A stretch of DNA of 64,000 bases from Gammaproteobacteria bacterium (GCA_021773365.1 JAJFKF010000063.1:3576-67575); one strand, 5' to 3'; counted from the first letter of the stretch, positions 1 through 64,000 are shown. The notes: generated by a model from the letters alone, not told the origin. Made by a program: numbers and translations.

Positions 1-1
1 G

Positions 2-94
2 GTGCGTTTTGCTGCGGGGGAGCCAGCGCCTGAGCATATATCCGAGGCATTGAGCGCGGGCCGTCGTTTGTTGACCGGACTGGCCCCGACATGA
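2..94 (+). CDS. 3' end of an ORF that begins upstream of the window (possibly the DUF4129-type member of the MoxR module)
   Basis: Frame open from nt 2 to TGA 92-94, which overlaps the ATG of the next gene (ATGA coupling). Translation ends ...VRFAAGEPAPEHISEALSAGRRLLTGLAPT. The family guess rests only on the usual gene neighbourhood. Confidence 0.3.
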   Translation: MRFAAGEPAPEHISEALSAGRRLLTGLAPT

Positions 95-1401
95 GGGAGC
101 GATTAATCACACTGGCCCTTGCGTTGTGTGCCCTGGCGGCGTTCTACATGCTGCTGGCGCCCAAACCCGCGCCGCGCGACACCGTCACCGAGCGTCCCAC
201 CAGTGAGGAGTCGCGCGAGGATGGCTATCTGGCCGCGCATCGCTGGTTGCAGTCCACCGGTATGCGCGTGGTGAGTCTGCGGGATCGATACGACGCCCTT
301 GCTGATGCTTCGCAGGAGGAGGCGTCGCCGCTGTCGCCCACCGGCAACCTGCTCGTGGTTACGCTGCCTTACTACCATGATGCCCGCTACCGGGAGTTGC
401 AGGTGCTGCGCGAATGGATCGAGGCGGGCAACACCCTGCTGGTGCTGGCCGCGTTGGGCGATACGCCCGCCTGGTCGGCGTCGCCGGCACTGAATCCGCT
501 TCCGCAGCTGTATCAGCTGGCCGATTTCACGGCAGAATCGCTATCCTGGCCGGAAGAGGAAGAAGAAGCGGAGACGTTTCAGGTGTTCGATGAGCCGCCG
601 CAGGTCGTCGGGCAGCGCCTGCCCGAACCGCTGCGCATGACGCTGGCGCCCAGCGGCGCGCATCCTTTGTTCGCCGGCGTGCGGCGCCTGGCCGCCGAAA
701 CGGAGTACCCCGCGGATGACTGGTACCCGCGATTGCCGGTGGACAGCTTTGTGCTCACGCTGGCGCATGAGGTTGATTCTCCGGGCGAGGCCTTCTGGTT
801 GAGCCATCTCGGCGCCGGCACCGTCATGGTCAGCGCCTATGCCAGCGTGTTTACCAACCAGCTGCTTGGCGAGCAAGACAATGCGCGCCTGTTCGCCAAC
901 ATCGTGGCGCAGAGCGTGCGCCCGGGCGGGGCGGTGATCTTCGACGACCTGCATCAGGGACTGAGCCGCCTGCTGCACCCGGAAGCCTTCTACAGCGACG
1001 GGCGCCTGCATGCCACGCTGTGGCTGCTGCTGGCGCTGTGGCTGATCTGGGTGCTGGGCGGAACGCGACTGCGGGTGCTGCGTGCGCCGCCGCTGCCGCC
1101 CGGCGAGGCCGCGCTGGTGCGGGCTACCGGTGGATTCCTGGCGCGCGCGCTACGCCCGCTCGAGGCTGCGCGCCGCATGTTCGAGCTGTTCTTCAACGAT
1201 CTGCGTCGCCGCCTGGGCGAGCCGCAGAATGGTACGCCGCTGTGGGGCTGGCTGGAGCGGCGCCCGCAGCTGGCCGCCGCCGACCTGGCGGCACTGCGCC
1301 AGCAGTACGAACGCATCAATGGCAAGGCTCATGGTCTGCGCCGCGTGGATCTCAAACGCCTACACACTCTCATTCTTCGCATACAGGAACAGGTGACATG
1401 A
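91..1401 (+). CDS. membrane-anchored DUF4350-like protein, first complete gene of a MoxR module
   Basis: 436-aa ORF with an N-terminal TM helix (LITLALALCALAAFYMLLA) and a second hydrophobic helix near aa 310. The block GGAVIFDDLHQG resembles DUF4350-type proteins. Its stop overlaps the MoxR start (ATGA at 1398-1401). Confidence 0.65.
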   Translation: MRERLITLALALCALAAFYMLLAPKPAPRDTVTERPTSEESREDGYLAAHRWLQSTGMRVVSLRDRYDALADASQEEASPLSPTGNLLVVTLPYYHDARYRELQVLREWIEAGNTLLVLAALGDTPAWSASPALNPLPQLYQLADFTAESLSWPEEEEEAETFQVFDEPPQVVGQRLPEPLRMTLAPSGAHPLFAGVRRLAAETEYPADDWYPRLPVDSFVLTLAHEVDSPGEAFWLSHLGAGTVMVSAYASVFTNQLLGEQDNARLFANIVAQSVRPGGAVIFDDLHQGLSRLLHPEAFYSDGRLHATLWLLLALWLIWVLGGTRLRVLRAPPLPPGEAALVRATGGFLARALRPLEAARRMFELFFNDLRRRLGEPQNGTPLWGWLERRPQLAAADLAALRQQYERINGKAHGLRRVDLKRLHTLILRIQEQVT

Positions 1402-2345
1402 ATACAGAGCTGCAGACACTGGACGGATATCTGCGCGCACAGCTGGGGACGGTGGTGCTGGGACTGGACGATGCCATCGGCGGCCTGCTGGTGGCGCTGC
1501 TGGCCCGCGGGCATGTGCTGGTGCAGGGTCCGCCCGGGCTGGGCAAGACACTGATGAGCAAGGGGCTGGCGCGGGTGCTCGGCGGCACCTTCAAGCGTAT
1601 CCAGGGCACGGCCGACCTGATGCCGGCGGATGTGACCGGTGTGCATGTCTACGAAAGCGCCAGCCAGCGTTTCATTTTCCGCGAGGGACCTTTGTTTGCC
1701 GACGTGGTTCTGGTTGATGAGATCAACCGCGCCGGACCCAAGACACAGTCGGCGATGCTGGAGGCCATGGAGGAGCGCCAGGTGACCGTCGAACGGGAGT
1801 GTCTGCCCCTGCCGCCGGACTTTCTGGTGATCGCCACGCAGAATCCACGCGAGTTCGAGGGCACCTATCCACTGCCTGAGTCGCAGCTCGACCGCTTCAT
1901 GCTGCGCATCGACGTGACTTACCCGACGCGTGAGGTGGAGACCGTCATCGTGACGCGGTATGGCGGATTCGGTGCGGTCAGCGAACCGCTGGCTGCATTG
2001 CAGCCGCTGGATCGCGGTGTGCTGGAGCGTGCCCGCGAGGAGGCTGCTGCGGTACACCTTTCTGAATCGTTGCTGGGCTACGTGCTGGATCTCGCCCAGG
2101 CGACGCGCGAGCATCCGCAGGCGGCGCTCGGTGTATCGCCGCGTGGCGTGCTGGCCCTGGTGCGCGCGGCGCGCATTGTTGCCGCCGTGAGGGGCGGGGA
2201 GTTTGTCACGCCCGATGATGTGAAGGCCGTGGCGGTGCCGGTGCTGGCGCACCGCATCCAGCTCACTGCCGAGGCGGCGCTGGAAGGCATGACGGATCGG
2301 CAGTTTGTTGTGCAGCTGCTGGAGAAAACGGCGGTGCCGCGGTGA
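1398..2345 (+). CDS. MoxR-family AAA+ ATPase
   Basis: Internal ATG at 1398 of track ORF 1020..2345. The upstream extension is Ala/Arg/Gly-rich with no recognisable motifs. Walker A GPPGLGKT, Walker B VLVDEINRA, and ATQNP/PESQLDRF blocks typical of MoxR. Confidence 0.93.
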   Translation: MNTELQTLDGYLRAQLGTVVLGLDDAIGGLLVALLARGHVLVQGPPGLGKTLMSKGLARVLGGTFKRIQGTADLMPADVTGVHVYESASQRFIFREGPLFADVVLVDEINRAGPKTQSAMLEAMEERQVTVERECLPLPPDFLVIATQNPREFEGTYPLPESQLDRFMLRIDVTYPTREVETVIVTRYGGFGAVSEPLAALQPLDRGVLERAREEAAAVHLSESLLGYVLDLAQATREHPQAALGVSPRGVLALVRAARIVAAVRGGEFVTPDDVKAVAVPVLAHRIQLTAEAALEGMTDRQFVVQLLEKTAVPR

Positions 2346-2400
2346 ATCGGCGGTGGCAATTAGCGACGGTGCGCTGCCTGTGAATGTTCTTGCATCGTGC

Positions 2401-2598
2401 CGGGCGGCGTATGGATCGGGTGGGGATTTTCAGGGACGCCGTGAATACATTCAGCTGCGCAATCCCTGCTCCGCTGAAGCCCAGGGTGGCCATCGTGGCC
2501 ACCCGGTCGGCGCAGTACGCCGAACCCCTGTAGGCTCGCGCTTAGACATCCTGTCAAAGAGCGCCCAGAAAATCCCCACCCGATCCACACGCCGCCTG
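2401..2598. repeat. about 198-bp element bounded by 31-nt terminal inverted repeats (MITE-like or structured RNA) in the moxR-DUF58 spacer
   Basis: 2401-2431 cgggcggcgtatggatcgggtggggattttc matches the reverse complement of 2568-2598 at 29 of 31 positions (19-nt perfect core 2413-2431 / 2568-2586). Internal perfect 9-bp hairpin gggtggcca-tcg-tggccaccc at 2484-2504. Confidence 0.55.
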
Positions 2599-2643
2599 AT
2601 ACGCCGGTGGCCCTTCAAGGGAAGTGCAGGGTAGGGGTTAGTC

Positions 2644-3942
2644 ATGAGTCTTACCGCGCGCGCCTTTACGCTGATCTCGCTCACCACGCTGCTGGCGATT
2701 CTGGCCATCTGGAGCGCCGATCCTGCATTGGCGCCGTTGTGGCTGATTCCGACGGCGCTGGTGTTGTCGGGACTGGCGGTGGAGGGCTTTCTCATTGTGC
2801 GTACACCTGTCACCGCTGTTGTGGAGATGCCCGCGCGGGTATACCTGGGCCGCGCCGCCGCGGCGGCATTTGTGTTTGAGAACGGTGGGCGTTTGCCCTC
2901 GGTGGTGGAGTACATACCGGCGGTGCCGACGGGTTTCAGTCGCCTGCCCGGTACGCGGAGTCTTCCGTTGCCAGCGGCCGCTTCCGCGCGTGATGCGTGC
3001 CAGTTGATCCCGGAGCGGCTGGGCGTGCATGAGTGGCCCGGTCTGTCAGCGCGACTGCGGGGATTGTTCGGGCTGGCGTGGTGGTCGCGCCGTCTGCCGG
3101 TGAAGTCGCAGACGGTGGTGGCGCCGGACCTGTTCGGCGCCTATACCCGTCAGGCTGCCGGTGAATCGGTGGGCGCCGCCCGCAGCCAGGTCAGTGGCTC
3201 GGGCGCCGAATTAAAGCAGCTGCGTGACTATCAGCCCGGTGATCCATTGCACCGGCTCGACTGGAAGGCTACCGCGCGGCGCGGACTGCCAGTGACGCGG
3301 GAGTTCATCGAGGATCAGCATCTGGAAATCGTGCTGGCGATCGACGCCGGCCGCACCAGCCGTCTGCATGCCGGGCGGCTGGATCGCCTTGGCCTGTTCG
3401 CCAACGTGGCGGCGCGCTTCGCGCAATTCGCGGTTGCCCAGGACGATCGCGTGGGTCTGGTGGCCTTTGCCGATCGCACGCTGGCGGAGCTGGCGCCGGC
3501 CCGCGGCATGCCGGCGGTGATGCGCATCCGTGCCGCCCTGGAGAAGCTGCAGGCGCGGGTTGCTGAATCCAGTCCGCTGACTGTAGCCCTGCGGGTGCGC
3601 GAGATGGTGCGCCACCGTTCGCTGGTGGTGATGTTCACCGATCCCGGCGAGGCCGCCGCAGCGGAAGAACTCAGCCGCGCCATTCGTTTGTTACAGCCGC
3701 GTCACTACACCGTGGTGGCAACGGTGGTCGGTGAGGAAGCCGACGCCCTGGCGCGCGCGCCCGCGCGCAGCTGGCTGGATCCGTACGTGTCGCTGGCAGC
3801 GCGCGAACGCGAGGCGGCGCTGCGCGGGCGCATCAGTGCCCTGCGGCATCTCGGTGCATCGGTGGTGGCGGCGCCGGCGGCTTCTCTGGAGCGGGCGGTG
3901 CTGGATGAGTATCGGCGGCTGCGGCGTGAGCGGCGGATTTAG
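2644..3942 (+). CDS. DUF58 domain protein (vWA-like partner of MoxR) with N-terminal TM helices
   Basis: 432-aa ORF. DUF58 signature LRDYQPGDPLHRLDWKATARRG followed by a vWA-like LAIDAGRTS block. Located downstream of MoxR. Confidence 0.88.
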   Translation: MSLTARAFTLISLTTLLAILAIWSADPALAPLWLIPTALVLSGLAVEGFLIVRTPVTAVVEMPARVYLGRAAAAAFVFENGGRLPSVVEYIPAVPTGFSRLPGTRSLPLPAAASARDACQLIPERLGVHEWPGLSARLRGLFGLAWWSRRLPVKSQTVVAPDLFGAYTRQAAGESVGAARSQVSGSGAELKQLRDYQPGDPLHRLDWKATARRGLPVTREFIEDQHLEIVLAIDAGRTSRLHAGRLDRLGLFANVAARFAQFAVAQDDRVGLVAFADRTLAELAPARGMPAVMRIRAALEKLQARVAESSPLTVALRVREMVRHRSLVVMFTDPGEAAAAEELSRAIRLLQPRHYTVVATVVGEEADALARAPARSWLDPYVSLAAREREAALRGRISALRHLGASVVAAPAASLERAVLDEYRRLRRERRI

Positions 3943-4024
3943 GAGTGAGATTCGATATCAAGAAGATAAAGGAGGGTGTCTGCAAGTGGGAGTAGTGGGG
4001 CTGAGGGCCACTTTGAGGTTAGTT

Positions 4025-4303
4025 ATGACTAACGAGTTTACGGATTTTCAGAACTCGCTACGTTCAGCGTTGGAGAAAATATTCATGGCCAAAGGTAAGG
4101 CAGTTACATGGAGCCTCTGCGGTGAGAACGAGCATTTTTACTATGGTCAGTCGACAGATAGTGAGATTGAGGTGTGGCTCTATGTGGACGAAGCCGAGTG
4201 TCGCCTCGGAGACCTTCAGCGAATCTGCGAACGCCCGGATTTTGATAGCACAGATCATCTAAAAGAGTATTTCATTGAGATTGTTCGAGCGCGGCTAAGC
4301 TGA
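4025..4303 (+). CDS. small hypothetical protein in an AT-rich patch
   Basis: ATG 4025 inside track ORF 3731..4303 gives 92 aa (MTNEFTDFQNSLRSALEKIF...). Composition is visibly more AT-rich than the neighbours. No motif recognised. Confidence 0.4.
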   Translation: MTNEFTDFQNSLRSALEKIFMAKGKAVTWSLCGENEHFYYGQSTDSEIEVWLYVDEAECRLGDLQRICERPDFDSTDHLKEYFIEIVRARLS

Positions 4304-4313
4304 ACATTACCAG

Positions 4314-4985
4314 CTACAGCAATTTCAATTGCTTCAGCATACGCTCGACCCACAACGCATACTGCTTGCCAGAAGGATGCAGTCCATCCGACGCAACCAG
4401 CTCAGGATCGTCCAGTCCGCGCCGTGATAGATCGGTGATATTGATATACGCCACGCCGTGCGCTTCCGTGATTCGCCTGTTGATGGAGTTGAACTCGTCA
4501 AGCGCTCGGGAAATTTCTTCCCGTCTTGATCTGCCAAAGGGCGTGTAACCGTAATCCGGTATGGAAACCACGAAGACGCGCTCCTTCCTGCCTCCGGCCA
4601 GTCCGATGGCCATCGCCAGCAGTTCTTCATACTCTGCCGCGTACTGATCCACCGGCTTGCCCTGGTACTGATTGTTTACGCCGATCAGCAGGGACACCAG
4701 ATCGTATTCGTCCTGCAGCTGGGCGGCCTGAATGCCTTGCTTCAGATTGTCAGTTCTCCAGCCGGTAGTGGCGATGATTCTGGGGCTGGCAACCGGTACT
4801 CCCCTGGCGGTGAGCGCGGCTGCCAGCTGCACGGGCCACCGTCGCGCCTCGGGCACGCTTTCGCCAATGGTGTAGGAGTCTCCCAGCGCCAGGTACCGTA
4901 GGGACTCATCCGCCGATTGTGCGAGTATCGGACCGACAGCCAGCGCGAGTATTGCAAACAACGAATACTTGTACTTGAGATTCAT
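4314..4985 (-). CDS. secreted SGNH/GDSL-family hydrolase (lipase/esterase)
   Basis: Start at MNLKYKYSLFAILALAVGPILAQS (signal peptide). SGNH blocks LALGDSYTIG (block I), LIGVNN (block III) and DGLHPS (block V). Confidence 0.85.
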   Translation of the reverse strand: MNLKYKYSLFAILALAVGPILAQSADESLRYLALGDSYTIGESVPEARRWPVQLAAALTARGVPVASPRIIATTGWRTDNLKQGIQAAQLQDEYDLVSLLIGVNNQYQGKPVDQYAAEYEELLAMAIGLAGGRKERVFVVSIPDYGYTPFGRSRREEISRALDEFNSINRRITEAHGVAYINITDLSRRGLDDPELVASDGLHPSGKQYALWVERMLKQLKLL

Positions 4986-5055
4986 GGCCATCTCCTGGAA
5001 GCGCCTGATCGTAGCATTCCGGGGGCCAGTTGGACTGTTGGAGGAATCAATCACC

Positions 5056-6498
5056 ATGACACCTGAGGAATTCCGCCGCCACGGCCACGCTTTGATCGAC
5101 TGGATTGCCGATCTGCGCGCCTGTGAATATGCCGGAGACTGCCGTGTGCAGTCCGACTCACCGGTGGGCGCGCTGCGCGCCGCGCTGCCGAAGCACCCGC
5201 CACTGACCGGCCAGTCCTTCGAAGCGATCCGCGCCGATCTGGACCGTCTTGTGCTGCCAGCGACAAGTCACTTCCAGCATCCGGCGTTCTTTGCCTACTT
5301 CCCGTCCAACAGCTCGCTGGCTTCCGTTTTGGGAGATTTAGCCAGCACCGGATTGGCCCAGCTGGGCCTGAACTGGGCGTCGAGTCCGGCGTTGACGGAG
5401 CTGGAGGAAGTTGCCACCGACTGGCTGCGGCAGATGCTGGGTCTGTCGGCGCAGTGGAGCGGAGTGATTCAGGACACGGCCTCAACCGCCAGCCTGGTGG
5501 CGCTGCTGTGCGCGCGCGAACGCAGCACCGGCTACGGCGCAGCCCGCGGTGGTCTGCAGGATGAGAACCAGCCGCTGGTGGTCTATACCTCCAGCCACAG
5601 TCACAGTTCCATCGAGAAGGCCGCGCTGCTAGCCGGCTTCGGCCGCGACAACCTGCGTCAGATCCAGACCGATGCCGACTACGCCTTGAAGCCGGATGCG
5701 CTGACTGCGGCCATACGGACCGACATCGCGGCCGGTCGCCGTCCCTGCGCCATTGTCGCCACGGTGGGCACTACGACCACGACGGCACTGGATCCAGTTG
5801 CGGCCATGGCTGACATCGCGCGCCGGCATGAGATGTGGCTGCATGTGGACGCGGCCCTGGCCGGGTCGGCGATGATCCTGCCGGAGTGCCGCTGGATGTG
5901 GGAGGGCGTGGAGGGCGCCGACTCGCTGGTGATCAATCCTCACAAATGGCTGGGCGTAGCCTTTGATTGTTCGAGCTACTACGTGCGCGACGCCGAACAC
6001 CTGGTGCGGGTGATGTCGACCAACCCCAGCTACCTGCGCACGGCGGCCGATGGTCAGGCAACAAACTATCGCGACTGGGGTATCGCGCTGGGCCGGCGAT
6101 TCCGCGCCCTGAAACTGTGGTTCCTGCTGCGCGAGCAGGGCGTGGAAGGACTGCAGCGACGGTTGCGACGCGACATGTCCAATGCCCAATGGATGGCCGG
6201 CGAGATTGACGCCGCACCACGATGGCGTCGCCTGGCGCCGGTGCCGCTGCAAACGCTCTGCGTACGCCACGAGCCCACGGGCCTCGATGGCGATGCCCTT
6301 GATCGACATACGCTGGATTGGTGTGCGCGTATCAATGCCTCCGGCCAGGCATGGCTGACCCCGGCGCAGCTGGATGGCCGCTGGATGGTGCGCGTATCGG
6401 TGGGCGCGGAGGCTACCGAGCGCGAGCACGTCGAGGGTCTATGGGTGCTGATGAAATCAGTCGTGGACAGCGCTGATGGCCCAGACCCGGCACGGTAG
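5056..6498 (+). CDS. group II pyridoxal-phosphate-dependent (aromatic amino acid type) decarboxylase
   Basis: ATG 5056 (MTPEEFRRHGHALIDWIADL). Conserved HFQHPAFFAYFPS, and the SLVINPHKW lysine motif typical of DDC/TyrDC-type decarboxylases. Confidence 0.88.
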   Translation: MTPEEFRRHGHALIDWIADLRACEYAGDCRVQSDSPVGALRAALPKHPPLTGQSFEAIRADLDRLVLPATSHFQHPAFFAYFPSNSSLASVLGDLASTGLAQLGLNWASSPALTELEEVATDWLRQMLGLSAQWSGVIQDTASTASLVALLCARERSTGYGAARGGLQDENQPLVVYTSSHSHSSIEKAALLAGFGRDNLRQIQTDADYALKPDALTAAIRTDIAAGRRPCAIVATVGTTTTTALDPVAAMADIARRHEMWLHVDAALAGSAMILPECRWMWEGVEGADSLVINPHKWLGVAFDCSSYYVRDAEHLVRVMSTNPSYLRTAADGQATNYRDWGIALGRRFRALKLWFLLREQGVEGLQRRLRRDMSNAQWMAGEIDAAPRWRRLAPVPLQTLCVRHEPTGLDGDALDRHTLDWCARINASGQAWLTPAQLDGRWMVRVSVGAEATEREHVEGLWVLMKSVVDSADGPDPAR

Positions 6499-6604
6499 CG
6501 TCCCGAATATCGGTTGGTGCAAACGTGCTTCCCTGTCGCTCAGACCGAGTCTGGAAAGGTCGGCGCCTGTTCGTGTTCAAGCCAGTGGCATTGGGGACAG
6601 GCTC

Positions 6605-7603
6605 CTAGCGCTTGCGGATCGTCACCACCTTTCCGCGCCGCTCGATACGCAGGTCCTTCTCCTGTCCCAGGAAGTCCAGCAGCGCCTGCGGCTGGTCCGC
6701 ATTGAATACGCCTTCCAGCTCCCGGGATTGCAACTGTGCATCGGCGATGCGCAGTTGCAGTTCGTTGTAGCGGTTGAACTCCTTGATCACCGTTGCGAGC
6801 GGTGTGTGCGCGAAGTCCAGTTGCCGCTGACGCCAGGCCAGTGCCCTGGGCACATCGGGATGCTCGCGCCGGGCCACGTGGCCGTCGCTGTCCACATCCG
6901 CTTCCTCGCCGGCGCCGAGCACCTCGTCGGAGATTTTCACGCGTCCATCGGCGACCGATACGGTCGTCGTCGCGCTTCTGCGGTACACATTGAACTGCGT
7001 GCCCAGCACCTGAACCGTTGCCGCGTCTGTCACCACGGTGAACGGCCGGGCCCCGTCCCGTTCCACCGTGAACAAAGCCTCACCGTCCAGCAGGCGCACC
7101 TCCCGCGACTTCGAGGTGAAGTCCACCGCGATGCGCGAGCGTACATTGAGGTGCACCATGGAGCCGTCTTCCAGTTTCACCGTTCTTTGTTCTCCCACTT
7201 CGGTGGAGTAACGGGAGCCCTGCGCCAGTGCCAGCCACAGCGCTACGCCTGCAATGGTGGCGGCGGCAGCGGCCAGTGTCGGCAGTTGCCACGGGCGGAA
7301 CCGGGGCATCTTGACCGTGCTGACTGAAGAGGTTTCCACATCCATCGTCAGAACATTGGCTTCGGTATGGGCGCGCACCTCGTCGGTCAGCGCATCCAGG
7401 TTGATCCGGCGCTGTGCATCCATCCCATCCAGGTCGCGGTCCATTGCGGAGATTTCCAGGAAGGTCTGCATGTGGTCCGCGGAGCGGGTCAGCCACACGC
7501 GAAAGGCGGTCTCCGACTCGCGGCTGGGGGCATCCTGCAGGGTGAACAGCCACCCGGCCGCCTCCTCGTTCAATCGTCGCTGCGTGTTTAGTTCCATGCT
7601 CAT
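6605..7603 (-). CDS. FecR-family transmembrane anti-sigma/sensor (cassette 1)
   Basis: 332 aa. N-terminal EAAGWLFTLQD anti-sigma region, a single TM, a periplasmic FecR block (GTQFNVY) and a C-terminal DUF4974-like tail. Its start overlaps the sigma gene's stop. Confidence 0.9.
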   Translation of the reverse strand: MSMELNTQRRLNEEAAGWLFTLQDAPSRESETAFRVWLTRSADHMQTFLEISAMDRDLDGMDAQRRINLDALTDEVRAHTEANVLTMDVETSSVSTVKMPRFRPWQLPTLAAAAATIAGVALWLALAQGSRYSTEVGEQRTVKLEDGSMVHLNVRSRIAVDFTSKSREVRLLDGEALFTVERDGARPFTVVTDAATVQVLGTQFNVYRRSATTTVSVADGRVKISDEVLGAGEEADVDSDGHVARREHPDVPRALAWRQRQLDFAHTPLATVIKEFNRYNELQLRIADAQLQSRELEGVFNADQPQALLDFLGQEKDLRIERRGKVVTIRKR

Positions 7604-8139
7604 GTCCCCTCCAGCCGCGCTTCCTTGAGCCGGGCCAGCGCGCGCGTGAGATATTCGTACACCGTTTTCTTGGAGAACCCCAGACGCTGGGCAATCTCGT
7701 CCGGCGACAAACCATCGCGCTTGCGCATCAGCAGCACGGCACGATAAGCCTTCGGTAGAGATCTGAGCAGCCGCTCCAGTTCCTCCTCGCGGCTCAGGCG
7801 ATCGGCCGGATCGTCCTTCGCCTCCAGGGCGCCGCGCCGGTCGGCCGCTTCCAGCAGATCGGAGTCGTAGACCACCTGGGTCTTGCGCTCCCGCATCCTG
7901 AACTCGTATACCAGATTTGAAGCCAGCTGATACAGGAAGGCCTGCGCGTTACGCACATCCTCGTGCCGTGAAACCAGCATGAAGCGCATGTAGGTATCCT
8001 GTGCCAGGTCCCGGGCGGTGTGGGCGCAACGGGTGCGCCGCATCAGAAAACGATGCAGTTCAGCGCCATACGCCCTGAACGCCGTCAGGGTTTCGTCGGC
8101 AGCCTTCGGTACACTCTTGATGTCGCGATTTTTAACCAC
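7600..8139 (-). CDS. ECF (FecI-like) RNA polymerase sigma factor (cassette 1)
   Basis: 179 aa with region 2 (DLAQDTYMRF) and a region 4 HTH (GLSPDEIAQRLGFSKKTVYEYLTRA). Co-transcribed with the FecR gene and divergent from the receptor gene. Confidence 0.9.
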   Translation of the reverse strand: MVKNRDIKSVPKAADETLTAFRAYGAELHRFLMRRTRCAHTARDLAQDTYMRFMLVSRHEDVRNAQAFLYQLASNLVYEFRMRERKTQVVYDSDLLEAADRRGALEAKDDPADRLSREEELERLLRSLPKAYRAVLLMRKRDGLSPDEIAQRLGFSKKTVYEYLTRALARLKEARLEGT

Positions 8140-8222
8140 GGTCCGCGCATGTTATCCCGGTTCCCCTTAGACTGATCGGACTGTCTGGTTTACCTATGCA
8201 TTTTTCACTGCGCTTTCCGCAT

Positions 8223-8248
8223 GGGAAAACAGCCCCTCCCGATCCGTC
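8223..8248 (+). promoter_or_regulatory. candidate ECF-sigma-dependent promoter of receptor 1
   Basis: GGGAAAAC, then 14 nt, then CGTC (GGAAA-N16-CGTC), resembling the GGAAC/T-N16-17-CGTC pattern I recall for FecI-type promoters. Similar GGAAAA motifs precede receptors 2 and 3 at 25375 and 50039, but their -10 elements are poor. Confidence 0.25.
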
Positions 8249-8303
8249 TAGGGCTGCAATGGTGGCTCACACGGGCCCGATCGGGAGGATGAGTTCTGTG
8301 AAC

Positions 8304-11300
8304 ATGACAAAGAAAACCAAAGCTGCGGCGGCAATGGCATTGGCGCTGGTATTTGGAGGCCTGTTCGGCGCCGCGGGTGCGGTTGCGCCGCAGGCATCCC
8401 AATCGACGGTGGCCCTGGACATTCCGGCCCTACCATTGAACGAAGCCCTGAAGCTGCTCGGGCGACAGGCGGGTATCCAGGTGGTGTTCTATTCGAAGGA
8501 AAGCGAGGGGTTGAGCGCTCCGAAACTAAGCGGGCGCTACTCGGCCCGGTCCGCGCTGGAGCAGCTGCTGGCCAATACGGGCCTGAGCTATTCGTTTGTG
8601 AATGACAAGACCGTCGCCATCCGGGCCAGGGGCGAGGCGGGGGAAAGCACTTCCGTCCAGGACCCGGCCGCGCAGATGCGCATGGCCATGATGGCTGCCG
8701 ACGAGGAGGAATCGAGAGCCTCCGGCACGGGCGCGGATGATTCACGCCAGCTGGTGGTGCGCGACAGCAAGATGCTGCCGTTTTCCGACCGCAATGTGGA
8801 CATTCCGCGCAGCATTGATGATGTACAGCCTTATTACATCTTTGACGCGCAGACCCTGGACCGGTCCGGCGCGCTCAATCTGGAGGACTTCCTCAAGCAG
8901 CGCCTGACCATGAACACCGCCTTTATATCCAGCGGGCAGTCCAACCAGGGCAATATCGGCAATATCTCCAGCATCAACTTGCGCGGTCTGGGCACCAGCC
9001 GCACGCTGATTCTGATCAACGGGCGTCGGGCTGCCGGCGTGACTGTGACCGGCTCCGAGCGCCAGCCTGACATCAACGGCATTCCACTGAGCGCGGTGGA
9101 CCGCATTGAAGTCCTGCCGACTTCCTCCTCGGGCATCTACGGGGGCAGCGCCATTGGCGGGGTGATCAACATTATCCTCAAGCAAAGCTACGCGGGCGGC
9201 GAGGCCCGGCTCAGCTACGACTCGCCGATGGATGTCAACGCGCCCGCACGCACCGCGTCGCTCGCCTATGGCTTTTCGCTGGAAGGCGGACGTACCCAGG
9301 TGATGATGACGGGGCAATACTCCGACAGTGAGGCGCTGCGGCAGAGTGACCGGCGTGGGCTGCTTGAGGAAGGGCTGGCCATTATCCGGCGCAACAACCC
9401 TGCGTTCCTCAATCGAACCTACGCACCTTTCCTTGGCGCTACACCTAACATCGTCAGCGCGCTCTGGGTGGGCGGAGCACCGCAGAACCTGACCCTGAAA
9501 AGTGACGGCACTTCGCTTGGCGCCACGACGACGTTCATTCCTGCCGGCACCTCCGGCCAGACCACGCTCGCGCAGTTGGAGGCAGGCCTGCTGGAAAACG
9601 CTGGCAGCTACAACCAGCAACTGCCCGACACGGCCCAGACGCCCACCGGACTGAGAGCGTCGTTCGGCACCACCATCGATACCCGCTCGTTAATGGCGTC
9701 GGTACGCCGGAAGATGAGTGAGCGTATCGAGGTTTTCGCCGAGTTCTCGCACAACCTCAATCACACCGAACTGCCGGTGCGGCCTTACACTTCGACCTAC
9801 GTGCCGGACACCTCGCCCGTGAACCCGTTCAACGAACCGGTCTATATCTCGCTTCCCTACCGCACTGCGTTCTCTGGAAACGAGGTGGAGAGCAGCAGTA
9901 CCAGCGTAAGCGTTGGGGTAACGGCCCAGCTGTCCGCCAACTGGCGGATGAACGCCGATTACACCCGTTCCCGCAGCGAGTTCGAGAACGCGTTCACGAA
10001 CCCCTACAGCCTGTGGGAAGTGATGCAAAGCGGCACCTTGAATCCCTTCGTGGACACCCTGCAACATACGCCGGACTTCGACGCCTACATGTACCACTCG
10101 GCCATGCACGGCGCGGGCACTGTCAATGCCGTGGCCCTGCGTGCCGCCGGGCCTTTGCCGGCGTTACCTTGGGGCGCGCCGATGCTGGTGGTGGGCCTGG
10201 AGCGGCGCATGGCGGATACCAAGGACAGCACCTATGCGTTTGACTTCGGTGACCTGGCCGAAAACTCCACCAGCCTGTATCTGGGACAATCGCAGATCAC
10301 TTACAGTGCGTATGCCGAGCTGCAGGTTCCGCTGGTCACGCAGCACAATGCCGTGCCGCTGGTGCATTCCCTAGATCTGCAGGCGACCCTGCGGACGGAA
10401 AGAAACACCGCTCTGGTAGGGACCAGCAGCGGCTCGATCGATGCCGCCGGCAACATCACCTACGACGCTCCCACGCTCAATGGGCAGCCCTTCACCACCA
10501 AGGCGCGCTACGAATCGAGCAATCCCACTCTGGGTCTGCGTTATCAGCCGTTTCGCGATGTGACGCTGCGTGCTTCCTATGCCACAGCGTTCATGCCGCC
10601 GGACTACTACCAGCTGCTGCCCGACAGGACACTCAGTTCCTATCCCACGCTCATCAACGATCCGGTGCTGCAGAGCAGCTATTCCGTGGACACCTTCAGC
10701 GGCGGCAATCCCGGGCTGGTGCCGCAGAACTCCAAAAGCTGGAATGCGGGTCTCATCTGGGAGCCTCAGGTGCGCGGCCTGCAGGGACTGCGGGCGAACG
10801 TGGAGTACTACCGCATCCGCCAGTTCGACCAGATCGGCACGCTGACCGCCCAGCATATCATCGACGATGAAGCCACCTATCCGGACCGCGTGGAACGCGA
10901 TCCGGCTACCGGGCAGATCGAGGTCGTCAATCGCAGCTATGTCAACCTCACCCGACGCGAGACCGAAGGCATGGATGTGAGCTTCAGCTACGGACTCCAA
11001 ACCCGCCTGGGCGTATTCAATGCAACCGCACTTGCCACGCGCATCTTCGGTGAGGAGCGGCAGAACAGTGTGAACACACCGCTGCTCGACTACGTGAACT
11101 ATGTCTACAATGGTGGTCCGATCCGCCTGAAAGGTAACACCACGCTCACTTGGCAGCGCAAGGCCTTGACCATGGGTTGGACGACGCGGTACTTCGGCAG
11201 CTACATGCAGGCGGGCGCGCCCGGCGGACCCAACGGCGCGGGCTATACCTACACCACGCTCACCCAGGGCAGCCTGACCATCCCTTCGCAGGTGTACCAC

Positions 11301-11528
11301 GACTTGTTCATGGCCTACGATTTCGGCGCCGACGCCGACTCGCGCAACGGTTTTGTGGCCCGGCTCCTGAGCGGCAGCCAGGTGCAGCTCAATGTGCGCA
11401 ATGTGCTCGATGAGGCGCCGCCGTTCGATGCGGCCATGGGCTTCTACAATTACCGCAGCAGCTTCGGCGACATCCGCATGCGCAGCTATCAGCTCAGTCT
11501 GCGGAAATCCTTTGGTACGGGCCGCTGA
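8304..11528 (+). CDS. TonB-dependent receptor with N-terminal STN signalling domain (transducer, cassette 1)
   Basis: Start choice MTKKTKAAAAMALALVFGG (signal peptide); alternatives at 8196 and 8289. STN block ALDIPALPLNEALKLLGRQAGIQVVF, plug block INLRGLG...LINGRR...IERIEVLP, long beta-barrel, C-terminal ...SYQLSLRKSF. Confidence 0.9.
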   Translation: MTKKTKAAAAMALALVFGGLFGAAGAVAPQASQSTVALDIPALPLNEALKLLGRQAGIQVVFYSKESEGLSAPKLSGRYSARSALEQLLANTGLSYSFVNDKTVAIRARGEAGESTSVQDPAAQMRMAMMAADEEESRASGTGADDSRQLVVRDSKMLPFSDRNVDIPRSIDDVQPYYIFDAQTLDRSGALNLEDFLKQRLTMNTAFISSGQSNQGNIGNISSINLRGLGTSRTLILINGRRAAGVTVTGSERQPDINGIPLSAVDRIEVLPTSSSGIYGGSAIGGVINIILKQSYAGGEARLSYDSPMDVNAPARTASLAYGFSLEGGRTQVMMTGQYSDSEALRQSDRRGLLEEGLAIIRRNNPAFLNRTYAPFLGATPNIVSALWVGGAPQNLTLKSDGTSLGATTTFIPAGTSGQTTLAQLEAGLLENAGSYNQQLPDTAQTPTGLRASFGTTIDTRSLMASVRRKMSERIEVFAEFSHNLNHTELPVRPYTSTYVPDTSPVNPFNEPVYISLPYRTAFSGNEVESSSTSVSVGVTAQLSANWRMNADYTRSRSEFENAFTNPYSLWEVMQSGTLNPFVDTLQHTPDFDAYMYHSAMHGAGTVNAVALRAAGPLPALPWGAPMLVVGLERRMADTKDSTYAFDFGDLAENSTSLYLGQSQITYSAYAELQVPLVTQHNAVPLVHSLDLQATLRTERNTALVGTSSGSIDAAGNITYDAPTLNGQPFTTKARYESSNPTLGLRYQPFRDVTLRASYATAFMPPDYYQLLPDRTLSSYPTLINDPVLQSSYSVDTFSGGNPGLVPQNSKSWNAGLIWEPQVRGLQGLRANVEYYRIRQFDQIGTLTAQHIIDDEATYPDRVERDPATGQIEVVNRSYVNLTRRETEGMDVSFSYGLQTRLGVFNATALATRIFGEERQNSVNTPLLDYVNYVYNGGPIRLKGNTTLTWQRKALTMGWTTRYFGSYMQAGAPGGPNGAGYTYTTLTQGSLTIPSQVYHDLFMAYDFGADADSRNGFVARLLSGSQVQLNVRNVLDEAPPFDAAMGFYNYRSSFGDIRMRSYQLSLRKSFGTGR

Positions 11529-11563
11529 AAACACCACCCATCGACCTGCAGCGAGAAACAAAC

Positions 11564-12886
11564 ATGTTGAAGAGAGTGCTGGGAATGGTGACCGTCACGG
11601 TTGCCGTGCTGATCGGTTCAATGACCAGCCTGCCGGTGCCGGCGGCGGAGGTCAGAAATCCCCCCGTGGCTGGACAGCCCTGTCCGGATTTCACGCTGGA
11701 GGAGATTACGCACTACGGCAAGACGCGGGCTTCGCTGAAGGACTTCCGCGGCAGCTGGTTGATTCTGGATTTCTGGAGCACGGGTTGTTCGTCCTGCGTG
11801 GCCAGTTTTCCGAAGATCAACCGGCTGCAGAAGGCCTTCGAGGGGCGCGTCCAGTTCGTGCTGGTGGGCAAGAGTGACGAGGATCGCAACAAGAATATTC
11901 GCAAGCTCTACGAACGGTTCCGTGAGAAGCAGCAGCTGCAGCTGGTTGCAGCCTACAATGGCCCGTTGTTTGAACGCTGGGAGATTGACTCCGTCCCGCG
12001 CGTGGTCATCGTGGACCCGCAGGGCGGGGTCTATGCCGTTACGGATGGACGGGACATGGATGAAGCAAGGCTGGAAGCGCTGCTGGCGGGTGAGAAGCCG
12101 CAGTTCTATGCCCACAAGGACATTCCCTACGATCCGGAGAAGCTGTTGCTTGTGGACGGCAATGGCGGCGCGCCAACGGATCTGCTCTACGGGTCACTCC
12201 TGACCTCCTGGCATGGTGGCTCCCAGATAGTGTTTTCGAAGATTGAGGATGGCCTGCGCAGAAGCGGCACGCGCTTCCAGTGCACCGGCCTCATCCTGGA
12301 CTGGCTGTACAACTATGCCTACTTCGGACAGAACGGCTTCCATTTCGGTGATCCGCGGTACGGCAAGGTGGCCGATCGCGTCATCCGCGAGGTGACTGAC
12401 GAGACACCCTTCAAACATGATTTCGCCCGCATGGAAAACCTCTACAGCTACAGCGCCAGTCTCTCCCCCGTTCATGCCAGCGCCGCGCAGGTGCAGCGGA
12501 TGCTGCAGAATGATCTCGCTGGCTACTTTGGCTACACCGCGACCGTGGAGCAGCGGCAGATGCCGTACTGGAAGCTCACCGCCACTCCTGCGGCGCACAC
12601 AAAACTCAAGACCCGCGGCACGGGCGAGTCCAGTTTTTCATCGGCGGGCGGCACACTGATGAATGTACCCATGTCCCGGCTGCTGGGATCCATCTGGGGG
12701 TTTCACCAGAAGGAGCCGCCCTTCATTGATGAAACCGGCATCACCGGCAATGTGGACGTGAAGCTCGACGCCATCCTAACCGACCTTGACGATGTCCGCA
12801 GAGCGCTGCGGGTTATTGGCCTAGACCTCGTACCGGCAACGCGGGCGATGACCGTCCTCGTGGTGAGAGACGGATCGGGTCCATGA
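11564..12886 (+). CDS. secreted TlpA-like thiol-disulfide oxidoreductase fused to a C-terminal TIGR03435/DUF3738-like domain
   Basis: Signal peptide. Thioredoxin fold with WSTGCSSC (Cys codons at 11786 and 11795). The about 250-aa C-terminal part ends ...GLDLVPATRAMTVLVVRDGSGP, which resembles the characteristic tail of TIGR03435-family proteins (from memory). Confidence 0.75.
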   Translation: MLKRVLGMVTVTVAVLIGSMTSLPVPAAEVRNPPVAGQPCPDFTLEEITHYGKTRASLKDFRGSWLILDFWSTGCSSCVASFPKINRLQKAFEGRVQFVLVGKSDEDRNKNIRKLYERFREKQQLQLVAAYNGPLFERWEIDSVPRVVIVDPQGGVYAVTDGRDMDEARLEALLAGEKPQFYAHKDIPYDPEKLLLVDGNGGAPTDLLYGSLLTSWHGGSQIVFSKIEDGLRRSGTRFQCTGLILDWLYNYAYFGQNGFHFGDPRYGKVADRVIREVTDETPFKHDFARMENLYSYSASLSPVHASAAQVQRMLQNDLAGYFGYTATVEQRQMPYWKLTATPAAHTKLKTRGTGESSFSSAGGTLMNVPMSRLLGSIWGFHQKEPPFIDETGITGNVDVKLDAILTDLDDVRRALRVIGLDLVPATRAMTVLVVRDGSGP

Positions 12887-15321
12887 GACATAAAGAAATA
12901 GGCCGTATTGGAAATGCTGCAGTCTGCAGGATCAAATACCAGCCGCTAAACCGTGTTGGAAGAGTCATTCGGTCGTTCAGCAAAGACCTTGCAGTGGTTA
13001 TTTCCTGTCTTTTTGCTGCTGTTGGACATGCTCAGGATAAGCCGGATGCGCTAAAGTCGTATCACACGATTATTACGCCGGAATTTGTCACGAAAAACGG
13101 TTTTTTGGGCGCGCACGTCAACAAGAATAGAATTTACCTTGAAATTCCCTCAGCCATGCTGGGTGTGGACATGTTGTTTATCGAGCACCATTACTATTCT
13201 GGTGCGACGAAGGTCAGGTGGGTGAAAAGAGACGACAGTATCCACCTGATAATCCCGGAGCTTGAGTCCAGGGTCGGCAACAGAGTTCCCGTTGTGGATA
13301 AATCCATCAAGGGCGATATGTACGACCTGGAAATGACGGTCGCCACGTTACCGATATTGGCGATGAGCATCAAAGATTCGGGTTATGTTGTCGATGCAAC
13401 GGACTTGTTTTTGCAGACGCCTGAACCGCTGTCCGGCCGGGGCAAGGTGTTGCGAAAGGATCTGGCCTTTATCAATAAAGTGATGGCGTTCGACAATACG
13501 ATAGAGGTTCAAACCAGAAAAACCTATGCGACGGAAAAGGGTCCGATAACTGCGGAGTCGGACTTCAGCCTGTTTTTGCTGCCGGAGCCGATGATGCCGC
13601 GGCTGTTCGATCACCGTATGGGTTTTTTCCCGGATGTAAGCGACCTTTCCCAGACCGTGATGCGGGCGGCTACCCTGAGGTGGCGGCTTGAAAAGAAGCA
13701 TCCGGATCAGAAACTCAGTGAGCCGGTAAAACCCATTGTCTATTATCTGGACCCGGCCATTCCGGAAAAGTGGCGACCCTATGTCAGGGCCGGGGTCGAG
13801 GAGTGGCTGCCGGCGTTCGAAGCGGCGGGCTTCAGGAATGCCATTGTGGTGAAAGATCCTCCGGTGGGCGATGAACACTGGTCGATGAACAGCATGAGGT
13901 ACTCCTATGTTCGCTGGATCAACCGCTCGGCCTACCGGGGCAAGGAGGGCGACGGCGCCGGCACGGTGGACACAATTGCCGATCGGAGAACCGGGGAACT
14001 GCTGAAGGTGGATATATTGATCGGCAGGATCAATGGAATCGTCGACAGATACTTTGCCCGATGCAGCCCCCTCGACACGCGGGCACAGCAATACCCTTTT
14101 CCCGATGAGTTGCTGGGCCGGTTGATTCAGTACCTTACCGCTCACGAAACAGGGCATTCCTTCGGGTTGAAAGACGGCAATTACGGCAGCTTCGGGTATC
14201 CGTTTGAAAAACTGCGCGATAGAAGCTGGCTGCAGGAAATGGGTCATACGCCGAGTGTCATGAACTATGCCCGCGACAACATCGTCGTCCAGCCGGAGGA
14301 CGGCATCCCGCCCTCGTTGCTGGTGCAAAAGGTGGGACCGGCGGATCTGTATTCAATCCGCTGGGGGTATACACAGTTTGACAACATCAAGGCCCCTGAG
14401 GATGAGTTGCCGCATCTGGAAAAAATAGTCAGGGAGCAAGATTCGGTACCCTGGTACAAATATACCGCTCATATGGGGGTAACCTCCGGCCCGGATCGCC
14501 AGATGGAAGTTGTCGATAGCGACAATCCGGTAAAGGTGGCCGAGTTGGCGGCCAGGAATCTGAGGCGAACGATAAAGTTGATCCCGGTGGCGACCCGGCA
14601 TGAACAGGGCAGTGATACAGCCCAGCGGTTCTATGAGGCAACACTCAATCTTTGGGTGGACTACATGACCTCGGTTGCGTCAATGGTCGGTGGTTATATC
14701 ACCCAGTTCAAAAACACCAATACCAGCGATCCGGTGTATGACTATTCCGCGATTCCGGCGGCATCGCAAAGAGAAGCCGTCAGATTTTTGATCGACGAGG
14801 CTTTCGGTACGCCCTTGTGGATGGCCGCCCCGGAAATTACCCGTGACTATGAGTCGCAGGGTACGCTTGACAACGTGTCCAGCCGGCAGCTGAAAGTGCT
14901 GTCTGAACTGCTGAGCCGGGGTAGATTAATGAACATGGAGGAAACCGATCTGGCAGGTCGTGAAGGCGATTACCGCATGACGGACCTGTTTGATGACCTG
15001 CATGCCGGGCTGTGGAGCGAGCTCGAAAGTATAGCGATAAGCATTAATCCGTACCGCCAGCAACTTCAGTTGGCGCATATTCTGATGCTGATCAATTACC
15101 TGAGCCTGGACTCCGACAAGCGGTTCCTCGATGCCAGCCGGACGCATTCGGCGAAGATGCCGTTCAGTTTGAATGGTTATACTCGAGCCAATGTGCTTAC
15201 AGCGCTGAGTAACATCAAGGATGATGTCGAGAAGGTGCTGCCGAAGGTAACAGATGCCACTACCCGTTCGCATCTTCAATTATGTTTGTTGGAGATGGAA
15301 AAAATTTGGCGGATAGCCTGA
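12883..15321 (+). CDS. secreted zinc-dependent metalloprotease (DUF5117/DUF4953-like)
   Basis: 812-aa ORF whose ATG overlaps the previous stop (ATGA at 12883). HExxH = HETGH at nt 14143-14157 followed by GHTPSVMNYA. AT-richer codon usage than the flanks. The start codon is uncertain because the n-region before the hydrophobic LAVVISCLFAAVGHA is long. Confidence 0.8.
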   Translation: MRHKEIGRIGNAAVCRIKYQPLNRVGRVIRSFSKDLAVVISCLFAAVGHAQDKPDALKSYHTIITPEFVTKNGFLGAHVNKNRIYLEIPSAMLGVDMLFIEHHYYSGATKVRWVKRDDSIHLIIPELESRVGNRVPVVDKSIKGDMYDLEMTVATLPILAMSIKDSGYVVDATDLFLQTPEPLSGRGKVLRKDLAFINKVMAFDNTIEVQTRKTYATEKGPITAESDFSLFLLPEPMMPRLFDHRMGFFPDVSDLSQTVMRAATLRWRLEKKHPDQKLSEPVKPIVYYLDPAIPEKWRPYVRAGVEEWLPAFEAAGFRNAIVVKDPPVGDEHWSMNSMRYSYVRWINRSAYRGKEGDGAGTVDTIADRRTGELLKVDILIGRINGIVDRYFARCSPLDTRAQQYPFPDELLGRLIQYLTAHETGHSFGLKDGNYGSFGYPFEKLRDRSWLQEMGHTPSVMNYARDNIVVQPEDGIPPSLLVQKVGPADLYSIRWGYTQFDNIKAPEDELPHLEKIVREQDSVPWYKYTAHMGVTSGPDRQMEVVDSDNPVKVAELAARNLRRTIKLIPVATRHEQGSDTAQRFYEATLNLWVDYMTSVASMVGGYITQFKNTNTSDPVYDYSAIPAASQREAVRFLIDEAFGTPLWMAAPEITRDYESQGTLDNVSSRQLKVLSELLSRGRLMNMEETDLAGREGDYRMTDLFDDLHAGLWSELESIAISINPYRQQLQLAHILMLINYLSLDSDKRFLDASRTHSAKMPFSLNGYTRANVLTALSNIKDDVEKVLPKVTDATTRSHLQLCLLEMEKIWRIA

Positions 15322-15329
15322 GCCCCGGT

Positions 15330-15396
15330 GGCACGCGCTTCCAGTGCGGGCCACAAAATAAATGACCGTCATCGTGGTGAGGGACGGATCGGGCCT
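15330..15396 (+). pseudogene. internally deleted relic of the 3' part of a TlpA/TIGR03435-type gene
   Basis: 15330-15347 is identical to 12266-12283 (ggcacgcgcttccagtgc, encoding GTRFQC). 15362-15396 matches 12848-12882 (MTVLVVRDGSGP) at 31 of 35 positions by hand alignment. Confidence 0.6.
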
Positions 15397-15519
15397 GTCC
15401 GCGGCAGGCCGCTGACGCCAGGTCGGTGTCGACCCGGTAACTTCAGGCCCCGTCGGCCAGGCTCTCGTCCGTCGCATGGTAGGAACCATCCGCGCGGCGG
15501 GATATGAGATCAAGCTGGA

Positions 15520-16785
15520 TCAGCCGCCCCTGCCCGCACTCCGCCACGACCCACGCTGATTGCGTGAGGAGCGATGGCGCTGATTGCCACCACCCGGACG
15601 GCCCGCCGGACGAGGGGCTGGCTGGCGGCGCTGCTGGCCATCACCAGCCGCAGCCTGGCCGACCGGAATCTCGAACTGCGGTGTGGCGCTGATCACCAGC
15701 GACCGTTTCAACAGCCGCTCGATGTCGCGCAGCAGTGGTGCTTCATCCGGTGCTACCAATGATATGGCGCCACCGCTGGCGCCGGCGCGTGCCGTGCGGC
15801 CGATGCGATGAACGTAATCCTCGGGCACATTCGGCAGGTCATAGTTGACCACCCAGGGTAGTTCCTTGATGTCCAGTCCGCGCGAGGCCACTTCCGTGGC
15901 GATCAGTGCGGTAACCTTGCCGGCCTTGAACTCTGCCAGCGCTCGCACGCGCGCGCCCTGGCTCTTGTTGCCGTGAATGGCCGCTGTGTTGATGCCGGCA
16001 GCGTACAGCTGCTGCGCCAGACGGTTGGCGCCGTGCTTGGTGCGGGTGAACACCAGTACCTGCTGCCAGTCGCCCTCGCGGATGAGGTGTGCCAGCAGGT
16101 GGCGCTTGTGTTCCTTGATGACCTTGTATGCGGTTTGTTCCACCCGCTCGGCGGTGGCGTTGCGCGGGGTGACCTGGATGGTTTCGGGCTGGCGCAGCAG
16201 GCGCGTGGCCAGGCCGCGGATGTCTTCGGAATAGGTGGCCGAGAACATCAGGTTCTGCCGCTTTGCCGGCATCAGCTTCAGGATGCGCTTGATGGCCGGG
16301 ATGAAGCCCATGTCCAGCATGCGGTCCGCCTCGTCGAGCACGAAGTGTTCCACGCCGCTCAGATCCAGCGCGCGCTGTTCGACCAGGTCGAGCAGACGGC
16401 CGGGTGTGGCCACCAGCAGATCGCAGCCGCTGCGCAGTGCGCCGATCTGCGGATGGATGCCGACGCCGCCGAAGACGACGACGGTGCGCGGATCGACGTA
16501 CTTGCCATAGGTGCGCGCGCTTTCTGCTACCTGCGCGGCCAGTTCACGGGTGGGGGTGAGTACCAGCACGCGTGGTATGCGGCCGCGGCCGTCGCCCAGC
16601 AGCTGGAGGAGGGGAAGCACGAAACCGGCGGTTTTGCCGGTGCCGGTTTGTGCGCCGGCCAGCACATCGCGCCCTGCGAGCACGGCGGGAATGGCCTGGG
16701 ATTGAATGGGTGTGGGGGTGTCGTAGCCCTTTTCGGCCACAGCACGCAGCAGTTCGGGCTTCAGCCCGAGTTCGGTGAAAGACAT
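15520..16785 (-). CDS. rhlE: DEAD-box ATP-dependent RNA helicase, RhlE-like
   Basis: ATG at 16785 ([16 protein letters not shown]). Q motif [24 protein letters not shown] and [10 protein letters not shown] motifs, and a basic Arg/Gly-rich C-terminal tail. Confidence 0.88.
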
Positions 16786-16939
16786 GTAACTTGATACCTT
16801 GTGATGACTCGCACGACAGCAGTCGCCGGTCAGAAGCGAGTTGAATTGGAAACTATCGAAGTGCGTCGGAATGACAAACTGCGAGCAGAAGGGGCGCTGA
16901 CCGCGCAACCCTGATTCAGCGGCGCTGACTGTACAGGCT

Positions 16940-17962
16940 TCAGGTGGCGGCGTCTACGGCCTGGTTTGCGGGCTGTGCGGTGCTTCCGGCGCGCCGGCGG
17001 CCGAACAGGTCTCCGGTCAGGGCGCCGATCATCACCAGCCAGAAGCCCGCGCCGATGGTGATGCGGGCCGCCATGGGATAGTCGGTGACCGGGGAGATGT
17101 AGCCCTCGATGAACCCGCAGATCACCAGCAGCAGGGTGCACAGCACCAGCAGGCGACCGATGCGGGCGGAGGCCACCTGGAAGGCTTCCCGGCGCGTTGC
17201 CTCGCCCGGCCGCGCCAGCGCCTCGCCCAGTCCTGCGCCGGCTGCGCCTGCCAGACAGATGACGCTGAGCTCCACCGGGCCGTGGGCGATGATGAAGCGC
17301 AACAGCCCGTCGTCCAGGCCGTGCTGCGCGGTGAAGGCAAAGATGCCGCCCAGCATCAGGCCGTTCAGTCCGATGACGTAGAAAGTTCCCAGTCCGAACA
17401 GCGCGCCGGCGGTGAAGGCCAGCAGGGTGACGGAGATGTTGTTGGCCAGGATGCCGACGGACAGCACCGATGAGGGGAAAATGTTGAGCAGGCCATCGGT
17501 CCACAGCTGGCCACGTTCCACCGTATCGATCATTTCCTCGCTGGCGAACAAACCGATCAGTTCGGGATAGGTGGCCACCAGCCACCAGCCGGCGCCTGCG
17601 CTGAGCATGAACAGGCCGGTTACCCACAGTAGATGCAGCCGCAGGGCCCATACGGCTTCGGGGATTTCATCGCGCAGCAGGCGCAGCAGGTCGCTGCCAA
17701 GCCGGCGCGGCGCCTGGTGCAGCACCGCGTGCAGCCGTGTGTACAGCGCTTCCAGTGAGCCGTGGGTGCGGCTTTGTGGCATTAGCCGGCGCGCGAGTGA
17801 CAGGTCGTGCGCAGTGGCGTGATAGCCGTCGATGATTTCCAGTGCTTCACCGGGGGTGGTGGCGCGGCGGCGACCAAGGCGTATGCTCAGCGTGCTGAGG
17901 CGACGCCAGTCGGCGGTGCGTCGCGACAGCCAGGTCTTCAGTGCTGCATCGCCGGTGGTCAT
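16940..17962 (-). CDS. SpoIIM/DUF95-family integral membrane protein
   Basis: ATG 17962 ([15 protein letters not shown]). About 100-aa cytoplasmic N-terminus followed by multiple TM helices with [36 protein letters not shown], the NN...NG pattern of DUF95. Confidence 0.72.
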
Positions 17963-17963
17963 G

Positions 17964-18698
17964 TCAGCTCCCGGGACTGAGGTAGTTGCGTAGTTGTTCC
18001 TGCAACTGGCGGCTGTCCTCCGATGACGTTGCCGCCGGGTCCACGCGCAGGAGCAGTTTCTGCGCCAGCTGCACACGTACCGGCGGCTGCAGTTTCTTCC
18101 AGCGCGCCAGCAGATCGTCGATCAGTTCCGCCAGCTGCGGGTCGAGCTGTGTGGTCGCCAGTTCGGTGACGAAGTCCTGCCGTCCGCTGCGCCCGTCGCT
18201 GCGCTCGTACAGCAGCAGCGTGCCGGCGGCCAGGTCGCCCAGGCGCACATGGTCGGCGGTGATGACGGTGCTCGCCAGGCCCACGCCGTAGAATCCCGGC
18301 AGGCCGTCGATCAAACGAAACACATTGCGGATCAGCAGCGCGCCAACACCCGGCGTAAGACCATTGCGCGTGGCAATGCGCACGCCGGCGATGCGCTTGC
18401 CCGGCGTGCGCCCGTGCATGAAGACTTCCAGCAGGGGATGGTAGAGCAGGTAGATGGCCACTGCCGGCAGCACGACGACCAGGCCAAAGAATTCCCCGGC
18501 GTTCGATTCATCGGGTATCCCGCCCATGGAGCCGGTGACCGCGAGCGAGGATGCCAGCCACCAGGCGATGGCCAGCAACAAACGGATATGCCAGTCGAGT
18601 ATGAAGGCGAAGCTGCGTGCGCCGGGGCCGGCAACGGCGAGCTCGATCTGCAGCCCCGTGGCGCTGTCGACGGCCAGCCGTGTGCCGCCCGCGTTCAT
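17964..18698 (-). CDS. RDD-family membrane protein
   Basis: 244 aa with TM helices plus the GKRIAGVRI...[12 protein letters not shown] block typical of RDD proteins. Its start overlaps the prfA stop (ATGA). Confidence 0.78.
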
Positions 18699-19792
18699 GC
18701 TTCCTCGGCCAGCAGCTGCGCCTGGTGCTCCTGCGCCAGGGCGTCGATCAACTCATCGATCTTGCCCTGCATGACCTCATCGAGCCGGTACAGCGTGAGA
18801 TTGATGCGGTGATCGGTGACCCGTCCCTGGGGGAAGTTGTAGGTGCGTATGCGCTCGGAGCGGTCGCCGCTGCCCACCTGGAGCTTGCGCGTCGCGGCGC
18901 GCTCGCGTTGCTGTTTTTCCTGTTCGGCGGCGAGCATGCGCGCCTTGAGCAGCGCCATGGCGCGGGCACGGTTCTTGTGCTGTGAGCGCTCGTCCTGGCA
19001 CTCGACCACGATGCCGGTGGGAATATGCGTCATGCGCACCGCCGAGTCGGTTTTGTTCACGTGCTGGCCGCCGGCGCCTGATGCCCGGTAGGTGTCCACG
19101 CGCAGGTCGGCAGGGTTGATGTTGATTTCCTCCACGTTGACCGCTTCGGCCAGGATGGCCACGGTGCACGCCGAGGTATGGATGCGGCCCTGGGCCTCCG
19201 TGGCCGGCACGCGCTGCACGCGATGGGTGCCGGACTCGAATTTCAATCGCGAAAATGGCCCGCTGTTGCCGCCGGCGCCGCGGCCGACGATGCGGCTGAT
19301 CACTTCCTTGTAGCCGCCGTGCTCGCCATGGCTCTCACTGAGGATCTCCACGCGCCAGCCGCATCCCTCGGCGTAGCGGGCATACATGCGGAACAGATCG
19401 CCGGCAAAGATCGCCGCCTCATCGCCGCCGGTGCCGGCGCGGATCTCGAGATAAAGATTGCCCGCGTCGCGCGGATCCTGCGGCGCCAGGAGATTGTGCA
19501 GCTCGACCTCTTCCTCCTGCAGGCGCGACTGCAGCAGCTGCGATTCCTCCTGCCCCAGTTCACGGGTGGCGGCATCCGTGTCGGCGGCCATCTCGCGTGC
19601 GGTGTCCAGATCGCGCTCGGCATCCATGTACAGCCGGTAGCGCTGCGCCAGCGGCTCCAGGCGGGCGTACTCCATGGACAGCTCACGGAACTGGTCCTGA
19701 CGCGCCAGCACTTCGGGGTCGGAGAGCATGCGGCCCACCTCCTCGAAGCGCTCGCCGAGCTTGTCCAGTTTCTGGCGGATGGAGGGTTTCAT
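18695..19792 (-). CDS. prfA: peptide chain release factor 1
   Basis: ATG 19792 ([19 protein letters not shown]). RF1 tripeptide PAT ([14 protein letters not shown]) and GGQ motif ([11 protein letters not shown]). Confidence 0.95.
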
Positions 19793-19872
19793 GCGGGCGG
19801 GGATTGTACAGTTGCCGGGGCCTGCCGCGGGGGCCGCGCAACAGACCAGCGAGGAGGCGTATAGTCCGGGCC

Positions 19873-21546
19873 ATGAAACGCTATATTCCGGCCCTGTTCC
19901 TGCTGATATTCCTGTTGATGTCGGGCTGCGCCTCGGCGCCGCAGAAAACACCACCGGCGGCGCCCCAGGAGCCCGGCGGTACCGCCACCGCGCGGCTGAT
20001 GATCGCCGAGATCGCCCTGCAGCGGGGGGACTACCCCACGGCGGCGCGCGAATACTCCAACGTCGCCTACCTGGTCAACGACGCCGGGCTGGCCGAGCAG
20101 GCCACGCGGGTGGGCTTCGACAACCGCCAGGACACCATGGCGGCGCAGAGCGCCCGCCGCTGGCTGGCGCTGAGCCCGCAGAGCGGTGATGCGCGCCGCT
20201 ATCTGGCGGTGCTGTCGCTGCGGCTGTTCGAGGTGGAGGAGGCCGCGCGGCAATTCGGCAATCTGCTGGCAAACGCCTATGACTCCCCGGCTGAAGGCTT
20301 CATCGATCTGACCGGTCTGCTGGCCGATGAGGAAAGTCCATACGCGGTGTTTGCCCTGATGCAGGCGCTGGCAGAGCGGTACTCGCAGGTGCCCGAAGCG
20401 CACTACGCGGTCGGCGCAGCCGCCTTGCGTGCCCACAACTATGCGCAGGCGCAAAACAGCGCGCGGCGCGCACTGGAACTGAAGCCCGACTACACGGACG
20501 CGGAACAATTACTGGGCCGGGCCTTGCTGGTCGGGGGCGATCCCGACACAGCGCTGACGATGGCGCGGGAACGTGCTGCCGGCGGGGACGTGCAGGAGCG
20601 CCTGGAAGTGGGCCTGCTGCTCGCCGCCGCAGGGCAGCTGGCCGCGGCGCGCGCGGAACTGGAGCCGTTGCTGCAAATCCCCGGCACCCGGGCCGAAGCA
20701 CTGCGCACGCTGGCCAATCTGGAGATGGGCGAGGGCGAGCTCGATGCGGCCGCCGGTCACTTCAACGAACTGCTGACCACCGGACGTTACGTGAGCCTGG
20801 CGTTCTATTCACTGGGCGCCATCTACGAGCGCCAGCGCGAGGCGGTACGCGCCATTCGCACCTACACGCGCCTGACCGGCGGCGCCTACGCCAGCGATGC
20901 ACAGTTGCGGGCCGCACGACTGCTGGTGGCCAACGGCGCCCGCGACCAGGCCAACCTGCTGCTGGACAGCTTCGTCGGCGAGAACCCCGAGCATCGCATC
21001 GACATCGCCATTGGCCGCGCGCGCATGCTCGCCGATGAGGGTGACAGCCAGGCGGCGCTGCAGATCATGGACGAGGTCGGGCGGATATATCCCGATGTGC
21101 AGGAGCTGCGTTACGCACGCGGGGTCATTCTCGAGCATGCCGGTCGCGTCAACGACACCATTGCCGAATTGCGCGGCGCGCTGCTGCGCCGGCCGCAGGA
21201 TCCGGTTGCCCTGAACGCGCTGGGCTACACACTGGCCGAGCACAAACGAAACCTGCGGGAAGCCGAGGCGCTGGTCATGCAGGCGCTGGAGATGACACCG
21301 GACAACCCGGCCGTGCAGGACAGTACCGGCTGGGTGCTGCACCGCCTGGGCCGCGATGAAGAAGCGCTGGGCTGGTTGCAAAGTGCCTGGGCCAGCCAGC
21401 AGGACGCGGAGATCGCCGCGCACATCGGCGAGGTGTACTGGTCAATGGGCGAGCGCACACGGGCGCGGGAGATCTGGCAGGCGGCGTTGGCCGCTGAACC
21501 CGATCATCGCTATCTGCTGCGCACGCTGCGTCGCTATCCGGACTGA
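19873..21546 (+). CDS. TPR-repeat lipoprotein (homologue of the TPR gene preceding lolB in Pseudomonas)
   Basis: ATG 19873 ([23 protein letters not shown], lipobox LMSGC) followed by repeated TPR-like helices. Position upstream of lolB-ispE. Confidence 0.85.
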
Positions 21547-21556
21547 GGCGCCGGCC

Positions 21557-22147
21557 TTGTTCCGCCACCGGTTGTTACTCGTGCCGGCGCTCGCCCTGAT
21601 CGCCGCCGGCTGCGCCACCGTATCGCCACCGCCCCCGGTCGACTGGAACGCCGTTGCCGTTGAACGCCAGGGCTGGGATCGCTGGGGCCTGTCAGGGCGG
21701 ACGGCAGTCACCGCGGGCCGGCAGGGCTGGAACGCATCACTGGATTGGCAGCAGGGCGGGGCGGAATCCGAACTGCGCCTGCACGGGCCCTTTGGCCTCG
21801 GTGCGCTGCGCGTCAACATCGACGGCGAGGCGGTGCAGATCCACACGGCAAAGGGAGAGGTGCTGGCAGGTGAGGACGCCCGCCTGATGCTCGAACACAC
21901 TTTAGGGGTCGACCTGCCGCTGGAGCACATGCGCTACTGGCTGCTCGCGGTGCCGGCGCCGAAGCTGCCTGCCTTCTCCCAGCTCGATGCGCAGGGGCGC
22001 CTGGCACAACTCGACCAGCGCGGCTGGCGGGTCACTTACCAAGAATATGGCTACAGCTCGGCCCATTGGCTGCCGGGGCGGGTGACGGCCGAGCGCGACG
22101 GGGTAAAGATCAAGGTAGTCGTGGATCGCTGGCGCCTGGACGACTGA
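21557..22147 (+). CDS. lolB: outer-membrane lipoprotein LolB
   Basis: In-frame TTG 21557 gives MFRHRLLLVPALALIAAGCATV (lipobox IAAGC). LolB-like blocks WGLSGRTAV...WQQ and GWRVTYQEY. Synteny with ispE. Confidence 0.8.
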   Translation: MFRHRLLLVPALALIAAGCATVSPPPPVDWNAVAVERQGWDRWGLSGRTAVTAGRQGWNASLDWQQGGAESELRLHGPFGLGALRVNIDGEAVQIHTAKGEVLAGEDARLMLEHTLGVDLPLEHMRYWLLAVPAPKLPAFSQLDAQGRLAQLDQRGWRVTYQEYGYSSAHWLPGRVTAERDGVKIKVVVDRWRLDD

Positions 22148-22148
22148 C

Positions 22149-23030
22149 ATGCCGTCTTCGCCCTGGCCGGCGCCCGCCAAACTCAACCTGTTCCTGCGCA
22201 TCGTCGGTCGGCGCCAGGACGGCTACCACCTGCTGCAGACGGCCTTCCAGTTCATAGACCTGTGCGACGAACTGGACTTCCAGCCCCGTTCCGACGGCCG
22301 GCTTGTTCTCGTTGCCGGCGCTGCGGGCGTCCCGGAAACGCAGGATCTGGCAGTGCGGGCGGCTGACGCCCTGCGCCGGGCAGCCGGTGTTGATGAAGGC
22401 GTGAGTATCCGCCTGCACAAGCGCATCCCGCTGCAGGCCGGGCTGGGTGGTGGCAGTTCGGATGCCGCCACGACCCTGGTCGCCCTGAACTGCCTGTGGC
22501 AGCTGGGCTGGTCCGACGAACGCCTGGCCGCGCTGGGACTGTCGCTGGGCGCCGATGTGCCGGTGTTCGTTCACGGTCGCGCCGCCTGGGCAGAAGGCGT
22601 GGGTGAGCGTCTGCAGCCGCTCGATCTGCCCGAACCGATGTACGTGATTATTCGCCCGCCCTGCGCGGTCAGCACCCGCGAGATCTTTCAGGCCGCTGAA
22701 TTGACACGTAATTCCACCCCCACCACAATACGCGCCTTCATCGAGAGCCGCGACGAGCACCCTACCCGCAACGATTGTGAGGCCACGGTGCGGAAACGTT
22801 ATCCGCCGGTTGCCGCCGCGCTCGACTGGCTGGGTCAATATGCGCCCGCCCGCCTGACTGGTACCGGTTCCTGTGTATTCGCCGCGGTGGACAATGAACA
22901 GCACGCGCGCGAAATTCTGCAGGCACTGCCGTCGGACTGGCAGGGGTTCTCGGCCCGCGGTATGAACCGTTCGCCGCTGCTGCAGCGGGTGCGGGATGAG
23001 TCAAGCTACTGGGGTGTCGCCAAGCGGTAA
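22149..23030 (+). CDS. ispE: 4-diphosphocytidyl-2-C-methyl-D-erythritol kinase
   Basis: WPAPAKLNLFLRIVGRRQDGYHLLQT, and the GHMP kinase motif PLQAGLGGGSSDAAT. The last 21 nt, including the TAA stop, lie inside tRNA-Gln. Confidence 0.92.
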   Translation: MPSSPWPAPAKLNLFLRIVGRRQDGYHLLQTAFQFIDLCDELDFQPRSDGRLVLVAGAAGVPETQDLAVRAADALRRAAGVDEGVSIRLHKRIPLQAGLGGGSSDAATTLVALNCLWQLGWSDERLAALGLSLGADVPVFVHGRAAWAEGVGERLQPLDLPEPMYVIIRPPCAVSTREIFQAAELTRNSTPTTIRAFIESRDEHPTRNDCEATVRKRYPPVAAALDWLGQYAPARLTGTGSCVFAAVDNEQHAREILQALPSDWQGFSARGMNRSPLLQRVRDESSYWGVAKR

Positions 23031-23084
23031 GGCAACGGGTTTTGATCCCGTCATACGGAGGTTCGAATCCTCCCACCCCAGCCA
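23010..23084 (+). tRNA. tRNA-Gln (anticodon UUG)
   Basis: Cloverleaf folded by hand: acceptor TGGGGTG/CACCCCA, D arm GCC-AAGCGGTAA-GGC, anticodon arm ACGGG-TTTTGAT-CCCGT, T arm GGAGG-TTCGAAT-CCTCC, then G-CCA. Very similar to E. coli tRNA-Gln. Confidence 0.92.
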
Positions 23085-23099
23085 ATCTTCGTCAGTGAC

Positions 23100-23438
23100 T
23101 CATGGGTCAAATGGCTCGGGCTCTTCCTGCATCCAGGCTGGAATGTCGCGTTTGCCATGAAGCACACGCCAAACGTCAATGTGGTCGGTGCGTTCCAGAT
23201 AGAAAACGAGATAAGGATAGCGGCCCAACGGGCAGAAGCGCAGGCCTGGAAGATTCAACTCACCCGCATATCGTAGGGAGCCGGCGGCCGGATGGCGGCT
23301 GATGAGGCTGTATGATTTCTCCAGCGCGTCAATAAAGCCCAACGCTGCGCTGGTTGCGCCCTCACCGAGGTAGTAGCCGACTGCATCTTCAGTATCCCGA
23401 TTGGCTTGGACGCGCGGGATGACTGGTTTGGATTTCAC
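23100..23438 (-). CDS. parE: ParE/RelE-family type II toxin
   Basis: 112 aa with RFCPLGRYPYLVFYLERTDHIDVWRVLHGKRDIPAW, typical of ParE. Overlaps the antitoxin stop by 4 nt. Confidence 0.85.
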   Translation of the reverse strand: MKSKPVIPRVQANRDTEDAVGYYLGEGATSAALGFIDALEKSYSLISRHPAAGSLRYAGELNLPGLRFCPLGRYPYLVFYLERTDHIDVWRVLHGKRDIPAWMQEEPEPFDP

Positions 23439-23683
23439 CGATGTGAACGAGGCTTGGCTGACTTCGCCTTTCGGCGCAGGCCATCGAAGTAGGTCGCGTT
23501 GATCGGTTTTGTTGGCGAAGATTTCGCGCCTGCAAGCAACCGCTCACGCAACTGCAACCGATCCTGATCCTTACGGATGAGTTCCCGAAGGTACTCGCTG
23601 CACGTGCCAAAGCCGCGGTGGCTTACCTGATCGTCGATAAAGTCCTTCATGGACTCCGGCAGGGAAATGTTCATCGTGGTCAT
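23435..23683 (-). CDS. parD: ParD-family (RHH) antitoxin
   Basis: 82 aa starting MTTMNISLPESMKDFIDDQVSHRGFGTCSEYLRELIRKDQDR, the ParD_antitoxin pattern. Lies upstream of parE. Confidence 0.85.
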   Translation of the reverse strand: MTTMNISLPESMKDFIDDQVSHRGFGTCSEYLRELIRKDQDRLQLRERLLAGAKSSPTKPINATYFDGLRRKAKSAKPRSHR

Positions 23684-23915
23684 GTCGAGACCGTAGCCTG
23701 CTTGGCAAAATTTGGCAATGATGGGTTTGCCGGACGCCTACCTGGCGCCAGCTTTGGTGACGGTGAAGGGTACTGGAGGGAAGTGGAGGGGATCAGCTGA
23801 TCAGCAAAATTGGTAACTTGTTGATTACGCTGGCAGCGAGGGACTATTACAGCACCCGTGGCCGGCCTGAACACGCGGGATGTGTGTCTTTCCGCCCCTC
23901 GCGCGTCTTATTGTA

Positions 23916-24440
23916 ATGGCCATGCCTATGCCCGAAATCAGCGACCTAACGCGGTTTCACCGAGACTACCGCCCCGGGTTGATGGCGTTTTTCTTGCGCC
24001 GGGTACGCAATCATGCAGAAGCCGAAGACCTGACGCAGGAGGTGTTCATACGGATCGCGCAGGGTGGCGGGGCCGCGATGAAATCCGCGGAAGCTTATAT
24101 CTTCCAGGTGGCGGCCAACTTGCTGCGGGACCGCGTGCGTCGCAACAAGGTGCGGGATCAGTACTTGGCGGAGCTCAAGCCCGGACTGGACGAGGAAAAC
24201 GAGCTGCTCGATCCCCAGCGCATCGTCGCAGGCAGAGAGGCGTTGGAGCGACTGTCGGAGGGGCTAAGGGATCTACCCGAGCGCACGCGGCTGATCTTCC
24301 TGCTGTTTCGCTACGAAAACTTGGACTATAAAACCATTGCCGACAGCCTTGGCATTTCCACCAGCGCGGTTGAAAAACATGTCTACCGCGCCATGGCGAA
24401 ACTGATTACGTGTACCGAGGGGGAATATGACAACCGCTGA
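23916..24440 (+). CDS. ECF (FecI-like) sigma factor (cassette 2)
   Basis: Track ORF 23880..24440. The likely start is one of the ATGs at 23916, 23922 or 23928. Region 2 (AEDLTQEVFIRIA) and region 4 (NLDYKTIADSLGISTSAVEKHVYRAM). Confidence 0.85.
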   Translation: MAMPMPEISDLTRFHRDYRPGLMAFFLRRVRNHAEAEDLTQEVFIRIAQGGGAAMKSAEAYIFQVAANLLRDRVRRNKVRDQYLAELKPGLDEENELLDPQRIVAGREALERLSEGLRDLPERTRLIFLLFRYENLDYKTIADSLGISTSAVEKHVYRAMAKLITCTEGEYDNR

Positions 24441-25383
24441 AGAGGAAGCCGGACGATGGTGCGTGAAGCTCGCTGGCGCAACCTTCGGGCCGGCAGAGCA
24501 GACCGAGTTCGATCGCTGGATGAATGCCGACCCGACCAATCGAGCGGTGTTCGATCGAGCGCTTGCAGTGTGGCAGGGGCTCTACGACATCGGCCGCTCG
24601 CCGGAGATCATCAGCCTGCGTGCGACAGCCCTGGAAACCATGCGGCGTACCTATGCGCGCAAGTGGTCGCGGCCGATGACCGGGAAGTGGCGGCAGATTT
24701 CGCTGGCTGCGTGCATTCTCGCGCTGGTGAGCGCCGGTGTGTTTCTTCATGGCCGCGCGCCCAGCTATCAGACTCAAATCGCCGAGCACCGCGCCGTGCT
24801 GCTGGAAGACGGTTCTCGTCTGTCGCTGGATGCAGCGACGAAGGTGGACGTGGACTACCGTGAGCGGCGGCGGGATGTGAGGCTGGTGGCAGGACGCGCC
24901 AAGTTCGATGTCGCGCGAGATGCGATGCGTCCGTTCATTGTCAAGGCAGGGGAGAAAACCATCACCGCCATCGGCACCGCTTTCAGCGTGGAAGTGCTGG
25001 AAACCGAAGTCCGCGTGATTCTGTACGAGGGCCGCGTGGCAGTGGATGACGGAGCGGGCGAACGGATATTGGAGCCTGGTAGTGAGCTGGTCGCAGAACG
25101 CGGCCAGCGCGAGTCGCGAATCGAACCGGTTGACCTGGCGCGGTCGCTCAGCTGGGAGTCGGGACAACTGAATTTCATGCGTGAGCCGCTGCGCCTCGCC
25201 GTTGAGCGGATCAATCGCTACAGTGGCAGTACCATTGTAGTCACCGATGAGACCACCGCCGCTATCCTCATTGATGGGGTCTTCAATACCGGGGATTCCG
25301 CCGCTTTTGTCGAGGCGGTGAGTACCGCCTACGCGGTGCAGGTGCGGGAACAAGATGGCCGGATTGTGCTGAGTGGAAAATAG
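24427..25383 (+). CDS. FecR-family anti-sigma/sensor (cassette 2)
   Basis: 318 aa with EEAGRWCVKL, one TM (ISLAACILALVSAGVFL), a GTAFSVEV FecR block and a DUF4974-like tail. Overlaps the sigma gene by 14 nt. Confidence 0.9.
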   Translation: MTTAEEEAGRWCVKLAGATFGPAEQTEFDRWMNADPTNRAVFDRALAVWQGLYDIGRSPEIISLRATALETMRRTYARKWSRPMTGKWRQISLAACILALVSAGVFLHGRAPSYQTQIAEHRAVLLEDGSRLSLDAATKVDVDYRERRRDVRLVAGRAKFDVARDAMRPFIVKAGEKTITAIGTAFSVEVLETEVRVILYEGRVAVDDGAGERILEPGSELVAERGQRESRIEPVDLARSLSWESGQLNFMREPLRLAVERINRYSGSTIVVTDETTAAILIDGVFNTGDSAAFVEAVSTAYAVQVREQDGRIVLSGK

Positions 25384-25460
25384 CATGTGAGACTTGGCGA
25401 ATCTCATGCGTCTTATCCCTTGATCGACACTCCGGCCAGCACACAACTTTGGGGAATCGC

Positions 25461-28400
25461 ATGTTGAAGTGGATTCGCAATCTGATTATCGGGACGTTAT
25501 TCGCTACCGCCGCTGCTGCCGCGCAGCACAACGTTTACAAGTTCGATATCCCAGCACAGACACTGGATTCTGCTCTGCGGGCCTTCGCCAAAACCTCGCG
25601 ACAGCAGATTCTGTTTGACGGGGAACTGGTCCATGAAAAGCGTAACAACGCGCTGGTGGGCGACTACCCGGTGGTGGAAGGATTGACGATTCTGCTTCAG
25701 GGGACTGGGCTCTCGGTCTCGCGGGGGGAGCATGGTGCGTTTGTGATCGCGGCGGCGATCAGCGCGAAAAAGAAAGTGATTCCAGCGACGGCCGGTGCTG
25801 CGGCCGGTGAGGCGCCCTTGCAGCACCTGGCGCTTGCCGATGCCGAAGGTCAATCGCAAGCCGCCGCGTCCACGGTGGAGACTCCGCCGGTCACCGAGGC
25901 GGATACTGCAGGTATTCCCGAGATTCTGGTCCAGGGCACACGCACGCTGAACACCGACATCAAGCGAACTGAGGATGCCGCCCAGCCCTATGTGGTCTTC
26001 GACCGCACGCAGATCGAACGCTCAATGTCCTCCAATCTGGAGGATTTTCTCAAGACGCGCCTGCCGATGAATACGGTGGAGGGCACGAACAGTCAGTCCG
26101 GCAGCTCCACCCGGGGCAACCAGAGTTCTATCAACTTACGCGGACTGGGCGCCAATCAGACGCTGATTCTGGTGGACGGCAAGCGCATGCCAAGCGTCGG
26201 CGGCGCCGGTGTTTTCAATCAACCAGATATCAACGGATTACCACTGGCAGCCATCGAGCGTATTGAAGTGCTGCCATCCACCGCTTCCGGCATCTACGGC
26301 GGTGGCGCCACTGGCGGTGTCATCAATATCATTACCCGGCAGTATCTCGGTATGGATCTGGGTGCGAGCTATGGCAACGCATTCGACAGCGACGTCGCCG
26401 AGCGCCGGTTGGAAGTCAGCGCCGGTTTCGACGTGGAGGGAGGCCGTACGCACGTGCTTGTTTCCGCCAGCCACACCGATTCCAACTCTCTGCTGGTGGG
26501 GGACAGGGATTTCACGGCCCAGGCCAGGGCGCGGCAGTTTGCCAACAATGCCTCAGCATTTTTCACCGCGGCCACTCCGCCTGTGGGGTACACCAGCAAC
26601 ATCCGCAGCCAGAATGGTTTGAACCTTGTTCTGGATAACGGCACGCAACTCAATTCGCCCCATACTTTTGTGCCTGTCGGCTATGCCGGTCCGGCTGCCG
26701 ACGGCGGCAGCGCACTGGTGGCCAATGCTGGCCGCTACAATCTGGAGTTGCCCCGGGATCTGCTGGGTGCTGAGCAGAGCCTGCTCAACAATCCGCAGGT
26801 CAGTTCCGCCTCGCTCAGCTTGCGGCGCGCATTCGGTGAGCGCATTGATGCCTATTCGGATTTTTCCTGGCTCGACAATCGCGGCCGGACGTATTTTGCC
26901 GGCGGTATCGCGACCAGCGTTACGCTCCCCGCCAATGCGCCTAACAATCCTTTCGATTCCGCCATCAATGTGAGTTTTCCGGCACCCGGCCTTTCCTTTC
27001 TGCGTGATACCGGCTCCGAGACGCTGCGCGGCACCGCGGGGCTGATTGTGCGCCTGCCGCGTCGATGGTCAGCCGCGGCCGACTATGTGTGGAGCCGCTC
27101 GCGATCTTCGTTCCTTTCGACGAGCCCAGCCCTCGGGGATCCGGATGGAGCAGCAGGTCCCGGTATTGCGGCAACGGCCGCACTGGCCAGCGGTGCGCTG
27201 AACGTTGTGCGTGACCTGAACGCTTTCCCCCTGGACTACACGCCCTACCTGATGCCGTCGCCGAATTTCATATTCGGTCCGGCAGATACCATCATGCAGG
27301 ATGCCACGTTGCGTCTTTCCGGGCCGGTCATGACATTGCCCGCCGGCCCCCTGACCCTGTCTGCCTTCATCGAGCGGCGCGAAGAGGAGGCGCGGACCAT
27401 GTTTCGCGATAGCATAACCGCTACAGGCGCCACGTTTTCTGTCCTGTGGCCTGGACGTTCGCAAACTGTCCAGTCTTACTATCTCGAGTCGCAGGTTCCG
27501 CTGATTTCAGCCACCCAAGGCTACCGGGCCGCGCGAACGTTCGATCTGCAGGCCTCGATCCGCCACGATAGGTATTTGACCGATTCGCCAAACCCCGCGG
27601 TTGCCGTCGTTCCGTCGCGGGCGGGACCGTATCCAGCGCTGACTTATGTCGACAATGAGGTGACGGCCACCAAGTTCACCCTCGGGTTGCGATATTCACC
27701 GGTCGAGGACGTGGTGCTGCGCGCCAGTTTCGGCACCGGTTTTCTGCCACCGTCCATCAACCAGATCGTGAGCATACCCGGGGGGATCTCCGGCGTTCAG
27801 ACCCTGATCGATCCGAAGCGCGGCGGGATTTCTGCCACCGTGCCGGCATTCTCGTTTGTCTCCGGCGGAAACGCTGGCCTGATCGCGGAGGATTCCGAAA
27901 GCTGGTCAGCGGGCGCGATCTTCACGCCGCGCTTGTTGCTGGGGCTGCGTGTTTCCCTGGACTACACTCGTATCACGAAGACCAATGAAATTGCCGATTT
28001 CGTATTCCAGGCATTGCTCGACCTGGAGGATTCGTTTCCCGGCCGGGTGACGCGCGCCGCAGTGACAGCGGGCGATGCCGCGCTGGGTTATACGGGTGGA
28101 GTCATCACCGAGATAGATATCAGCTTCGCTAACATCGCAGCGACGCGACTGGAAGCCTATGACATGCAAGCCGATTACACGCTGCCGACCACGCGGGCGG
28201 GTGATTTTCACTTTTTTGCCATCGCAACATGGCAACCGGAATTTGAACGCCAAGCTGCGGCAGGCGCGCCTTTCATCAATTTTGCGGATTTCAGCGGTGG
28301 CCCGCTTGAATGGAGAGCCAATGGTGGGGTGGACTGGGATCGCGGTGCGCTGACAGTGGGATGGAGTGCGCAGTACTACGATTCCTTCTTCAGCTATTCC

Positions 28401-28685
28401 GGCACGTCAGCCGGTGCGACGCAGGCCTCCGCGGTGCTGAACCAGGGTTCCGCCACGATCCCGGCGCAGATTTACCACGATATGTTCGCACGTTATCGTT
28501 TTGACTCTTCGCCGACACTGCTGGGCGGAATCTTCGCCAACAGCGAGGTTACGCTGGGCATCCAGAATCTGTTTAACGAGAAGCCACCCACCCTGGCAAC
28601 GACCGGGACTATCGGCGGCTACAGTAACTATGCCGACCCGCGCCTGCGACGTTACACGATCTCGGTACGGAAGAGTTTCAACTGA
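25461..28685 (+). CDS. TonB-dependent receptor with STN domain (cassette 2)
   Basis: ATG 25461 (MLKWIRNLIIGTLFATAAAAAQ). STN block FDIPAQTLDSALRAFAKTSRQQILF, plug INLRGLGANQTLILVDGKRM...IERIEVLP, C-terminal DPRLRRYTISVRKSF. Clear paralogue of receptors 1 and 3. Confidence 0.9.
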   Translation: MLKWIRNLIIGTLFATAAAAAQHNVYKFDIPAQTLDSALRAFAKTSRQQILFDGELVHEKRNNALVGDYPVVEGLTILLQGTGLSVSRGEHGAFVIAAAISAKKKVIPATAGAAAGEAPLQHLALADAEGQSQAAASTVETPPVTEADTAGIPEILVQGTRTLNTDIKRTEDAAQPYVVFDRTQIERSMSSNLEDFLKTRLPMNTVEGTNSQSGSSTRGNQSSINLRGLGANQTLILVDGKRMPSVGGAGVFNQPDINGLPLAAIERIEVLPSTASGIYGGGATGGVINIITRQYLGMDLGASYGNAFDSDVAERRLEVSAGFDVEGGRTHVLVSASHTDSNSLLVGDRDFTAQARARQFANNASAFFTAATPPVGYTSNIRSQNGLNLVLDNGTQLNSPHTFVPVGYAGPAADGGSALVANAGRYNLELPRDLLGAEQSLLNNPQVSSASLSLRRAFGERIDAYSDFSWLDNRGRTYFAGGIATSVTLPANAPNNPFDSAINVSFPAPGLSFLRDTGSETLRGTAGLIVRLPRRWSAAADYVWSRSRSSFLSTSPALGDPDGAAGPGIAATAALASGALNVVRDLNAFPLDYTPYLMPSPNFIFGPADTIMQDATLRLSGPVMTLPAGPLTLSAFIERREEEARTMFRDSITATGATFSVLWPGRSQTVQSYYLESQVPLISATQGYRAARTFDLQASIRHDRYLTDSPNPAVAVVPSRAGPYPALTYVDNEVTATKFTLGLRYSPVEDVVLRASFGTGFLPPSINQIVSIPGGISGVQTLIDPKRGGISATVPAFSFVSGGNAGLIAEDSESWSAGAIFTPRLLLGLRVSLDYTRITKTNEIADFVFQALLDLEDSFPGRVTRAAVTAGDAALGYTGGVITEIDISFANIAATRLEAYDMQADYTLPTTRAGDFHFFAIATWQPEFERQAAAGAPFINFADFSGGPLEWRANGGVDWDRGALTVGWSAQYYDSFFSYSGTSAGATQASAVLNQGSATIPAQIYHDMFARYRFDSSPTLLGGIFANSEVTLGIQNLFNEKPPTLATTGTIGGYSNYADPRLRRYTISVRKSFN

Positions 28686-28769
28686 GCGCGGCCCACGTAG
28701 TTGTGAGCGACTCGGTTGCCGCCAGCCGGATCGCTTCGACTTCGGTAATTCCAGGGTAGGGCATGGACC

Positions 28770-30071
28770 ATGAAAAAGAGTCTCTATCTTCTTGTGGCAG
28801 TATTTTCCGGCGCGGCGTTTGCTGGCGGTGAAGTAAATCAAGGTGCGGCGACCGACGTCGTCGCCGTCAAGTTTTCCAAGGCGGTGCAGGTCATCGACCG
28901 GGCGATGCAGGCTGCCGCACAGACACGGGAATACTCCGCAGAGGTGGAGAAGCGCTATCTGACCAGGAATGACAATGCGGTAGCTGTGCCGCGTCGCTCC
29001 AAAGAGAGCTACTCTTTCCGTGCACCCGCCTGTCTCTGGGCCTTCAGCGATAGCGGCGGGACGGATCGGGACTCGGTGAAACTCGCCGACGGACAGTCTC
29101 ACTATACGTTCAAAGGCAGCCAGCCGCAGACGATCACAAAAATGGCAGCCGGCACCATTTCCGGCGCCACATTTGACGCCTATCCCAACGTGCATCTGTC
29201 CTTGTTGTCTCCCTTGACGATGCAGGTGTATTCGGTGGCTGCATACCGCGCAGACAAAGCTGTTGCGATGACTTACGGGGGACGCGAATTGATCGGTGGA
29301 GTGCTGTGCGACAGAGTTGAGTTCACTGTGCCGGTCCTTCCTCAGATCTGGCAAGAGGCGCGAAAAGCGAACGCCGCGCTGCCCGGAAAGCCCGGCGATT
29401 CGGTTCACACCTATTACTTCGGCACCGAAGATGGTCTGCTGCGCCGGCAACTGGTCGCGACTGAAATTCCAGGCGTTTCACAGGAGTGGTCGGAGGAGCA
29501 ATATACCGTCCGCAAAGTCGATCCGACCGAACAGTTCACATTGGCGCGGCTGGAAGCAGCAGTGAAGCTGATGGTGGTCGGCGGTTCGTTTCCCGTCATC
29601 AAGGATTCATTTAGCGCCAACGGGCAGCCCCTCCCTGCACTGGCAGCTACTGTCGAGGATGGCCACAAGCTGGACTGGAAGGACTATCACGGCAAGGTTC
29701 TTGTGGTGGAGACCTGGGCAACGTGGTGCAGATTCTGCAAGGAGGCCATGCCCTTTTACGAGAGGATGCGCCAGGAACTGAGCGGCAAGGGCGTCGTGTT
29801 CATGGCGTTGAACTTCGAGAAAGACAAGGCACTGTACGAAAAGTGGGTGAAGGACAACCGCAGCAAGTACGACTTCCTATACGCCCGTGCTGACGTGACG
29901 GACGAGAACTGGAATGCGGAGTTGACGAAGTTCAAAGGCGGCCTCCCATCGTTCTACGTAGTGGGTCGCGACGGCAATGTTGTCTCCGGTTACGGCGGAT
30001 TCGGCTACGGTTGGGGCAACGAGGACCCGCGCCTGCTGGTGGCTCTGGCAAAGGCCGGTGTGGATCGCTGA
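28770..30071 (+). CDS. secreted protein with an unknown about 300-aa N-terminal domain and a C-terminal TlpA-like thioredoxin domain
   Basis: Signal peptide MKKSLYLLVAVFSGAAFA. WATWCRFC (Cys codons at 29727 and 29736) within a thioredoxin-fold block (GKVLVVETWATWCRFCKEAMP...LPSFYVVGRDGNV). Confidence 0.75.
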   Translation: MKKSLYLLVAVFSGAAFAGGEVNQGAATDVVAVKFSKAVQVIDRAMQAAAQTREYSAEVEKRYLTRNDNAVAVPRRSKESYSFRAPACLWAFSDSGGTDRDSVKLADGQSHYTFKGSQPQTITKMAAGTISGATFDAYPNVHLSLLSPLTMQVYSVAAYRADKAVAMTYGGRELIGGVLCDRVEFTVPVLPQIWQEARKANAALPGKPGDSVHTYYFGTEDGLLRRQLVATEIPGVSQEWSEEQYTVRKVDPTEQFTLARLEAAVKLMVVGGSFPVIKDSFSANGQPLPALAATVEDGHKLDWKDYHGKVLVVETWATWCRFCKEAMPFYERMRQELSGKGVVFMALNFEKDKALYEKWVKDNRSKYDFLYARADVTDENWNAELTKFKGGLPSFYVVGRDGNVVSGYGGFGYGWGNEDPRLLVALAKAGVDR

Positions 30072-30304
30072 CGCTGCGCCGAAATCGAGGCCATTTGTAT
30101 ACTGACGTTGCTCCGCCAGAGAACATCAAACACTTCTTACGCACTGGGTAATCCCGCCATTTTTTGCCATAGCTAAAAGTACGGGGGCACTGCCGGTGTA
30201 CATTGCCCGCGGCAAGCGCTGGGTTTACCGCACCATCTGCGGCTGTGGTGGCTTGCTGGACTTTCCTCAGGCCGCCATCGAGATGGGTTATGACACCTGC
30301 TGTC

Positions 30305-31159
30305 TCAGCGCAACAACAGGATGGGAATCCGGCACGTGCGAATCATCGCCGTGGTGGTGCTGCCGATAATGAGCTGGCGGATCCGGGAGTGGCCGTAGGC
30401 GCCCATCACCAATAGATCGATCGTGTTTTCGGTGACGTACTGTGCGATTACCGCCTCGGCGTGACCGGGGTGAATGCTCACGTGACTTTCAAATCCACCG
30501 TCAGCCAGTTTCTGCTGCGCCCACTGCAGCTGGGCGCGGGCATCGGCCGTGTCGTTGCCGGCCATCACCAGGTGACAGGGCAGCCCCTTGAAGAGTGGGC
30601 TCGAAGCGATTAGATCGATTCCCTTGCGGGTGGTCTCACTGCCGTCGAAGGCCATGGCGAAGCGTGCGATCGGTCTGAATTGCCGCGAGGCGACTAGCAG
30701 CGGGCGATGAACTGCGCGAACGGTGCGCTCGAGTTCCGCGCCGAGATGCATCTTGGCAAAGTCCGCGTGCTCGCCGCGCTTTCCCAGGACGAAGAGCCGG
30801 ACTTCGGCCTCCAGCTCACACAATGTTTCGACCAGGGAGCCATGTCGCAAACGAGGTTCGACGTGCGTGATCCCCTCTTCCTTTGCCTGTCGAGCCGCAT
30901 TGTCGAGTATCCCGCGGCCTCGTTGCTGAGCAATCTTGCTGCGTTTCTCATCGAGCGCGGCGAGCTCCGACAACAGATGTTCCTGTGCATCGAGGCCAAT
31001 ACTCCCGCTCAAATCTCTCGTTGGCGCCGTTTCGGGGTGGCGATCGAGCACATGAAGAAAGTCCAGCGCCACGCCCAGACGTTTCGCTGCCCAGATGGCG
31101 TGATCGCAAACGCTCTGCGTGTACACGGAGTCGTCGATGCATGCGAGTACCTTGTTCAT
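30305..31159 (-). CDS. tandem-domain universal stress protein (UspA family)
   Basis: 284 aa with two Usp repeats, the second ending LLVMGAYGHSRIRQLIIGSTTTAMIRTCRIPILLLR (G-2x-G-9x-G-S/T motif). Confidence 0.85.
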   Translation of the reverse strand: MNKVLACIDDSVYTQSVCDHAIWAAKRLGVALDFLHVLDRHPETAPTRDLSGSIGLDAQEHLLSELAALDEKRSKIAQQRGRGILDNAARQAKEEGITHVEPRLRHGSLVETLCELEAEVRLFVLGKRGEHADFAKMHLGAELERTVRAVHRPLLVASRQFRPIARFAMAFDGSETTRKGIDLIASSPLFKGLPCHLVMAGNDTADARAQLQWAQQKLADGGFESHVSIHPGHAEAVIAQYVTENTIDLLVMGAYGHSRIRQLIIGSTTTAMIRTCRIPILLLR

Positions 31160-31175
31160 TCCTCACCTCTCTTCG

Positions 31176-32651
31176 TCAGTGCCCCATCAGGCGTTCGGCC
31201 TCAGGTTTGTCGTGGACGGAGAATTTATCGACGAGTGTCGTACTTGCTTCGTTCATGCCGACGATCTCGACTTCGGCGCCTTCACGGCGGAATTTCAGGA
31301 CGATCTTGTCGAGGGCCGTCACGGCCGTGATGTCCCAGAAATGAGCATGGCTGACATCGATGCGGACGCGCTCGATGGCTTCCTTGAAATCGAAGCCCGC
31401 GATGAAGCTATCCGCCGAGGCGAAGAATATCTGCCCGGTTACGAGGTAGTGACGCGCCTTGCCCTCATCCACGACCGTCGAGCCGATGTGCAGGACTTTC
31501 CCCACCTTGCGCGCAAAGAACAGGGCGCTGAGCAGGACTCCGACCAGCACGCCCCTGGCCAGGTCATGCGTGGCGACGACGACAATCACGGTGGCGATCA
31601 TTACAATGCTGGAGCTTTTGGGGTGCACTCGCAGCTTGAGCAGGGAATCCCAACTGAACGTGCCGATCGAGACCATGATCATGACCGCCACGAGTGCAGC
31701 CATTGGGATGCGTTCCACCCAGTCACTCAGGAACACGATCAGCAGCAGCAGAAACACGCCGGCCGCGAGTGTCGAGAGTCTGCCGCGGCCACCGGATTTC
31801 ACGTTGATCACCGATTGACCGATCATCGCGCAGCCGGCCATGCCGCCCAGAAAGCCGGAGACGATATTGGCTACCCCCTGACCTGCGCATTCGCGACTCT
31901 TGTTGCTCTGCGTGTCGGTGAGATCATCGACACTCGCGGCGGTCAGAAGCGACTCCAGCAGCCCGACGACAGCCAGGGTGAGGGCATAGGGCAGTATGAT
32001 CTGCAGCGTTTCCAGCGTGAATGGAACCTGTGGCAGCAAGAACATTGGCAGCGTACTGGGTAACTCCCCCATGTCGCCGACGCTACGTACGTCGAGTCCC
32101 AGCCAGATCGCGATGCCCGTGAGTACCACGATGCACACCAGTGGCGAAGGAATCGACCGCGTGGCATAGGGAAACAAGTAGATGATTCCCAACCCTGCTG
32201 CCACCATCGCGTAGACGATCCAGTTCGCACCGATGAGCTCGGGCAGCTGAGCCAGGAAGATCAGAATTGCCAGTGCGTTGACGAAGCCAGTGATGACGGA
32301 GCGGGAGATGAAGCGCATCACAACGCCCAGGCGGAACACGCCGGCCAGAATCTGAAACACGCCTGTGAGCAGCGTGGCAGCCAGCAGGTACTGCAATCCG
32401 TGTTCCTTGACGAGCGTGACCATAAGCAATGCCATGGCGCCCGTCGCTGCGGAAATCATGCCGGGCCTGCCGCCCGTGAAGGCGATGACGACCGCAATTG
32501 AAAATGCGGCATAGAGGCCAACCCTGGGATCGACCCCCGCAATCACCGAGAAGGCGATGGCTTCCGGGATCAGAGCCAGCGCCACGACCATACCGGCGAG
32601 CAGATCGCCCCGCACATTGGAGAACCAATCCTGTCGAACAGATTTAAACAT
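31176..32651 (-). CDS. SulP-family anion (sulfate/bicarbonate) transporter with C-terminal STAS domain
   Basis: 491 aa, multi-TM, with [25 protein letters not shown] and a STAS-like C-terminus ([16 protein letters not shown]...[12 protein letters not shown]). Confidence 0.9.
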
Positions 32652-32958
32652 CAGATAGCAAATTTTCTTTTGTAAGCCCGTCGGTCGACGGACTCAGCGG
32701 CAAGGAGAATCAAGTGTCCGGGAGGCGGCGAGCTGCGAAACGAGCGATTCAATCGCAGCCTGCAGAGCAGATGTAGTGTCAGGGTGGAGCAGCCACTGAA
32801 GGAAGAACGATTGCCGGACTTTGCAGTGGACTCATCAAAAGAGTCTACCTGAATGGGTAATCCGGCGCATCCAGAACATTCCCGGCATGCTTGGAAAAGT
32901 CTGCGCAGGTGGCGCAGGATATGCTGAGAAAAAGCAGCCAGTACCCCCGGCCGACCGC

Positions 32959-33153
32959 ATGGATCCACAGCGTACCAACGGACTCGACAATCCAGTACCG
33001 GCAAAACAGGCGGCGATCATCCTGGCAGGCCTGGCTTACACGGTGACGGCCATCTTCGTTTTCAGCCGTTTGACGCTTTGGGACCTGGTGATGTTGACAC
33101 TGGTGGCTATAGCGTTCGTTATCGCGCTGGCTGGGGCGTATGAAATGCTGTAA
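32959..33153 (+). CDS. possible small two-TM membrane protein
   Basis: ATG 32959 inside track ORF 32821..33153 gives a 64-aa product with two hydrophobic helices (AAIILAGLAYTVTAIFVF; LVMLTLVAIAFVIALAGA). No homology recognised. Confidence 0.25.
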   Translation: MDPQRTNGLDNPVPAKQAAIILAGLAYTVTAIFVFSRLTLWDLVMLTLVAIAFVIALAGAYEML

Positions 33154-33183
33154 GGAAGCCGCGCCGGCGGGGACTACCAAGAT

Positions 33184-33771
33184 ATGGCCGCTTCACTGCA
33201 AATGTCTTCCCTGAACGCCGCGGGCCTTGCTGGCCCATCCTCCGGGCAGGATGGCCTCTACGAACAGGTAGAGGCTGATTATGGCGCCTCCCTGGCCCGG
33301 CTCTCCCGCGCGTATGAAGCCGATCCCCATCTCAGGCGGGATCTATTGCAGGACATTCATCTGGCGATCTGGAGAAGTCTGGCCGCCTTCGATCAGCGCT
33401 GTGCCCTGCGCACATGGATCTATCGCGTAGCGCACAATGTGGGCGCCACGCATATCCTGCGCCGTAAGCGCCAGCAGATCCACCGGCTTGTCAGTCTGGA
33501 AGAGGTCGAAATCGCCGCGGATGAAACGGACATGGAGCGGCGTGTTGACGAATCCAGGGCATTGGACGGTTTGATCGCTTTGGTGCACACACTTCAGTCA
33601 CCGGACCGTGAGCTCTTCGTGTCCTACCTGGAGGGGCTTACGACCGAGGAGATTGCGCAGATCACAGGCCTGTCCACCGGTAATGTCGCGACCAAAGTTC
33701 ATCGAATCAAGCGCGTTCTGGTCAAGGCGTTTCACATGCGAGGCATTCATGAGCAACGAATCGGAAGGTAA
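33184..33771 (+). CDS. ECF-type sigma-70 family factor
   Basis: 195 aa with region 2 (DLLQDIHLAIWRSL...TWIYRVAHNV) and region 4 (GLTTEEIAQITGLSTGNVATKVHRIKRVL). Confidence 0.85.
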   Translation: MAASLQMSSLNAAGLAGPSSGQDGLYEQVEADYGASLARLSRAYEADPHLRRDLLQDIHLAIWRSLAAFDQRCALRTWIYRVAHNVGATHILRRKRQQIHRLVSLEEVEIAADETDMERRVDESRALDGLIALVHTLQSPDRELFVSYLEGLTTEEIAQITGLSTGNVATKVHRIKRVLVKAFHMRGIHEQRIGR

Positions 33772-34348
33772 TGATCCGCGTACACTGTGGCAGGCGCAGT
33801 CCATCGACGCACCGCGCATCTCGCTTCAGTTCGTGCGCAGCAGGATTCACGATCTCAAGCGCCGCGCGTGGCGCCGTAACGCCTTCGAGTACGTAGTGGG
33901 CGCGCTGGGCATCATTGTCAGTGCGTGGTTCATCTGGGCAATGCCGCTGCATGTACCCATCCTCAAGGTCGGCATGGGTCTGACGGGCCTGGCGGGGGTA
34001 TGGGTGATCTTTCGCTGGCATCGCAACGCGGCGGCACAGGATGTAGCGGCGGACCTGGGCGTACTGGATGCGCTGGCCTTCTATCGCCGCCAGCTCGAGC
34101 GCCAGCGCGACGTGCGCAAGAGCAACTGGCGGTGGTACCTGCTGCCTTTCGCACCGGGTATCGTTCTCTTGCTGGCGGGTATCCTCATTGAGTTCGACCC
34201 GGCGCCGTGGGCGCATTTCTGGTTCGGGGTCGGGTGGACTATTCTTGTGATAGGCACAGGCGTGTTCGTCAACGAGCGAGCGGCGCGCCGGCTCCAGCAG
34301 GACATCGATGCGTTGAACTCACTTCATGCAGTCGAACGCGGGCAGTAG
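33749..34348 (+). CDS. membrane protein, candidate cognate anti-sigma factor
   Basis: ATG 33749 (MSNESEGNDPRTLWQ...) overlaps the sigma gene's 3' end by 23 nt. About 199 aa with about four predicted TM helices. No ZAS or other anti-sigma motif seen, so the role is inferred from position only. Confidence 0.45.
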   Translation: MSNESEGNDPRTLWQAQSIDAPRISLQFVRSRIHDLKRRAWRRNAFEYVVGALGIIVSAWFIWAMPLHVPILKVGMGLTGLAGVWVIFRWHRNAAAQDVAADLGVLDALAFYRRQLERQRDVRKSNWRWYLLPFAPGIVLLLAGILIEFDPAPWAHFWFGVGWTILVIGTGVFVNERAARRLQQDIDALNSLHAVERGQ

Positions 34349-34384
34349 AGGAGGGCATGGCCACAGCGTGTCTCCGACTCTTTG

Positions 34385-34939
34385 TCAAGCCTCACGCAAA
34401 TTCTCCGCCAGCATGTTGCAAAACAGTGCGCCCTGTTCGATGGCGTCATCGAGCGCGATGTGAGTATGAGGGTGCGCGTCGAACCAGTGCCTGGGCATGC
34501 CGCCCTTGGTGCTCTTGCGGTAGTCCTTTCTGAGCAGCGCCATGGCATAGGTCTTGATGTCCAGCGCGGAAAAGCTGAACGGGCTCTCGCCCGCGAAGCG
34601 CATCAGGTACCAGTACACGAACAGGAAATCGAAGCCGGCTGGATAGCCGACGAATACAGGTTTGCCAGGAAGGGCCTTGAGCCAGGCGACATACCGCGGC
34701 ATCGCGACCTCTGGCGCCTCTGGATTCTGCCGGCAGGCGGTCCAGGCCTCGGGGTGCTTCGCCCACCATTCCGCTGTCTTCGGATCCGCCGTCGCGCCCG
34801 GCAGGGTTTCCAGGTTCGCGCTGAAGGTGCCGAGCAACTCCTTTCCAGCTGTATAGGCTGCCGACCCGAAGCTCAGCATGGAGTTCGGCCCGGGGATTGG
34901 GCCGTCGGCCTCGACATCGGTGCTCACGTAGATTTCCAT
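34385..34939 (-). CDS. DEDDh-type (DnaQ/RNase T-like) 3'-5' exonuclease
   Basis: ATG 34939 ([14 protein letters not shown]) preceded by GAGGAAG. Exo I DVEADG, Exo [13 protein letters not shown], Exo III HIALDDA. Confidence 0.7.
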
Positions 34940-35007
34940 TGTCTCTTCCTCATAGTGCATGGATTCGGGGGTTAGAAGAAAATGACTAATCCCTGTCAGT
35001 GATCTCA

Positions 35008-35052
35008 TGATAAAGTATCACCACTTATAAATATGTGGGTATAAATTATCAC
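35008..35052 (+). promoter_or_regulatory. repeated ATAAAnTATCAC boxes upstream of abiEi (candidate AbiEi operator)
   Basis: TGATAAAGTATCAC at 35008-35021 (contains the palindrome TGATA-N3-TATCA) and GTATAAATTATCAC at 35039-35052, 31 bp apart, in the AT-rich divergent intergenic region. Confidence 0.3.
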
Positions 35053-35658
35053 ATGGTGCCTTCTAAAAAGCCCCTCCAGGAGATATCCGCTTCCTCGCGG
35101 AAGAAAGGCGTTCTGCGCTCGCGCGATCTCGCCCAGCAGGGTATTCATCCCCAGACCGTCAGCCGTCTTGTGCAGCAGGGCGAACTGACCCGCGCCGGCC
35201 GTGGCCGTTATCTGCTGCCAAAGAGTGAGCCCTCCGAGAACATCGGCCTCGCGCTGGCAGCCGTGGCAGCGCCCCAGGCTGTCGTCTGCCTGCTTTCAGC
35301 GCTTCGCTTTCATAACCTGGGCACGCAAGCTCCGCATGAAGTATGGATCGCGGTCGAGCGCCGGAACACACGCCCGCGGGTCGACTATCCGCCGGTCCGC
35401 GTCATGCGTTTTTCAGGCAGGGCATTCACTTTCGGAATTGAACGGTACGAGATCGACGGCATTCAGGTGAAAATCTACTCTGCGCCGAAAGCGGTCGCCG
35501 ATTGCTTTAAGTTTCGCAACAAGATAGGTCTTGACGTGGCGCTCGAAGCGCTGCGCGAAGGGCTGGTGGATAAGCAGTTTACGCGTGACGAGCTATGGGC
35601 AGCGGCGAAGGTGTGCCGGGTCACGACCGTCATTCGTCCTTATCTTGAAGTGCTGTAG
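35053..35658 (+). CDS. abiEi: AbiEi-family antitoxin/transcriptional regulator (type IV TA)
   Basis: ATG 35053 (MVPSKKPLQEI...); GTG 35035 is an alternative. N-terminal wHTH (GVLRSRDLAQQGIHPQTVSRLVQQGELTRAGRGRY) and C-terminal AbiEi_4-like region. Immediately upstream of abiEii. Confidence 0.8.
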   Translation: MVPSKKPLQEISASSRKKGVLRSRDLAQQGIHPQTVSRLVQQGELTRAGRGRYLLPKSEPSENIGLALAAVAAPQAVVCLLSALRFHNLGTQAPHEVWIAVERRNTRPRVDYPPVRVMRFSGRAFTFGIERYEIDGIQVKIYSAPKAVADCFKFRNKIGLDVALEALREGLVDKQFTRDELWAAAKVCRVTTVIRPYLEVL

Positions 35659-35677
35659 GCATTCAGGGAACGCGCTA

Positions 35678-36592
35678 GTGGCCAAAGACAAACCCCGCAA
35701 CATGCCCGCGTCCATTCGACAGCGGTTGCTGAACTATGGCGTCGCTGCCAAACTGGACCCAAATCTGACTTTGCTCTGGTACGCATTCGAGCGGCTGTTA
35801 TATCGGCTGTCGATCTCGCCATACGGTGACCGTTTTGTAGTTAAAGGGGCGATGCTCTTTCGAGTATGGGGTGGGCCAGAATTTCGGGCGACGAAGGATT
35901 TGGATTTGCTGGGCGCTGTACGCCAGGAGAGCGAGAGCCTCAAAGAAGCCTTTGCCGTAATCTGCAGGCAGCCTGTCGAAGATGATGGTTTGACCTTTGA
36001 TCCGGCGGGTATGCGTATCAGCGAGATCCGGATCAAAGAGGAATATGGCGGCTTGCGCGTGCTGCTGACCGCGAGGCTGGGGACGGCATTAATTCCGTTG
36101 CAGGTCGACGTCGGGTTTGGCGACGCGGTTACGCCGGCGGCAACTCATGAGGAATTTCCTTCCATGCTGGGCCAGCCTCGCGCACGAATCCGCGCTTATC
36201 CGCAGGAAACAGTCATTGCCGAAAAATATCAGGCGATGGTGGAGCGTGGTATGGCCAACACGCGGATCAAGGACTACTACGATATCTGGTATCTGTCGCG
36301 CCACTTCCAGTTTCATGGGTCTGTACTGGCGTCAGCAATTCGGGCGACTTTCAAGCGAAGAAATATGATGGTGCCTGAAGAACTGCCTATCGGTCTGACG
36401 TCAGCCTATGCCAAAGACACCGCGCATCAGCGGCAATGGAGGGCGTTTGTCTCCAGAATCGGAGCTGACTCGAGATTGGAATTTGAGGAAGTCCTGGAAG
36501 CCGTCGCTGTATTCATTCTGGCGCCTTCGCGCGCCGCTGCAGCAGGGGCCACTGTCACTATCGAGTGGCGTGACGGTGCGTGGCACGGCTAA
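35678..36592 (+). CDS. abiEii: AbiEii/DUF1814 nucleotidyltransferase toxin (type IV TA)
   Basis: Start at GTG 35678 or ATG 35702. FVVKGAMLFRVWGGPEFRATKDLDLLG is the characteristic NTase motif of AbiEii. Confidence 0.85.
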   Translation: MAKDKPRNMPASIRQRLLNYGVAAKLDPNLTLLWYAFERLLYRLSISPYGDRFVVKGAMLFRVWGGPEFRATKDLDLLGAVRQESESLKEAFAVICRQPVEDDGLTFDPAGMRISEIRIKEEYGGLRVLLTARLGTALIPLQVDVGFGDAVTPAATHEEFPSMLGQPRARIRAYPQETVIAEKYQAMVERGMANTRIKDYYDIWYLSRHFQFHGSVLASAIRATFKRRNMMVPEELPIGLTSAYAKDTAHQRQWRAFVSRIGADSRLEFEEVLEAVAVFILAPSRAAAAGATVTIEWRDGAWHG

Positions 36593-36759
36593 CCCGAAGG
36601 AAACGCCCGTGGAGGTGCCTCAATCCTAGTACGCACCTTGGCGCCAGCTATGTGTATCTGGGCGGAATGGAGGGGGCACATAGCAGCGTAGAGGGTTCTC
36701 GATGCCGAGCACCGGATTCGATTCTTTCGGATTCGCATGTCCGGCAATGAATCTCAATA

Positions 36760-37506
36760 TCACAGCAATTTGGCATCCAGATACTGAAGGGTTGTGCGGG
36801 CCAGGTTGATAAACAGAATGGCGTCAGCGTCACCGAGCAGTTGTTTGTTAGGGTGCGCGAGACTACCGCGATTGCGAGCGGGGTTCATGGCGTCAATCAC
36901 GGAGGCAAGCCCCAGCAGCGCTTTCCCGACGGTGTCCTGGTGCGGATCGGAATTCCGCAGGCGAGTATGTTTTTGGCGGAGTGCCTTGAACAAAGACGTC
37001 ATGGGGGCATCTGCAGGCACTGGGATTGACTCGGTCTCACAAGCCGCCTTGATATAGGCGTGTAACGCGGTGTGCACGCGGTCGATTGCGCTGGAGGGGC
37101 CGCTGGAGACGAGCAGGAGTTTAGCGTCAGCCAGGACACGCTCGAGAAGCTCGCTGGTCAACCGCAAATCGGTTGCATCGACTGCTGCTGTCTTATTGCA
37201 TCGCAGCGTAAGCGCTTTTAGTTGCTTGGTCGCTACAGCGGTTCGGGATACCGCTGAATCGACTGGATATTTTTTGGCGACGCCTCGCAGGATGGCCGCC
37301 TGCATCCGCCCGTCCGCGGAGCTCAAAATCTTAAGGAAGCGTTCCCGCGTCGTGCCTTCCAGATCGTCCGGGTTGATGTCGAGATCGCAGAATCCGGGGT
37401 AGAACTCGCGATGGGTCCGATAGGTAAAATCACCCAGATAACCCTCAGCAACGCCAATGTAGGTGTTCATGACCCAGTAGATCTCGCTCTGCTTGAGTTC
37501 TCCCAT
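36760..37506 (-). CDS. abortive-infection family protein with C-terminal Abi_C-like domain
   Basis: 248 aa. The C-terminal block AMNPARNRGSLAHPNKQLLGDADAILFINLARTTLQYLDAKL fits the Abi_C pattern as I remember it. The N-terminal domain is unassigned. Confidence 0.65.
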   Translation of the reverse strand: MGELKQSEIYWVMNTYIGVAEGYLGDFTYRTHREFYPGFCDLDINPDDLEGTTRERFLKILSSADGRMQAAILRGVAKKYPVDSAVSRTAVATKQLKALTLRCNKTAAVDATDLRLTSELLERVLADAKLLLVSSGPSSAIDRVHTALHAYIKAACETESIPVPADAPMTSLFKALRQKHTRLRNSDPHQDTVGKALLGLASVIDAMNPARNRGSLAHPNKQLLGDADAILFINLARTTLQYLDAKLL

Positions 37507-37616
37507 CGATCTGCTCTGTGGCTATCTGCGGATACTTGGCCAGGCTGCCTTAACTTTGGGCTCCGTCTCATGGCATGATATCGGAGTACGGATTCCAATG
37601 AAAAGAACGCCGACCC

Positions 37617-40600
37617 ATGGGGGGGATGATGGATCAGAACGGCATGCCAGCGGCAGAGTCATCAGTTCTGACTGAAGCGCTGCCGCTCACCGATAAGATC
37701 GCGCGGGCGCGGCTCGAGCTTCTGGATCTTTCCGCCCGAAATCGCCTGATCAGCACACCGCGCAGTGGCAAGGCACGGACCGTCGAAGTCGTGCACGAAC
37801 TGGCGGCTGCGATGTACCAGACGCTCGTCATTGACGAGAAACGGTTTACATTTTCCCCGGCGCGCGACACCGATCAGAAGACGAAATCAGGCGCTAGCAC
37901 TGATACCGAGGATGAGTTACAGACTGAGGATCCGCTCACACAGCCCGACGCTGAGCTAGATAAGCAGGGTGATCCCCCGGCGTGTTGGGACGGGCAGCTG
38001 TCGACGCGTATGACGTCCGCCGGTTTGCAGAAACGTCTGTTGGATCTCTATATCGACGCCCGGACTCTTCAGGAAGAGCAGGGCGTCAACATTCTGTATC
38101 TGGCCATTGGTTATCTCAAATGGCGAGACACCACGACGCCGGATGTAGATCGTTATGCGCCGTTGGTGCTGGTGCCAGTGGCGCTGGAACGCAGCACGGC
38201 TGGGGAGAAGTTCCATCTACGCTGGTCGGGTGAAGATATCGAAGCGAATCTCTCGCTACAGGCGTTTCTCGCGCGAAATTTTGGTTTGAGACTTCCCGAT
38301 ATCGATGACTTTGAAGCGTTGGTTATTGACGACTACATGGCGAACGTGGAGACGATGGTCGAGGGCAAGGAGCATTGGGCTGTGCTGCGTAATGACGCCG
38401 TGCTGGGTCTGTTCTCGTTTGCCAAATTCATGATGTACCGGGATCTGGACCCAGAACAGTGGAAAGACGCTGGAGGTTTCGAGGCGATTCCAACGTTGCG
38501 GGGTGTCGTCTCAGACGGCTTTCCTCAGCGTAATCTGATCGATGACGATACGAACGTCGATGCGGTGATTCAGCCAGTCGATATGCTCCATGTGCTGGAT
38601 AGCGATAGTTCGCAGTCGCTCGTGGTTCATGATGCTCGCCAGGGCGCGCATCTGCTCGTTCAGGGTCCGCCAGGTACGGGCAAGTCGCAGACAATTGCCA
38701 ACATCATTGCCGCAGCGGTAGCTGACGGGAAGAGAGTGTTGTTCGTGGCGGAGAAGATGGCTGCGCTCGAGGTCGTGAAGCGTCGCCTGGACGAAGTTGG
38801 TATTGGCGTGGCATGTCTAGAATTGCATAGCAACAAGGCGAAAAAGCGGGCGGTACTGGAGGAGCTCAAGCGGACGTGGCAGCTGGCTCCCCCTCGTTGT
38901 GAGTCCGGCGAGTCGATCGTGTCGCAGCTGGGGACAGCTCGTGATCGTCTGAACGATCATGCGATTCGCCTCCACGAGCGTCATCTGCCTTCCGAGCTGA
39001 CAGCCTATGAGGTGATCGCTGAACTGGTGAGGCTGAAACGGGCCGGTCACAGCACTGGTCGGCTCAAGCTGGATCAGCCCGCGCGATGGCGGCCACACGA
39101 AAAGACCGAGCGGCAATCCATCGTGCAGGATCTCTCACAACGTATCAAGGAGATGGGTACGCCCGTCAACCACGCTTGGTCGGGAGTCGGTAACGATGCG
39201 CTGCTGCCGAATGATCGCGATCGCCTCGTCGATTCCATTGGAAAACTGAGCGCCAATCTCGGATCGTGGCTCACTTTCCTGCGCTCCTTGTCCAGTCAGC
39301 TAGGTCTTGAACCGCCGACACGCTTCTGCGAGGTGTCGGATTTACAGGCGCGCGCCACGCTTCTCGTCGAGGCGCCGGGAATTGGGCCGGACGCATTTCT
39401 ATCTCCGCTGTGGAATGATCCTCAGCAGGCGCGTGGAATTATTGAGGCGCTGGAATTGGCACAGAGCCTCAGTCAAGAAGTACAGGCATTTGCCGCATTC
39501 GATGTTCTGTCGCTGAATTGGTCTTCTGCCGCATCGGCTATTGCTGAGCTGCCGGGCTCGTTTACGTGGGAAGGGGAGCTGGCCGACGTTATTGTCTTGC
39601 ACAGTCTGCTTGAGCGAAGTCAAGCCGATATTCGGCGACTGGTTCAGTTGTTTGGTGAGCAAACGCCAATCACGCTTGATATGGTCCAGCGATTGCTTGC
39701 GATGGCCGAGCGGGCCGAGAGTGTGCCGGAGCTGCAGCGCGAAGCGCTTGTGTCGCACATCTGGGACCGAGGCATTGAGTCCATCGTTGAGCTAATTGAA
39801 AACGTTAAGAAAGTGCAGCACGCCCGAGAGGTTCTTGCGTCGGTGTTTGGCGATTTCGCCTGGACCACTGATCTCATAGAGGTTCGCAACCATCTCGCGA
39901 CGCTGGGTGGTAACTGGTTGCGCTTCTTCAATGGGAACTGGCGTCGATCTCACCGCTTGGTCAAATCGCTACTCGCGACTTCCGTGAAACTAAGCAGTGA
40001 AGAGTTACTCCGCGCGCTCGATCTGCTGCTGACTGCGCGGGCTTCGCAGGATCTGCTGCGAGCACGCGAGACCCAGGCACGTGAAGCCTTTGGGCAGAGC
40101 TGGGACCACGATCGATCAGACGTAGGGTTCCTGCAAAGTGTAGTTGCGTGGATGCGCGAGCTGCGGCCGCTGGGCTTCGAAGCGCGGCAGCGCGTGGCAG
40201 ATCTTGCGGACCGGGAGTTGGCGGCAGAGTTGAACCGTCGTTTAGGGCCTGTCTTGAAGCAAATGCGGGAGTTGTTGGTCCCGATAAATGAAGGCTGCAT
40301 TGCGGCTCGAAAGTTTCCCTGGGGTCAGGAGACCTTGCCGGGCCGTATTCCTCTGACGGCGCTAGTGGAAAAAGTTGCTATTTGGAAAGATGTGCTGGAT
40401 CAATGCGGCGGGCTGACTTGCGTCCCAGCGCGGACGGTTGACGATCTAATAGACCGCATTGTGCTGACGCGGCGAGCACAGAAGTCGCTCGAATACTCAA
40501 AGAGTCAGGAAGAAGCGGGCCGCTCCACCTTCGGTCTGCTCTGGCATGGCCTGGACTCTCAATATGAGACGCTGCATCAGGCTGTTGAGTGGATATCTGC

Positions 40601-43193
40601 GCATGCCGTGCTTAGAGAGTTAGCCTCGCGAACGCGCAATCCTGGGGCATTGCTCGTGGCTGCTGAGAAAGCGGTGAGCTACGTCGATCGCTTCGAGCCG
40701 CGCATTCAAGGAATTTTCGCCAGACTTCGTTTCCAAGGGAACAAAGCACTCCCTGCCGAAGTAAGTGAAGCGTCTCTCGAGACTCTGCTGCATCAGTTTG
40801 TGCGCTGGCATGAACATGCCGAGGGGCTCAAGGAATGGGTCGCGTTTGCCGCACAAGCCAATGAGGGCCGTCGAAAGGGACTGAGTCAGCTGGTCGACGC
40901 CCTCGATCAGGGAGTTCTGGCTCCGGAATTAGCCGCCGCCGCGTTTGATCTGGCGTACTACGAGGCGATCCTGGCTGAGCGCATTGCGGTGTGGCCCGAT
41001 CTCGCGAAGTTCGATGGACTAAAGCACTCACAGTACGTCAGTGCGTTCGGAGTTCTTGATCGCCGACGTATCAGGTATTCCGTCCAGCAGGTGTTAAAAG
41101 CCCATCATGGACAACTTCCTCGGGCGGGGGGCGCCGCTGGACCGACAGGAATTTTGCGTGCGGAGATGGAGCGACGCCGTAAACATATGCCCATTAGGCA
41201 GCTGATGCAGCGCTGCCATGCGGCCGTCCAGGCACTCAAGCCGGTGTTTATGATGAGTCCGCTGTCAGTCGCGCAGTTCCTACCGCCTGGAGTTGTGCGG
41301 TTCGACCTGCTCGTGATTGATGAGGCGAGCCAAGTGCAGCCGGTCGATGCATTGGGCTCGATTGCGCGTGCCAAGCAGCTGGTCATCGTCGGTGACGAGC
41401 GGCAGCTACCACCGACGCGGTTCTTCTCGAGATTGCTGGACGACGGAAGGGACGACGATGAGCAGGGCGCCTCGACTGCGGATATTGAAAGCATTCTCGG
41501 GCTGTGTCGCGCCCGTGGACTGCCGCAGCGCATGCTGCGTTGGCACTATCGCAGTCGTCATCAATCGCTGATCGCGGTCTCAAACAGCCAGTTCTACGAC
41601 AACAAGCTATTCATCGTGCCGAGCCCGTATAACGCTGAAGCCGGCATGGGGCTGCGCCTTCGGCACATGCCGGAGAATACATACGATCGGGGTGAGCAAA
41701 GTATCAATGTTGGCGAAGCCAGAGCCGTCGCCGCGGCCGTCTTGGAGCACGCTCGAGCGACACCGCAAATGAGCCTGGGTGTCGCCACGTTTTCCACCAA
41801 GCAGCGGCGGGCAATTATGGATGAGCTCGAGCTTCTTCGCCGTCAGCGGCCCGACAGCGAAACGTTCTTCGGTGCTCACGAAGATGAGCCGTTCTTTGTC
41901 AAGAACTTGGAGAACGTGCAGGGTGATGAACGGGATGTCATCTTCATTTCGGTCGGCTATGGCCGGGATGCGCAAGGACGCGTAGCGATGTCTTTCGGGC
42001 CATTAAATAGCGAAGGTGGGGAACGGCGGTTGAACGTATTGATAAGCCGTGCCAAACGTCGTTGCGAGATCTTCTCATCTATCAATGATGAAGATATCGA
42101 TCTCGAGCGCGCTAGAGGCAAGGGCGTCGCAGCCTTCAAATGTTTCCTTCGCTATGCGCGCACTGGTCAGCTATCGATCACGAACGAACATGAGGACGAA
42201 TTGCGAAATGCATTCGCTGATCAGGTGGCTGAGGCACTGAAGGAACGCGGCTACAACGTACATTTGAGGATCGGAACCGCCGGGTGCTTTGTGGATTTGG
42301 GTGTGGTGGATACGGAGTTACCCGGACGCTATGTGCTCGGTATCGAGTGTGATGGCAGTTCGTATCGGAAGGCGCGAAGTGCACGAGATCGGGACCGATT
42401 GCGCAGATATGTGCTGGAAGATAAGGGCTGGATCCTGCATCGTATCTGGATCTCGGATTGGTTTCATCGTCCGCAGGCCGAGTTGGAGCGCCTGCTCGCG
42501 GCCATCGGGAAGGCTCGCAGCGAAGTCGATGCCAGAGCGGAGCCGTTTGCCGCCCCGTCCAGAGCCGCACCCGTCGAAGTGGCGACGATTCAGCGAGGCG
42601 AGTTCGTCGCGGTCGGAATGGCGCCGGTCGATGAATCGTCGACGGTAGAGCCGTACGAAGAAGCTGCCTTTCGCACATCGCACAGTCGGCGTGAATTGCA
42701 CGAGCTCCCAAGCTCGATGTTGGCCAGTATCGTGCGGCAGGTGGTTAACATCGAGGGCCCGGTGCACCGCGCGGAAGTAGTTGCACGCATCCGATCTATT
42801 TGGGGTCTACAGCGAACTGGAGGGCGAATTCAGGCGGCGATCGATGTGGCCATCTCCCATGCTCATGAGAAAGGAGAAATCGCAATTGCCGATGAAAGCT
42901 TCCTGTGTCTGCCGGCTGGCTCTATCAAAGTCCGTGACCGCAGCAACGTTTGCTCGCTTGGTCTGAGGCGACCCGAGTACCTCCCGCCTAAGGAAATCGA
43001 CTTGGCGCTGCGGGAGACAATTATTGAAAATTTGGGCGCTACGCTCGAAGAGCTGGTCCTTTGTGTTTCGCGGAAGTTTGGCTATCGAAGCACTAGTGCC
43101 CAGCTCCGCGAGATCATTGAGGCTCGCGTGCACCGCTTGATCGACGAAGGATCCTTTCAGTGGCAGGGAGAGCACCTGACGATTATCGCGTAA
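37617..43193 (+). CDS. 1858-aa multidomain protein: DUF4011-like N-terminus, Upf1-like SF1 helicase (AAA_11/AAA_12), Vsr/DUF559-like endonuclease fold, DUF3320-like C-terminus
   Basis: ELLDLSARNRLIS and GVNILYLAIGYLKW (DUF4011-like). Walker A GPPGTGKS at 38664-38687. LVIDEASQ at about 41313. GDERQLPPT, WHYRSRHQSLI, QGDERDVIFISVGY and RRLNVLISRAKRR motifs. FVDLGV...GIECDGSSYRKARSARDRDRLRRYVLEDKGWILHRIWISDWF around 42339. DUF3320-like tail. Confidence 0.88.
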   Translation: MGGMMDQNGMPAAESSVLTEALPLTDKIARARLELLDLSARNRLISTPRSGKARTVEVVHELAAAMYQTLVIDEKRFTFSPARDTDQKTKSGASTDTEDELQTEDPLTQPDAELDKQGDPPACWDGQLSTRMTSAGLQKRLLDLYIDARTLQEEQGVNILYLAIGYLKWRDTTTPDVDRYAPLVLVPVALERSTAGEKFHLRWSGEDIEANLSLQAFLARNFGLRLPDIDDFEALVIDDYMANVETMVEGKEHWAVLRNDAVLGLFSFAKFMMYRDLDPEQWKDAGGFEAIPTLRGVVSDGFPQRNLIDDDTNVDAVIQPVDMLHVLDSDSSQSLVVHDARQGAHLLVQGPPGTGKSQTIANIIAAAVADGKRVLFVAEKMAALEVVKRRLDEVGIGVACLELHSNKAKKRAVLEELKRTWQLAPPRCESGESIVSQLGTARDRLNDHAIRLHERHLPSELTAYEVIAELVRLKRAGHSTGRLKLDQPARWRPHEKTERQSIVQDLSQRIKEMGTPVNHAWSGVGNDALLPNDRDRLVDSIGKLSANLGSWLTFLRSLSSQLGLEPPTRFCEVSDLQARATLLVEAPGIGPDAFLSPLWNDPQQARGIIEALELAQSLSQEVQAFAAFDVLSLNWSSAASAIAELPGSFTWEGELADVIVLHSLLERSQADIRRLVQLFGEQTPITLDMVQRLLAMAERAESVPELQREALVSHIWDRGIESIVELIENVKKVQHAREVLASVFGDFAWTTDLIEVRNHLATLGGNWLRFFNGNWRRSHRLVKSLLATSVKLSSEELLRALDLLLTARASQDLLRARETQAREAFGQSWDHDRSDVGFLQSVVAWMRELRPLGFEARQRVADLADRELAAELNRRLGPVLKQMRELLVPINEGCIAARKFPWGQETLPGRIPLTALVEKVAIWKDVLDQCGGLTCVPARTVDDLIDRIVLTRRAQKSLEYSKSQEEAGRSTFGLLWHGLDSQYETLHQAVEWISAHAVLRELASRTRNPGALLVAAEKAVSYVDRFEPRIQGIFARLRFQGNKALPAEVSEASLETLLHQFVRWHEHAEGLKEWVAFAAQANEGRRKGLSQLVDALDQGVLAPELAAAAFDLAYYEAILAERIAVWPDLAKFDGLKHSQYVSAFGVLDRRRIRYSVQQVLKAHHGQLPRAGGAAGPTGILRAEMERRRKHMPIRQLMQRCHAAVQALKPVFMMSPLSVAQFLPPGVVRFDLLVIDEASQVQPVDALGSIARAKQLVIVGDERQLPPTRFFSRLLDDGRDDDEQGASTADIESILGLCRARGLPQRMLRWHYRSRHQSLIAVSNSQFYDNKLFIVPSPYNAEAGMGLRLRHMPENTYDRGEQSINVGEARAVAAAVLEHARATPQMSLGVATFSTKQRRAIMDELELLRRQRPDSETFFGAHEDEPFFVKNLENVQGDERDVIFISVGYGRDAQGRVAMSFGPLNSEGGERRLNVLISRAKRRCEIFSSINDEDIDLERARGKGVAAFKCFLRYARTGQLSITNEHEDELRNAFADQVAEALKERGYNVHLRIGTAGCFVDLGVVDTELPGRYVLGIECDGSSYRKARSARDRDRLRRYVLEDKGWILHRIWISDWFHRPQAELERLLAAIGKARSEVDARAEPFAAPSRAAPVEVATIQRGEFVAVGMAPVDESSTVEPYEEAAFRTSHSRRELHELPSSMLASIVRQVVNIEGPVHRAEVVARIRSIWGLQRTGGRIQAAIDVAISHAHEKGEIAIADESFLCLPAGSIKVRDRSNVCSLGLRRPEYLPPKEIDLALRETIIENLGATLEELVLCVSRKFGYRSTSAQLREIIEARVHRLIDEGSFQWQGEHLTIIA

Positions 43194-43300
43194 TTCGCGC
43201 CAATCGTACAGCGTCGCTCTCGCGTTCAATTCGGATTGCTGCGGCTTAGTGGCTCCACAGCGGCTATTAGGCTCTATAGGCTGTTTACTTGGGAACTAAC

Positions 43301-43912
43301 ATGAGCATCTTTGTCCAGTTTAATCGAAAATCTATAGACGATCGCCAGATCGACACCCTTATTGGACTGAGCCATGGTTTGCTGGCGGACGGCAAGATCG
43401 ATGGCTTAGAGGCGCAGTTTCTTTTCGAATGGCTGATACGGAGCCGTCAGTCCACTGACCACCCCATCATCGTCAACCTGCTGTCGAAGGTGAGCTCCAT
43501 GCTGAGCGATGGCATTCTGGATGACGAAGAGACCCAGGAATTGTTGAGTGTCCTGCGTCAAATCACTGGTGAGCCATCCGAATTTGGCGAGATAGCGAAA
43601 AGTGCCTCGTTGCCGTTCTGCGAGCCTGCGCCAACGGTCACCTTCCAAGGCAGGACATTTCTCTTTACGGGGACCTGCGCCTATGGAACCCGCAAACAAT
43701 GCCAGGACGTCACCGAAAAACTCAGCGGCGTGTGCGCCAAGGGCGTGAGTAAGACGTTGAACTATCTTGTCCTGGGAACCTACGTTACCGATAGCTGGAT
43801 ACACGAAACCTTTGGCAGGAAGATTGAAAAGGCGATGCAGTATCGAAATGACGGTGCGCCGATCGCGATCATTTCCGAGACGCATTGGGCGAATGCTGGT
43901 GGGATTCGTTGA
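43301..43912 (+). CDS. TerB-like N-terminal domain fused to a C-terminal BRCT domain
   Basis: ATG 43301 (the track starts at TTG 43289). Two aDGxI(D)xxExxxL repeats (LADGKIDGLEAQFLFEWL; LSDGILDDEETQELLSVL). BRCT-like VTFQGRTFLFTGTCAYGTRKQCQDVTEKLSGVCAKGVSKTLNYLVLG...W. Confidence 0.6.
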   Translation: MSIFVQFNRKSIDDRQIDTLIGLSHGLLADGKIDGLEAQFLFEWLIRSRQSTDHPIIVNLLSKVSSMLSDGILDDEETQELLSVLRQITGEPSEFGEIAKSASLPFCEPAPTVTFQGRTFLFTGTCAYGTRKQCQDVTEKLSGVCAKGVSKTLNYLVLGTYVTDSWIHETFGRKIEKAMQYRNDGAPIAIISETHWANAGGIR

Positions 43913-44070
43913 TCTGAGTGTCTGCAACGCCACGCCGGTCAGGCGAAGCCCAGGGATCTCCTGGCCTTTCGCGCCTACGCCGCCTGCCGGACCGATCCTT
44001 GTTCGCAGGAAATCACCGTTGCAAGTCGGCGCTAGAATGCCCGCTGCCCCGTCTCAGCACCACGACTGCC

Positions 44071-44250
44071 ATGCAACCTATCAACCAGGCCCGCGCAGAT
44101 TCATTTCTGCGTGCTCCTGTGGGTTTCACAACCATTCTCGGCAAGCTGATCACGCTGCCGGCGCTGCCGCTGGTGTGGTGGCGCATGTTGCTGGTGGCGC
44201 TGGCGTTGTTGCTGATTCCCAGCGTGTGGTCCGGATTGCGCTCCACCGCC
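44071..44250 (+). pseudogene. N-terminal fragment of a DMT/EamA-type transporter gene
   Basis: MQPINQARADSFLRAPVGFTTILGKLITLPALPLVWWRMLLVALALLLIPSVW looks like the first two TM helices of an EamA-family protein. The frame then continues into Arg/Gly/Ala-rich sequence with no hydrophobic (TM-like) segments up to 44499. Confidence 0.3.
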
Positions 44251-44572
44251 GGCGCGAGGGTGCCACGCAACCGGAGTTGCTGGGCACCAGCGAGAGTCAC
44301 GCGGTGGTCGATTGAGGCCGCCGCCGGGGAGCTGTTATCAGCCTTTTCTGGCGCAGATTGGCGGGCAACAGCGGCCGCTGTGGTAGGATTCGCGCCCCGG
44401 TTTGGGGCGGAATTCCGGGTTGCCGCAGGATATGCAGCCCAACGCGTGGCCACGTGGGGCGGCGGCGGGGGCTCCGGGTGCCGCGTGACCGATAACTAAC
44501 TGATTTATATTATATTTTTAGGGCTCGAGTCCGCTTGCCTCACTCGAGTTTGCAGACCTGTCGAGAGGGATT

Positions 44573-45526
44573 GTGGATCAGACTTCCGTTGCATTGTTCT
44601 CCGGCAACGCCAATCCGGCGCTGGCACAGGAAATAGCCCGTCACCTGACGGTGCCGCTGGGTCGCGCCCAGGTGGGCCGCTTCAGCGACGGCGAGGTCAA
44701 TGTCGAGATCATGGAGAACGTGCGCGGGCGCGATGTGTTCATCGTGCAGCCCACCTGTCCGCCGGCCAATGACACGCTGATGGAACTGCTGGTGATGGTC
44801 GATGCCTGCCGCCGCGCCTCGGCTGCCACCATCACCGCTGTGGTGCCGTATTTCGGCTACGCCCGCCAGGACCGGCGCACCCGCGCCACGCGCGCGCCGA
44901 TTACAGCCAAGCTGATTGCCAACATGATGACCCATGCTGGCGTTGATCGTTTGTTGACGGTGGATGTGCACGCCGAGCAGATCCAGGGTTTCTTCGACAT
45001 TCCGGTGGACAATGTCTACGCCTCGCCCGTCCTGCTGGGCGATGTGTGGAAGCAGGCTTATCAGAAGATCGTGGTGGTCTCACCCGACGTCGGTGGCGTG
45101 GTGCGCGCCCGTGCGCTGGCCAAGCGCCTGGACGATGCGGACCTGGCCATCATCGACAAGCGGCGTCCGCGCGCGAATGAATCAAAGGTGATGAACATCA
45201 TCGGTGAGGTCAAGGGCAAGACCTGCGTGATGATCGACGACATGGTCGACACCGCCGGTACGCTGTGCCAGGCCGCTGCGGCCCTGAAGGAAGAAGGCGC
45301 CAAACGGGTGCTGGCCTACATCACCCATGCCGTACTCTCCGGCAGTGCCGTGGAGCGCATCGGCGCCTCGGTGCTGGACGAGATCGTGGTCACCGACACC
45401 ATTCCGTTGAGCCCCGCGGCGAAGGCCTGCAGCAAGATCCGCCAGCTCAGCGTCTCCGGCCTGTTGGCCGAAACCATTCGTCGCATACGCGATGAGGAGT
45501 CTGTCAGCTCCCTTTATATAGACTAG
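44573..45526 (+). CDS. prs: ribose-phosphate pyrophosphokinase
   Basis: GTG start, 317 aa. [23 protein letters not shown], and the PRPP-binding loop [12 protein letters not shown]. Confidence 0.95.
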
Positions 45527-45551
45527 GCATGGATTAGAGTTCATCCCCCGG

Positions 45552-45578
45552 CAACTCTGGTCGCGGAGTTGTTTTTTT
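45552..45578 (+). terminator. weak hairpin plus T7 run after prs
   Basis: caactc-N8-gagttg followed by ttttttt. The stem is only 6 bp. Confidence 0.35.
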
Positions 45579-45604
45579 GTTGTAACGTCAATTCGGAGTC
45601 ATTC

Positions 45605-46300
45605 ATGAAAACCTCATTTGAACTCGCCGCCGAGTTCCGCACGACACAAGGCAAAGGTGCGAGCCGCCGCCTGCGTCGTGCGGGCCAGGCGCCGGCCATC
45701 ATGTACGGCGGCGGCCAGCCGCCCCAGGCGCTCGCACTGGAGCATCGCAAGCTCATACAGCTGCTCGACAACGAGCGTTTCTATTCCACCATCCTCAATG
45801 TGCAGCTTGACGGCAAGTCGCAGATGGCAGTGCTGCGCGACGTGCAGCGCCACCCCGCCAAGAACGTGATCCTGCACATGGATCTGCAGCGGGTGATCGA
45901 AACGGAAACATTGCGTATGCAGGTGCCACTGCACTTCACCGGCGAAGCCGTGGCTCCGGGCGTCAAGACCCAGGGCGGCATCGTTTCCCATCAGGTCAGC
46001 CAGGTGGAGGTCATGTGTTTGCCGAAGGACTTGCCGGAGTTCATCGAGGTGGACGTCTCGGAAATGAGCCTGGGTCAGACTCTGCATTTCTCCGACCTGA
46101 AGCTCCCCGAGGGCATTGAGCTGGTGGAACTCACTCACGGGCGCGATGCTCCGGTGGTGTCCATTCACTCGCCACGCGCAGAGGAGGCGGAGGCGACCCC
46201 GGCCGCGGATGCCGCAGCGCCGGTCGAGGGGGCCGCTGCTCCGGCTGCCGATGCTCCTGCCGCAGCCGAAGGCGCCAAGAAGGAGGGCGGCAAGAAGTAG
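45605..46300 (+). CDS. rplY: 50S ribosomal protein L25 (long Ctc form)
   Basis: ATG 45605 (MKTSFELAAEFRTTQGKGASRRLRRAGQAPAIMYGGG), with a C-terminal Ala/Pro/Glu-rich extension. Confidence 0.9.
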   Translation: MKTSFELAAEFRTTQGKGASRRLRRAGQAPAIMYGGGQPPQALALEHRKLIQLLDNERFYSTILNVQLDGKSQMAVLRDVQRHPAKNVILHMDLQRVIETETLRMQVPLHFTGEAVAPGVKTQGGIVSHQVSQVEVMCLPKDLPEFIEVDVSEMSLGQTLHFSDLKLPEGIELVELTHGRDAPVVSIHSPRAEEAEATPAADAAAPVEGAAAPAADAPAAAEGAKKEGGKK

Positions 46301-46319
46301 CCAGCCAGTCCTGCACCCG

Positions 46320-46351
46320 GAAGGCCGCTAGCGAGCGGCCTTCTTTGTTTT
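46320..46351 (+). terminator. rho-independent terminator of rplY
   Basis: Perfect 10-bp stem gaaggccgct / agcggccttc with loop agcg, followed by tttgtttt. Confidence 0.8.
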
Positions 46352-46417
46352 CCCCTCTCCCACTTCAGGAGAGCGGGGAGCCCGGGTGGGGGAGTATTGC
46401 TGCCTTTCTGCCTCTCC

Positions 46418-47005
46418 ATGTCCGACCAGCCCATCAAGCTCATCGTCGGCCTCGGCAACCCGGGCCCCGAGCACGCCCTTACGCGCCACAATGCCGGCTT
46501 CTGGTTTGTCGACATGCTGGCCCGCAAGCACGACGGGCGCTGGCGCGAGCAAAGAAAATTCCAGGCCGAGCTGGCCAAGGTGCGTATCGGCGAGCGCGAG
46601 GTGCAGTTGCTCAAGCCGCTGACGTACATGAATCGCAGCGGCATGGCCATTCGCGCGGCAGCGGAGTATCTGCGCCTGGCGCCCAGCCAGATTCTGGTGG
46701 CACATGATGAACTGGACCTGCCGCCGGGCACGGTGCGGCTGAAATCCGCCGGCGGCGCCGGCGGGCATAACGGACTGCGGGACACCATCACGCAGGTCGG
46801 CGAGAAATTCTGGCGCCTGCGCTTTGGCATCGGTCATCCCGGCGATCGCGACCGGGTGCTCGACTACGTGCTGAACCGCGCCAGCAAGGAGGACGAAGCC
46901 GCCATCGTTGCCGCAGTGGGCGAGGCCGTTGCCAGCAGTCCCGCACTGCTTGAGCACGGCGCGGAAATTGTCTTGAACCATCTGCATCGCAAAGATGCCA
47001 ACTGA
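46418..47005 (+). CDS. pth: peptidyl-tRNA hydrolase
   Basis: ATG 46418 ([29 protein letters not shown]), with GGHNGLRD and the rest typical of Pth. Confidence 0.95.
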
Positions 47006-47034
47006 TCACGTCGCTTTCCACTGGACTCAACGTC

Positions 47035-48126
47035 ATGCCAATTCAATGCGGAATAGTCGGCCTGCCCAATGTCGGCAAGTCCACTCTTTTCAATGCGCTG
47101 ACCCGCGCGCAGATCGCGGCCGAGAACTACCCCTTTTGCACCATCGATCCGAACGTGGGCGTGGTGCCGGTGCCGGACCCGCGGCTGGCGCAGATTGCCG
47201 CCATCGCGCAGCCGGAGAAAACCGTGCCCACCACGGTGGAGTTTGTCGATATCGCTGGCCTGGTGGCCGGCGCCTCCAAAGGCGAGGGCCTGGGCAATCA
47301 GTTCCTCGGCCATATCCGTGAGGTCGACGCCATCGCGCACGTGGTGCGCTGCTTCGAGGATGAGGATGTGGTGCATGTCTCCGGCCGCATCGACCCTTTG
47401 TCCGACATCGAAGTGATCCACACCGAGCTCGGGCTGGCCGACCTCGACACCGTCGAGCGGGTGCTGCCGCGGGCCATCAAGGCCGCCAAGGCCAACGACA
47501 AGGAAGCCATGGCACGCCGAGATTTGTGTGAGCGCCTCAAGGCGCACCTGGACTCCGGCAAGCCCGCCCGTTCGCTGCAGGTCTCCGATCTGGAGCGCCC
47601 GTTCATGAAGGAGCTGCACCTGCTGACCGGCAAGCCGGTGATGTACATCGCCAACGTCGCGGAGAACGGCTTCAAGGACAATGCCTATCTGGCGGCAGTG
47701 GAGAAGCACGCCGCCGGCGAGGGCTCAGGGGTTGTTGCGGTGTGCGCGGCCATGGAGGCGGAGATCGCGCAGCTCGAAGAGGCCGACCGCGCGGAGTTTC
47801 TCAAGGACATGCAGCTGGAGGAGGCCGGTCTTGATCGCGTCATTCGCGCCGCCTACAAGTTGCTTGGCCTGCTGACCTTCTTCACCGCGGGACCCAAGGA
47901 GGTACGGGCCTGGACGGTGCGCGCCGGCTCCACCGCCCCGCAGGCCGCCGGCGCCATCCACACCGACTTCGAGCACGGCTTCATCCGCGCGGAGACCATC
48001 GCCTTCGATGATTACATTGCCGGCAAGGGCGAGGCCGGCGCCCGTGAGGCCGGCAAGGTGCGGCTGGAGGGGAAGGAGTACGTGGTGAATGAAGGGGACA
48101 TGATGCACTTTCGTTTCAACGTATGA
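47035..48126 (+). CDS. ychF: redox-regulated ribosome-binding ATPase YchF
   Basis: [23 protein letters not shown], with [22 protein letters not shown] and a TGS/YchF C-terminal domain ([12 protein letters not shown]). Confidence 0.95.
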
Positions 48127-48259
48127 GCGGACTCGCTTGCCTTGTTGCTCTGTAAGTAGCTGAAAATACAGCCTTTCCCGCTTCCTTGACACTGCCGGCC
48201 AGCGCCCGGACAATCCACGGCCCCAAGCGGCTGTCGCCGGTGTCTGCGACCGCCTTCGT

Positions 48260-48336
48260 GGTGATGTAGCTCAGTTGGTAAGAGCGGCGGATTCATAACC
48301 CGCAGGTCGGTGGTTCAATTCCACCCATCACCACCA
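48260..48336 (+). tRNA. tRNA with CAU anticodon (elongator tRNA-Met, or tRNA-Ile2 if lysidine-modified)
   Basis: Hand fold: acceptor GGTGATG/CATCACC, D arm GCTC-AGTTGGTAA-GAGC, anticodon arm GCGGA-TTCATAA-CCCGC (one A-C mismatch), T arm GGTGG-TTCAATT-CCACC, then A-CCA. G1-C72 pairs, so it is not an initiator. Confidence 0.85.
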
Positions 48337-48416
48337 CTTCTCAGTCGGCGCTTTGTAAGACCAGGGCGTAGTCCGCGACTTGATCCGTCCGCCGTGAGTG
48401 CGCCGACGTCCTGCCA

Positions 48417-49454
48417 CTACCGCTTGCGGATGCGCACTTCCTTCTCGCCTGTTTCCAACTCCAGTTCCGGATCCAGCCGCAGCAGTTCCAGCAATGACTC
48501 GGTATCGTCCGCATCGAAAGCGCCGGAGTAGGGGCGGGTGGCAAGCGTCTCTTCCATGAGGCGGAACTGCGGGGCGCGGTTGTAGCGGTTGAACTCGGCG
48601 ATCACCTCGGACAGCGTATTGCGGTCGAACACCAGGCGGCGCTGGCGCCAGGCGGCCATGGCAGTGACTTCAGCGGTGTGGTCGGTCTTGATCAGACCTT
48701 TGGCATCCACGCGGGCTTCATCGCCCGCGCCCAGATCGACATCGGCGGGTGCCAGGGATTCTATTGCTGCATCCGGTTCGTTTGGCGCCTGCGAGGACAC
48801 GCGCACCCGGCCTTCCAGCACAGAGACCTTTGTTCCGCCCGACTGTGCATAGACATTGAACTGCGTGCCGATGGCCTGCACCACGGCATCATCCGTATGG
48901 ACGCGGAAGGGGCGCGCTTTATCCTTTGCGACCTTGAACAGGGCCTCGCCTGCCAGCAGGTGGATGTTGCGTTCGTGCGCGGACAGGCGCACCTGCACCC
49001 GGGTCTGGGTGTTGAGATGCAGGATGGAGCCGTCGCCGAGCTCGATGGCGCGCTGTTCGCCCCGCGCCGTGTAATAGTCCTGCCGGTCGCCGTGGTGCAA
49101 TCCGAAATACAGCGCGGCGCCAATCGAAACCACCGCCAGTGCCGCCGCCATGGCCCAGCGGTTGCGGCGGCGTGAACGATCAGCCTGCGCGCCAGCGAGG
49201 TGAGCCGACCTGCCCAATGAAACAACGTCCCCCGCACCCGTCGCGGACGGCATCTCGATTCTCTTGTCGGGGTCGATCCGCGTGAGCTCCTGATCCAGCG
49301 CCATCATCATCAGGAACTGGCGCATGTGCTGCGGGGATTTGCGCGACCACTGCGCGAACGCCGCCCTGTCGCCTTCATCGCCGCGCGCCAGCCGCTCGGT
49401 CCATTCCGCGGCCTGCTCGGCGATCAGTTTGTCGATCTGTTCGGATGCTTGCAT
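48417..49454 (-). CDS. FecR-family anti-sigma/sensor (cassette 3)
   Basis: 345 aa with AAEWTERLARGD, one TM (WAMAAALAVVSIGAALYF), a GTQFNVY block and a DUF4974-like tail. Confidence 0.9.
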   Translation of the reverse strand: MQASEQIDKLIAEQAAEWTERLARGDEGDRAAFAQWSRKSPQHMRQFLMMMALDQELTRIDPDKRIEMPSATGAGDVVSLGRSAHLAGAQADRSRRRNRWAMAAALAVVSIGAALYFGLHHGDRQDYYTARGEQRAIELGDGSILHLNTQTRVQVRLSAHERNIHLLAGEALFKVAKDKARPFRVHTDDAVVQAIGTQFNVYAQSGGTKVSVLEGRVRVSSQAPNEPDAAIESLAPADVDLGAGDEARVDAKGLIKTDHTAEVTAMAAWRQRRLVFDRNTLSEVIAEFNRYNRAPQFRLMEETLATRPYSGAFDADDTESLLELLRLDPELELETGEKEVRIRKR

Positions 49455-49469
49455 CTGCGCACCTTGAGT

Positions 49470-50006
49470 TCAGCGGTCCCAGGCCAGCGACATCAGCATG
49501 GACTTGGCCCGCACCAGGTATTTCTCCACCGTGTGCACGGACAGGCCCGAGGCCGCCGCGGCTTCTTCATGGGTCATGCCGTCACGTTTGCACAGCAGGA
49601 TGACCATCCGGTACTGCTGCGGCAGCTCCATCAGGGCCTTCTCGAGCTGGCGCTGCAGGTTCAGCCGCTCCGCCAGCTCGTCGGGTGCGACCAGCGCTGC
49701 ATGGCTGCGCCAGCGTTCGGAGTCCTGTGAGTCCAGCGACACCAGCCGTTCCCCGTCCTCGCGGATCTGCCGTTCACTGATGACGTGGAAGGCGATGCCA
49801 AACAGGTAGGCCAGCGGCTTGCGCACATAATCCGGGTTGTTCACCCGCAGGGCGCGCGTGAACACCTCCTGCACCACATCCTCCGCCGCTTCCGGCGTGC
49901 GCAGACGCCGCAGCAGCCAGCGATGCAGCTCCGCCCGGTAGGCGCGGAACACCGTATCGGCGAAGGCGCGGCCGGCGCGGGTGTTTTCGGGCAAAAATCC
50001 ACTCAT
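49470..50006 (-). CDS. ECF (FecI-like) sigma factor (cassette 3)
   Basis: ATG 50006 (MSGFLPENTRAGRAFADTVFRAYRAELHRWL) within track ORF 49470..50228. Region 4 is GMTHEEAAAASGLSVHTVEKYLVRA. Confidence 0.85.
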   Translation of the reverse strand: MSGFLPENTRAGRAFADTVFRAYRAELHRWLLRRLRTPEAAEDVVQEVFTRALRVNNPDYVRKPLAYLFGIAFHVISERQIREDGERLVSLDSQDSERWRSHAALVAPDELAERLNLQRQLEKALMELPQQYRMVILLCKRDGMTHEEAAAASGLSVHTVEKYLVRAKSMLMSLAWDR

Positions 50007-50134
50007 CGGCCGTAGAGTGCGCCTTTTGGGAAAAGTCCGGTACTCGATTAAAGTCGGTACCGGGGTTTCGGCTGTACACCCCACTCTCGCCCCGTACGGT
50101 CCGCTGCGGCCGTGTCTGGAAAGGGGAACGCAAG

Positions 50135-53100
50135 ATGATCGGCACTCGAATTTCTCTGCTACTGGCCGCCGCGCTGCTGTGCTGCGCCGCGGGCGCGGCG
50201 CAGCCGTCCGACCCGGTCCAGCTGTCATTCAATATCCAGGCGCAGCGCCTTGACACGGCCCTGACCGCATTCGCCCAGACCACCGGCTTGCAGCTGCTGT
50301 TCCCCACCGAGGTGGCCATGGACCAGGAGGCGCCGCAGGTCTCAGGCTCGCTGACTGCCGATGCCGCGCTGCGGTTGCTGCTGAAGGATTCGGGTTTGTC
50401 GTACCGCTACGTGAACGCGAAGACCGTCGCGATCAATCCGAAGGGCGGCGGTTCGCGGGAGGCACTGGAAAGGGCGTCTTCCACGGTGCTGGAGCCGGTC
50501 AGTACGGATGGATTCAGAGTAGCGCAATCGGCGCCGCAAGCCGCGCGGCAGGAGAGCAGACCCAAGGGTTCGGCCGGCCACACGGACGATGCGGCGGAGG
50601 AAGATGGCCGGGGTATTCCCGAAATCCTCGTCAAAGGCGCCCGCACCTCCAACACCGACATCCGCCGCACCGAGGACGATGTGCAACCCTACGTGGTGTT
50701 CGATGCGGAGGAAATCAGCAGGTCCATGGCGCCGGACCTGGACACTTTTCTAAGGACCCGTCTGCCGATGAACCAGTCGCGTGCCAGCAATAGCCAGAGT
50801 CTCAGTGGGGCGCAGGGCAATCGAAGCGCCATCGACCTGCGCGGCCTGGGCGCCGATCAGACTCTGGTCCTGGTCAACGGCCGGCGCATGCCGGGCGTGG
50901 CCACTGCTGGGGACTTCACTCAGCCGGACATCAACGGTATCCCGATGTCGGCGGTGGAGCGCATCGAGATACTGCCCTCTACGGCGGGCGGGATTTACGG
51001 CGGCGGGGCTACCGGCGGGGTGGTGAACATCATCCTGAAACGCAACTACAACAACCTTGAACTCAGCGCCCGCTACGACGGCACCTTCGCCGGCGGCGGC
51101 GCCGAGCGACGGCTGGATGCCACCGGCGGCTTTACCTTGGAGGGTGGACGCACCAGTGTGATGGTGATGGCCAGCTACCGCGATGGCAATCCCTTGTACA
51201 TCGCCGACCGGGATTTCACGGCCCGCTCCCGCCGCCTGCAGGATCAGAACAATCGCGGCGCCTTGATTGCCCAGAGAGATCCGCTTCATGGCTACACCAC
51301 CAACGTGAGAAGCGTCAGTGGTAGAAGCCTGGAGCTGCTCGTAGGTGGCTCTTTGAATTCACCCATCGCCTATGTGCCGGCGGGGTACGCGGGCCCGGCC
51401 AGTGACAATGGCGCGGCCTTTCTGGGTACCGCCGGGCGCTACAACCTGGACCTGGCCAACGATTCCATCGGCAACCAGTACTCGCTGTTATTCACCCCCA
51501 CAGTGAGCTCGCTGGCGCTGAATCTGCGGCGTGAGTTCACCGATCGTGTCGAGGCATTCGTCGATGTCTCCCGCAATGACAGCCGGTCGTTGCGAATGGG
51601 GAGCTCGGTCGCTTCGGCCGATGCCAATGTCACCCTGCCGGTGGGCGCGAACAATCCATTCACGGAGGCGGTGAGGCTGTCCGTACCCCTGACCGGCTAC
51701 GATGCTGGCTGGCTGCTGACCCACTCTGAATTATTGACGGAGCAGGTCAGCGGCGGACTGATCGTGCGCCTGCCGCGGCAGTGGACAGTGCAGGCTGAAT
51801 ACCGCTGGAGCCGCTCGAATCCCACTTATGACTTCCCGCAAGATTTGCTGATCCCGGACGGCGCTGCCGCCCTGGTCGATGGGCGACTGTCTCCCTTGAG
51901 CGATGTGAATGCCTTTCCGATGGATTTTTCCGGCTACATTCCAGGCGGCCCGGGACAACGCGATTTCTTCGGGGCTGTGGAATGGCCGTCGGTGCAAAAG
52001 GATGCGACGCTGCGGGTGGCCGGCCCGCTGCTGCACCTGTCTGGCGGGCCGCTGCGGCTGGCTGCACTGCTGGAGCAGCGGCAGCAATACACCGGGGATC
52101 GGCTCTCGACTCAGCCTACCCCGGGCGCAACCACTCCGACTTATACCTACTATCCTGAAGTGGGCTCGACCACCGAGAGCGTGTACACCGAGCTGACCGC
52201 GCCGTTGGTATCCGCGGGCAATGCGCGGCGGGGGCTTGCCGGTCTCGATCTGCAGGCCTCCTACCGCTACGATGGCACCCGGACCGGTACGCAGCCTTTT
52301 GGCTCATCAATAACCGTGCCCTCTGCCGATGGCCCCTTTCCGGATGTGCCGATGCAGATCAACAACGTCACCGGCCATCAGTACACGCTGGGCCTGCGCT
52401 ACACGCCCCTGGAAAGCCTGGCGCTGCGAGTCAGTTATGGCGAAGGGATACTGCCGCCATCGCCTTCGCAGCTCTCCGAGTTTGACACCTTACCGGCCTA
52501 TCTTGCGTTCTACGGATATAGGGACCCCAAACGCGATGGTGAGTTCATCACCAGCGCCACGGTCGAGAAATTCTCCCTCCTCGGCAGCCTGGCGCTGCGC
52601 CCGGAGCAGTCGCAGAGCTGGTCGGCGGGAGCAATTCTCACCCCGGTGAGCCTGCCGGGCCTGAGGCTGTCGCTGGATTACACCCGCATCGAGAAGATCG
52701 ATGAGATCGGTTTCCTGAATACGCAGGTGCTGATCGATCTGGCGGACAGCTTCCCGGGCGCCATCGTGCGCAATCCGCTGACCCCGGCTGATCAGGCGCT
52801 GGGTTACACCGGCGGCACGATTCGTGAGTTGAACGTGGGGTCAGTCAACATCGCCCACAGCCTGATGGAGGCGGTGGACCTCCAGGCCGACTACACCTGG
52901 GAGACGCGCCTGGGCGCCTTCACCGCCAATGTGATGGCCACCGTGCAGCCGCGGCTGGCGCAGCAGCCGGCGCCGGACACGCAGGAGCTGAACACCGTGG
53001 GCTACAGCGATGGTCCGCTGAAATGGCGCGCCAACGCCGGACTGAGATGGAGCCGCGGCGCGCTGGAGCTGGGCTGGAACATGCAGTACTACGATGCCTC

Positions 53101-53401
53101 GAGGGTGTATGTCAGCACCGCGTCGCCCACGATTCGCGACTCGGCGGTGCTCAGCCAGGGTTCGGCGTGGATCCCCACGCAGACCTATCACGATGTCTAC
53201 GGCCGCTACCGCTTCGACAACGCGCCCGGCTTCGCCCGCGGCCTGCTGGAGAACACCGAGCTGCAGGTGTCGGTGCAGAACGTGCTCAACACCAGCCCGC
53301 CCATCCTGGCCAGCGCCAGTTCGCTGTACGCCGGCTACGCCACCGAGGGTGACCCACGCCTGCGACGCTATTCGATCTCGATCACGAAGTCATTCAGGTA
53401 G
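50135..53401 (+). CDS. TonB-dependent receptor with STN domain (cassette 3)
   Basis: 1088 aa with a signal peptide. STN block FNIQAQRLDTALTAFAQTTGLQLLF, plug IDLRGLGADQTLVLVNGRRM...VERIEILP, C-terminal DPRLRRYSISITKSF. Confidence 0.9.
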   Translation: MIGTRISLLLAAALLCCAAGAAQPSDPVQLSFNIQAQRLDTALTAFAQTTGLQLLFPTEVAMDQEAPQVSGSLTADAALRLLLKDSGLSYRYVNAKTVAINPKGGGSREALERASSTVLEPVSTDGFRVAQSAPQAARQESRPKGSAGHTDDAAEEDGRGIPEILVKGARTSNTDIRRTEDDVQPYVVFDAEEISRSMAPDLDTFLRTRLPMNQSRASNSQSLSGAQGNRSAIDLRGLGADQTLVLVNGRRMPGVATAGDFTQPDINGIPMSAVERIEILPSTAGGIYGGGATGGVVNIILKRNYNNLELSARYDGTFAGGGAERRLDATGGFTLEGGRTSVMVMASYRDGNPLYIADRDFTARSRRLQDQNNRGALIAQRDPLHGYTTNVRSVSGRSLELLVGGSLNSPIAYVPAGYAGPASDNGAAFLGTAGRYNLDLANDSIGNQYSLLFTPTVSSLALNLRREFTDRVEAFVDVSRNDSRSLRMGSSVASADANVTLPVGANNPFTEAVRLSVPLTGYDAGWLLTHSELLTEQVSGGLIVRLPRQWTVQAEYRWSRSNPTYDFPQDLLIPDGAAALVDGRLSPLSDVNAFPMDFSGYIPGGPGQRDFFGAVEWPSVQKDATLRVAGPLLHLSGGPLRLAALLEQRQQYTGDRLSTQPTPGATTPTYTYYPEVGSTTESVYTELTAPLVSAGNARRGLAGLDLQASYRYDGTRTGTQPFGSSITVPSADGPFPDVPMQINNVTGHQYTLGLRYTPLESLALRVSYGEGILPPSPSQLSEFDTLPAYLAFYGYRDPKRDGEFITSATVEKFSLLGSLALRPEQSQSWSAGAILTPVSLPGLRLSLDYTRIEKIDEIGFLNTQVLIDLADSFPGAIVRNPLTPADQALGYTGGTIRELNVGSVNIAHSLMEAVDLQADYTWETRLGAFTANVMATVQPRLAQQPAPDTQELNTVGYSDGPLKWRANAGLRWSRGALELGWNMQYYDASRVYVSTASPTIRDSAVLSQGSAWIPTQTYHDVYGRYRFDNAPGFARGLLENTELQVSVQNVLNTSPPILASASSLYAGYATEGDPRLRRYSISITKSFR

Positions 53402-53454
53402 TCCCGGCGCCAACCGCCCGCTTCGGCGGGCGGTTCATCGGCTTCTCAAATGGC

Positions 53455-54426
53455 TTGAAGCCTCCACTGCTGCATCGAAGATGCCGCCGTCGCCGCATGG
53501 ATTGTAAATGGCATTTACAATCCATGCGGCTGATGGAGGGCCGGCGATGCAGCATCCTGACCGGTTCGCAGAATCTTGCAATCTCCCACGGCCTCTCCCA
53601 GTCGCTGGCGGGCCGGGCGGCCATCCTGCATCTGTTGCCGCTGAGCAGCGATGAAGTGCGACAGTTTCCGACTGCGCCGACGGAGCTGTTCGAGCTGTTG
53701 TGGACCGGTAGCTATCCGCGCATTTACGACCGCGGCATTCCAGCGCAGCAATGGCTGGCCGATTACGTGGCGACTTATGTACAGCGCGATGTGCGGCAGA
53801 TACTGAACGTCGGCGATCTGAACCGCTTCAATACATTCCTGAGGCTGTGCGCGGCGCATACGGCGCAGGAGCTGAAGCTCTCCACGCTGGGCGCTGATGC
53901 CGGTGTCTCGCACAACACTGCCGGCGCCTGGCTCTCGGTGCTGGAGTCAAGCTTCCTGGTATTCCGTCTGCCGGCCTGGCATCGCAATATCAAGAATCAG
54001 ATCGTCAAGATACCCAAGCTGCATTTCTTTGACAGCGGGCTGGTGTGCTACCTGCTGGGCATCCGTGAGCCGTCGCAACTGCGCCATCATCCACTGCGCG
54101 GTGCAGTCTTCGAAAGCTGGGTGATCGCCGAGCGCTACAAGAAACAGATTCACCAGGGCAGGGAGCCACAGATGTTCCATTTCCGCGAATCCCGGGGCGT
54201 GGAAGTGGACCTGCTGGAAGTCGATGGCGCCGCCGCGCGGCTGGTGGAAATCAAGTCCGCCGAGACGATTGCAGGGGATTTCTTCAAGGGATTGCACCAG
54301 TTTGCGCAGGTGCTGGTGGACGGCAAGATGTTCCAGGTGGTGGAAAAAGAGGTCGTGTACGGTGGTTCGCAGGCATTGACCCGCGAAGGGGTAAAAGTGA
54401 TTCCGTGGAAATTGGTATCCGGATGA
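53455..54426 (+). pseudogene. 5'-truncated AAA-ATPase with DUF4143 domain (Walker A region missing)
   Basis: Recognisable similarity begins about nt 53551 (ILTGSQNLAISHGLSQSLAGRAAILHLLPLSSDEV...) and runs through the DUF4143-like part (KLHFFDSGLVCYLLGI). The about 100 N-terminal residues expected to carry the P-loop are absent. The ORF's first 30 codons read through the palindrome. Confidence 0.6.
53492..53530. repeat. perfect 39-nt palindrome (19-bp arms, single central base)
   Basis: gccgcatggattgtaaatg-g-catttacaatccatgcggc. The centre is AT-rich in a GC-rich context. Lies 91 nt after the receptor 3 stop and 21 nt before the first recognisable residues of the truncated ATPase. Confidence 0.9.
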
Positions 54427-54772
54427 GGTTATCCAATCGTGTCCAGGCACAGCTGCTTGCAGAACAGGACACTGTTTGGGGGCATCGGATGAAGTGCCAC
54501 AGTCAAGTCGGTCCGCCTCGAAACCCACGATTACGCTGATGACCCGCCGGATCTGCAGCAGGGAAGCATGAGCAGCAGGGCGAGGAAGGCACGGGTGGAT
54601 TCGCAGGGTTCTTTGCCCGCCAATGGCGACAACTTCTTTGGTGTCACAAGCCGGACCGCGTGAACCGTGAATCGCCGGGTAATCCGTCCGGCGCGACTAT
54701 TGGCGACCGGCCCGGTAGAATGGCGCGCCGGTCGACCTCCCGTCCCGGTTTCCTGCCGAGTTCGAGGTTTCC

Positions 54773-56581
54773 ATGCGCGCCGCCCCCGATTCCCCTGCCG
54801 ATACTGTCACTTTTGCCAGCCTGGACCTGCACGAGTCCGTGCTGAAGGTGCTGCAGGCGCTGGGGTATGAATCGCCAACGCCCATCCAGGCCGCCACCAT
54901 CCCGCACCTGCTGGCGGGCACCGACCTGGTCGGCCAGGCGCAGACCGGCACGGGAAAAACAGGCGCTTTTGCCCTGCCGATCCTGTCGCGAATCGATCTG
55001 GCGCTGCGCGCCCCCCAGGCGCTGGTGCTGGTGCCGACCCGTGAGCTGGCCATCCAGGTTGCCGAGGCGTTCAAGCGCTACGCCACGCATATGAAGAGTT
55101 TTCACGTCATGCCGGTTTACGGCGGGCAGAGCTACACGCCCCAGCTGCAGGGCCTGCGGCGCGGCGTGCATGTGGTCGTCGGTACGCCGGGCCGCATCAT
55201 GGATCACCTGAAGCGCGACACGCTGAAACTGGGTGATCTGAAGCATCTGGTCCTGGACGAAGCCGACGAGATGCTGCGCATGGGATTCATCGACGATGTG
55301 GAGTGGATTCTGGAGCAGACGCCGGCTGGCCGGCAGGTGGCCCTGTTCTCCGCCACGCTGCCGCCGCAGGTGCGCAAGATCGCCCGCAAGCACCTGCGCA
55401 ATCCTGCTGAAGTCACCATCAAGACCCGCACCGGCACGGCAGCCACCATTCGCCAGCGTTACTGGATCGTCGATGGCATGCACAAGCTCGATGCCCTTAC
55501 GCGCATCCTGGAGGCCGAGCCCTTCGACGGCATGCTGGTCTTTACCCGCACCAAGGTTTCGACCGAGGAGCTGGCCGAACGGCTGGAAGCGCGCGGATTT
55601 GCCGCCGAAGCCCTGAACGGCGATATGGCTCAGATACAACGGGAGCGCACGGTGGCCCGCCTGAAAGCCGGCCAGATCGATATCGTGGTGGCCACCGATG
55701 TTGCCGCGCGCGGGCTGGACGTGGAGCGTGTCAGTCATGTGATCAATTTCGATGTGCCCCACGATCCGGAGTCCTACATTCACCGCATCGGCCGTACCGG
55801 CCGGGCGGGCCGCAGCGGTGAGGCCATCCTGTTCATCGCCCCGCGCGAGCGCAACATGCTGCGTGTCATCGAGCGGCTGACACGGCAAACAGTGGAGCGG
55901 ATGTCGCTGCCGACGCTGGACGATGTGAATGAACAGCGTATCGCCCGTTTCAACGAACGCATTGGTCTGGCGCTGGCCGCCGATGAGGGCGCGCCCTTTC
56001 GCTCGCTGATCGAGCGCTACGAGAACGAGCACAACGTGCCGGCGCTGGAGATTGCAGCGGTGCTTGCCGGCATCGCGCAGGGCAAGAAGCCCCTGCTGCT
56101 GGAGCCCAAACGTTCATCGCGCGCGGACAAAGCCGCTGACCCGGCGCCGGATCGCGCCGCGCGTCGCGACTCACCGCGTCCGGAGCGCAAGGGCGGGCAG
56201 GATCGTTCTGACCGTCCTGATCGTTCCGGCCATTCCGGCCGGCCGGGCCGCGACGGTGAAGAAATGGAAACCTATCGCGTCGAAGTCGGCAGCGTACATG
56301 GCGTGGAGCCTGGCAACATCGTCGGGGCCATTGCCAATGCGGCGGACATCGAGGGTCGGCGTATCGGCCGCATCGTGATTCGCGAGGACTGCAGTTTCGT
56401 GGATCTGCCGGCCGGCATGCCGCCAGCCATCCTGCGCAAGCTGCAGAAAGTCAGCGCTGCCGGGCAGAAGCTGCATATCAGCCGGGCGTTGAAGTCACAG
56501 ACGCAGGCGTTGCAGCGCGAGGCGGCGTCCGGGCACAAGCAGGGCCGCAAGGGCCCGATGCGCAAAAATCAAGGGGCCTGA
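54773..56581 (+). CDS. deaD: DEAD-box RNA helicase DeaD/CsdA
   Basis: 602 aa with [24 protein letters not shown] and HRIGRTGRAG. C-terminal DbpA-like RNA-binding domain (YRVEVGSVHGVEPGNIVGAIANAADIEGRRIGRIVIREDCSFVDLP). Confidence 0.9.
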   Translation: MRAAPDSPADTVTFASLDLHESVLKVLQALGYESPTPIQAATIPHLLAGTDLVGQAQTGTGKTGAFALPILSRIDLALRAPQALVLVPTRELAIQVAEAFKRYATHMKSFHVMPVYGGQSYTPQLQGLRRGVHVVVGTPGRIMDHLKRDTLKLGDLKHLVLDEADEMLRMGFIDDVEWILEQTPAGRQVALFSATLPPQVRKIARKHLRNPAEVTIKTRTGTAATIRQRYWIVDGMHKLDALTRILEAEPFDGMLVFTRTKVSTEELAERLEARGFAAEALNGDMAQIQRERTVARLKAGQIDIVVATDVAARGLDVERVSHVINFDVPHDPESYIHRIGRTGRAGRSGEAILFIAPRERNMLRVIERLTRQTVERMSLPTLDDVNEQRIARFNERIGLALAADEGAPFRSLIERYENEHNVPALEIAAVLAGIAQGKKPLLLEPKRSSRADKAADPAPDRAARRDSPRPERKGGQDRSDRPDRSGHSGRPGRDGEEMETYRVEVGSVHGVEPGNIVGAIANAADIEGRRIGRIVIREDCSFVDLPAGMPPAILRKLQKVSAAGQKLHISRALKSQTQALQREAASGHKQGRKGPMRKNQGA

Positions 56582-56688
56582 AGGAAGCCTCGTTTGGATT
56601 TCTTGTCCCGCTTGGCGGCGCGTTTCTCTTCGAAGGATTTTGCAGGCTTTTTCTTTTCCTGCTTTTTCCGATCCATGCCTTTGCTCAT
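56569..56688 (-). CDS. possible 39-aa highly basic small protein
   Basis: Not in the track (under 60 aa). ATG 56688 is preceded by GGGAGA. Translation MSKGMDRKKQEKKKPAKSFEEKRAAKRDKKSKRGFLQAP. The 3' end overlaps the deaD 3' end by 13 nt, convergently. Confidence 0.3.
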   Translation of the reverse strand: MSKGMDRKKQEKKKPAKSFEEKRAAKRDKKSKRGFLQAP

Positions 56689-56712
56689 CGTGATTCTCCC
56701 GTTGCCTCAAGC

Positions 56713-57720
56713 CTAGCCCGGAAAGCCGATCATCCGGCCGCCATCCTCGTCCCAGAGTTTCATGCGCGCGCATCTGAGGCTGGAGCGCAGCGTCAGGTGC
56801 GGCGCGGAGCGCAACAGCGGGCTGGATTCAAATGCTGCCCGCAGGTGGTAGTTCGGAATGCGCGGCGCCAGGTGATGGATGTGGTGGTAGCCGATGTTGC
56901 CGGTAAACCAGTGCACCACCTGCGGCAGATTGTAGTAGGAGCTACCGGCCATCGCGGCATGGTGCGAATCCCAGCGCTCCGCGCGCGACCAGTAGGCGTG
57001 CTCGAAGGTATGCTGCACGTAGAACAACCATACGCCCATGACGCCGGCGATCATCACGATGGGCAGGTGCGTGAGCAGAACCGTTTGCCAGCCGATCAAC
57101 GTGCCAAAGACCAGGCCGGCCGCCAGCAGCGTCAGGTTGTTGAGCAGCACGCTGGCCCATTCCTTTCTCCAGGTCAGCGGCAGGTCGAAGGGCAGCCGAT
57201 GTTTGATCACGAACTGATATACAGGGCCGATGAGCAGCAGCACCGGCATGCTGCGATACATCCGGTAGCACAGGCGCTGCAGCCAGGGGCGGGCCCGGTA
57301 CTCCCGCAGGGTCAGGGTGTGTACATCACCGAACTCGCGGTGGTCGAGGTTGCCCGAGGTGCCGTGATGCACGGCATGGGTCTTTTTCCAGTAGCTGAAG
57401 GGAAACAGGGTCACCAGGCCCAGGCAGGCGCCTACCCAGTGATTCGCTCTGCGGCTGGCGAAATAGGAGCCATGGCCGCAGTCGTGCTGGATGATAAACA
57501 GCCGCACATACATGCCCGCCGCGGGCAGCAGCAGTAGCAGCGTCCAGCCCAGCCCCCAGTCCGCGGCGATGCTCCAGGCCGTCAGCGTCCACAGGGCGAG
57601 GAATGGCACCAAGGTATTGGTCATCTGCCAGAGTGCCCTGCCCAGGTGCGGTCGGGCGAAATCCGCACACAGGGCACGGAGGCTCTTCGGCAGAGCCGGG
57701 TTCAGTGCAGCTGCATTCAT
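56713..57720 (-). CDS. membrane fatty-acid desaturase
   Basis: ATG 57720 ([14 protein letters not shown]). Three His boxes: HDCGH, HAVHH and HHIHH. Confidence 0.85.
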
Positions 57721-57884
57721 CAGGGAATCCGTTGGCGGTGAGATCAGAAGTCGATGGCAGTTTGGCACCTTAGCAGGGGTGCGTCCATGAACTGCATCAT
57801 CCACGGTACCGGATCAGGAGGCCGCACCTCCATATGCCTGGCCAGGAATCGCCCGCTGGCACCCTTCGAAAATCCGGTTGCCAT

Positions 57885-57906
57885 AAATTAAACGTGCGTT
57901 TAAATT
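57885..57906. promoter_or_regulatory. palindromic candidate TetR operator
   Basis: aaaTTAAACG-tg-CGTTTAAatt. Perfect 7-bp arms at 57888-57894 / 57897-57903, ending 8 nt upstream of the TetR gene's GTG. Confidence 0.5.
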
Positions 57907-57913
57907 ACGCTTC

Positions 57914-58588
57914 GTGAAGAAACGCGCACAGTCAGGGCCTGCGCCCAGGCGGCGGGGACGGCCGGCAGCCCCTGGCATCGATCAGCCCGGCCAGCGGGAA
58001 GGGCTGCTCAATGCGGCCGTGCAGTGCTATGCCCGTACAGGCATGACGGCCGCAAGCGTGCGCCGGATTGCCGCGGCGGCGGGCGTCACGCCGGCGTTGA
58101 TCAACTACTACTTTGGCGGCAAGGAAGGCTTGCGTGAGGCCGTGATTGAGGAGCGACTCATGCCGATGTTCGCTGATCTGCGCGGTCGCCTGGCCAGTGC
58201 GGGTGATGACCCGCATGCCGCTGCGCGGGCGTTTGTTCAGGGCGTTCACGCCATGGTCGCCCGTCACCCGTGGCTGCCCGCACTGTGGGTGCGGGAGGTA
58301 CTGACCGAGGGCGGCGGCCTGCGTGAAATGCTGGTCAAGGTCATATCGCCCGATATGCCCCGAATGCTGGCCGGGCGCTTTGCCGCTGCGCGAGAGTCGG
58401 GCTCGCTCAACAAAAGTCTTGATCCGCGCCTGCTCGTCGTATCCCTGGTGGGGCTGACGATGTTTCCGCTGGCTGCCGCACCGATCTGGCAGCGGGTCTT
58501 CGACGCCGGTGAGGTCGATGCGGCACAACTTGAACATCACACTCTGGCCCTGCTGGAGCAGGGTATGGGAGGCATGAATGGGTGCTAA
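57914..58588 (+). CDS. TetR-family transcriptional regulator
   Basis: 224 aa with N-terminal HTH LLNAAVQCYARTGMTAASVRRIAAAAGVTPALINYYFGGKEGL. Confidence 0.88.
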   Translation: MKKRAQSGPAPRRRGRPAAPGIDQPGQREGLLNAAVQCYARTGMTAASVRRIAAAAGVTPALINYYFGGKEGLREAVIEERLMPMFADLRGRLASAGDDPHAAARAFVQGVHAMVARHPWLPALWVREVLTEGGGLREMLVKVISPDMPRMLAGRFAAARESGSLNKSLDPRLLVVSLVGLTMFPLAAAPIWQRVFDAGEVDAAQLEHHTLALLEQGMGGMNGC

Positions 58589-59561
58589 ATATTCAGTACG
58601 AAGCGCGTTCGTTGTCCTGGGTCTGGTCCTCGCAGGCGGCTGCGCGCAGGAGTCGCCGCCGCTGGTCGGCTCCCTGGAATGGGACCGTATCGCGGTAACA
58701 GCGGAGCTGGCGGAGCCGGTACTGCGCTGGGCGGTTGCGGAAGGGCAGCGTGTGGAGGCAGGCGAGATGTTGCTCGAGCTTGACCCTGCACGGCAGGACA
58801 CTCGTCTCGCCCAGGCGCGGGCGCAACTGTCACAGGTGGAGGCGCGCCTGAGTGAACTGGCCAGCGGCGCCCGCATCGAGGTGATCGATGCCGCGCGCGC
58901 AAACCTCGCTCGTGCCCGGGCTGCGCAGGAGGATGCCGAGCGCGAGTACACGCGGGTCGATGCCGTGCGCAAACAGGAACTTGTTTCCGCCGCCGCGCTC
59001 GACCAGGCGCTTGCCGTGCGCAATCAGCGCCGGGCCGAAACGCGGGCCGCCGAGGCGCAGCTGCGAGAACTCACGGCGGGAACGCGGCCCGAGCAGATCG
59101 AACAGGCCGCTGCGGCCGTCGATGCCGCCCGCGCGGCGGTGCGCCAGGCGGAGTTGACGCGCCAGCGCCTCACCGTACGTGCGCCGCGGGCCGGCAGGGT
59201 GGATGCACTGCCGTTCAAACCCGGCGATCAACCACCGATGGGTGCGGAAGTGGCCAGCCTGCTGGTGGGCGAGGCGCCTTACGCCCGCGTGTTTGTCTCC
59301 GCGCAGCGCCGTCCGGCCTTTGCGCCGGGTGACGCCTTCGACGTGCAGGTTGAAGGCGTGCAGCAGAAATTTCCGGCAATCCTGCGCAGCATCCGCAACG
59401 AAGCGAGCTTTACACCGTACTACGCGCTGGCTGGCGATGATGCCAGCCGGCTGGTGTATCGAGCAGAGCTGGTGCTGCAGGGCGCGGACGCCGCGCAGTT
59501 GCCTGCCGGTCTGCCGCTGACTGCCACGCCACAAGACGCGTCCGGCGATGCAGGAGAGTGA
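58578..59561 (+). CDS. HlyD-family membrane-fusion/secretion protein
   Basis: 327 aa with a lipobox-like LAGGC, a coiled-coil region rich in A/R/E/Q, and a beta-barrel C-terminus. Overlaps the neighbouring genes on both sides. Confidence 0.85.
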   Translation: MGAKYSVRSAFVVLGLVLAGGCAQESPPLVGSLEWDRIAVTAELAEPVLRWAVAEGQRVEAGEMLLELDPARQDTRLAQARAQLSQVEARLSELASGARIEVIDAARANLARARAAQEDAEREYTRVDAVRKQELVSAAALDQALAVRNQRRAETRAAEAQLRELTAGTRPEQIEQAAAAVDAARAAVRQAELTRQRLTVRAPRAGRVDALPFKPGDQPPMGAEVASLLVGEAPYARVFVSAQRRPAFAPGDAFDVQVEGVQQKFPAILRSIRNEASFTPYYALAGDDASRLVYRAELVLQGADAAQLPAGLPLTATPQDASGDAGE

Positions 59562-60495
59562 TTCCAGCGCGGCGATCAGGGCGCGTGGACTGACGCGTCG
59601 CTTCGGTGATCTGGTTGCCGTCGACGGCATCGATCTGACGGTGCGTCGCGGCGAGGTCTACGGCTTCCTGGGTCCGAACGGCTCCGGCAAATCGACGACC
59701 ATTCGCATGCTGTGCGGGTTGCTGCTGCCCAGCGCAGGCGAGATCGACGTGCTGGGGCTCAGCATTCCCCGCGACGCCGAGGCGCTGAAGCTGCGCATCG
59801 GCTACATGACGCAGAAGTTCTCGCTGTACGAGGACCTGACGGTCAATGAAAACCTGGCGTTCCTGGCCGCGGTGCATGACGTGCCCCGTGCCGAGGCGCG
59901 CCGTCGCATCGATGAACTGCTGGAGCGGTACTGGCTGGTCGATCGGCGCGGCCAGCTTGCCGGCACTTTGAGCGGTGGGCAGAAGCAGCGCCTGGCACTG
60001 GCCGGCACGGTGCTGCACAAGCCCGATCTTCTGTTTCTGGATGAACCCACCAGTGCCGTCGATCCACAATCGCGACGCGACTTCTGGGAATCACTGTTTG
60101 AGCTGGCCGATGCGGGCACCACGCTGCTGGTCTCCACCCACTACATGGATGAGGCCGAGCGCTGCATGCGTCTGGCCATTCTCGATGAGGGGCGCATCGT
60201 TGCCGACGGCACGCCGCGCGAACTGCTGGACAACCTGCCCGGGCGCACGTTGCTGGTCGAAAGTCCGCAGCCGCGACGCGCGCAGCAGGCGCTGCAGGGA
60301 TTCACCGGCGTGATCGCGCTGGCGCAGGTGGGTGCATCGCTGCGCGTACTGGCCAAAGATGGCGATGAGCTGGAGCGCAGGATCGACGCCCATCTGCGCG
60401 AGGCCGGAATTGAGGCGCAGGTGCGGCCGGCGCCGCCGAATCTCGAGGATGTGTTTGTCGTCGCAACGCATGATCCGGATGGAGCGCGGACATGA
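59548..60495 (+). CDS. ABC transporter ATP-binding protein
   Basis: Walker A GPNGSGKST, signature LSGGQKQRL, Walker B LLFLDEPTS. Confidence 0.92.
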   Translation: MQESDSSAAIRARGLTRRFGDLVAVDGIDLTVRRGEVYGFLGPNGSGKSTTIRMLCGLLLPSAGEIDVLGLSIPRDAEALKLRIGYMTQKFSLYEDLTVNENLAFLAAVHDVPRAEARRRIDELLERYWLVDRRGQLAGTLSGGQKQRLALAGTVLHKPDLLFLDEPTSAVDPQSRRDFWESLFELADAGTTLLVSTHYMDEAERCMRLAILDEGRIVADGTPRELLDNLPGRTLLVESPQPRRAQQALQGFTGVIALAQVGASLRVLAKDGDELERRIDAHLREAGIEAQVRPAPPNLEDVFVVATHDPDGART

Positions 60496-61583
60496 ACCTG
60501 CGCCGGCTGGGTTCCATCGTGGTCAAAGAATTGTTGCAGCTGCGCCGCGACCGGCTCACCTTCGCCATGATCGTCGGCATTCCCACCATGCAGCTGGTGC
60601 TGTTCGGTTTCGCCATCAATCTCGATGTGCGTCATCTCGATGCAGCCGTGTTCGACCAGGCCGACACGGCCCGTTCGCGCGAACTCATTGCCCAGCTGCA
60701 GGCCACCGACGTCATGGACTTTGCCTATCGTGTCGGTTCGGGGCAGGAGGTGGAGAATCTGCTGCGCGAGGGGCGCATCAGCGCGGCGGTCATCGTGCCG
60801 CTGGATTTCGAGAATCGCCTCGAGCGCGGCGATCGACCGGCGCTGCAGATCGTCGTCGACGGCTCCGAGCAGGTGATCCAGGCCGCCGCGCGCCAGCTTG
60901 CGGCCTTCCCGGTGCATGGAACGCGCGGCTGGACGCGGCAGGTCGCGCCCATAGAGGTAGTGAATTTCTACAATCCCGAGCGCCGCGCAGCGATCAATAC
61001 AGTGCCGGGCCTGGTCGGCGTCATCCTCACCATGACCATGGTGCTGTTCACTGCCGTCGCCCTGGTGCGCGAGCGTGAGCGCGGCAATCTGGAGATGCTC
61101 ATTGCCACACCGGTCTCGCCGTGGGAGCTGACCATCGGCAAGGTGCTGCCCTTTGTCGGTATCGGGCTGGTGCAGGTGACGCTGGTGCTCCTGCTGGGCA
61201 GCTGGCTGTTTGCGGTGCCCATACGCGGGTCACTTGGTGAGTTGTACATCGCGTCGCTGGTGTTCATCGTCGCCAGCCTTGCGTTGGGCGTGTTCCTGTC
61301 CACGCTGGCCAGCAGCCAGTTTCAGGCCATGCAGATGTCGTTCTTCACCTTCCTGCCGCAGATCCTGCTGTCGGGGTTCATGTTTCCCTACGCCGGTATG
61401 CCGGTGGCGGCGCAGTGGTTCGCCGAAATCCTGCCGCTCACGCATTTTCTGCGGCTGGTGCGCGGCATCATGCTGCGCGGCGCGGGGCTGGCGGAGCTGT
61501 GGGGCTCGTTGGCTGCGCTGGGTGTTTTTATCGTGGTTGTGCTGGGTATTGCCGTCTCGCGTGTGCACAAGCGGCTGGACTAG
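60492..61583 (+). CDS. ABC-2 type transporter permease
   Basis: 363 aa with an N-terminal TM, a large loop, then five C-terminal TM helices. Overlaps the ATPase gene's stop. Confidence 0.88.
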   Translation: MNLRRLGSIVVKELLQLRRDRLTFAMIVGIPTMQLVLFGFAINLDVRHLDAAVFDQADTARSRELIAQLQATDVMDFAYRVGSGQEVENLLREGRISAAVIVPLDFENRLERGDRPALQIVVDGSEQVIQAAARQLAAFPVHGTRGWTRQVAPIEVVNFYNPERRAAINTVPGLVGVILTMTMVLFTAVALVRERERGNLEMLIATPVSPWELTIGKVLPFVGIGLVQVTLVLLLGSWLFAVPIRGSLGELYIASLVFIVASLALGVFLSTLASSQFQAMQMSFFTFLPQILLSGFMFPYAGMPVAAQWFAEILPLTHFLRLVRGIMLRGAGLAELWGSLAALGVFIVVVLGIAVSRVHKRLD

Positions 61584-61592
61584 GACAGGCTC

Positions 61593-62201
61593 CTAGGGCT
61601 GTTTGTCCAGGTCGAGATGTCGCCGCCCGTCCCAGCCACCCTGCTTCAGCACCCGCTCGCCCATGGCCCGCGGAGAATCTTCCAGGTCGGTGGCCATCGA
61701 GTCATTCCAGCGATTCAGAAAGCCGTACAAACAGACCGCGCCCAGGATATGTACGGTCTGCTCCTCGCTCCAGTGCGCGCGCATTCTTGCCGCCAGTTCC
61801 GCATCCACCACGTTGGGAACAGCGCCGGCCGCCAGCGCGTAGTCCAGCGCCACCCGTTCCGCTTCGCTGTACAGCGGACTGGTCTGGTAGTCCCACAGCG
61901 CGTCGATCTTCTCCTGCGAAACGCCATGAATCTTCGCGGCCACCAGCGAATGCGCCTCGCAGTACTGGCACCCTGCCGCGCGGCTGCAGAAGTGCGCCAC
62001 CAGTCGCATGAATCCCAGGTCCACACCGCCTTCCGGGTCCATGACCGCCCGGGTCAGCTCGCCGAAGGCCTGCACCATCTTCGGTCGCCGCTGCATGGTC
62101 AACAGGCTGTTGGGTACGAAGCCGAGGATGCGCTCGAACAGGGCGAAGTCCTCGGCCAGTTCCGGGTGAGCCGCCTTGGGCAGGGGTTGCATGTGCGCCA
62201 T
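61593..62201 (-). CDS. AhpD-like / carboxymuconolactone decarboxylase family peroxidase-related protein
   Basis: 202 aa with CxxC in AAGCQYCEAHS. Divergent from a LysR regulator gene. Confidence 0.78.
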   Translation of the reverse strand: MAHMQPLPKAAHPELAEDFALFERILGFVPNSLLTMQRRPKMVQAFGELTRAVMDPEGGVDLGFMRLVAHFCSRAAGCQYCEAHSLVAAKIHGVSQEKIDALWDYQTSPLYSEAERVALDYALAAGAVPNVVDAELAARMRAHWSEEQTVHILGAVCLYGFLNRWNDSMATDLEDSPRAMGERVLKQGGWDGRRHLDLDKQP

Positions 62202-62356
62202 GGGAAACCTCGATCAGTAGCGAAAGCAGGCATGGATTCTAGCGTGGATGCAGGTGTTCGCAGGCAGCGGATTGCAGCCCCGGCGGCAGCTCGCCATGCG
62301 AGGACGCAAGGCGGCACCCGTTGCCAGCGGACTGTATTCCGCTATAAGTTGTCCTG

Positions 62357-63256
62357 ATGTCTGATCGCCTCCCTCCGCTGCTCTGGGTACGGGTATTCGA
62401 AGCCGCCGCGCGGCACGGCAATTTCGTGGCCGCCGCCCGCGAGCTGTCCGTCAGTGCCGGCGCGGTCAGCCGCACGGTCAAGGAACTGGAAGAATTCATG
62501 GGCGTGGAGCTTTTCGTGCGCAAGGCACGCGGAGTGGAGCTCACCGAGACCGCAGCGGCCTATGCGCGCGCCATTGCGCCGGCCATTCGCCAGATCGCCC
62601 AGGCCAGCGCGGAACTGCGCTCCAGCGCGCAGCATCAGTCGCTGCGGGTGACGGCCATGCCGGCGCTGGCCCAGCGCTGGCTGGTGCCGCGGCTGGGGGA
62701 ATTCTACGAGTTGCACCCGGATATCACGGTGATTGTCTCGGCCGAGTCTGCGGTGCTGGATCTGGCCAACAGCGCCTTTGATGTCGCCCTGCGTCATGGC
62801 AGCAGTGAGCCGTCGGGTTGTGAGCTGGTCGAGCTGTTTCGCGAGGAAATGTTTCCGGTGCTCAGTCCGAAACTGGCTGCGAAGCATGCCTTGCAGTCAC
62901 CGCAGGACCTGTTTGGTCTCACCGCCCTGCATGACACCTATTGGGAGTCGGACTGGAGCATATGGCTGAGCGCGCAGGGACTGGAGCCGCCCAAGCGCTG
63001 GCGCAGCCTGTACTTCACGCTGTACACCATGGCGGTGGATGCCGCAGTGGCGGGGCAGGGTGTGCTGGTTGGACATGCGGCACTGATTGAAGACGAACTG
63101 CGTCGTGGCGACCTGGTAGCGCCCTTTGCGCCGCGCGTCAGCTCGCCGAAGCGCTACTACGCAGCAGTACGTTCGGACCGCGCGGCCATGCCGGCGGTGC
63201 GGTCATTTATTGACTGGCTGCGTACCTGTACGCCGCCGGCGGCAGCCGTGGCGTAA
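62357..63256 (+). CDS. LysR-family transcriptional regulator (GcvA-like)
   Basis: N-terminal HTH LRVFEAAARHGNFVAAARELSVSAGAVSRTVKELEEFMGVELF, with a LysR substrate-binding domain. Confidence 0.9.
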   Translation: MSDRLPPLLWVRVFEAAARHGNFVAAARELSVSAGAVSRTVKELEEFMGVELFVRKARGVELTETAAAYARAIAPAIRQIAQASAELRSSAQHQSLRVTAMPALAQRWLVPRLGEFYELHPDITVIVSAESAVLDLANSAFDVALRHGSSEPSGCELVELFREEMFPVLSPKLAAKHALQSPQDLFGLTALHDTYWESDWSIWLSAQGLEPPKRWRSLYFTLYTMAVDAAVAGQGVLVGHAALIEDELRRGDLVAPFAPRVSSPKRYYAAVRSDRAAMPAVRSFIDWLRTCTPPAAAVA

Positions 63257-63292
63257 GTTTCACGGGCTTTGCAGCCCGGGGGGGCGATGACG

Positions 63293-64000
63293 TCAATCCA
63301 CCGAGGCCTCCGGCAGCGGCCCATCCCCCAGCGTATACCCCGCCATCCACCGGTACTGCCGCCACGCCCGATCGAGCTGATGGTAGTACTCGCTCAACCC
63401 GTGCCCCGCACGCGGATACACCACCAGCCGCACCGGTTTGTCGCGCACCTTCAGCGCGCGGTAGTACTCCAGCGCTTGCGCCAGCGGCACGCGTTTGTCG
63501 TTTTCACCGTGCAGGATCAACAGCGGAGTGGTGATGTCGTCGGCATATGTCAGTCCCGAGCGCTCACGGAACAGCGGTGAGGTTTCCTCGTTCGGATAGC
63601 CGCCGAAGAAGGAGCCCAGATAACCTGATATATCCGTGGTGCCGTACATGCTGCGGTTGTTCGATAGGCCTGCGCCCATCATCGCGGCTTTGAAGCGGCC
63701 GGTTTGCGAGACGATCCACGCCGTCATGTAGCCGCCGTAGCTCCAGCCCATCACCGCCAGTTTGTCCTCGTCCGCGATACCGCGGCCGATGAGCGCATCG
63801 ACGCCCGTCATGATGTCGCGATAGTCCCCGCCGCCCCAGTCGGGGATGTTGCCGCGCATGAACTTTTCGCCGTAGTTGGTGCTGCCGCGCGGGTTCGGAT
63901 ACAGCACCGCCCAGCCCTGGCCGGCCCAGAAGTGTGCGTCGCGCTTGAAGCCATTGGTATGGGCGCCTGTCGGCCCGCCATGTACGTCCACCAGCAACGG
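63293..64000 (-). CDS. S9-family serine peptidase (prolyl oligopeptidase/dipeptidyl aminopeptidase type), C-terminal part; gene continues beyond the window
   Basis: Catalytic nucleophile motif GWSYGGYM, with the later D (HGENDKRV) and H (PRAGHGL) of the alpha/beta-hydrolase triad. The frame is open to the window end. Confidence 0.85.
   Translation of the reverse strand, partial: PLLVDVHGGPTGAHTNGFKRDAHFWAGQGWAVLYPNPRGSTNYGEKFMRGNIPDWGGGDYRDIMTGVDALIGRGIADEDKLAVMGWSYGGYMTAWIVSQTGRFKAAMMGAGLSNNRSMYGTTDISGYLGSFFGGYPNEETSPLFRERSGLTYADDITTPLLILHGENDKRVPLAQALEYYRALKVRDKPVRLVVYPRAGHGLSEYYHQLDRAWRQYRWMAGYTLGDGPLPEASVD

Follow-up and report, generated by a model that had tools for sequence, protein, structure and literature searches.

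Results

Genes between tRNA-Gln and prs

The stretch of DNA analysed here (64,000 nucleotides, in the following referred to as the window) belongs to contig C117 of an uncultured Steroidobacteraceae bacterium, whose genome is available as a MAG in 157 contigs. In this window, a tRNA-Gln(UUG) gene on the plus strand (23010..23084; ARAGORN, ttg; Rfam tRNA, 63.9 bits) and the native prs gene, also on the plus strand (44573-45526, or 44553..45526 with its leader; three Prs Pfam domains), form the left and right boundaries of an insertion of about 21.4 kb. The sequence-only reading had described an accessory block between these two genes, and its coordinates, from the last nucleotide of the tRNA at 23084 to the start of prs at 44573, were confirmed by ARAGORN, Rfam and Pfam. 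The insertion starts 1 nt past the end of the tRNA gene, which represents the presumed attB/attL and occurs as a single copy in the assembly according to a genome-wide ARAGORN search. TPR, LolB and IspE genes flank the interval on the left, and prs is followed on the right by genes for L25/Ctc, Pth and YchF. The leader of prs is approximately 20 nt long and conserved (TGTCGAGAGG), a motif common to the closest genus (G020). Within the interval about 18 genes are densely packed, with spacers below 250 nt and a single longer stretch at 43913-44572. They encode toxin-antitoxin pairs, systems directed against phages, and functions in uptake, stress and regulation; defence genes account for only about half of the island, the remainder being uptake, stress and regulatory cargo.

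Next to the tRNA lies a predicted parDE type II toxin-antitoxin operon on the minus strand (23100..23683), in which the genes for ParD (23683 to 23435) and ParE (23438 to 23100) overlap by 4 nt. This orientation, with the ParD-like ORF upstream, places the stop codon of ParE at 23100, and the distance of 15 nt from the tRNA agrees with what had been noted from the sequence for ParDE. ParE exceeds its cut-off for PF05016 (ParE_toxin; E 6e-13, 49.6 bits), while the 82-aa ParD-like ORF is sub-threshold (TIGR02606; E 1e-10, 41 bits against a cut-off of 46 bits); a ParE-fold toxin preceded by a small RHH/ParD-type antitoxin in one operon is the arrangement of a ParDE system.

The operon is followed by a cell-surface signalling cassette on the plus strand (23880..30071; Pfam, NCBIfam), consisting of an ECF sigma factor (23880-24440), a FecR anti-sigma factor (24427-25383), an STN-type TonB-dependent receptor (25449-28685) and a TlpA/ResA-like thiol-disulfide oxidoreductase (28770-30071). 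Searches of the host genome with tblastn recovered 39 ECF, 40 FecR and 58 receptor matches, and the best matches of the island receptor among 5.8 billion proteins include paralogs from its own genome (54%) and one external protein (55%). Judged by these matches, the ECF/FecR/TonB-receptor cassette derives from a large paralog family of the host genome itself. The genes for a Usp protein (30305-31159) and a SulP/STAS anion transporter (31176-32651), both on the minus strand and recognised by Pfam, are of a different kind. The SulP gene was not found in 24 genus representatives of the same family and is 71-74% identical to homologs in three genomes from other families, in which it also adjoins usp; the ispE gene is only 59% identical to that of G025, the best of these three genomes. 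From this distribution we infer that the Usp-SulP pair is horizontally acquired. A doubtful ORF of 117 aa (32651-33004, minus strand; GC3 0.53) separates the pair from a second ECF sigma factor on the plus strand (33184-33771; Pfam Sigma70_r2/r4_2), whose overlapping partner ORF on the same strand (within 33184..34348) had no family match in Pfam, PADLOC or NCBIfam and is a candidate membrane anti-sigma factor.

The right half of the island contains the anti-phage genes. A stand-alone exonuclease (34385..35008, minus strand) was assigned by PADLOC at E 1.5e-30 (PDLC00753 'Effector, Exonuclease') and also matches PF16473 (Rv2179c-like) weakly in Pfam. It is followed on the plus strand by a predicted AbiE type IV toxin-antitoxin/abortive infection system (35035..36592), composed of an AbiEi wHTH antitoxin (35035-35658; Pfam AbiEi_4, PADLOC E 3e-79) and, side by side with it, an AbiEii nucleotidyltransferase ending at 36592 (Pfam AbiEii, PADLOC E 1e-105). 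A further 7.2 kb (36727..43912; Pfam, PADLOC, NCBIfam, blastn) form a three-gene defence cassette of mixed orientation: an Abi_C protein on the minus strand (36760-37506), a divergent gene on the opposite strand for an 1858-aa DUF4011/SF1 helicase/MTES_1575 nuclease/DUF3320 protein (37617-43193) and, downstream of it, the gene for a protein of 207 aa whose C-terminus is BRCT-like (TerB-BRCT; 43289-43912). The helicase scores 1800 bits for PDC-S37 and 725 bits for Hhe in PADLOC, and 1499.4 bits for ProA (cut-off 1500) and 990 bits for Hhe in NCBIfam; used as a query among the genome contigs, it recovered no related locus. Exactly the segment 36727-43912 is 82.9% identical (blastn, over 7192 nt) to a Logan contig (L210), where its flanks are unrelated. 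Homology breaks at 36727 and 43912, at gene ends, and this delimits the cassette of Abi_C, ProA-Hhe-like helicase and BRCT protein as a discrete unit.

The right edge

The stretch between this cassette and prs is non-coding or debris (43913..44540; GC 64%) and ends in an AT-rich tract. No Pfam or Rfam match and no homolog in relatives was found for it, and in the island and its right edge the tRNA is the only non-coding RNA detected with Rfam. The transporter gene fragment that had been proposed at 44070-44315 could not be substantiated, as this segment has no Pfam match at E<=0.05, no homolog in 40 relatives and a GC3 of 0.57, which is atypical of genes here. The AT-rich stretch noted near the right end does exist and contains a sigma-70-like promoter match (GTGACC-17-TATTAT, 44485-44513; promoter scan), followed by a hairpin of 7 bp at 44525-44549.

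Integrase, repeats and mobile elements

No integrase or transposase had been recognised in the first reading, and our searches gave the same result. A six-frame search of the whole genome with PF00589 returned nine matches, none of them on contig C117, and a Pfam scan of the island ORFs (those of >=70 aa taken as genes) revealed neither a recombinase nor a transposase. Neither an IS copy nor genes for transfer or excision are present in the island, and island DNA is not repeated in the rest of the genome except for the receptor and TlpA paralogs. An obvious repeat of the tRNA 3' end had not been seen either, and the scan for direct repeats remained at chance level: the last 25 or 16 nt of the tRNA, with <=3 mismatches, recovered the tRNA itself or a chance match, direct matches in blastn-short did not exceed 9 nt, and the best Smith-Waterman score was 26, compared to a shuffled-query maximum of 26.9 +/- 3. 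We therefore rejected these candidates for a relic attR. Internal repeats of the island are short two-copy matches only; among these, a 16/18-nt match just past the tRNA (23086-23103 versus 31170-31187) was dismissed because chance alone would yield approximately 14 pairs of 12-mers at such a length. Elsewhere, the host genome harbours intact islands with an integrase at tRNA-Ser, tRNA-Leu and tRNA-Cys, which indicates that this mode of insertion into tRNA genes operates in the organism.

Composition and mosaic structure

With a GC content of 58.7%, the island differs from the genome (63.0%), in which only 2% of 21-kb segments are as low, and tetranucleotide distances place its defence half at the 98th and its left half at the 90th percentile; a lack of compositional deviation, which would have refuted the earlier reading, is thus not observed. 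GC3 values of the island genes range from 0.53 to 0.76 (genome median 0.75). As many of them fall inside the normal range of the genome, some of the cargo may have originated locally. A mosaic, multiply rearranged structure had also been proposed, and for the 7.2-kb cassette the evidence is direct, namely its two homology breakpoints; the same is suggested by the receptor cassette and the Usp-SulP pair, which differ in origin. Compared in this way, the modules of the island have separate histories.

The same site in relatives

We compared the locus in 81 Steroidobacteraceae genomes from about 40 genera that carry ispE and prs on one contig. In 74 of them the gap between both genes measures 81-288 nt and contains the tRNA alone, so that contiguity of ispE, tRNA-Gln and prs holds within the family. 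Relatives do not share the genes of the window at this site, a finding that would have refuted the earlier reading had it been the reverse. In 22 of the first 29 relatives tRNA-Gln is directly followed by prs, and broader sampling gave 126 empty sites among 139 informative loci; altogether, the site is empty in approximately 91% and occupied in approximately 9% of the family genomes. The closest genus (G020) has an empty site with a tRNA-prs spacer of 77 nt. A gap larger than 300 nt was found in seven of the 81 same-contig cases, two of which have their insert upstream of the tRNA. Judged by this survey, the block in the window is a derived insertion. Its host genus consists of one genome, leaving no same-genus intermediate for comparison; exact-protein look-ups of prs, ParE and the 207-aa protein returned no closer relative, an exact look-up of ispE returned one public contig of 1.7 kb with an identical ispE that ends inside the tRNA, and in a metagenome scan ispE identity reached 70% at most.

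Other occupied sites hold unrelated genes, and no cargo common to them and the island was detected at E<1e-6. The island of G010 (10.2 kb) is bounded by perfect repeats of 49 nt, comprises a type II Wadjet system (JetA2-D2) and a RES-domain gene, and lacks an integrase. That of G097 (36.6 kb) is rich in TonB receptors, is bounded by perfect 48-nt repeats and is also integrase-less according to a PF00589 scan and a subset of its ORFs. G178 has a tandem arrangement, the tRNA being followed by 8.8 kb with an integrase and IetAS, a 50-nt repeat, about 97 kb, a 44-nt repeat and prs. A remnant of 4.4 kb in G259 retains part of an integrase together with a repeat of 50 nt, an integrase adjoins the tRNA in G243, and on a metagenome contig (L126) an integrase reading toward the tRNA (PF00589, 44 bits) is followed by HTH and SIR2-HerA genes. 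By contrast, the site is filled in G002 by metabolic genes (28.9 kb), with neither repeat nor integrase. The end repeats in G010, G097, G178 and G259 correspond to the last 44-50 nt of the same tRNA-Gln. The structure of these loci shows tRNA-Gln to be a bona fide attachment site in other genera, at which tyrosine-integrase elements insert with duplication of 44-50 nt, stack in tandem and carry differing anti-phage systems. The earlier proposal of a tRNA-linked island gains indirect support from these repeat-bounded islands.

Discussion

The block is an ordinary, by now fixed genomic island on the 3' side of tRNA-Gln. We consider it reasonably probable that it represents a tRNA-linked, largely defence-related composite island that became immobile when integrase and attR were lost. 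At least one element carrying an integrase would have entered at tRNA-Gln by site-specific recombination, and later deletions and module exchange would have taken away the integrase and attR. The integrase would be expected directly adjacent to the tRNA, at the present end of ParE, and attR no more than approximately 130 nt from prs, in what is now debris and the AT-rich tract. As no trace of attR or an integrase is left in the window, we infer the site-specific origin by analogy, from the loci of relatives in other genera. It is documented that integrated elements can decay into CIMEs, which keep flanking att sites but have no integrase, and that ICE/IME-type elements can accrete in tandem (PMC5704250; Pavlovic et al. 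2004, as cited there). Lacking both attR and integrase, the island should no longer be able to excise. Its spontaneous loss would moreover be penalised by ParDE, located next to the tRNA, and by AbiE in the central part, and a stabilising effect of these systems is plausible. Being separated from upstream transcription, prs is probably read from the predicted promoter in the AT-rich tract at 44485-44513.

This scenario requires two independent losses that left the tRNA exactly intact and the end of ParE just 15 nt away, and the islands of other genera share no gene with that of the window; both observations speak against it. A conceivable alternative, to which we assign a clearly lower probability, is an integrase-independent hotspot. 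The block would then have been placed or remodelled here either through homologous recombination between flanking sequences once DNA had been taken up, or through illegitimate recombination, with no site-specific step in this lineage. This reading would account for the absence of both the att repeat and the integrase, and it agrees with the strongly conserved core genes on either side, the metabolic genes of G002, the exchange of the 7.2-kb cassette with breakpoints at gene ends and the resemblance to Pseudomonas aeruginosa core defence hotspots; hotspots in which no genes for mobilisation can be identified are known (PMC10250203, PMC10121019). However, five other genomes or contigs from the family clearly show the site in use for attachment by an integrase, and the left edge of the island lies within 15 nt of the tRNA 3' end, as predicted for attL.

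The family survey largely refutes an ancestral arrangement, in which the genes between tRNA-Gln and prs would be native to the lineage and lost elsewhere. The paralog family of the receptor cassette is indeed native to the genome, and several genes have a GC3 near the genome median, but the empty sites of 74 genomes including the closest genus, the absence of all these genes from any occupied relative, the atypical composition and the patchy, out-of-family relatives of SulP and the helicase cassette make this very unlikely. Even slightly less credible is a chimeric contig that joins foreign DNA at the tRNA. Although the genome is a fragmented MAG, tRNA genes are frequent break points and the public contig with an identical ispE stops inside the tRNA, two chimeric joins would have had to recreate the conserved order and orientation of ispE and tRNA-Gln on one side and prs, rplY, pth and ychF on the other, and the receptor cassette inside the block is closest to paralogs of the same genome.

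The immobilised island favoured here resembles tRNA-linked integrative islands, i.e. tyrosine-integrase elements entering tRNA 3' ends (Williams 2002, as cited in PMC10121019), in that the insertion begins at the tRNA 3' end, most relatives lack it, the composition is atypical, the cargo is accessory, and the same tRNA hosts integrase-bearing, repeat-flanked islands in sister genera. Unlike these, it has no integrase, attR repeat, transfer or excision genes and is thus not a functional element of this kind. With CIMEs it shares the state of an integrase-less remnant at a site of tandem stacking (as in G178), and the islands of G010 and G097 are integrase-less yet repeat-flanked. CIMEs by definition retain attL and attR (PMC5704250), however, and having lost attR the island would be decayed one step beyond a CIME and should not be mobilisable in cis. 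As in the core defence hotspots of P. aeruginosa (cDHS; PMC10250203) and the hotspots of E. coli, 18 of which are at tRNA loci (PMC10121019), one site between conserved core genes contains different anti-phage systems in each genome (AbiE, the PDC-S37/ProA-Hhe-like helicase and the exonuclease in the window, Wadjet in G010, IetAS in G178, SIR2-HerA in L126), and some occupied sites lack mobilisation genes; its occupancy of about 9% of the family is, in contrast, neither near-universal nor a majority. Maintenance by a toxin-antitoxin system was described for Salmonella genomic island 1 (Huguet et al. 2016, as cited in PMC5704250). Here, ParDE is located at the island edge and AbiE inside, and the G010 island carries its RES-domain gene, but in the window stabilisation is only putative and ParD scores below the NCBIfam cut-off.

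The island reveals no new mechanism, and the kind of element is already known. It represents a clean and well-bounded case of a tRNA-linked island turning into a permanent part of the chromosome, and one homologous site in one poorly studied, mostly uncultured family displays empty, integrase-bearing, tandem, repeat-flanked integrase-less and att-less states. More tentatively, and with considerable doubt, the tRNA-Gln(UUG)/prs junction might be regarded as a family-wide platform for cargo exchange in the Steroidobacteraceae. In this view, small elements that carry an integrase would act as drivers, for instance the 8.8-kb element with IetAS in G178 or the one with SIR2-HerA in L126. They would insert beside cargo blocks that lack an integrase, e.g. 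the Wadjet island of G010 with its perfect repeats or the receptor island of G097 (36.6 kb), and mobilise these in cis or in trans. Cassettes for defence, among them the 7.2-kb unit of Abi_C, helicase and BRCT protein, would be exchanged as discrete modules, and the island of the window would be the att-less end state of this cycle. The junction is also a place to mine for defence systems of the Steroidobacteraceae.

Gene content and composition of the island

The tRNA-Gln(ttg) gene (23010-23084; ARAGORN, confirmed by Rfam) follows a left flank of TPR-LolB-IspE, and prs (44573-45526; three Prs Pfam domains) is succeeded by L25/Ctc-Pth-YchF, which confirms the tRNA end and the prs start assigned when the sequence alone was read. 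The reading frame of ispE ends at 23030, 21 nt into the tRNA gene. Coding density is high in the 21.4 kb that separate tRNA-Gln from prs. As also read from the sequence, the interval opens with a ParDE module: the genes for ParE and a ParD-like antitoxin lie on the minus strand, and the ParE stop codon is located 15 nt past the tRNA. They are followed by an ECF sigma factor, FecR, an STN-type TonB-dependent receptor and a TlpA/ResA-like oxidoreductase (23880-30071), by Usp and SulP genes on the minus strand (30305-32651), by a second ECF sigma factor with a partner ORF of no assigned family, by an exonuclease matching a PADLOC effector model, and by AbiEi/AbiEii. The last three genes encode an Abi_C protein, an 1858-aa protein with DUF4011, SF1 helicase, MTES_1575 and DUF3320 domains, and a 207-aa protein with a BRCT-like C-terminus. 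The 1858-aa protein matches the PADLOC models PDC-S37 and Hhe, and scores 1499.4 bits against the NCBIfam ProA model, whose cut-off is 1500.

The compositional deviation of the island is real and moderate. Its GC content is 58.7% compared with 63.0% for the genome, and only 2% of 21-kb windows are that low. Tetranucleotide distances reach the 98th percentile for 34380-44380 and the 90th for 23085-33084, against the 15th to 70th percentiles for the flanks. GC3 of the island genes ranges from 0.53 to 0.76 (genome median 0.75; flanking core genes 0.76-0.84).

The empty site is ancestral

The source genome, G000, is the sole species of its genus in the genome collection compared. Of the 29 relatives compared first, 22 carry prs immediately after tRNA-Gln. 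We then sought ispE and prs in 250 genomes of the family and intersected the listed coordinates; both genes were on one contig in 81 genomes, and in 74 of these the gap between them was 81-288 nt, which leaves room for the tRNA alone. When 160 loci from Gammaproteobacteria and Betaproteobacteria were sampled more widely, 126 proved empty, 21 did not extend far enough for a decision, and in 13 the gap was larger or of unknown size. Hence the ancestral state is the empty site, and the block in the window, whose genes these relatives do not share at this site, is derived. In the closest genus (G020; ispE 71% identical) the spacer between tRNA and prs is 77 nt long; all that it shares with the window is 'ATCT' following the tRNA and 'TGTCGAGAGG' preceding prs, so that the insertion is limited to approximately 23085-44552.

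Absence of an integrase and the right edge

There is no recombinase or transposase among the island ORFs, and searching the entire assembly in six frames with PF00589 for tyrosine integrases yielded nine matches, none of them on the 70.5-kb contig of the window. A direct-repeat scan of the window for the tRNA 3' end returned nothing above chance level. The sequence-only reading was thus correct on both points. Except for paralogs of the receptor and of TlpA, no island DNA recurs elsewhere in G000, and there are thus no IS copies. What had been taken for a transporter gene fragment near prs found no support: the stretch at 44070-44315 has no Pfam match, no homolog across 40 relatives and a GC3 of 0.57, atypical for G000 genes; we treated 43913-44540 as debris. 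A sigma-70-like match (GTGACC-17-TATTAT, 44485-44513) lies 60 nt upstream of prs, and a hairpin with a 7-bp stem (CTCGAGT-N11-ACTCGAG) is located just 5' of prs, both together spanning 44485-44549. These elements may represent a replacement promoter or leader made by the insertion, and the sigma-70-like match could drive prs, now separated from ispE and the tRNA.

tRNA-Gln as an attachment site in the family

Larger ispE-prs gaps were found in seven genomes: G072 (3.5 kb), G019 (3.6 kb), G010 (10.35 kb), the window genome (21.5 kb), G002 (28.9 kb), G097 (40.5 kb) and G178 (107.8 kb). The 10.2-kb island of G010 has perfect 49-nt direct repeats of the tRNA 3' end at both limits (locus L031 on contig C25, repeat-bearing sites 9680-9728 and 19911-19985), with the distal copy 17-37 nt before prs; it carries a type II Wadjet system (JetA2-D2) and a RES-domain gene adjoining a weak wHTH ORF; integrase genes were not found in it. 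Likewise, a 36.6-kb segment of G097 between perfect 48-nt repeats (loci L034, 160-209, and L035, 16529-16576) encodes five TonB-dependent receptors, an MFS transporter and redox genes, and has no PF00589 match. Repeat-flanked and devoid of a detectable tyrosine integrase, both islands look like CIMEs and fit the definition of such integrase-less, att-flanked structures, for which tandem accretion is a documented route (PMC5704250). That the repeats are perfect suggests that both islands inserted recently, or that an integrase provided from another source still acts on them.

In G178 (contig C48, ~35.2-143.0 kb; loci L037/L038) the site holds a tandem array, in which the tRNA is followed by an 8.8-kb element, a 50-nt repeat, about 97 kb of further DNA and a 44-nt repeat 15 nt before prs; the 8.8-kb element encodes a split Arm-DNA-binding/PF00589 integrase and an IetA-IetS defence pair. 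G259 retains a 4.4-kb remnant in which a 50-nt repeat (96% identical) and an integrase fragment survive, and G243 has an integrase within ~0.5 kb of the tRNA. The closest metagenomic relative (contig L126; ispE 70%) shows the order tRNA, tyrosine integrase oriented toward the tRNA, HTH protein and SIR2-HerA system. These repeat-flanked and integrase-bearing islands show that the tRNA-Gln(UUG) gene is a working attB, the attachment site of an integrase, in Steroidobacteraceae, with a core of 44-50 nt; the site collects elements in tandem, often with anti-phage defence as cargo. No gene is shared between the window island and the other occupied sites. The states documented at this one site in an uncultured family form an unusually complete series. 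G019 and G072 (locus on contig C5) are two species of one genus; the G019 insert lies upstream of the tRNA, between ispE and tRNA-Gln (locus L033 on contig C1, 16434-19950), an insertion point that differs from all other occupied sites.

Modules with separate histories

Three lines of sequence comparison show that the modules of the window island have separate histories, in agreement with the mosaic, multiply rearranged structure proposed initially. The best non-self homolog of the giant helicase (83% identity) is encoded on a 9.4-kb public contig (L210; Logan, SRR30360284) that retains the same trio of Abi_C, helicase and a 203-aa protein (L210 1329-8500). DNA identity between both is 82.9% over 7192 nt, corresponding exactly to 36727-43912 in the window; the limits of this match lie 33 nt past the stop of Abi_C and at the stop codon of the gene for the BRCT protein. 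Outside them the flanks are unrelated, L210 carrying a PyocinActivator-family gene in that region. Another helicase, 58% identical, is paired with an Abi_C/HEPN gene beside Wadjet (L211 9109-15604). The exact homology limits at gene ends and the recurring Abi_C-helicase pairing define a discrete 7.2-kb cassette of Abi_C, a ProA/Hhe-like helicase-nuclease and the BRCT-like protein.

An ortholog of SulP is missing from 24 genus representatives of the same family, and the Usp-SulP pair is absent from all of these sampled genera. SulP is 71-74% identical in three genomes from other families of the order, where Usp (39-48% identical) adjoins as well (L207-L209); ispE is only 59% identical to that of G025, the best of the three. 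The pair was thus gained horizontally as one unit.

Among 5.8 billion proteins searched, the best matches of the island TonB receptor include G000 paralogs (54%, then 48-49%), with one external protein at 55%, and tblastn against G000 found 39 ECF, 40 FecR and 58 receptor matches. The cassette thus stems from the lineage's own expanded family. Dozens of ECF sigma/FecR/STN-type TonB-receptor cassettes are present in G000, two further ones in the window itself (~6600-11500 and ~48500-53400).

Proposed origin and fixation of the island

Three explanations other than integrase-mediated insertion were considered. An ancestral arrangement of the block genes is contradicted by the family survey of ispE-prs gaps. 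If the contig were chimeric, two joins would have had to restore conserved gene order, and the block holds a receptor whose best matches include paralogs from G000 itself. A hotspot that filled through homologous or illegitimate recombination, with no integrase involved, agrees with the lack of att or integrase traces in the window and has a parallel in G002, where 28.9 kb of metabolic genes occupy the site and neither repeat nor integrase was found; however, it accounts less readily for a left edge at the tRNA 3' end and for the clear use of the site as an att site in relatives.

With the insertion derived, the site an att site of the family and the cargo modular, the initial interpretation is supported: the island is tRNA-linked, mosaic and decayed, and carries defence and accessory genes. 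Islands of this kind are ordinary; tRNA-linked and integrase-poor defence hotspots are known in E. coli and P. aeruginosa (PMC10121019, PMC10250203). We infer that an integrase inserted DNA at the tRNA once or more, and that the integrase and attR, the distal repeat copy, were subsequently lost. An integrase adjoins the tRNA in L126, G178 and G243, and reads toward it in the first two; ParE now occupies this position and orientation. attR lies 15-37 nt before prs in G010 and G178, and at the corresponding place the window has debris with an AT-rich tract and the hairpin. Selection would keep the tRNA exactly intact through such deletions because it is the single tRNA-Gln(UUG) gene in the assembly. 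Lacking both integrase and attR, the block would be fixed, and ParDE and AbiE, as putative stabilisers, would add a cost to its loss.

Three other tyrosine integrases of G000 (PF00589; C69, ~77.9-79.3 kb; C30, ~21.3-22.7 kb; C79, ~12.6-14.0 kb) lie within ~1 kb of tRNA-Ser (GCT), tRNA-Leu (CAA) and tRNA-Cys and probably mark intact tRNA-linked islands; contig C30 ranks with the parts of the assembly that are lowest in GC.

Follow-up and report, generated by a model that had tools for sequence, protein, structure and literature searches.

A ProA/Hhe-like helicase-nuclease in a three-gene cassette with an Abi_C/HEPN partner and an uncharacterised BRCT module

Introduction

Does a giant helicase-nuclease gene followed by a small gene with a BRCT-like domain make up a defence system of its own, or do the two belong to something else? 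The question is raised by a locus in a Gammaproteobacteria bacterium (GCA_021773365.1, JAJFKF010000063.1:3576-67575); the whole stretch of 64,000 nt is referred to here as the window. A preliminary description of this DNA, made by reading the sequence, had proposed that the two genes form an uncharacterised defence module. The reading favoured here differs from it: positions 36727-43912 are probably a mobile anti-phage cassette of three genes, whose effector is of a known kind and which carries a captured BRCT accessory module.

The locus and its limits

The features of the locus are collected in Table 1. Comparison of the closest related locus (L172) with the window by blastn aligned the two colinearly in one stretch of 7192 nt with 82.9% identity. 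The block common to both consists of exactly the Abi_C, helicase and small genes and ends at the stop codon of the small gene. Both flanks outside it are unrelated, and the AbiE pair is absent from the shared block.

The AbiEi, AbiEii and Abi_C neighbours named earlier were confirmed by Pfam and PADLOC, and the DNA is indeed AT-richer than its surroundings (GC 0.55-0.59 over 35-44 kb vs 0.62-0.69 in the flanks). The small gene lies where it had been described, on the same strand as the helicase gene and starting 107 nt past its stop codon. A tRNA-Gln gene is found at 23010-23084, and prs/L25 start at 44573. No integrase delimiting an island around the cassette was found, nor a second tRNA-Gln 3' end (attR). 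Scans for promoters and terminators between the cassette genes gave nothing beyond chance expectation; the consensus scan of the Abi_C-helicase intergenic region returned one weak minus-strand promoter-like site (37604-37575), itself at chance level. AbiE adjoins the cassette in the window, and Wadjet adjoins a relative of the cassette at L175.

Table 1. Features of the cassette and its AbiE neighbour, in window coordinates.
Feature	Position	Strand	Basis
AbiEi/AbiEii toxin-antitoxin defence pair, neighbour outside the cassette	35035..36592	+	Pfam and PADLOC
Three-gene cassette (Abi_C/HEPN, helicase-nuclease, BRCT gene)	36727..43912	.	One block common with the closest relative
248-aa AbiJ-type HEPN protein (Pfam Abi_C, PF14355), divergent from helicase	36760..37506	-	Pfam 5.4e-09
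Divergent intergenic region between Abi_C and helicase genes, 110 nt, presumed shared promoter region	37507..37616	.	Sequence read
1858-aa ProA/Hhe-like helicase-nuclease	37617..43193	+	ORF; PADLOC, NCBIfam, Pfam
DUF4011 N-terminal domain, residues 34-218	37716..38270	+	Pfam 1.5e-39
Walker A GPPGTGKS, residues 350-357	38664..38687	+	Translation; invariant in 13 relatives
~800-aa insertion between helicase motifs I and II	38880..41300	+	No Pfam family
Walker B DEAS, residues 1235-1238, then VGDERQLPP	41319..41330	+	Translation
AAA_12, C-terminal SF1 helicase core, residues 1302-1487	41520..42077	+	Pfam 1.8e-11
MTES_1575 Vsr-like endonuclease, residues 1533-1630	42213..42506	+	Pfam 2.3e-31
DUF3320 (winged-HTH-like), residues 1693-1739	42693..42833	+	Pfam 5.8e-15
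203-aa protein, four-helix domain and BRCT domain	43301..43912	+	ORF; profiles, predicted structure
N-terminal four-helix domain, residues 9-89, two aDGxhDxxE motifs	43325..43567	+	Model pLDDT 81
BRCT domain, residues ~115-200, RFC1/LigA/PARP1 class	43643..43900	+	Foldseek on AlphaFold model; Pfam in family

The giant helicase-nuclease

Both open reading frames and all the motifs described earlier are present, with Walker A and DEAS ~885 aa apart in the helicase. An alternative start of this protein is M5 at 37629, where the public record (P0121) begins to give 1854 aa. Pfam supports the proposed DUF4011, AAA_12, Vsr-type nuclease (MTES_1575) and DUF3320 domains, and AAA_11 is present as well. 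Residues ~420 to ~1228 have no Pfam match, and the ~800-aa insertion is the least conserved part of the protein. Every ATPase and nuclease motif residue is invariant across 13 relatives, including D1235, E1236, A1237, S1238 and G1259-P1266 of the helicase and D1560, E1577 and D1579 of the MTES_1575 domain. The nuclease block reads FVDLGV...GIECDGSSY...GWILHRIWISDWF. The DUF3320 domain has been described as a wHTH (PMC3710099).

The claim that this helicase is uncharacterised was not borne out. The PADLOC PDC-S37 HMM matches it with E=0 and 1799.6 bits in three stretches, the best of which covers profile positions 646-1543 of 1550, and the PADLOC Hhe profile matches at 4e-218; all PADLOC results given here are profile matches, taken without PADLOC's own system rules. 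The NCBIfam model NF058533, named 'anti-phage protein ProA', also matches in three stretches (best, residues 937-1824 against profile positions 996-1902 of 1903), and its score of 1499.4 bits is 0.6 bit short of the equivalog cut-off of 1500. Relatives at 42-48% identity pass this cut-off with 1530-1645 bits, whereas the Xanthomonadales-type clade that includes the window protein stays slightly below it, with 1492.3 bits for the sister protein P0131. The full-length ProA-type architecture (DUF4011, split SF1 helicase, MTES_1575 and DUF3320 in Pfam) is present, and both it and the size of about 1850-1900 aa are shared with ProA and PDC-S37. A full-text search of the literature gave zero mentions of PDC-S37 and nothing relevant on the origin of the name 'ProA', and searching it by Pfam accession or domain name added nothing new. 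When PGAP-annotated ProA was sought in E. coli genomes by blastn, only Hhe was matched, over ~215 nt.

Hhe is reportedly a system from Gao et al. 2020. Its architecture, DUF4011, an SF1 helicase and a Vsr-like nuclease with intact active-site residues, appears in the window helicase in the same order. The E. coli Hhe is 35-38% identical to the window helicase in the N-terminal (DUF4011 and Walker A) and C-terminal (helicase core and nuclease) thirds, and the GIECDG of its Vsr-like block is identical to and aligned with that of the window. In contrast, the insertion stretch of the window protein could not be aligned with E. coli Hhe (nor could the middle ~500 aa), and E. coli Hhe is a lone gene, without an Abi_C or BRCT neighbour. 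The NCBIfam Hhe model (NF042953) gives the window protein 989.9 bits, far under its cut-off of 2000. Hhe protects against lambda, T3, T7 and PhiV-1, and the nuclease-domain mutation E1731A (Hhe numbering) abolishes defence (bioRxiv 10.1101/2022.06.16.496414). Mokosh was rejected as an identity for the window helicase; PADLOC MkoA (6.7e-29, residues 1228-1481) and MkoC match the same shared SF1 core, and neither matches at full length, as would be expected of a Mokosh protein (an RNA helicase with PLD or other domains specific to Mokosh).

Judged from its sequence, the giant protein is an already catalogued kind of anti-phage helicase-nuclease. In this respect the preliminary description, which saw a defence-type helicase-nuclease in a defence cluster, was right.

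The Abi_C/HEPN partner

The Abi_C gene had been taken for a separate neighbour of the helicase and proves instead to be inherited with it. It is found directly upstream and divergent in 10/10 independent relatives with >=53% global helicase identity, and the identities of the two proteins vary together (Abi_C/helicase: 85/83, 58/63, 54/58, 56/57 and 46-54/53-55). The window protein scores 36.5 bits against a Pfam cut-off of 24. A DRxHT motif is invariant in the Abi_C homologues, as is RNxxS[LF]AH (RNxxSxAH, the Rx4-6H catalytic motif) in 13 of these proteins, and the neighbour of P0128 also weakly matches PF05168 HEPN. Across all 80 helicase genome loci no universally conserved neighbour was found, only the clade-specific Abi_C. 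These comparisons mark the putative HEPN gene as a co-inherited conserved partner of the window's helicase clade.

The linkage sets this clade apart from the catalogued families. The divergent Abi_C/HEPN gene is obligatorily linked in the window clade, whereas most ProA-scoring relatives examined are without Abi_C; likewise, PDC-S37 is catalogued by PADLOC as a single-gene candidate, while here the helicase is paired. Since PDC-S37 is listed in this way and most ProA-scoring relatives have no Abi_C, the HEPN partner may be dispensable.

A comparable set of activities is known in a single polypeptide. In MTES_1575-type giants a fusion of HEPN, SF1 helicase, Vsr and wHTH has been described (PMC3710099, 2013), and the window cassette would combine the same activities of HEPN RNase, SF1 helicase, Vsr-like DNase and wHTH. 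Those giants differ in having an N-terminal Abi2/Swt1-type domain, whereas the HEPN of the window is a separate divergent AbiJ-type (Abi_C) protein, and the window cassette is without the transglutaminase domain.

The small four-helix and BRCT protein

The proposed BRCT domain is recognized in the family and in the predicted structure, while the window protein alone falls short of the Pfam threshold. Its BRCT (PF00533) score is 16.8 bits, under the gathering score of 21.3, and BRCT is matched in 22/22 members of the small-protein family at E<=1 (best 5.9e-6). In the AlphaFold model, residues 119-200 have pLDDT values of mostly 83-94 and adopt a BRCT fold (beta-alpha-beta-beta-alpha-beta-alpha), with a Foldseek probability of 1.0 to the BRCT domains of RFC1, LigA, PARP1 and XRCC1 (including 2ebu, 2k7f and 7u1a). 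RFC1 and LigA rank first among the structural matches, and the NCBIfam LigA and PRK06195 profiles match the small protein as well (C-terminal parts). The conserved T123-G124...R131 are spaced as in the T-G...R motif with which the RFC1 BRCT binds a 5'-phosphate, which offers a lead. The model places this BRCT in the DNA-end-binding RFC1/LigA class. The sensing of phosphoproteins or of the envelope that had been suggested for the small protein was not supported. Although the BRCT domains of RFC1, LigA and PARP1 are the best structural matches in the predicted fold, the domain occurs here in a free-standing protein of 203 aa rather than within a ligase or clamp loader, and is joined to a unique N-terminal four-helix domain.

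That N-terminal domain had been assigned to TerB. Both aDGxhDxxE motifs are present, and the family shows no variation at D30, G31, E37, D70, D74 and E77, but the profiles are sub-threshold: TerB (PF05099) and DUF533 each match 4/11 members, with best E values of 0.0043 and 0.0017, respectively. Searching the PDB by profile gave nothing relevant to a TerB assignment, and the isolated domain, used as query in a fold search, matched only generic or designed four-helix bundles (E>=0.5) and no TerB fold. By these measures the domain is TerB-like at the motif level only.

Distribution of the BRCT gene

The small-protein family is large: after clustering at 50% identity, at least 544 clusters are matched with E<=1e-30, and 2126 with E<=1e-10. 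Members from distant phyla, found in unrelated surroundings, are 65-70% identical. They are present in temperate-phage lysogeny operons without the helicase, for example cI-orf2-glo-int of K139 and repressor-hyp-BRCT of PG1. Other copies lie at island edges, next to integrases or transposases and after glmS or gcvP. Neighbours elsewhere include CBASS, OLD-type ATPases and ThsB. Defence databases and curated families hold no name for the small BRCT family, and a search of the literature on BRCT, prophage and defense found no relevant paper.

At four loci (L003, L100, L112 and L124) the small-gene family is directly beside Shango operons. Shango comprises SngA (TerB), SngB (ATPase) and SngC (helicase) (PMC10250203), and so shares with the window a helicase plus a TerB-like element. 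SngC, however, is a DEAD/DEAH SF2 helicase, whereas that of the window is SF1 with a fused nuclease, and the TerB assignment of the window protein is sub-threshold. PADLOC found no match to SngA, SngB or SngC among the eight proteins scanned from 35-46 kb. The small gene was rejected as a Shango component; it has no Sng match and mostly occurs without Shango.

Association of the BRCT gene with the helicase

The small gene also adjoins a helicase in L050, L145 and L146, three more independent lineages, with gaps of 20-300 nt. In one protein of 2042 aa (P0345), encoded on a single metagenome contig, AAA_11, AAA_12, MTES_1575 and DUF3320 are followed by the small module, fused at the C-terminus. 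A HIRAN fusion of the small module also occurs (P0376). The co-transferred three-gene block, the adjacency in three further lineages and the C-terminal fusion make it likely that the BRCT module is in some way linked in function to helicase-MTES_1575 proteins. To this extent the association proposed in the preliminary description survives, though not as an obligate one.

An unlikely alternative is that the BRCT gene is unrelated in function to the helicase and acts independently, as a single gene in the service of prophages or islands (for instance in superinfection exclusion, the sensing of DNA damage or regulation), that lands in defence islands. The lysogeny operons, the island edges and the heterogeneous neighbours would all fit such a gene, as would the weak similarity of 21/22 members to the PADLOC single-gene candidate PDC-S48. 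Against it stand at least four independent adjacencies and a fusion with helicase-MTES_1575 proteins, which are not among the commonest island genes, and the end of the L172-shared block exactly at the small gene's stop codon.

The two-gene system of the preliminary description, dedicated and obligate, with the small protein as sensor or adaptor and the giant protein as effector, is less probable still, and quite improbable in its own right. It would account for the common strand and short gap, the joint transfer within the L172-shared block, the direct adjacencies and the fusion of both parts in the same order. The check on co-occurrence went the other way: 79/80 helicase relatives in genomes are without the small gene, a single one carrying it, and it is absent from 9/10 of the closest. 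Conversely, such a helicase was seen at only 2/44 informative small-gene loci (42/44 without). These counts, together with the unrelated contexts and the stand-alone occurrence in temperate phages, indicate that neither gene needs the other. The small BRCT gene is best described, from its distribution, as an autonomous, widely mobile module and not a dedicated helicase partner.

That the giant helicase-nuclease serves genome maintenance or repair instead of immunity, its defence labels being carried over from distant relatives, is very improbable, even though its family is very large and near-universal in Xanthomonas, Stenotrophomonas and Lysobacter, the window protein lies under both NCBIfam equivalog cut-offs, and a related DUF4011 gene is core and non-mobile in every P. 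aeruginosa isolate (PMC10250203) and so fits a housekeeping role as well as defence; the cassette is mobile, with unrelated flanks in two hosts, it is adjoined by AbiE here and by Wadjet in L175, its partner is an Abi-type HEPN protein, and its relative Hhe has been validated experimentally.

A model for the three-gene cassette

In the favoured reading, that of a mobile cassette with a captured module, the core would be a ProA/Hhe-type giant composed of DUF4011, an SF1 (Upf1/DNA2-like) helicase with a ~800-aa insertion, an MTES_1575 endonuclease and a DUF3320 winged helix. The helicase-nuclease may, by analogy with Hhe, recognise invading DNA and translocate on it in an ATP-driven manner, so that the Vsr-like domain could nick or cleave. 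The Abi_C/HEPN protein, always co-inherited in the clade, would be a second effector, an RNase serving as a back-up or abortive-infection arm. In prophages and other islands the BRCT module presumably functions without this helicase, and it would have been captured repeatedly by helicase-MTES_1575 proteins, as a downstream gene here and as a C-terminal fusion elsewhere. Where captured, it would most likely bind DNA ends or nicks, as an accessory by which the helicase-nuclease is directed or licensed.

A broader version of this model is possible but rather doubtful. The four-helix and BRCT protein might be a portable DNA-end or nick sensor-adaptor, alone in lysogeny operons and pluggable, as a neighbour or by fusion, into both ProA/Hhe-like and Shango effectors, which it would direct to or license on phage DNA ends or replication intermediates. 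On this view Abi_C-ProA would represent a HEPN-helicase-nuclease system of 'split' form, of which the catalogues record one gene only.

Significance

At this locus a defence gene of a familiar kind occurs in a three-gene form that is new, accompanied by a BRCT accessory module as yet uncharacterised. Little is gained from the helicase alone, since existing tools already flag it. If confirmed, a ProA-like clade that is strictly inherited with an AbiJ-type HEPN omitted by the catalogues would change how PDC-S37/ProA loci are delimited and tested. A second new element, again if confirmed, would be the large and strongly conserved family of small BRCT proteins, carried on prophages and islands and recurring beside or fused to helicase effectors. 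To our knowledge, hardly any work has been done on free-standing BRCT proteins as part of bacterial immunity. An accessory that binds DNA ends and is common to unrelated systems would, if true, be useful as a concept and would add a new class of shared accessory modules to those of bacterial immunity.

The Locus

The two open reading frames on which the preliminary description was built, a giant helicase-nuclease and a small protein, are present and arranged as it had reported, according to translation and gene calls. In its public record (P0121) the giant protein starts at M5 and has 1854 aa. The GC content of the cassette region is 0.55-0.59 versus about 0.65 in the flanks. A search of the window for island boundaries found neither an integrase nor a repeat of the tRNA-Gln end. 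The 207-aa ORF beside AbiE, whose match to an Rv2179c-like 3'-5' exoribonuclease is weak (7.7e-4, below the cut-off), is possibly a further gene of the defence island.

Features of the window and of related loci (L numbers, loci of relatives; positions are nucleotides unless residues are stated)
Feature	Location	Strand	Remarks
tRNA-Gln	23010-23084
ParE-toxin gene, 112 aa, and 82-aa ORF	23100-23683		ParE gene directly after tRNA-Gln; neighbouring 82-aa ORF is the presumed antitoxin
ECF sigma factor and TonB-dependent receptor cluster	23880-28685		next after the ParE gene and presumed antitoxin
207-aa ORF	34385-35008	-	beside AbiE
AbiEi and AbiEii	35035-36592		upstream of cassette
Abi_C (HEPN) gene	36760-37506	-	upstream of helicase
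Helicase-nuclease ORF	37617-43193	+	1858 aa by translation
DUF4011	residues 34-218		Pfam
Walker A, GPPGTGKS	residues 350-357, nt 38664		translation
AAA_11 and AAA_12			helicase; Pfam
DEAS	residues 1235-1238, nt 41319
MTES_1575 Vsr-type REase	residues 1533-1630		Pfam
DUF3320	residues 1693-1739		Pfam
Small ORF	43301-43912	+	203 aa; begins 107 nt past helicase stop
142-aa gene	44071-44499	+	between small gene and prs, per public record
prs and L25			downstream of small gene
L050 helicase	9980-16096
L145 giant, 2182 aa			stop 158 nt upstream of small gene
L146 giant, 1949 aa			start about 300 nt downstream of small gene
P0345, helicase fusion	L182 6001-12129		2042 aa
Wadjet operon (JetA-D)	L175 15644-22295
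K+-channel-like gene	L100 9171-9953; L104 903-1676; L105 10585-11358; L112 16702-17457; L115 3372-3755; L146 5846-6550
Small-gene homologue, Vibrio phage K139	L179 3168-4073
Small-gene homologues, phages beyond K139	L181 3549-4094; L180 1691-2344

The Giant Helicase-Nuclease

The Walker A motif, the DEAS box and the Vsr-like block (FVDLGV...GIECDGSSY...GWILHRIWISDWF) noted earlier are all found in the translation, the first two about 885 aa apart, and Pfam agrees with the proposed DUF4011, AAA_11, AAA_12, Vsr-type nuclease and DUF3320 domains. Aligning 13 relatives with 45-66% identity shows no variation at any ATPase, helicase or nuclease motif residue. An SF-I helicase with a Vsr REase (MTES_1575) and a wHTH (DUF3320) was described in 2013 in HEPN-containing giant proteins (PMC3710099).

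In PADLOC-DB the protein matches the candidate system PDC-S37 (E=0, 1799.6 bits) and Hhe (4e-218), while Mokosh MkoA/MkoC match over the shared SF1 core only. With the NCBIfam equivalog 'anti-phage protein ProA' it reaches 1499.4 of the 1500 bits set as cut-off, and with NCBIfam Hhe 989.9 of 2000. Relatives from Yersinia, Atlantibacter, Pseudomonas floridensis and Microvirga (42-48% identity) pass the ProA cut-off at 1530-1645 bits; at 1492.3, the sister protein from Pseudoxanthomonas falls short of it. As a single-gene system, Hhe has been validated against lambda, T3, T7 and PhiV-1, and its nuclease-domain mutation E1731A abolishes anti-phage activity (bioRxiv 10.1101/2022.06.16.496414). E. 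coli Hhe is 35-38% identical to the giant protein in the N- and C-terminal thirds, whereas the middle part cannot be aligned. The helicase family is large, with more than 7995 scored clusters at 90% identity, most of them labelled 'DUF3320 domain-containing protein'; the hosts include Xanthomonas, Stenotrophomonas, Lysobacter and Yersinia.

With its domains, family and intact catalytic motifs established, the giant protein is, judged by its sequence, a known kind of effector (ProA/PDC-S37/Hhe-like) and not the uncharacterised one first proposed. The earlier interpretation stands in that the effector is of defence type, but since it is already of a known kind, the headline claim of novelty fails on that description's own terms.

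The Divergent HEPN Gene

In the clade of the window, the helicase is co-inherited with the HEPN (Abi_C) gene. Clustering of the three genes on either side of the helicase at 80 loci of relatives (one-genome-per-species contigs, 10-kb flanks) found no universal partner. The sole clade-specific partner was a gene of about 250 aa, divergent and just upstream, that is homologous to the Abi_C gene of the window. When loci are ranked by global identity of the helicase to that of the window, this gene occurs in 10/10 independent loci with at least 53% identity. The Abi_C and helicase identities to the window are 85 and 83% in L172, 58 and 63% in L173/L174, 54 and 58% in L175, 56 and 57% in L176/L177, and 46-54 and 53-55% in L012-L016 and L033. 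At helicase identities below 50% it was not detected, save for three distant homologues (L027, L038 and L067) found by HMM search. In metagenomic relatives its presence is borne out by gene calls with precomputed Pfam matches. The L175 pair, 58% identical to that of the window, is followed directly by a complete Wadjet operon.

Two motifs of the Abi_C protein, DRxHT and RNxxS[LF]AH, are invariant, and the second of them is the Rx4-6H signature of HEPN proteins. Because the divergent gene carries these HEPN motifs, the window clade encodes HEPN, helicase, Vsr and wHTH as two divergent genes, whereas in MTES_1575-type giants all four reside in one polypeptide.

The small gene can travel with this pair. 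One colinear alignment, 7192 nt long and 82.9% identical, results from a blastn comparison of L172 with the window. It starts at window position 36727, 33 nt past the Abi_C stop, and ends with the small gene's stop codon at 43912. The flanks are unrelated, with pyocin-activator-like genes in L172 versus AbiE and prs in the window. A single block with unrelated flanks identifies Abi_C, helicase and small gene as the transfer unit in this lineage, and the three were transferred as a block. The 142-aa gene, for which Pfam, NCBIfam and PADLOC gave no family match, lies outside it.

The Small BRCT Protein

In the AlphaFold model of the small protein (pLDDT 76.7), residues 15-89 form four helices and residues 119-200 a BRCT fold, with a disordered linker between them. 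Foldseek matches the latter fold best to the BRCT domains of LigA, RFC1, PARP1 and XRCC1 with probability 1.0, and Pfam BRCT matches 22/22 family members, the window protein itself falling under the gathering score; the BRCT-like module proposed earlier is thereby upheld. T123-G124 ... R131 are spaced as in the motif with which the RFC1 BRCT binds a 5'-phosphate, a suggestive lead. The TerB-like repeats fared less clearly. Two aDGxhDxxE motifs are invariant, but TerB and DUF533 matches to the family are sub-threshold, and the isolated N-terminal domain (model pLDDT 81) retrieved only generic four-helix bundles from the PDB. PADLOC gives a weak match to its candidate PDC-S48 in 21/22 members, and an NCBIfam scan found no family naming the protein.

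Across Gammaproteobacteria and Desulfobacterota, members of the family (about 203 aa) are still 65-70% identical. Among 1.84 billion cluster representatives, a profile search matched 544 at E<=1e-30 and 2126 at E<=1e-10. The small gene adjoins Shango (SngC in L003, L100, L112 and L124), and in L092 it immediately follows a patatin and CD-NTase CBASS pair. Other neighbours include OLD/GajA-like ATPases, ThsB-TIR genes and CI-like repressors; it is also found after glmS or gcvP and beside integrases and transposases. An ion-channel gene lies close by in 5-6 independent loci. This K+-channel-like gene (about 257 aa, Ion_trans / Ion_trans_2) recurrently adjoins the small gene, in some loci on the same strand and overlapping or nearly abutting.

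Homologues also occur in temperate phages, where no helicase accompanies them. The lysogenic operon cI-orf2-glo-int of Vibrio phage K139 contains one as orf2; in Pseudomonas phage PG1 the homologue comes after an S24 repressor and in phage Lodos after an integrase. Given their place in lysogeny modules, these genes would be expressed in lysogens. Because most of its settings, phages included, lack the helicase, the small gene is autonomous in most occurrences, and its contexts show it to be mobile.

Association of the Small Gene with the Helicase

A conserved pair of helicase and TerB/BRCT protein, as first envisaged, is not what the loci reveal. Tblastn with the small protein found the gene in only 1/80 helicase-relative loci, that of Caulobacter sp. 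RHG1 (L050), where it begins about 20 nt past the helicase stop, has 43% identity and follows a helicase with an additional C-terminal Schlafen/AlbA_2 domain. Only one of the ten Abi_C-bearing loci (L172) also has it. From the side of the small gene, 80 metagenome loci (75 independent) were sampled; among the 44 whose flank reaches 1.5 kb or more on one side at least, a DUF4011-helicase-MTES_1575 gene adjoins it in only two, L145 and L146.

Direct adjacency is nevertheless seen in four independent helicase-MTES_1575 lineages with differing accessory domains (the window clade, L050, L145 and L146). A fusion was also found among the best 150 of 3764 profile matches. P0345, a continuous ORF on a 26-kb metagenome contig, reads AAA_11, AAA_12, MTES_1575, DUF3320 and then the four-helix and BRCT module (residues 1843-2034), matching the gene order in the window; by domain order it is a Rosetta-stone fusion of the window helicase and small gene. 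Among the matches listed, P0294 fuses the module to more BRCT repeats, and P0376 (352 aa) bears an N-terminal HIRAN, a DNA 3'-end-binding domain. From the latter fusion, one might suspect that DNA ends or stalled forks are recognised. On this genomic evidence the link of the four-helix and BRCT family to helicase-based defence is recurrent but facultative.

In P. aeruginosa, the defence hotspot cDHS1 is bordered on its right flank by two genes that are core in every isolate, one large with DUF4011, the other a 'conserved small hypothetical gene' (PMC10250203).

Proposed Mechanism and Significance

The helicase-nuclease would use ATP to attack invading DNA, like its relative Hhe. The Abi_C protein may provide an RNase arm, possibly an abortive-infection back-up, in line with HEPN biology (PMC3710099). 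The fold class and fusions of the BRCT protein suggest that it could bind DNA ends or nicks and, once linked to the helicase, might direct or license it. Of interest, then, are the variant architecture, in which a ProA-like helicase has a HEPN partner and a BRCT add-on, and a large unnamed four-helix and BRCT family that appears to be tied to defence of this kind.
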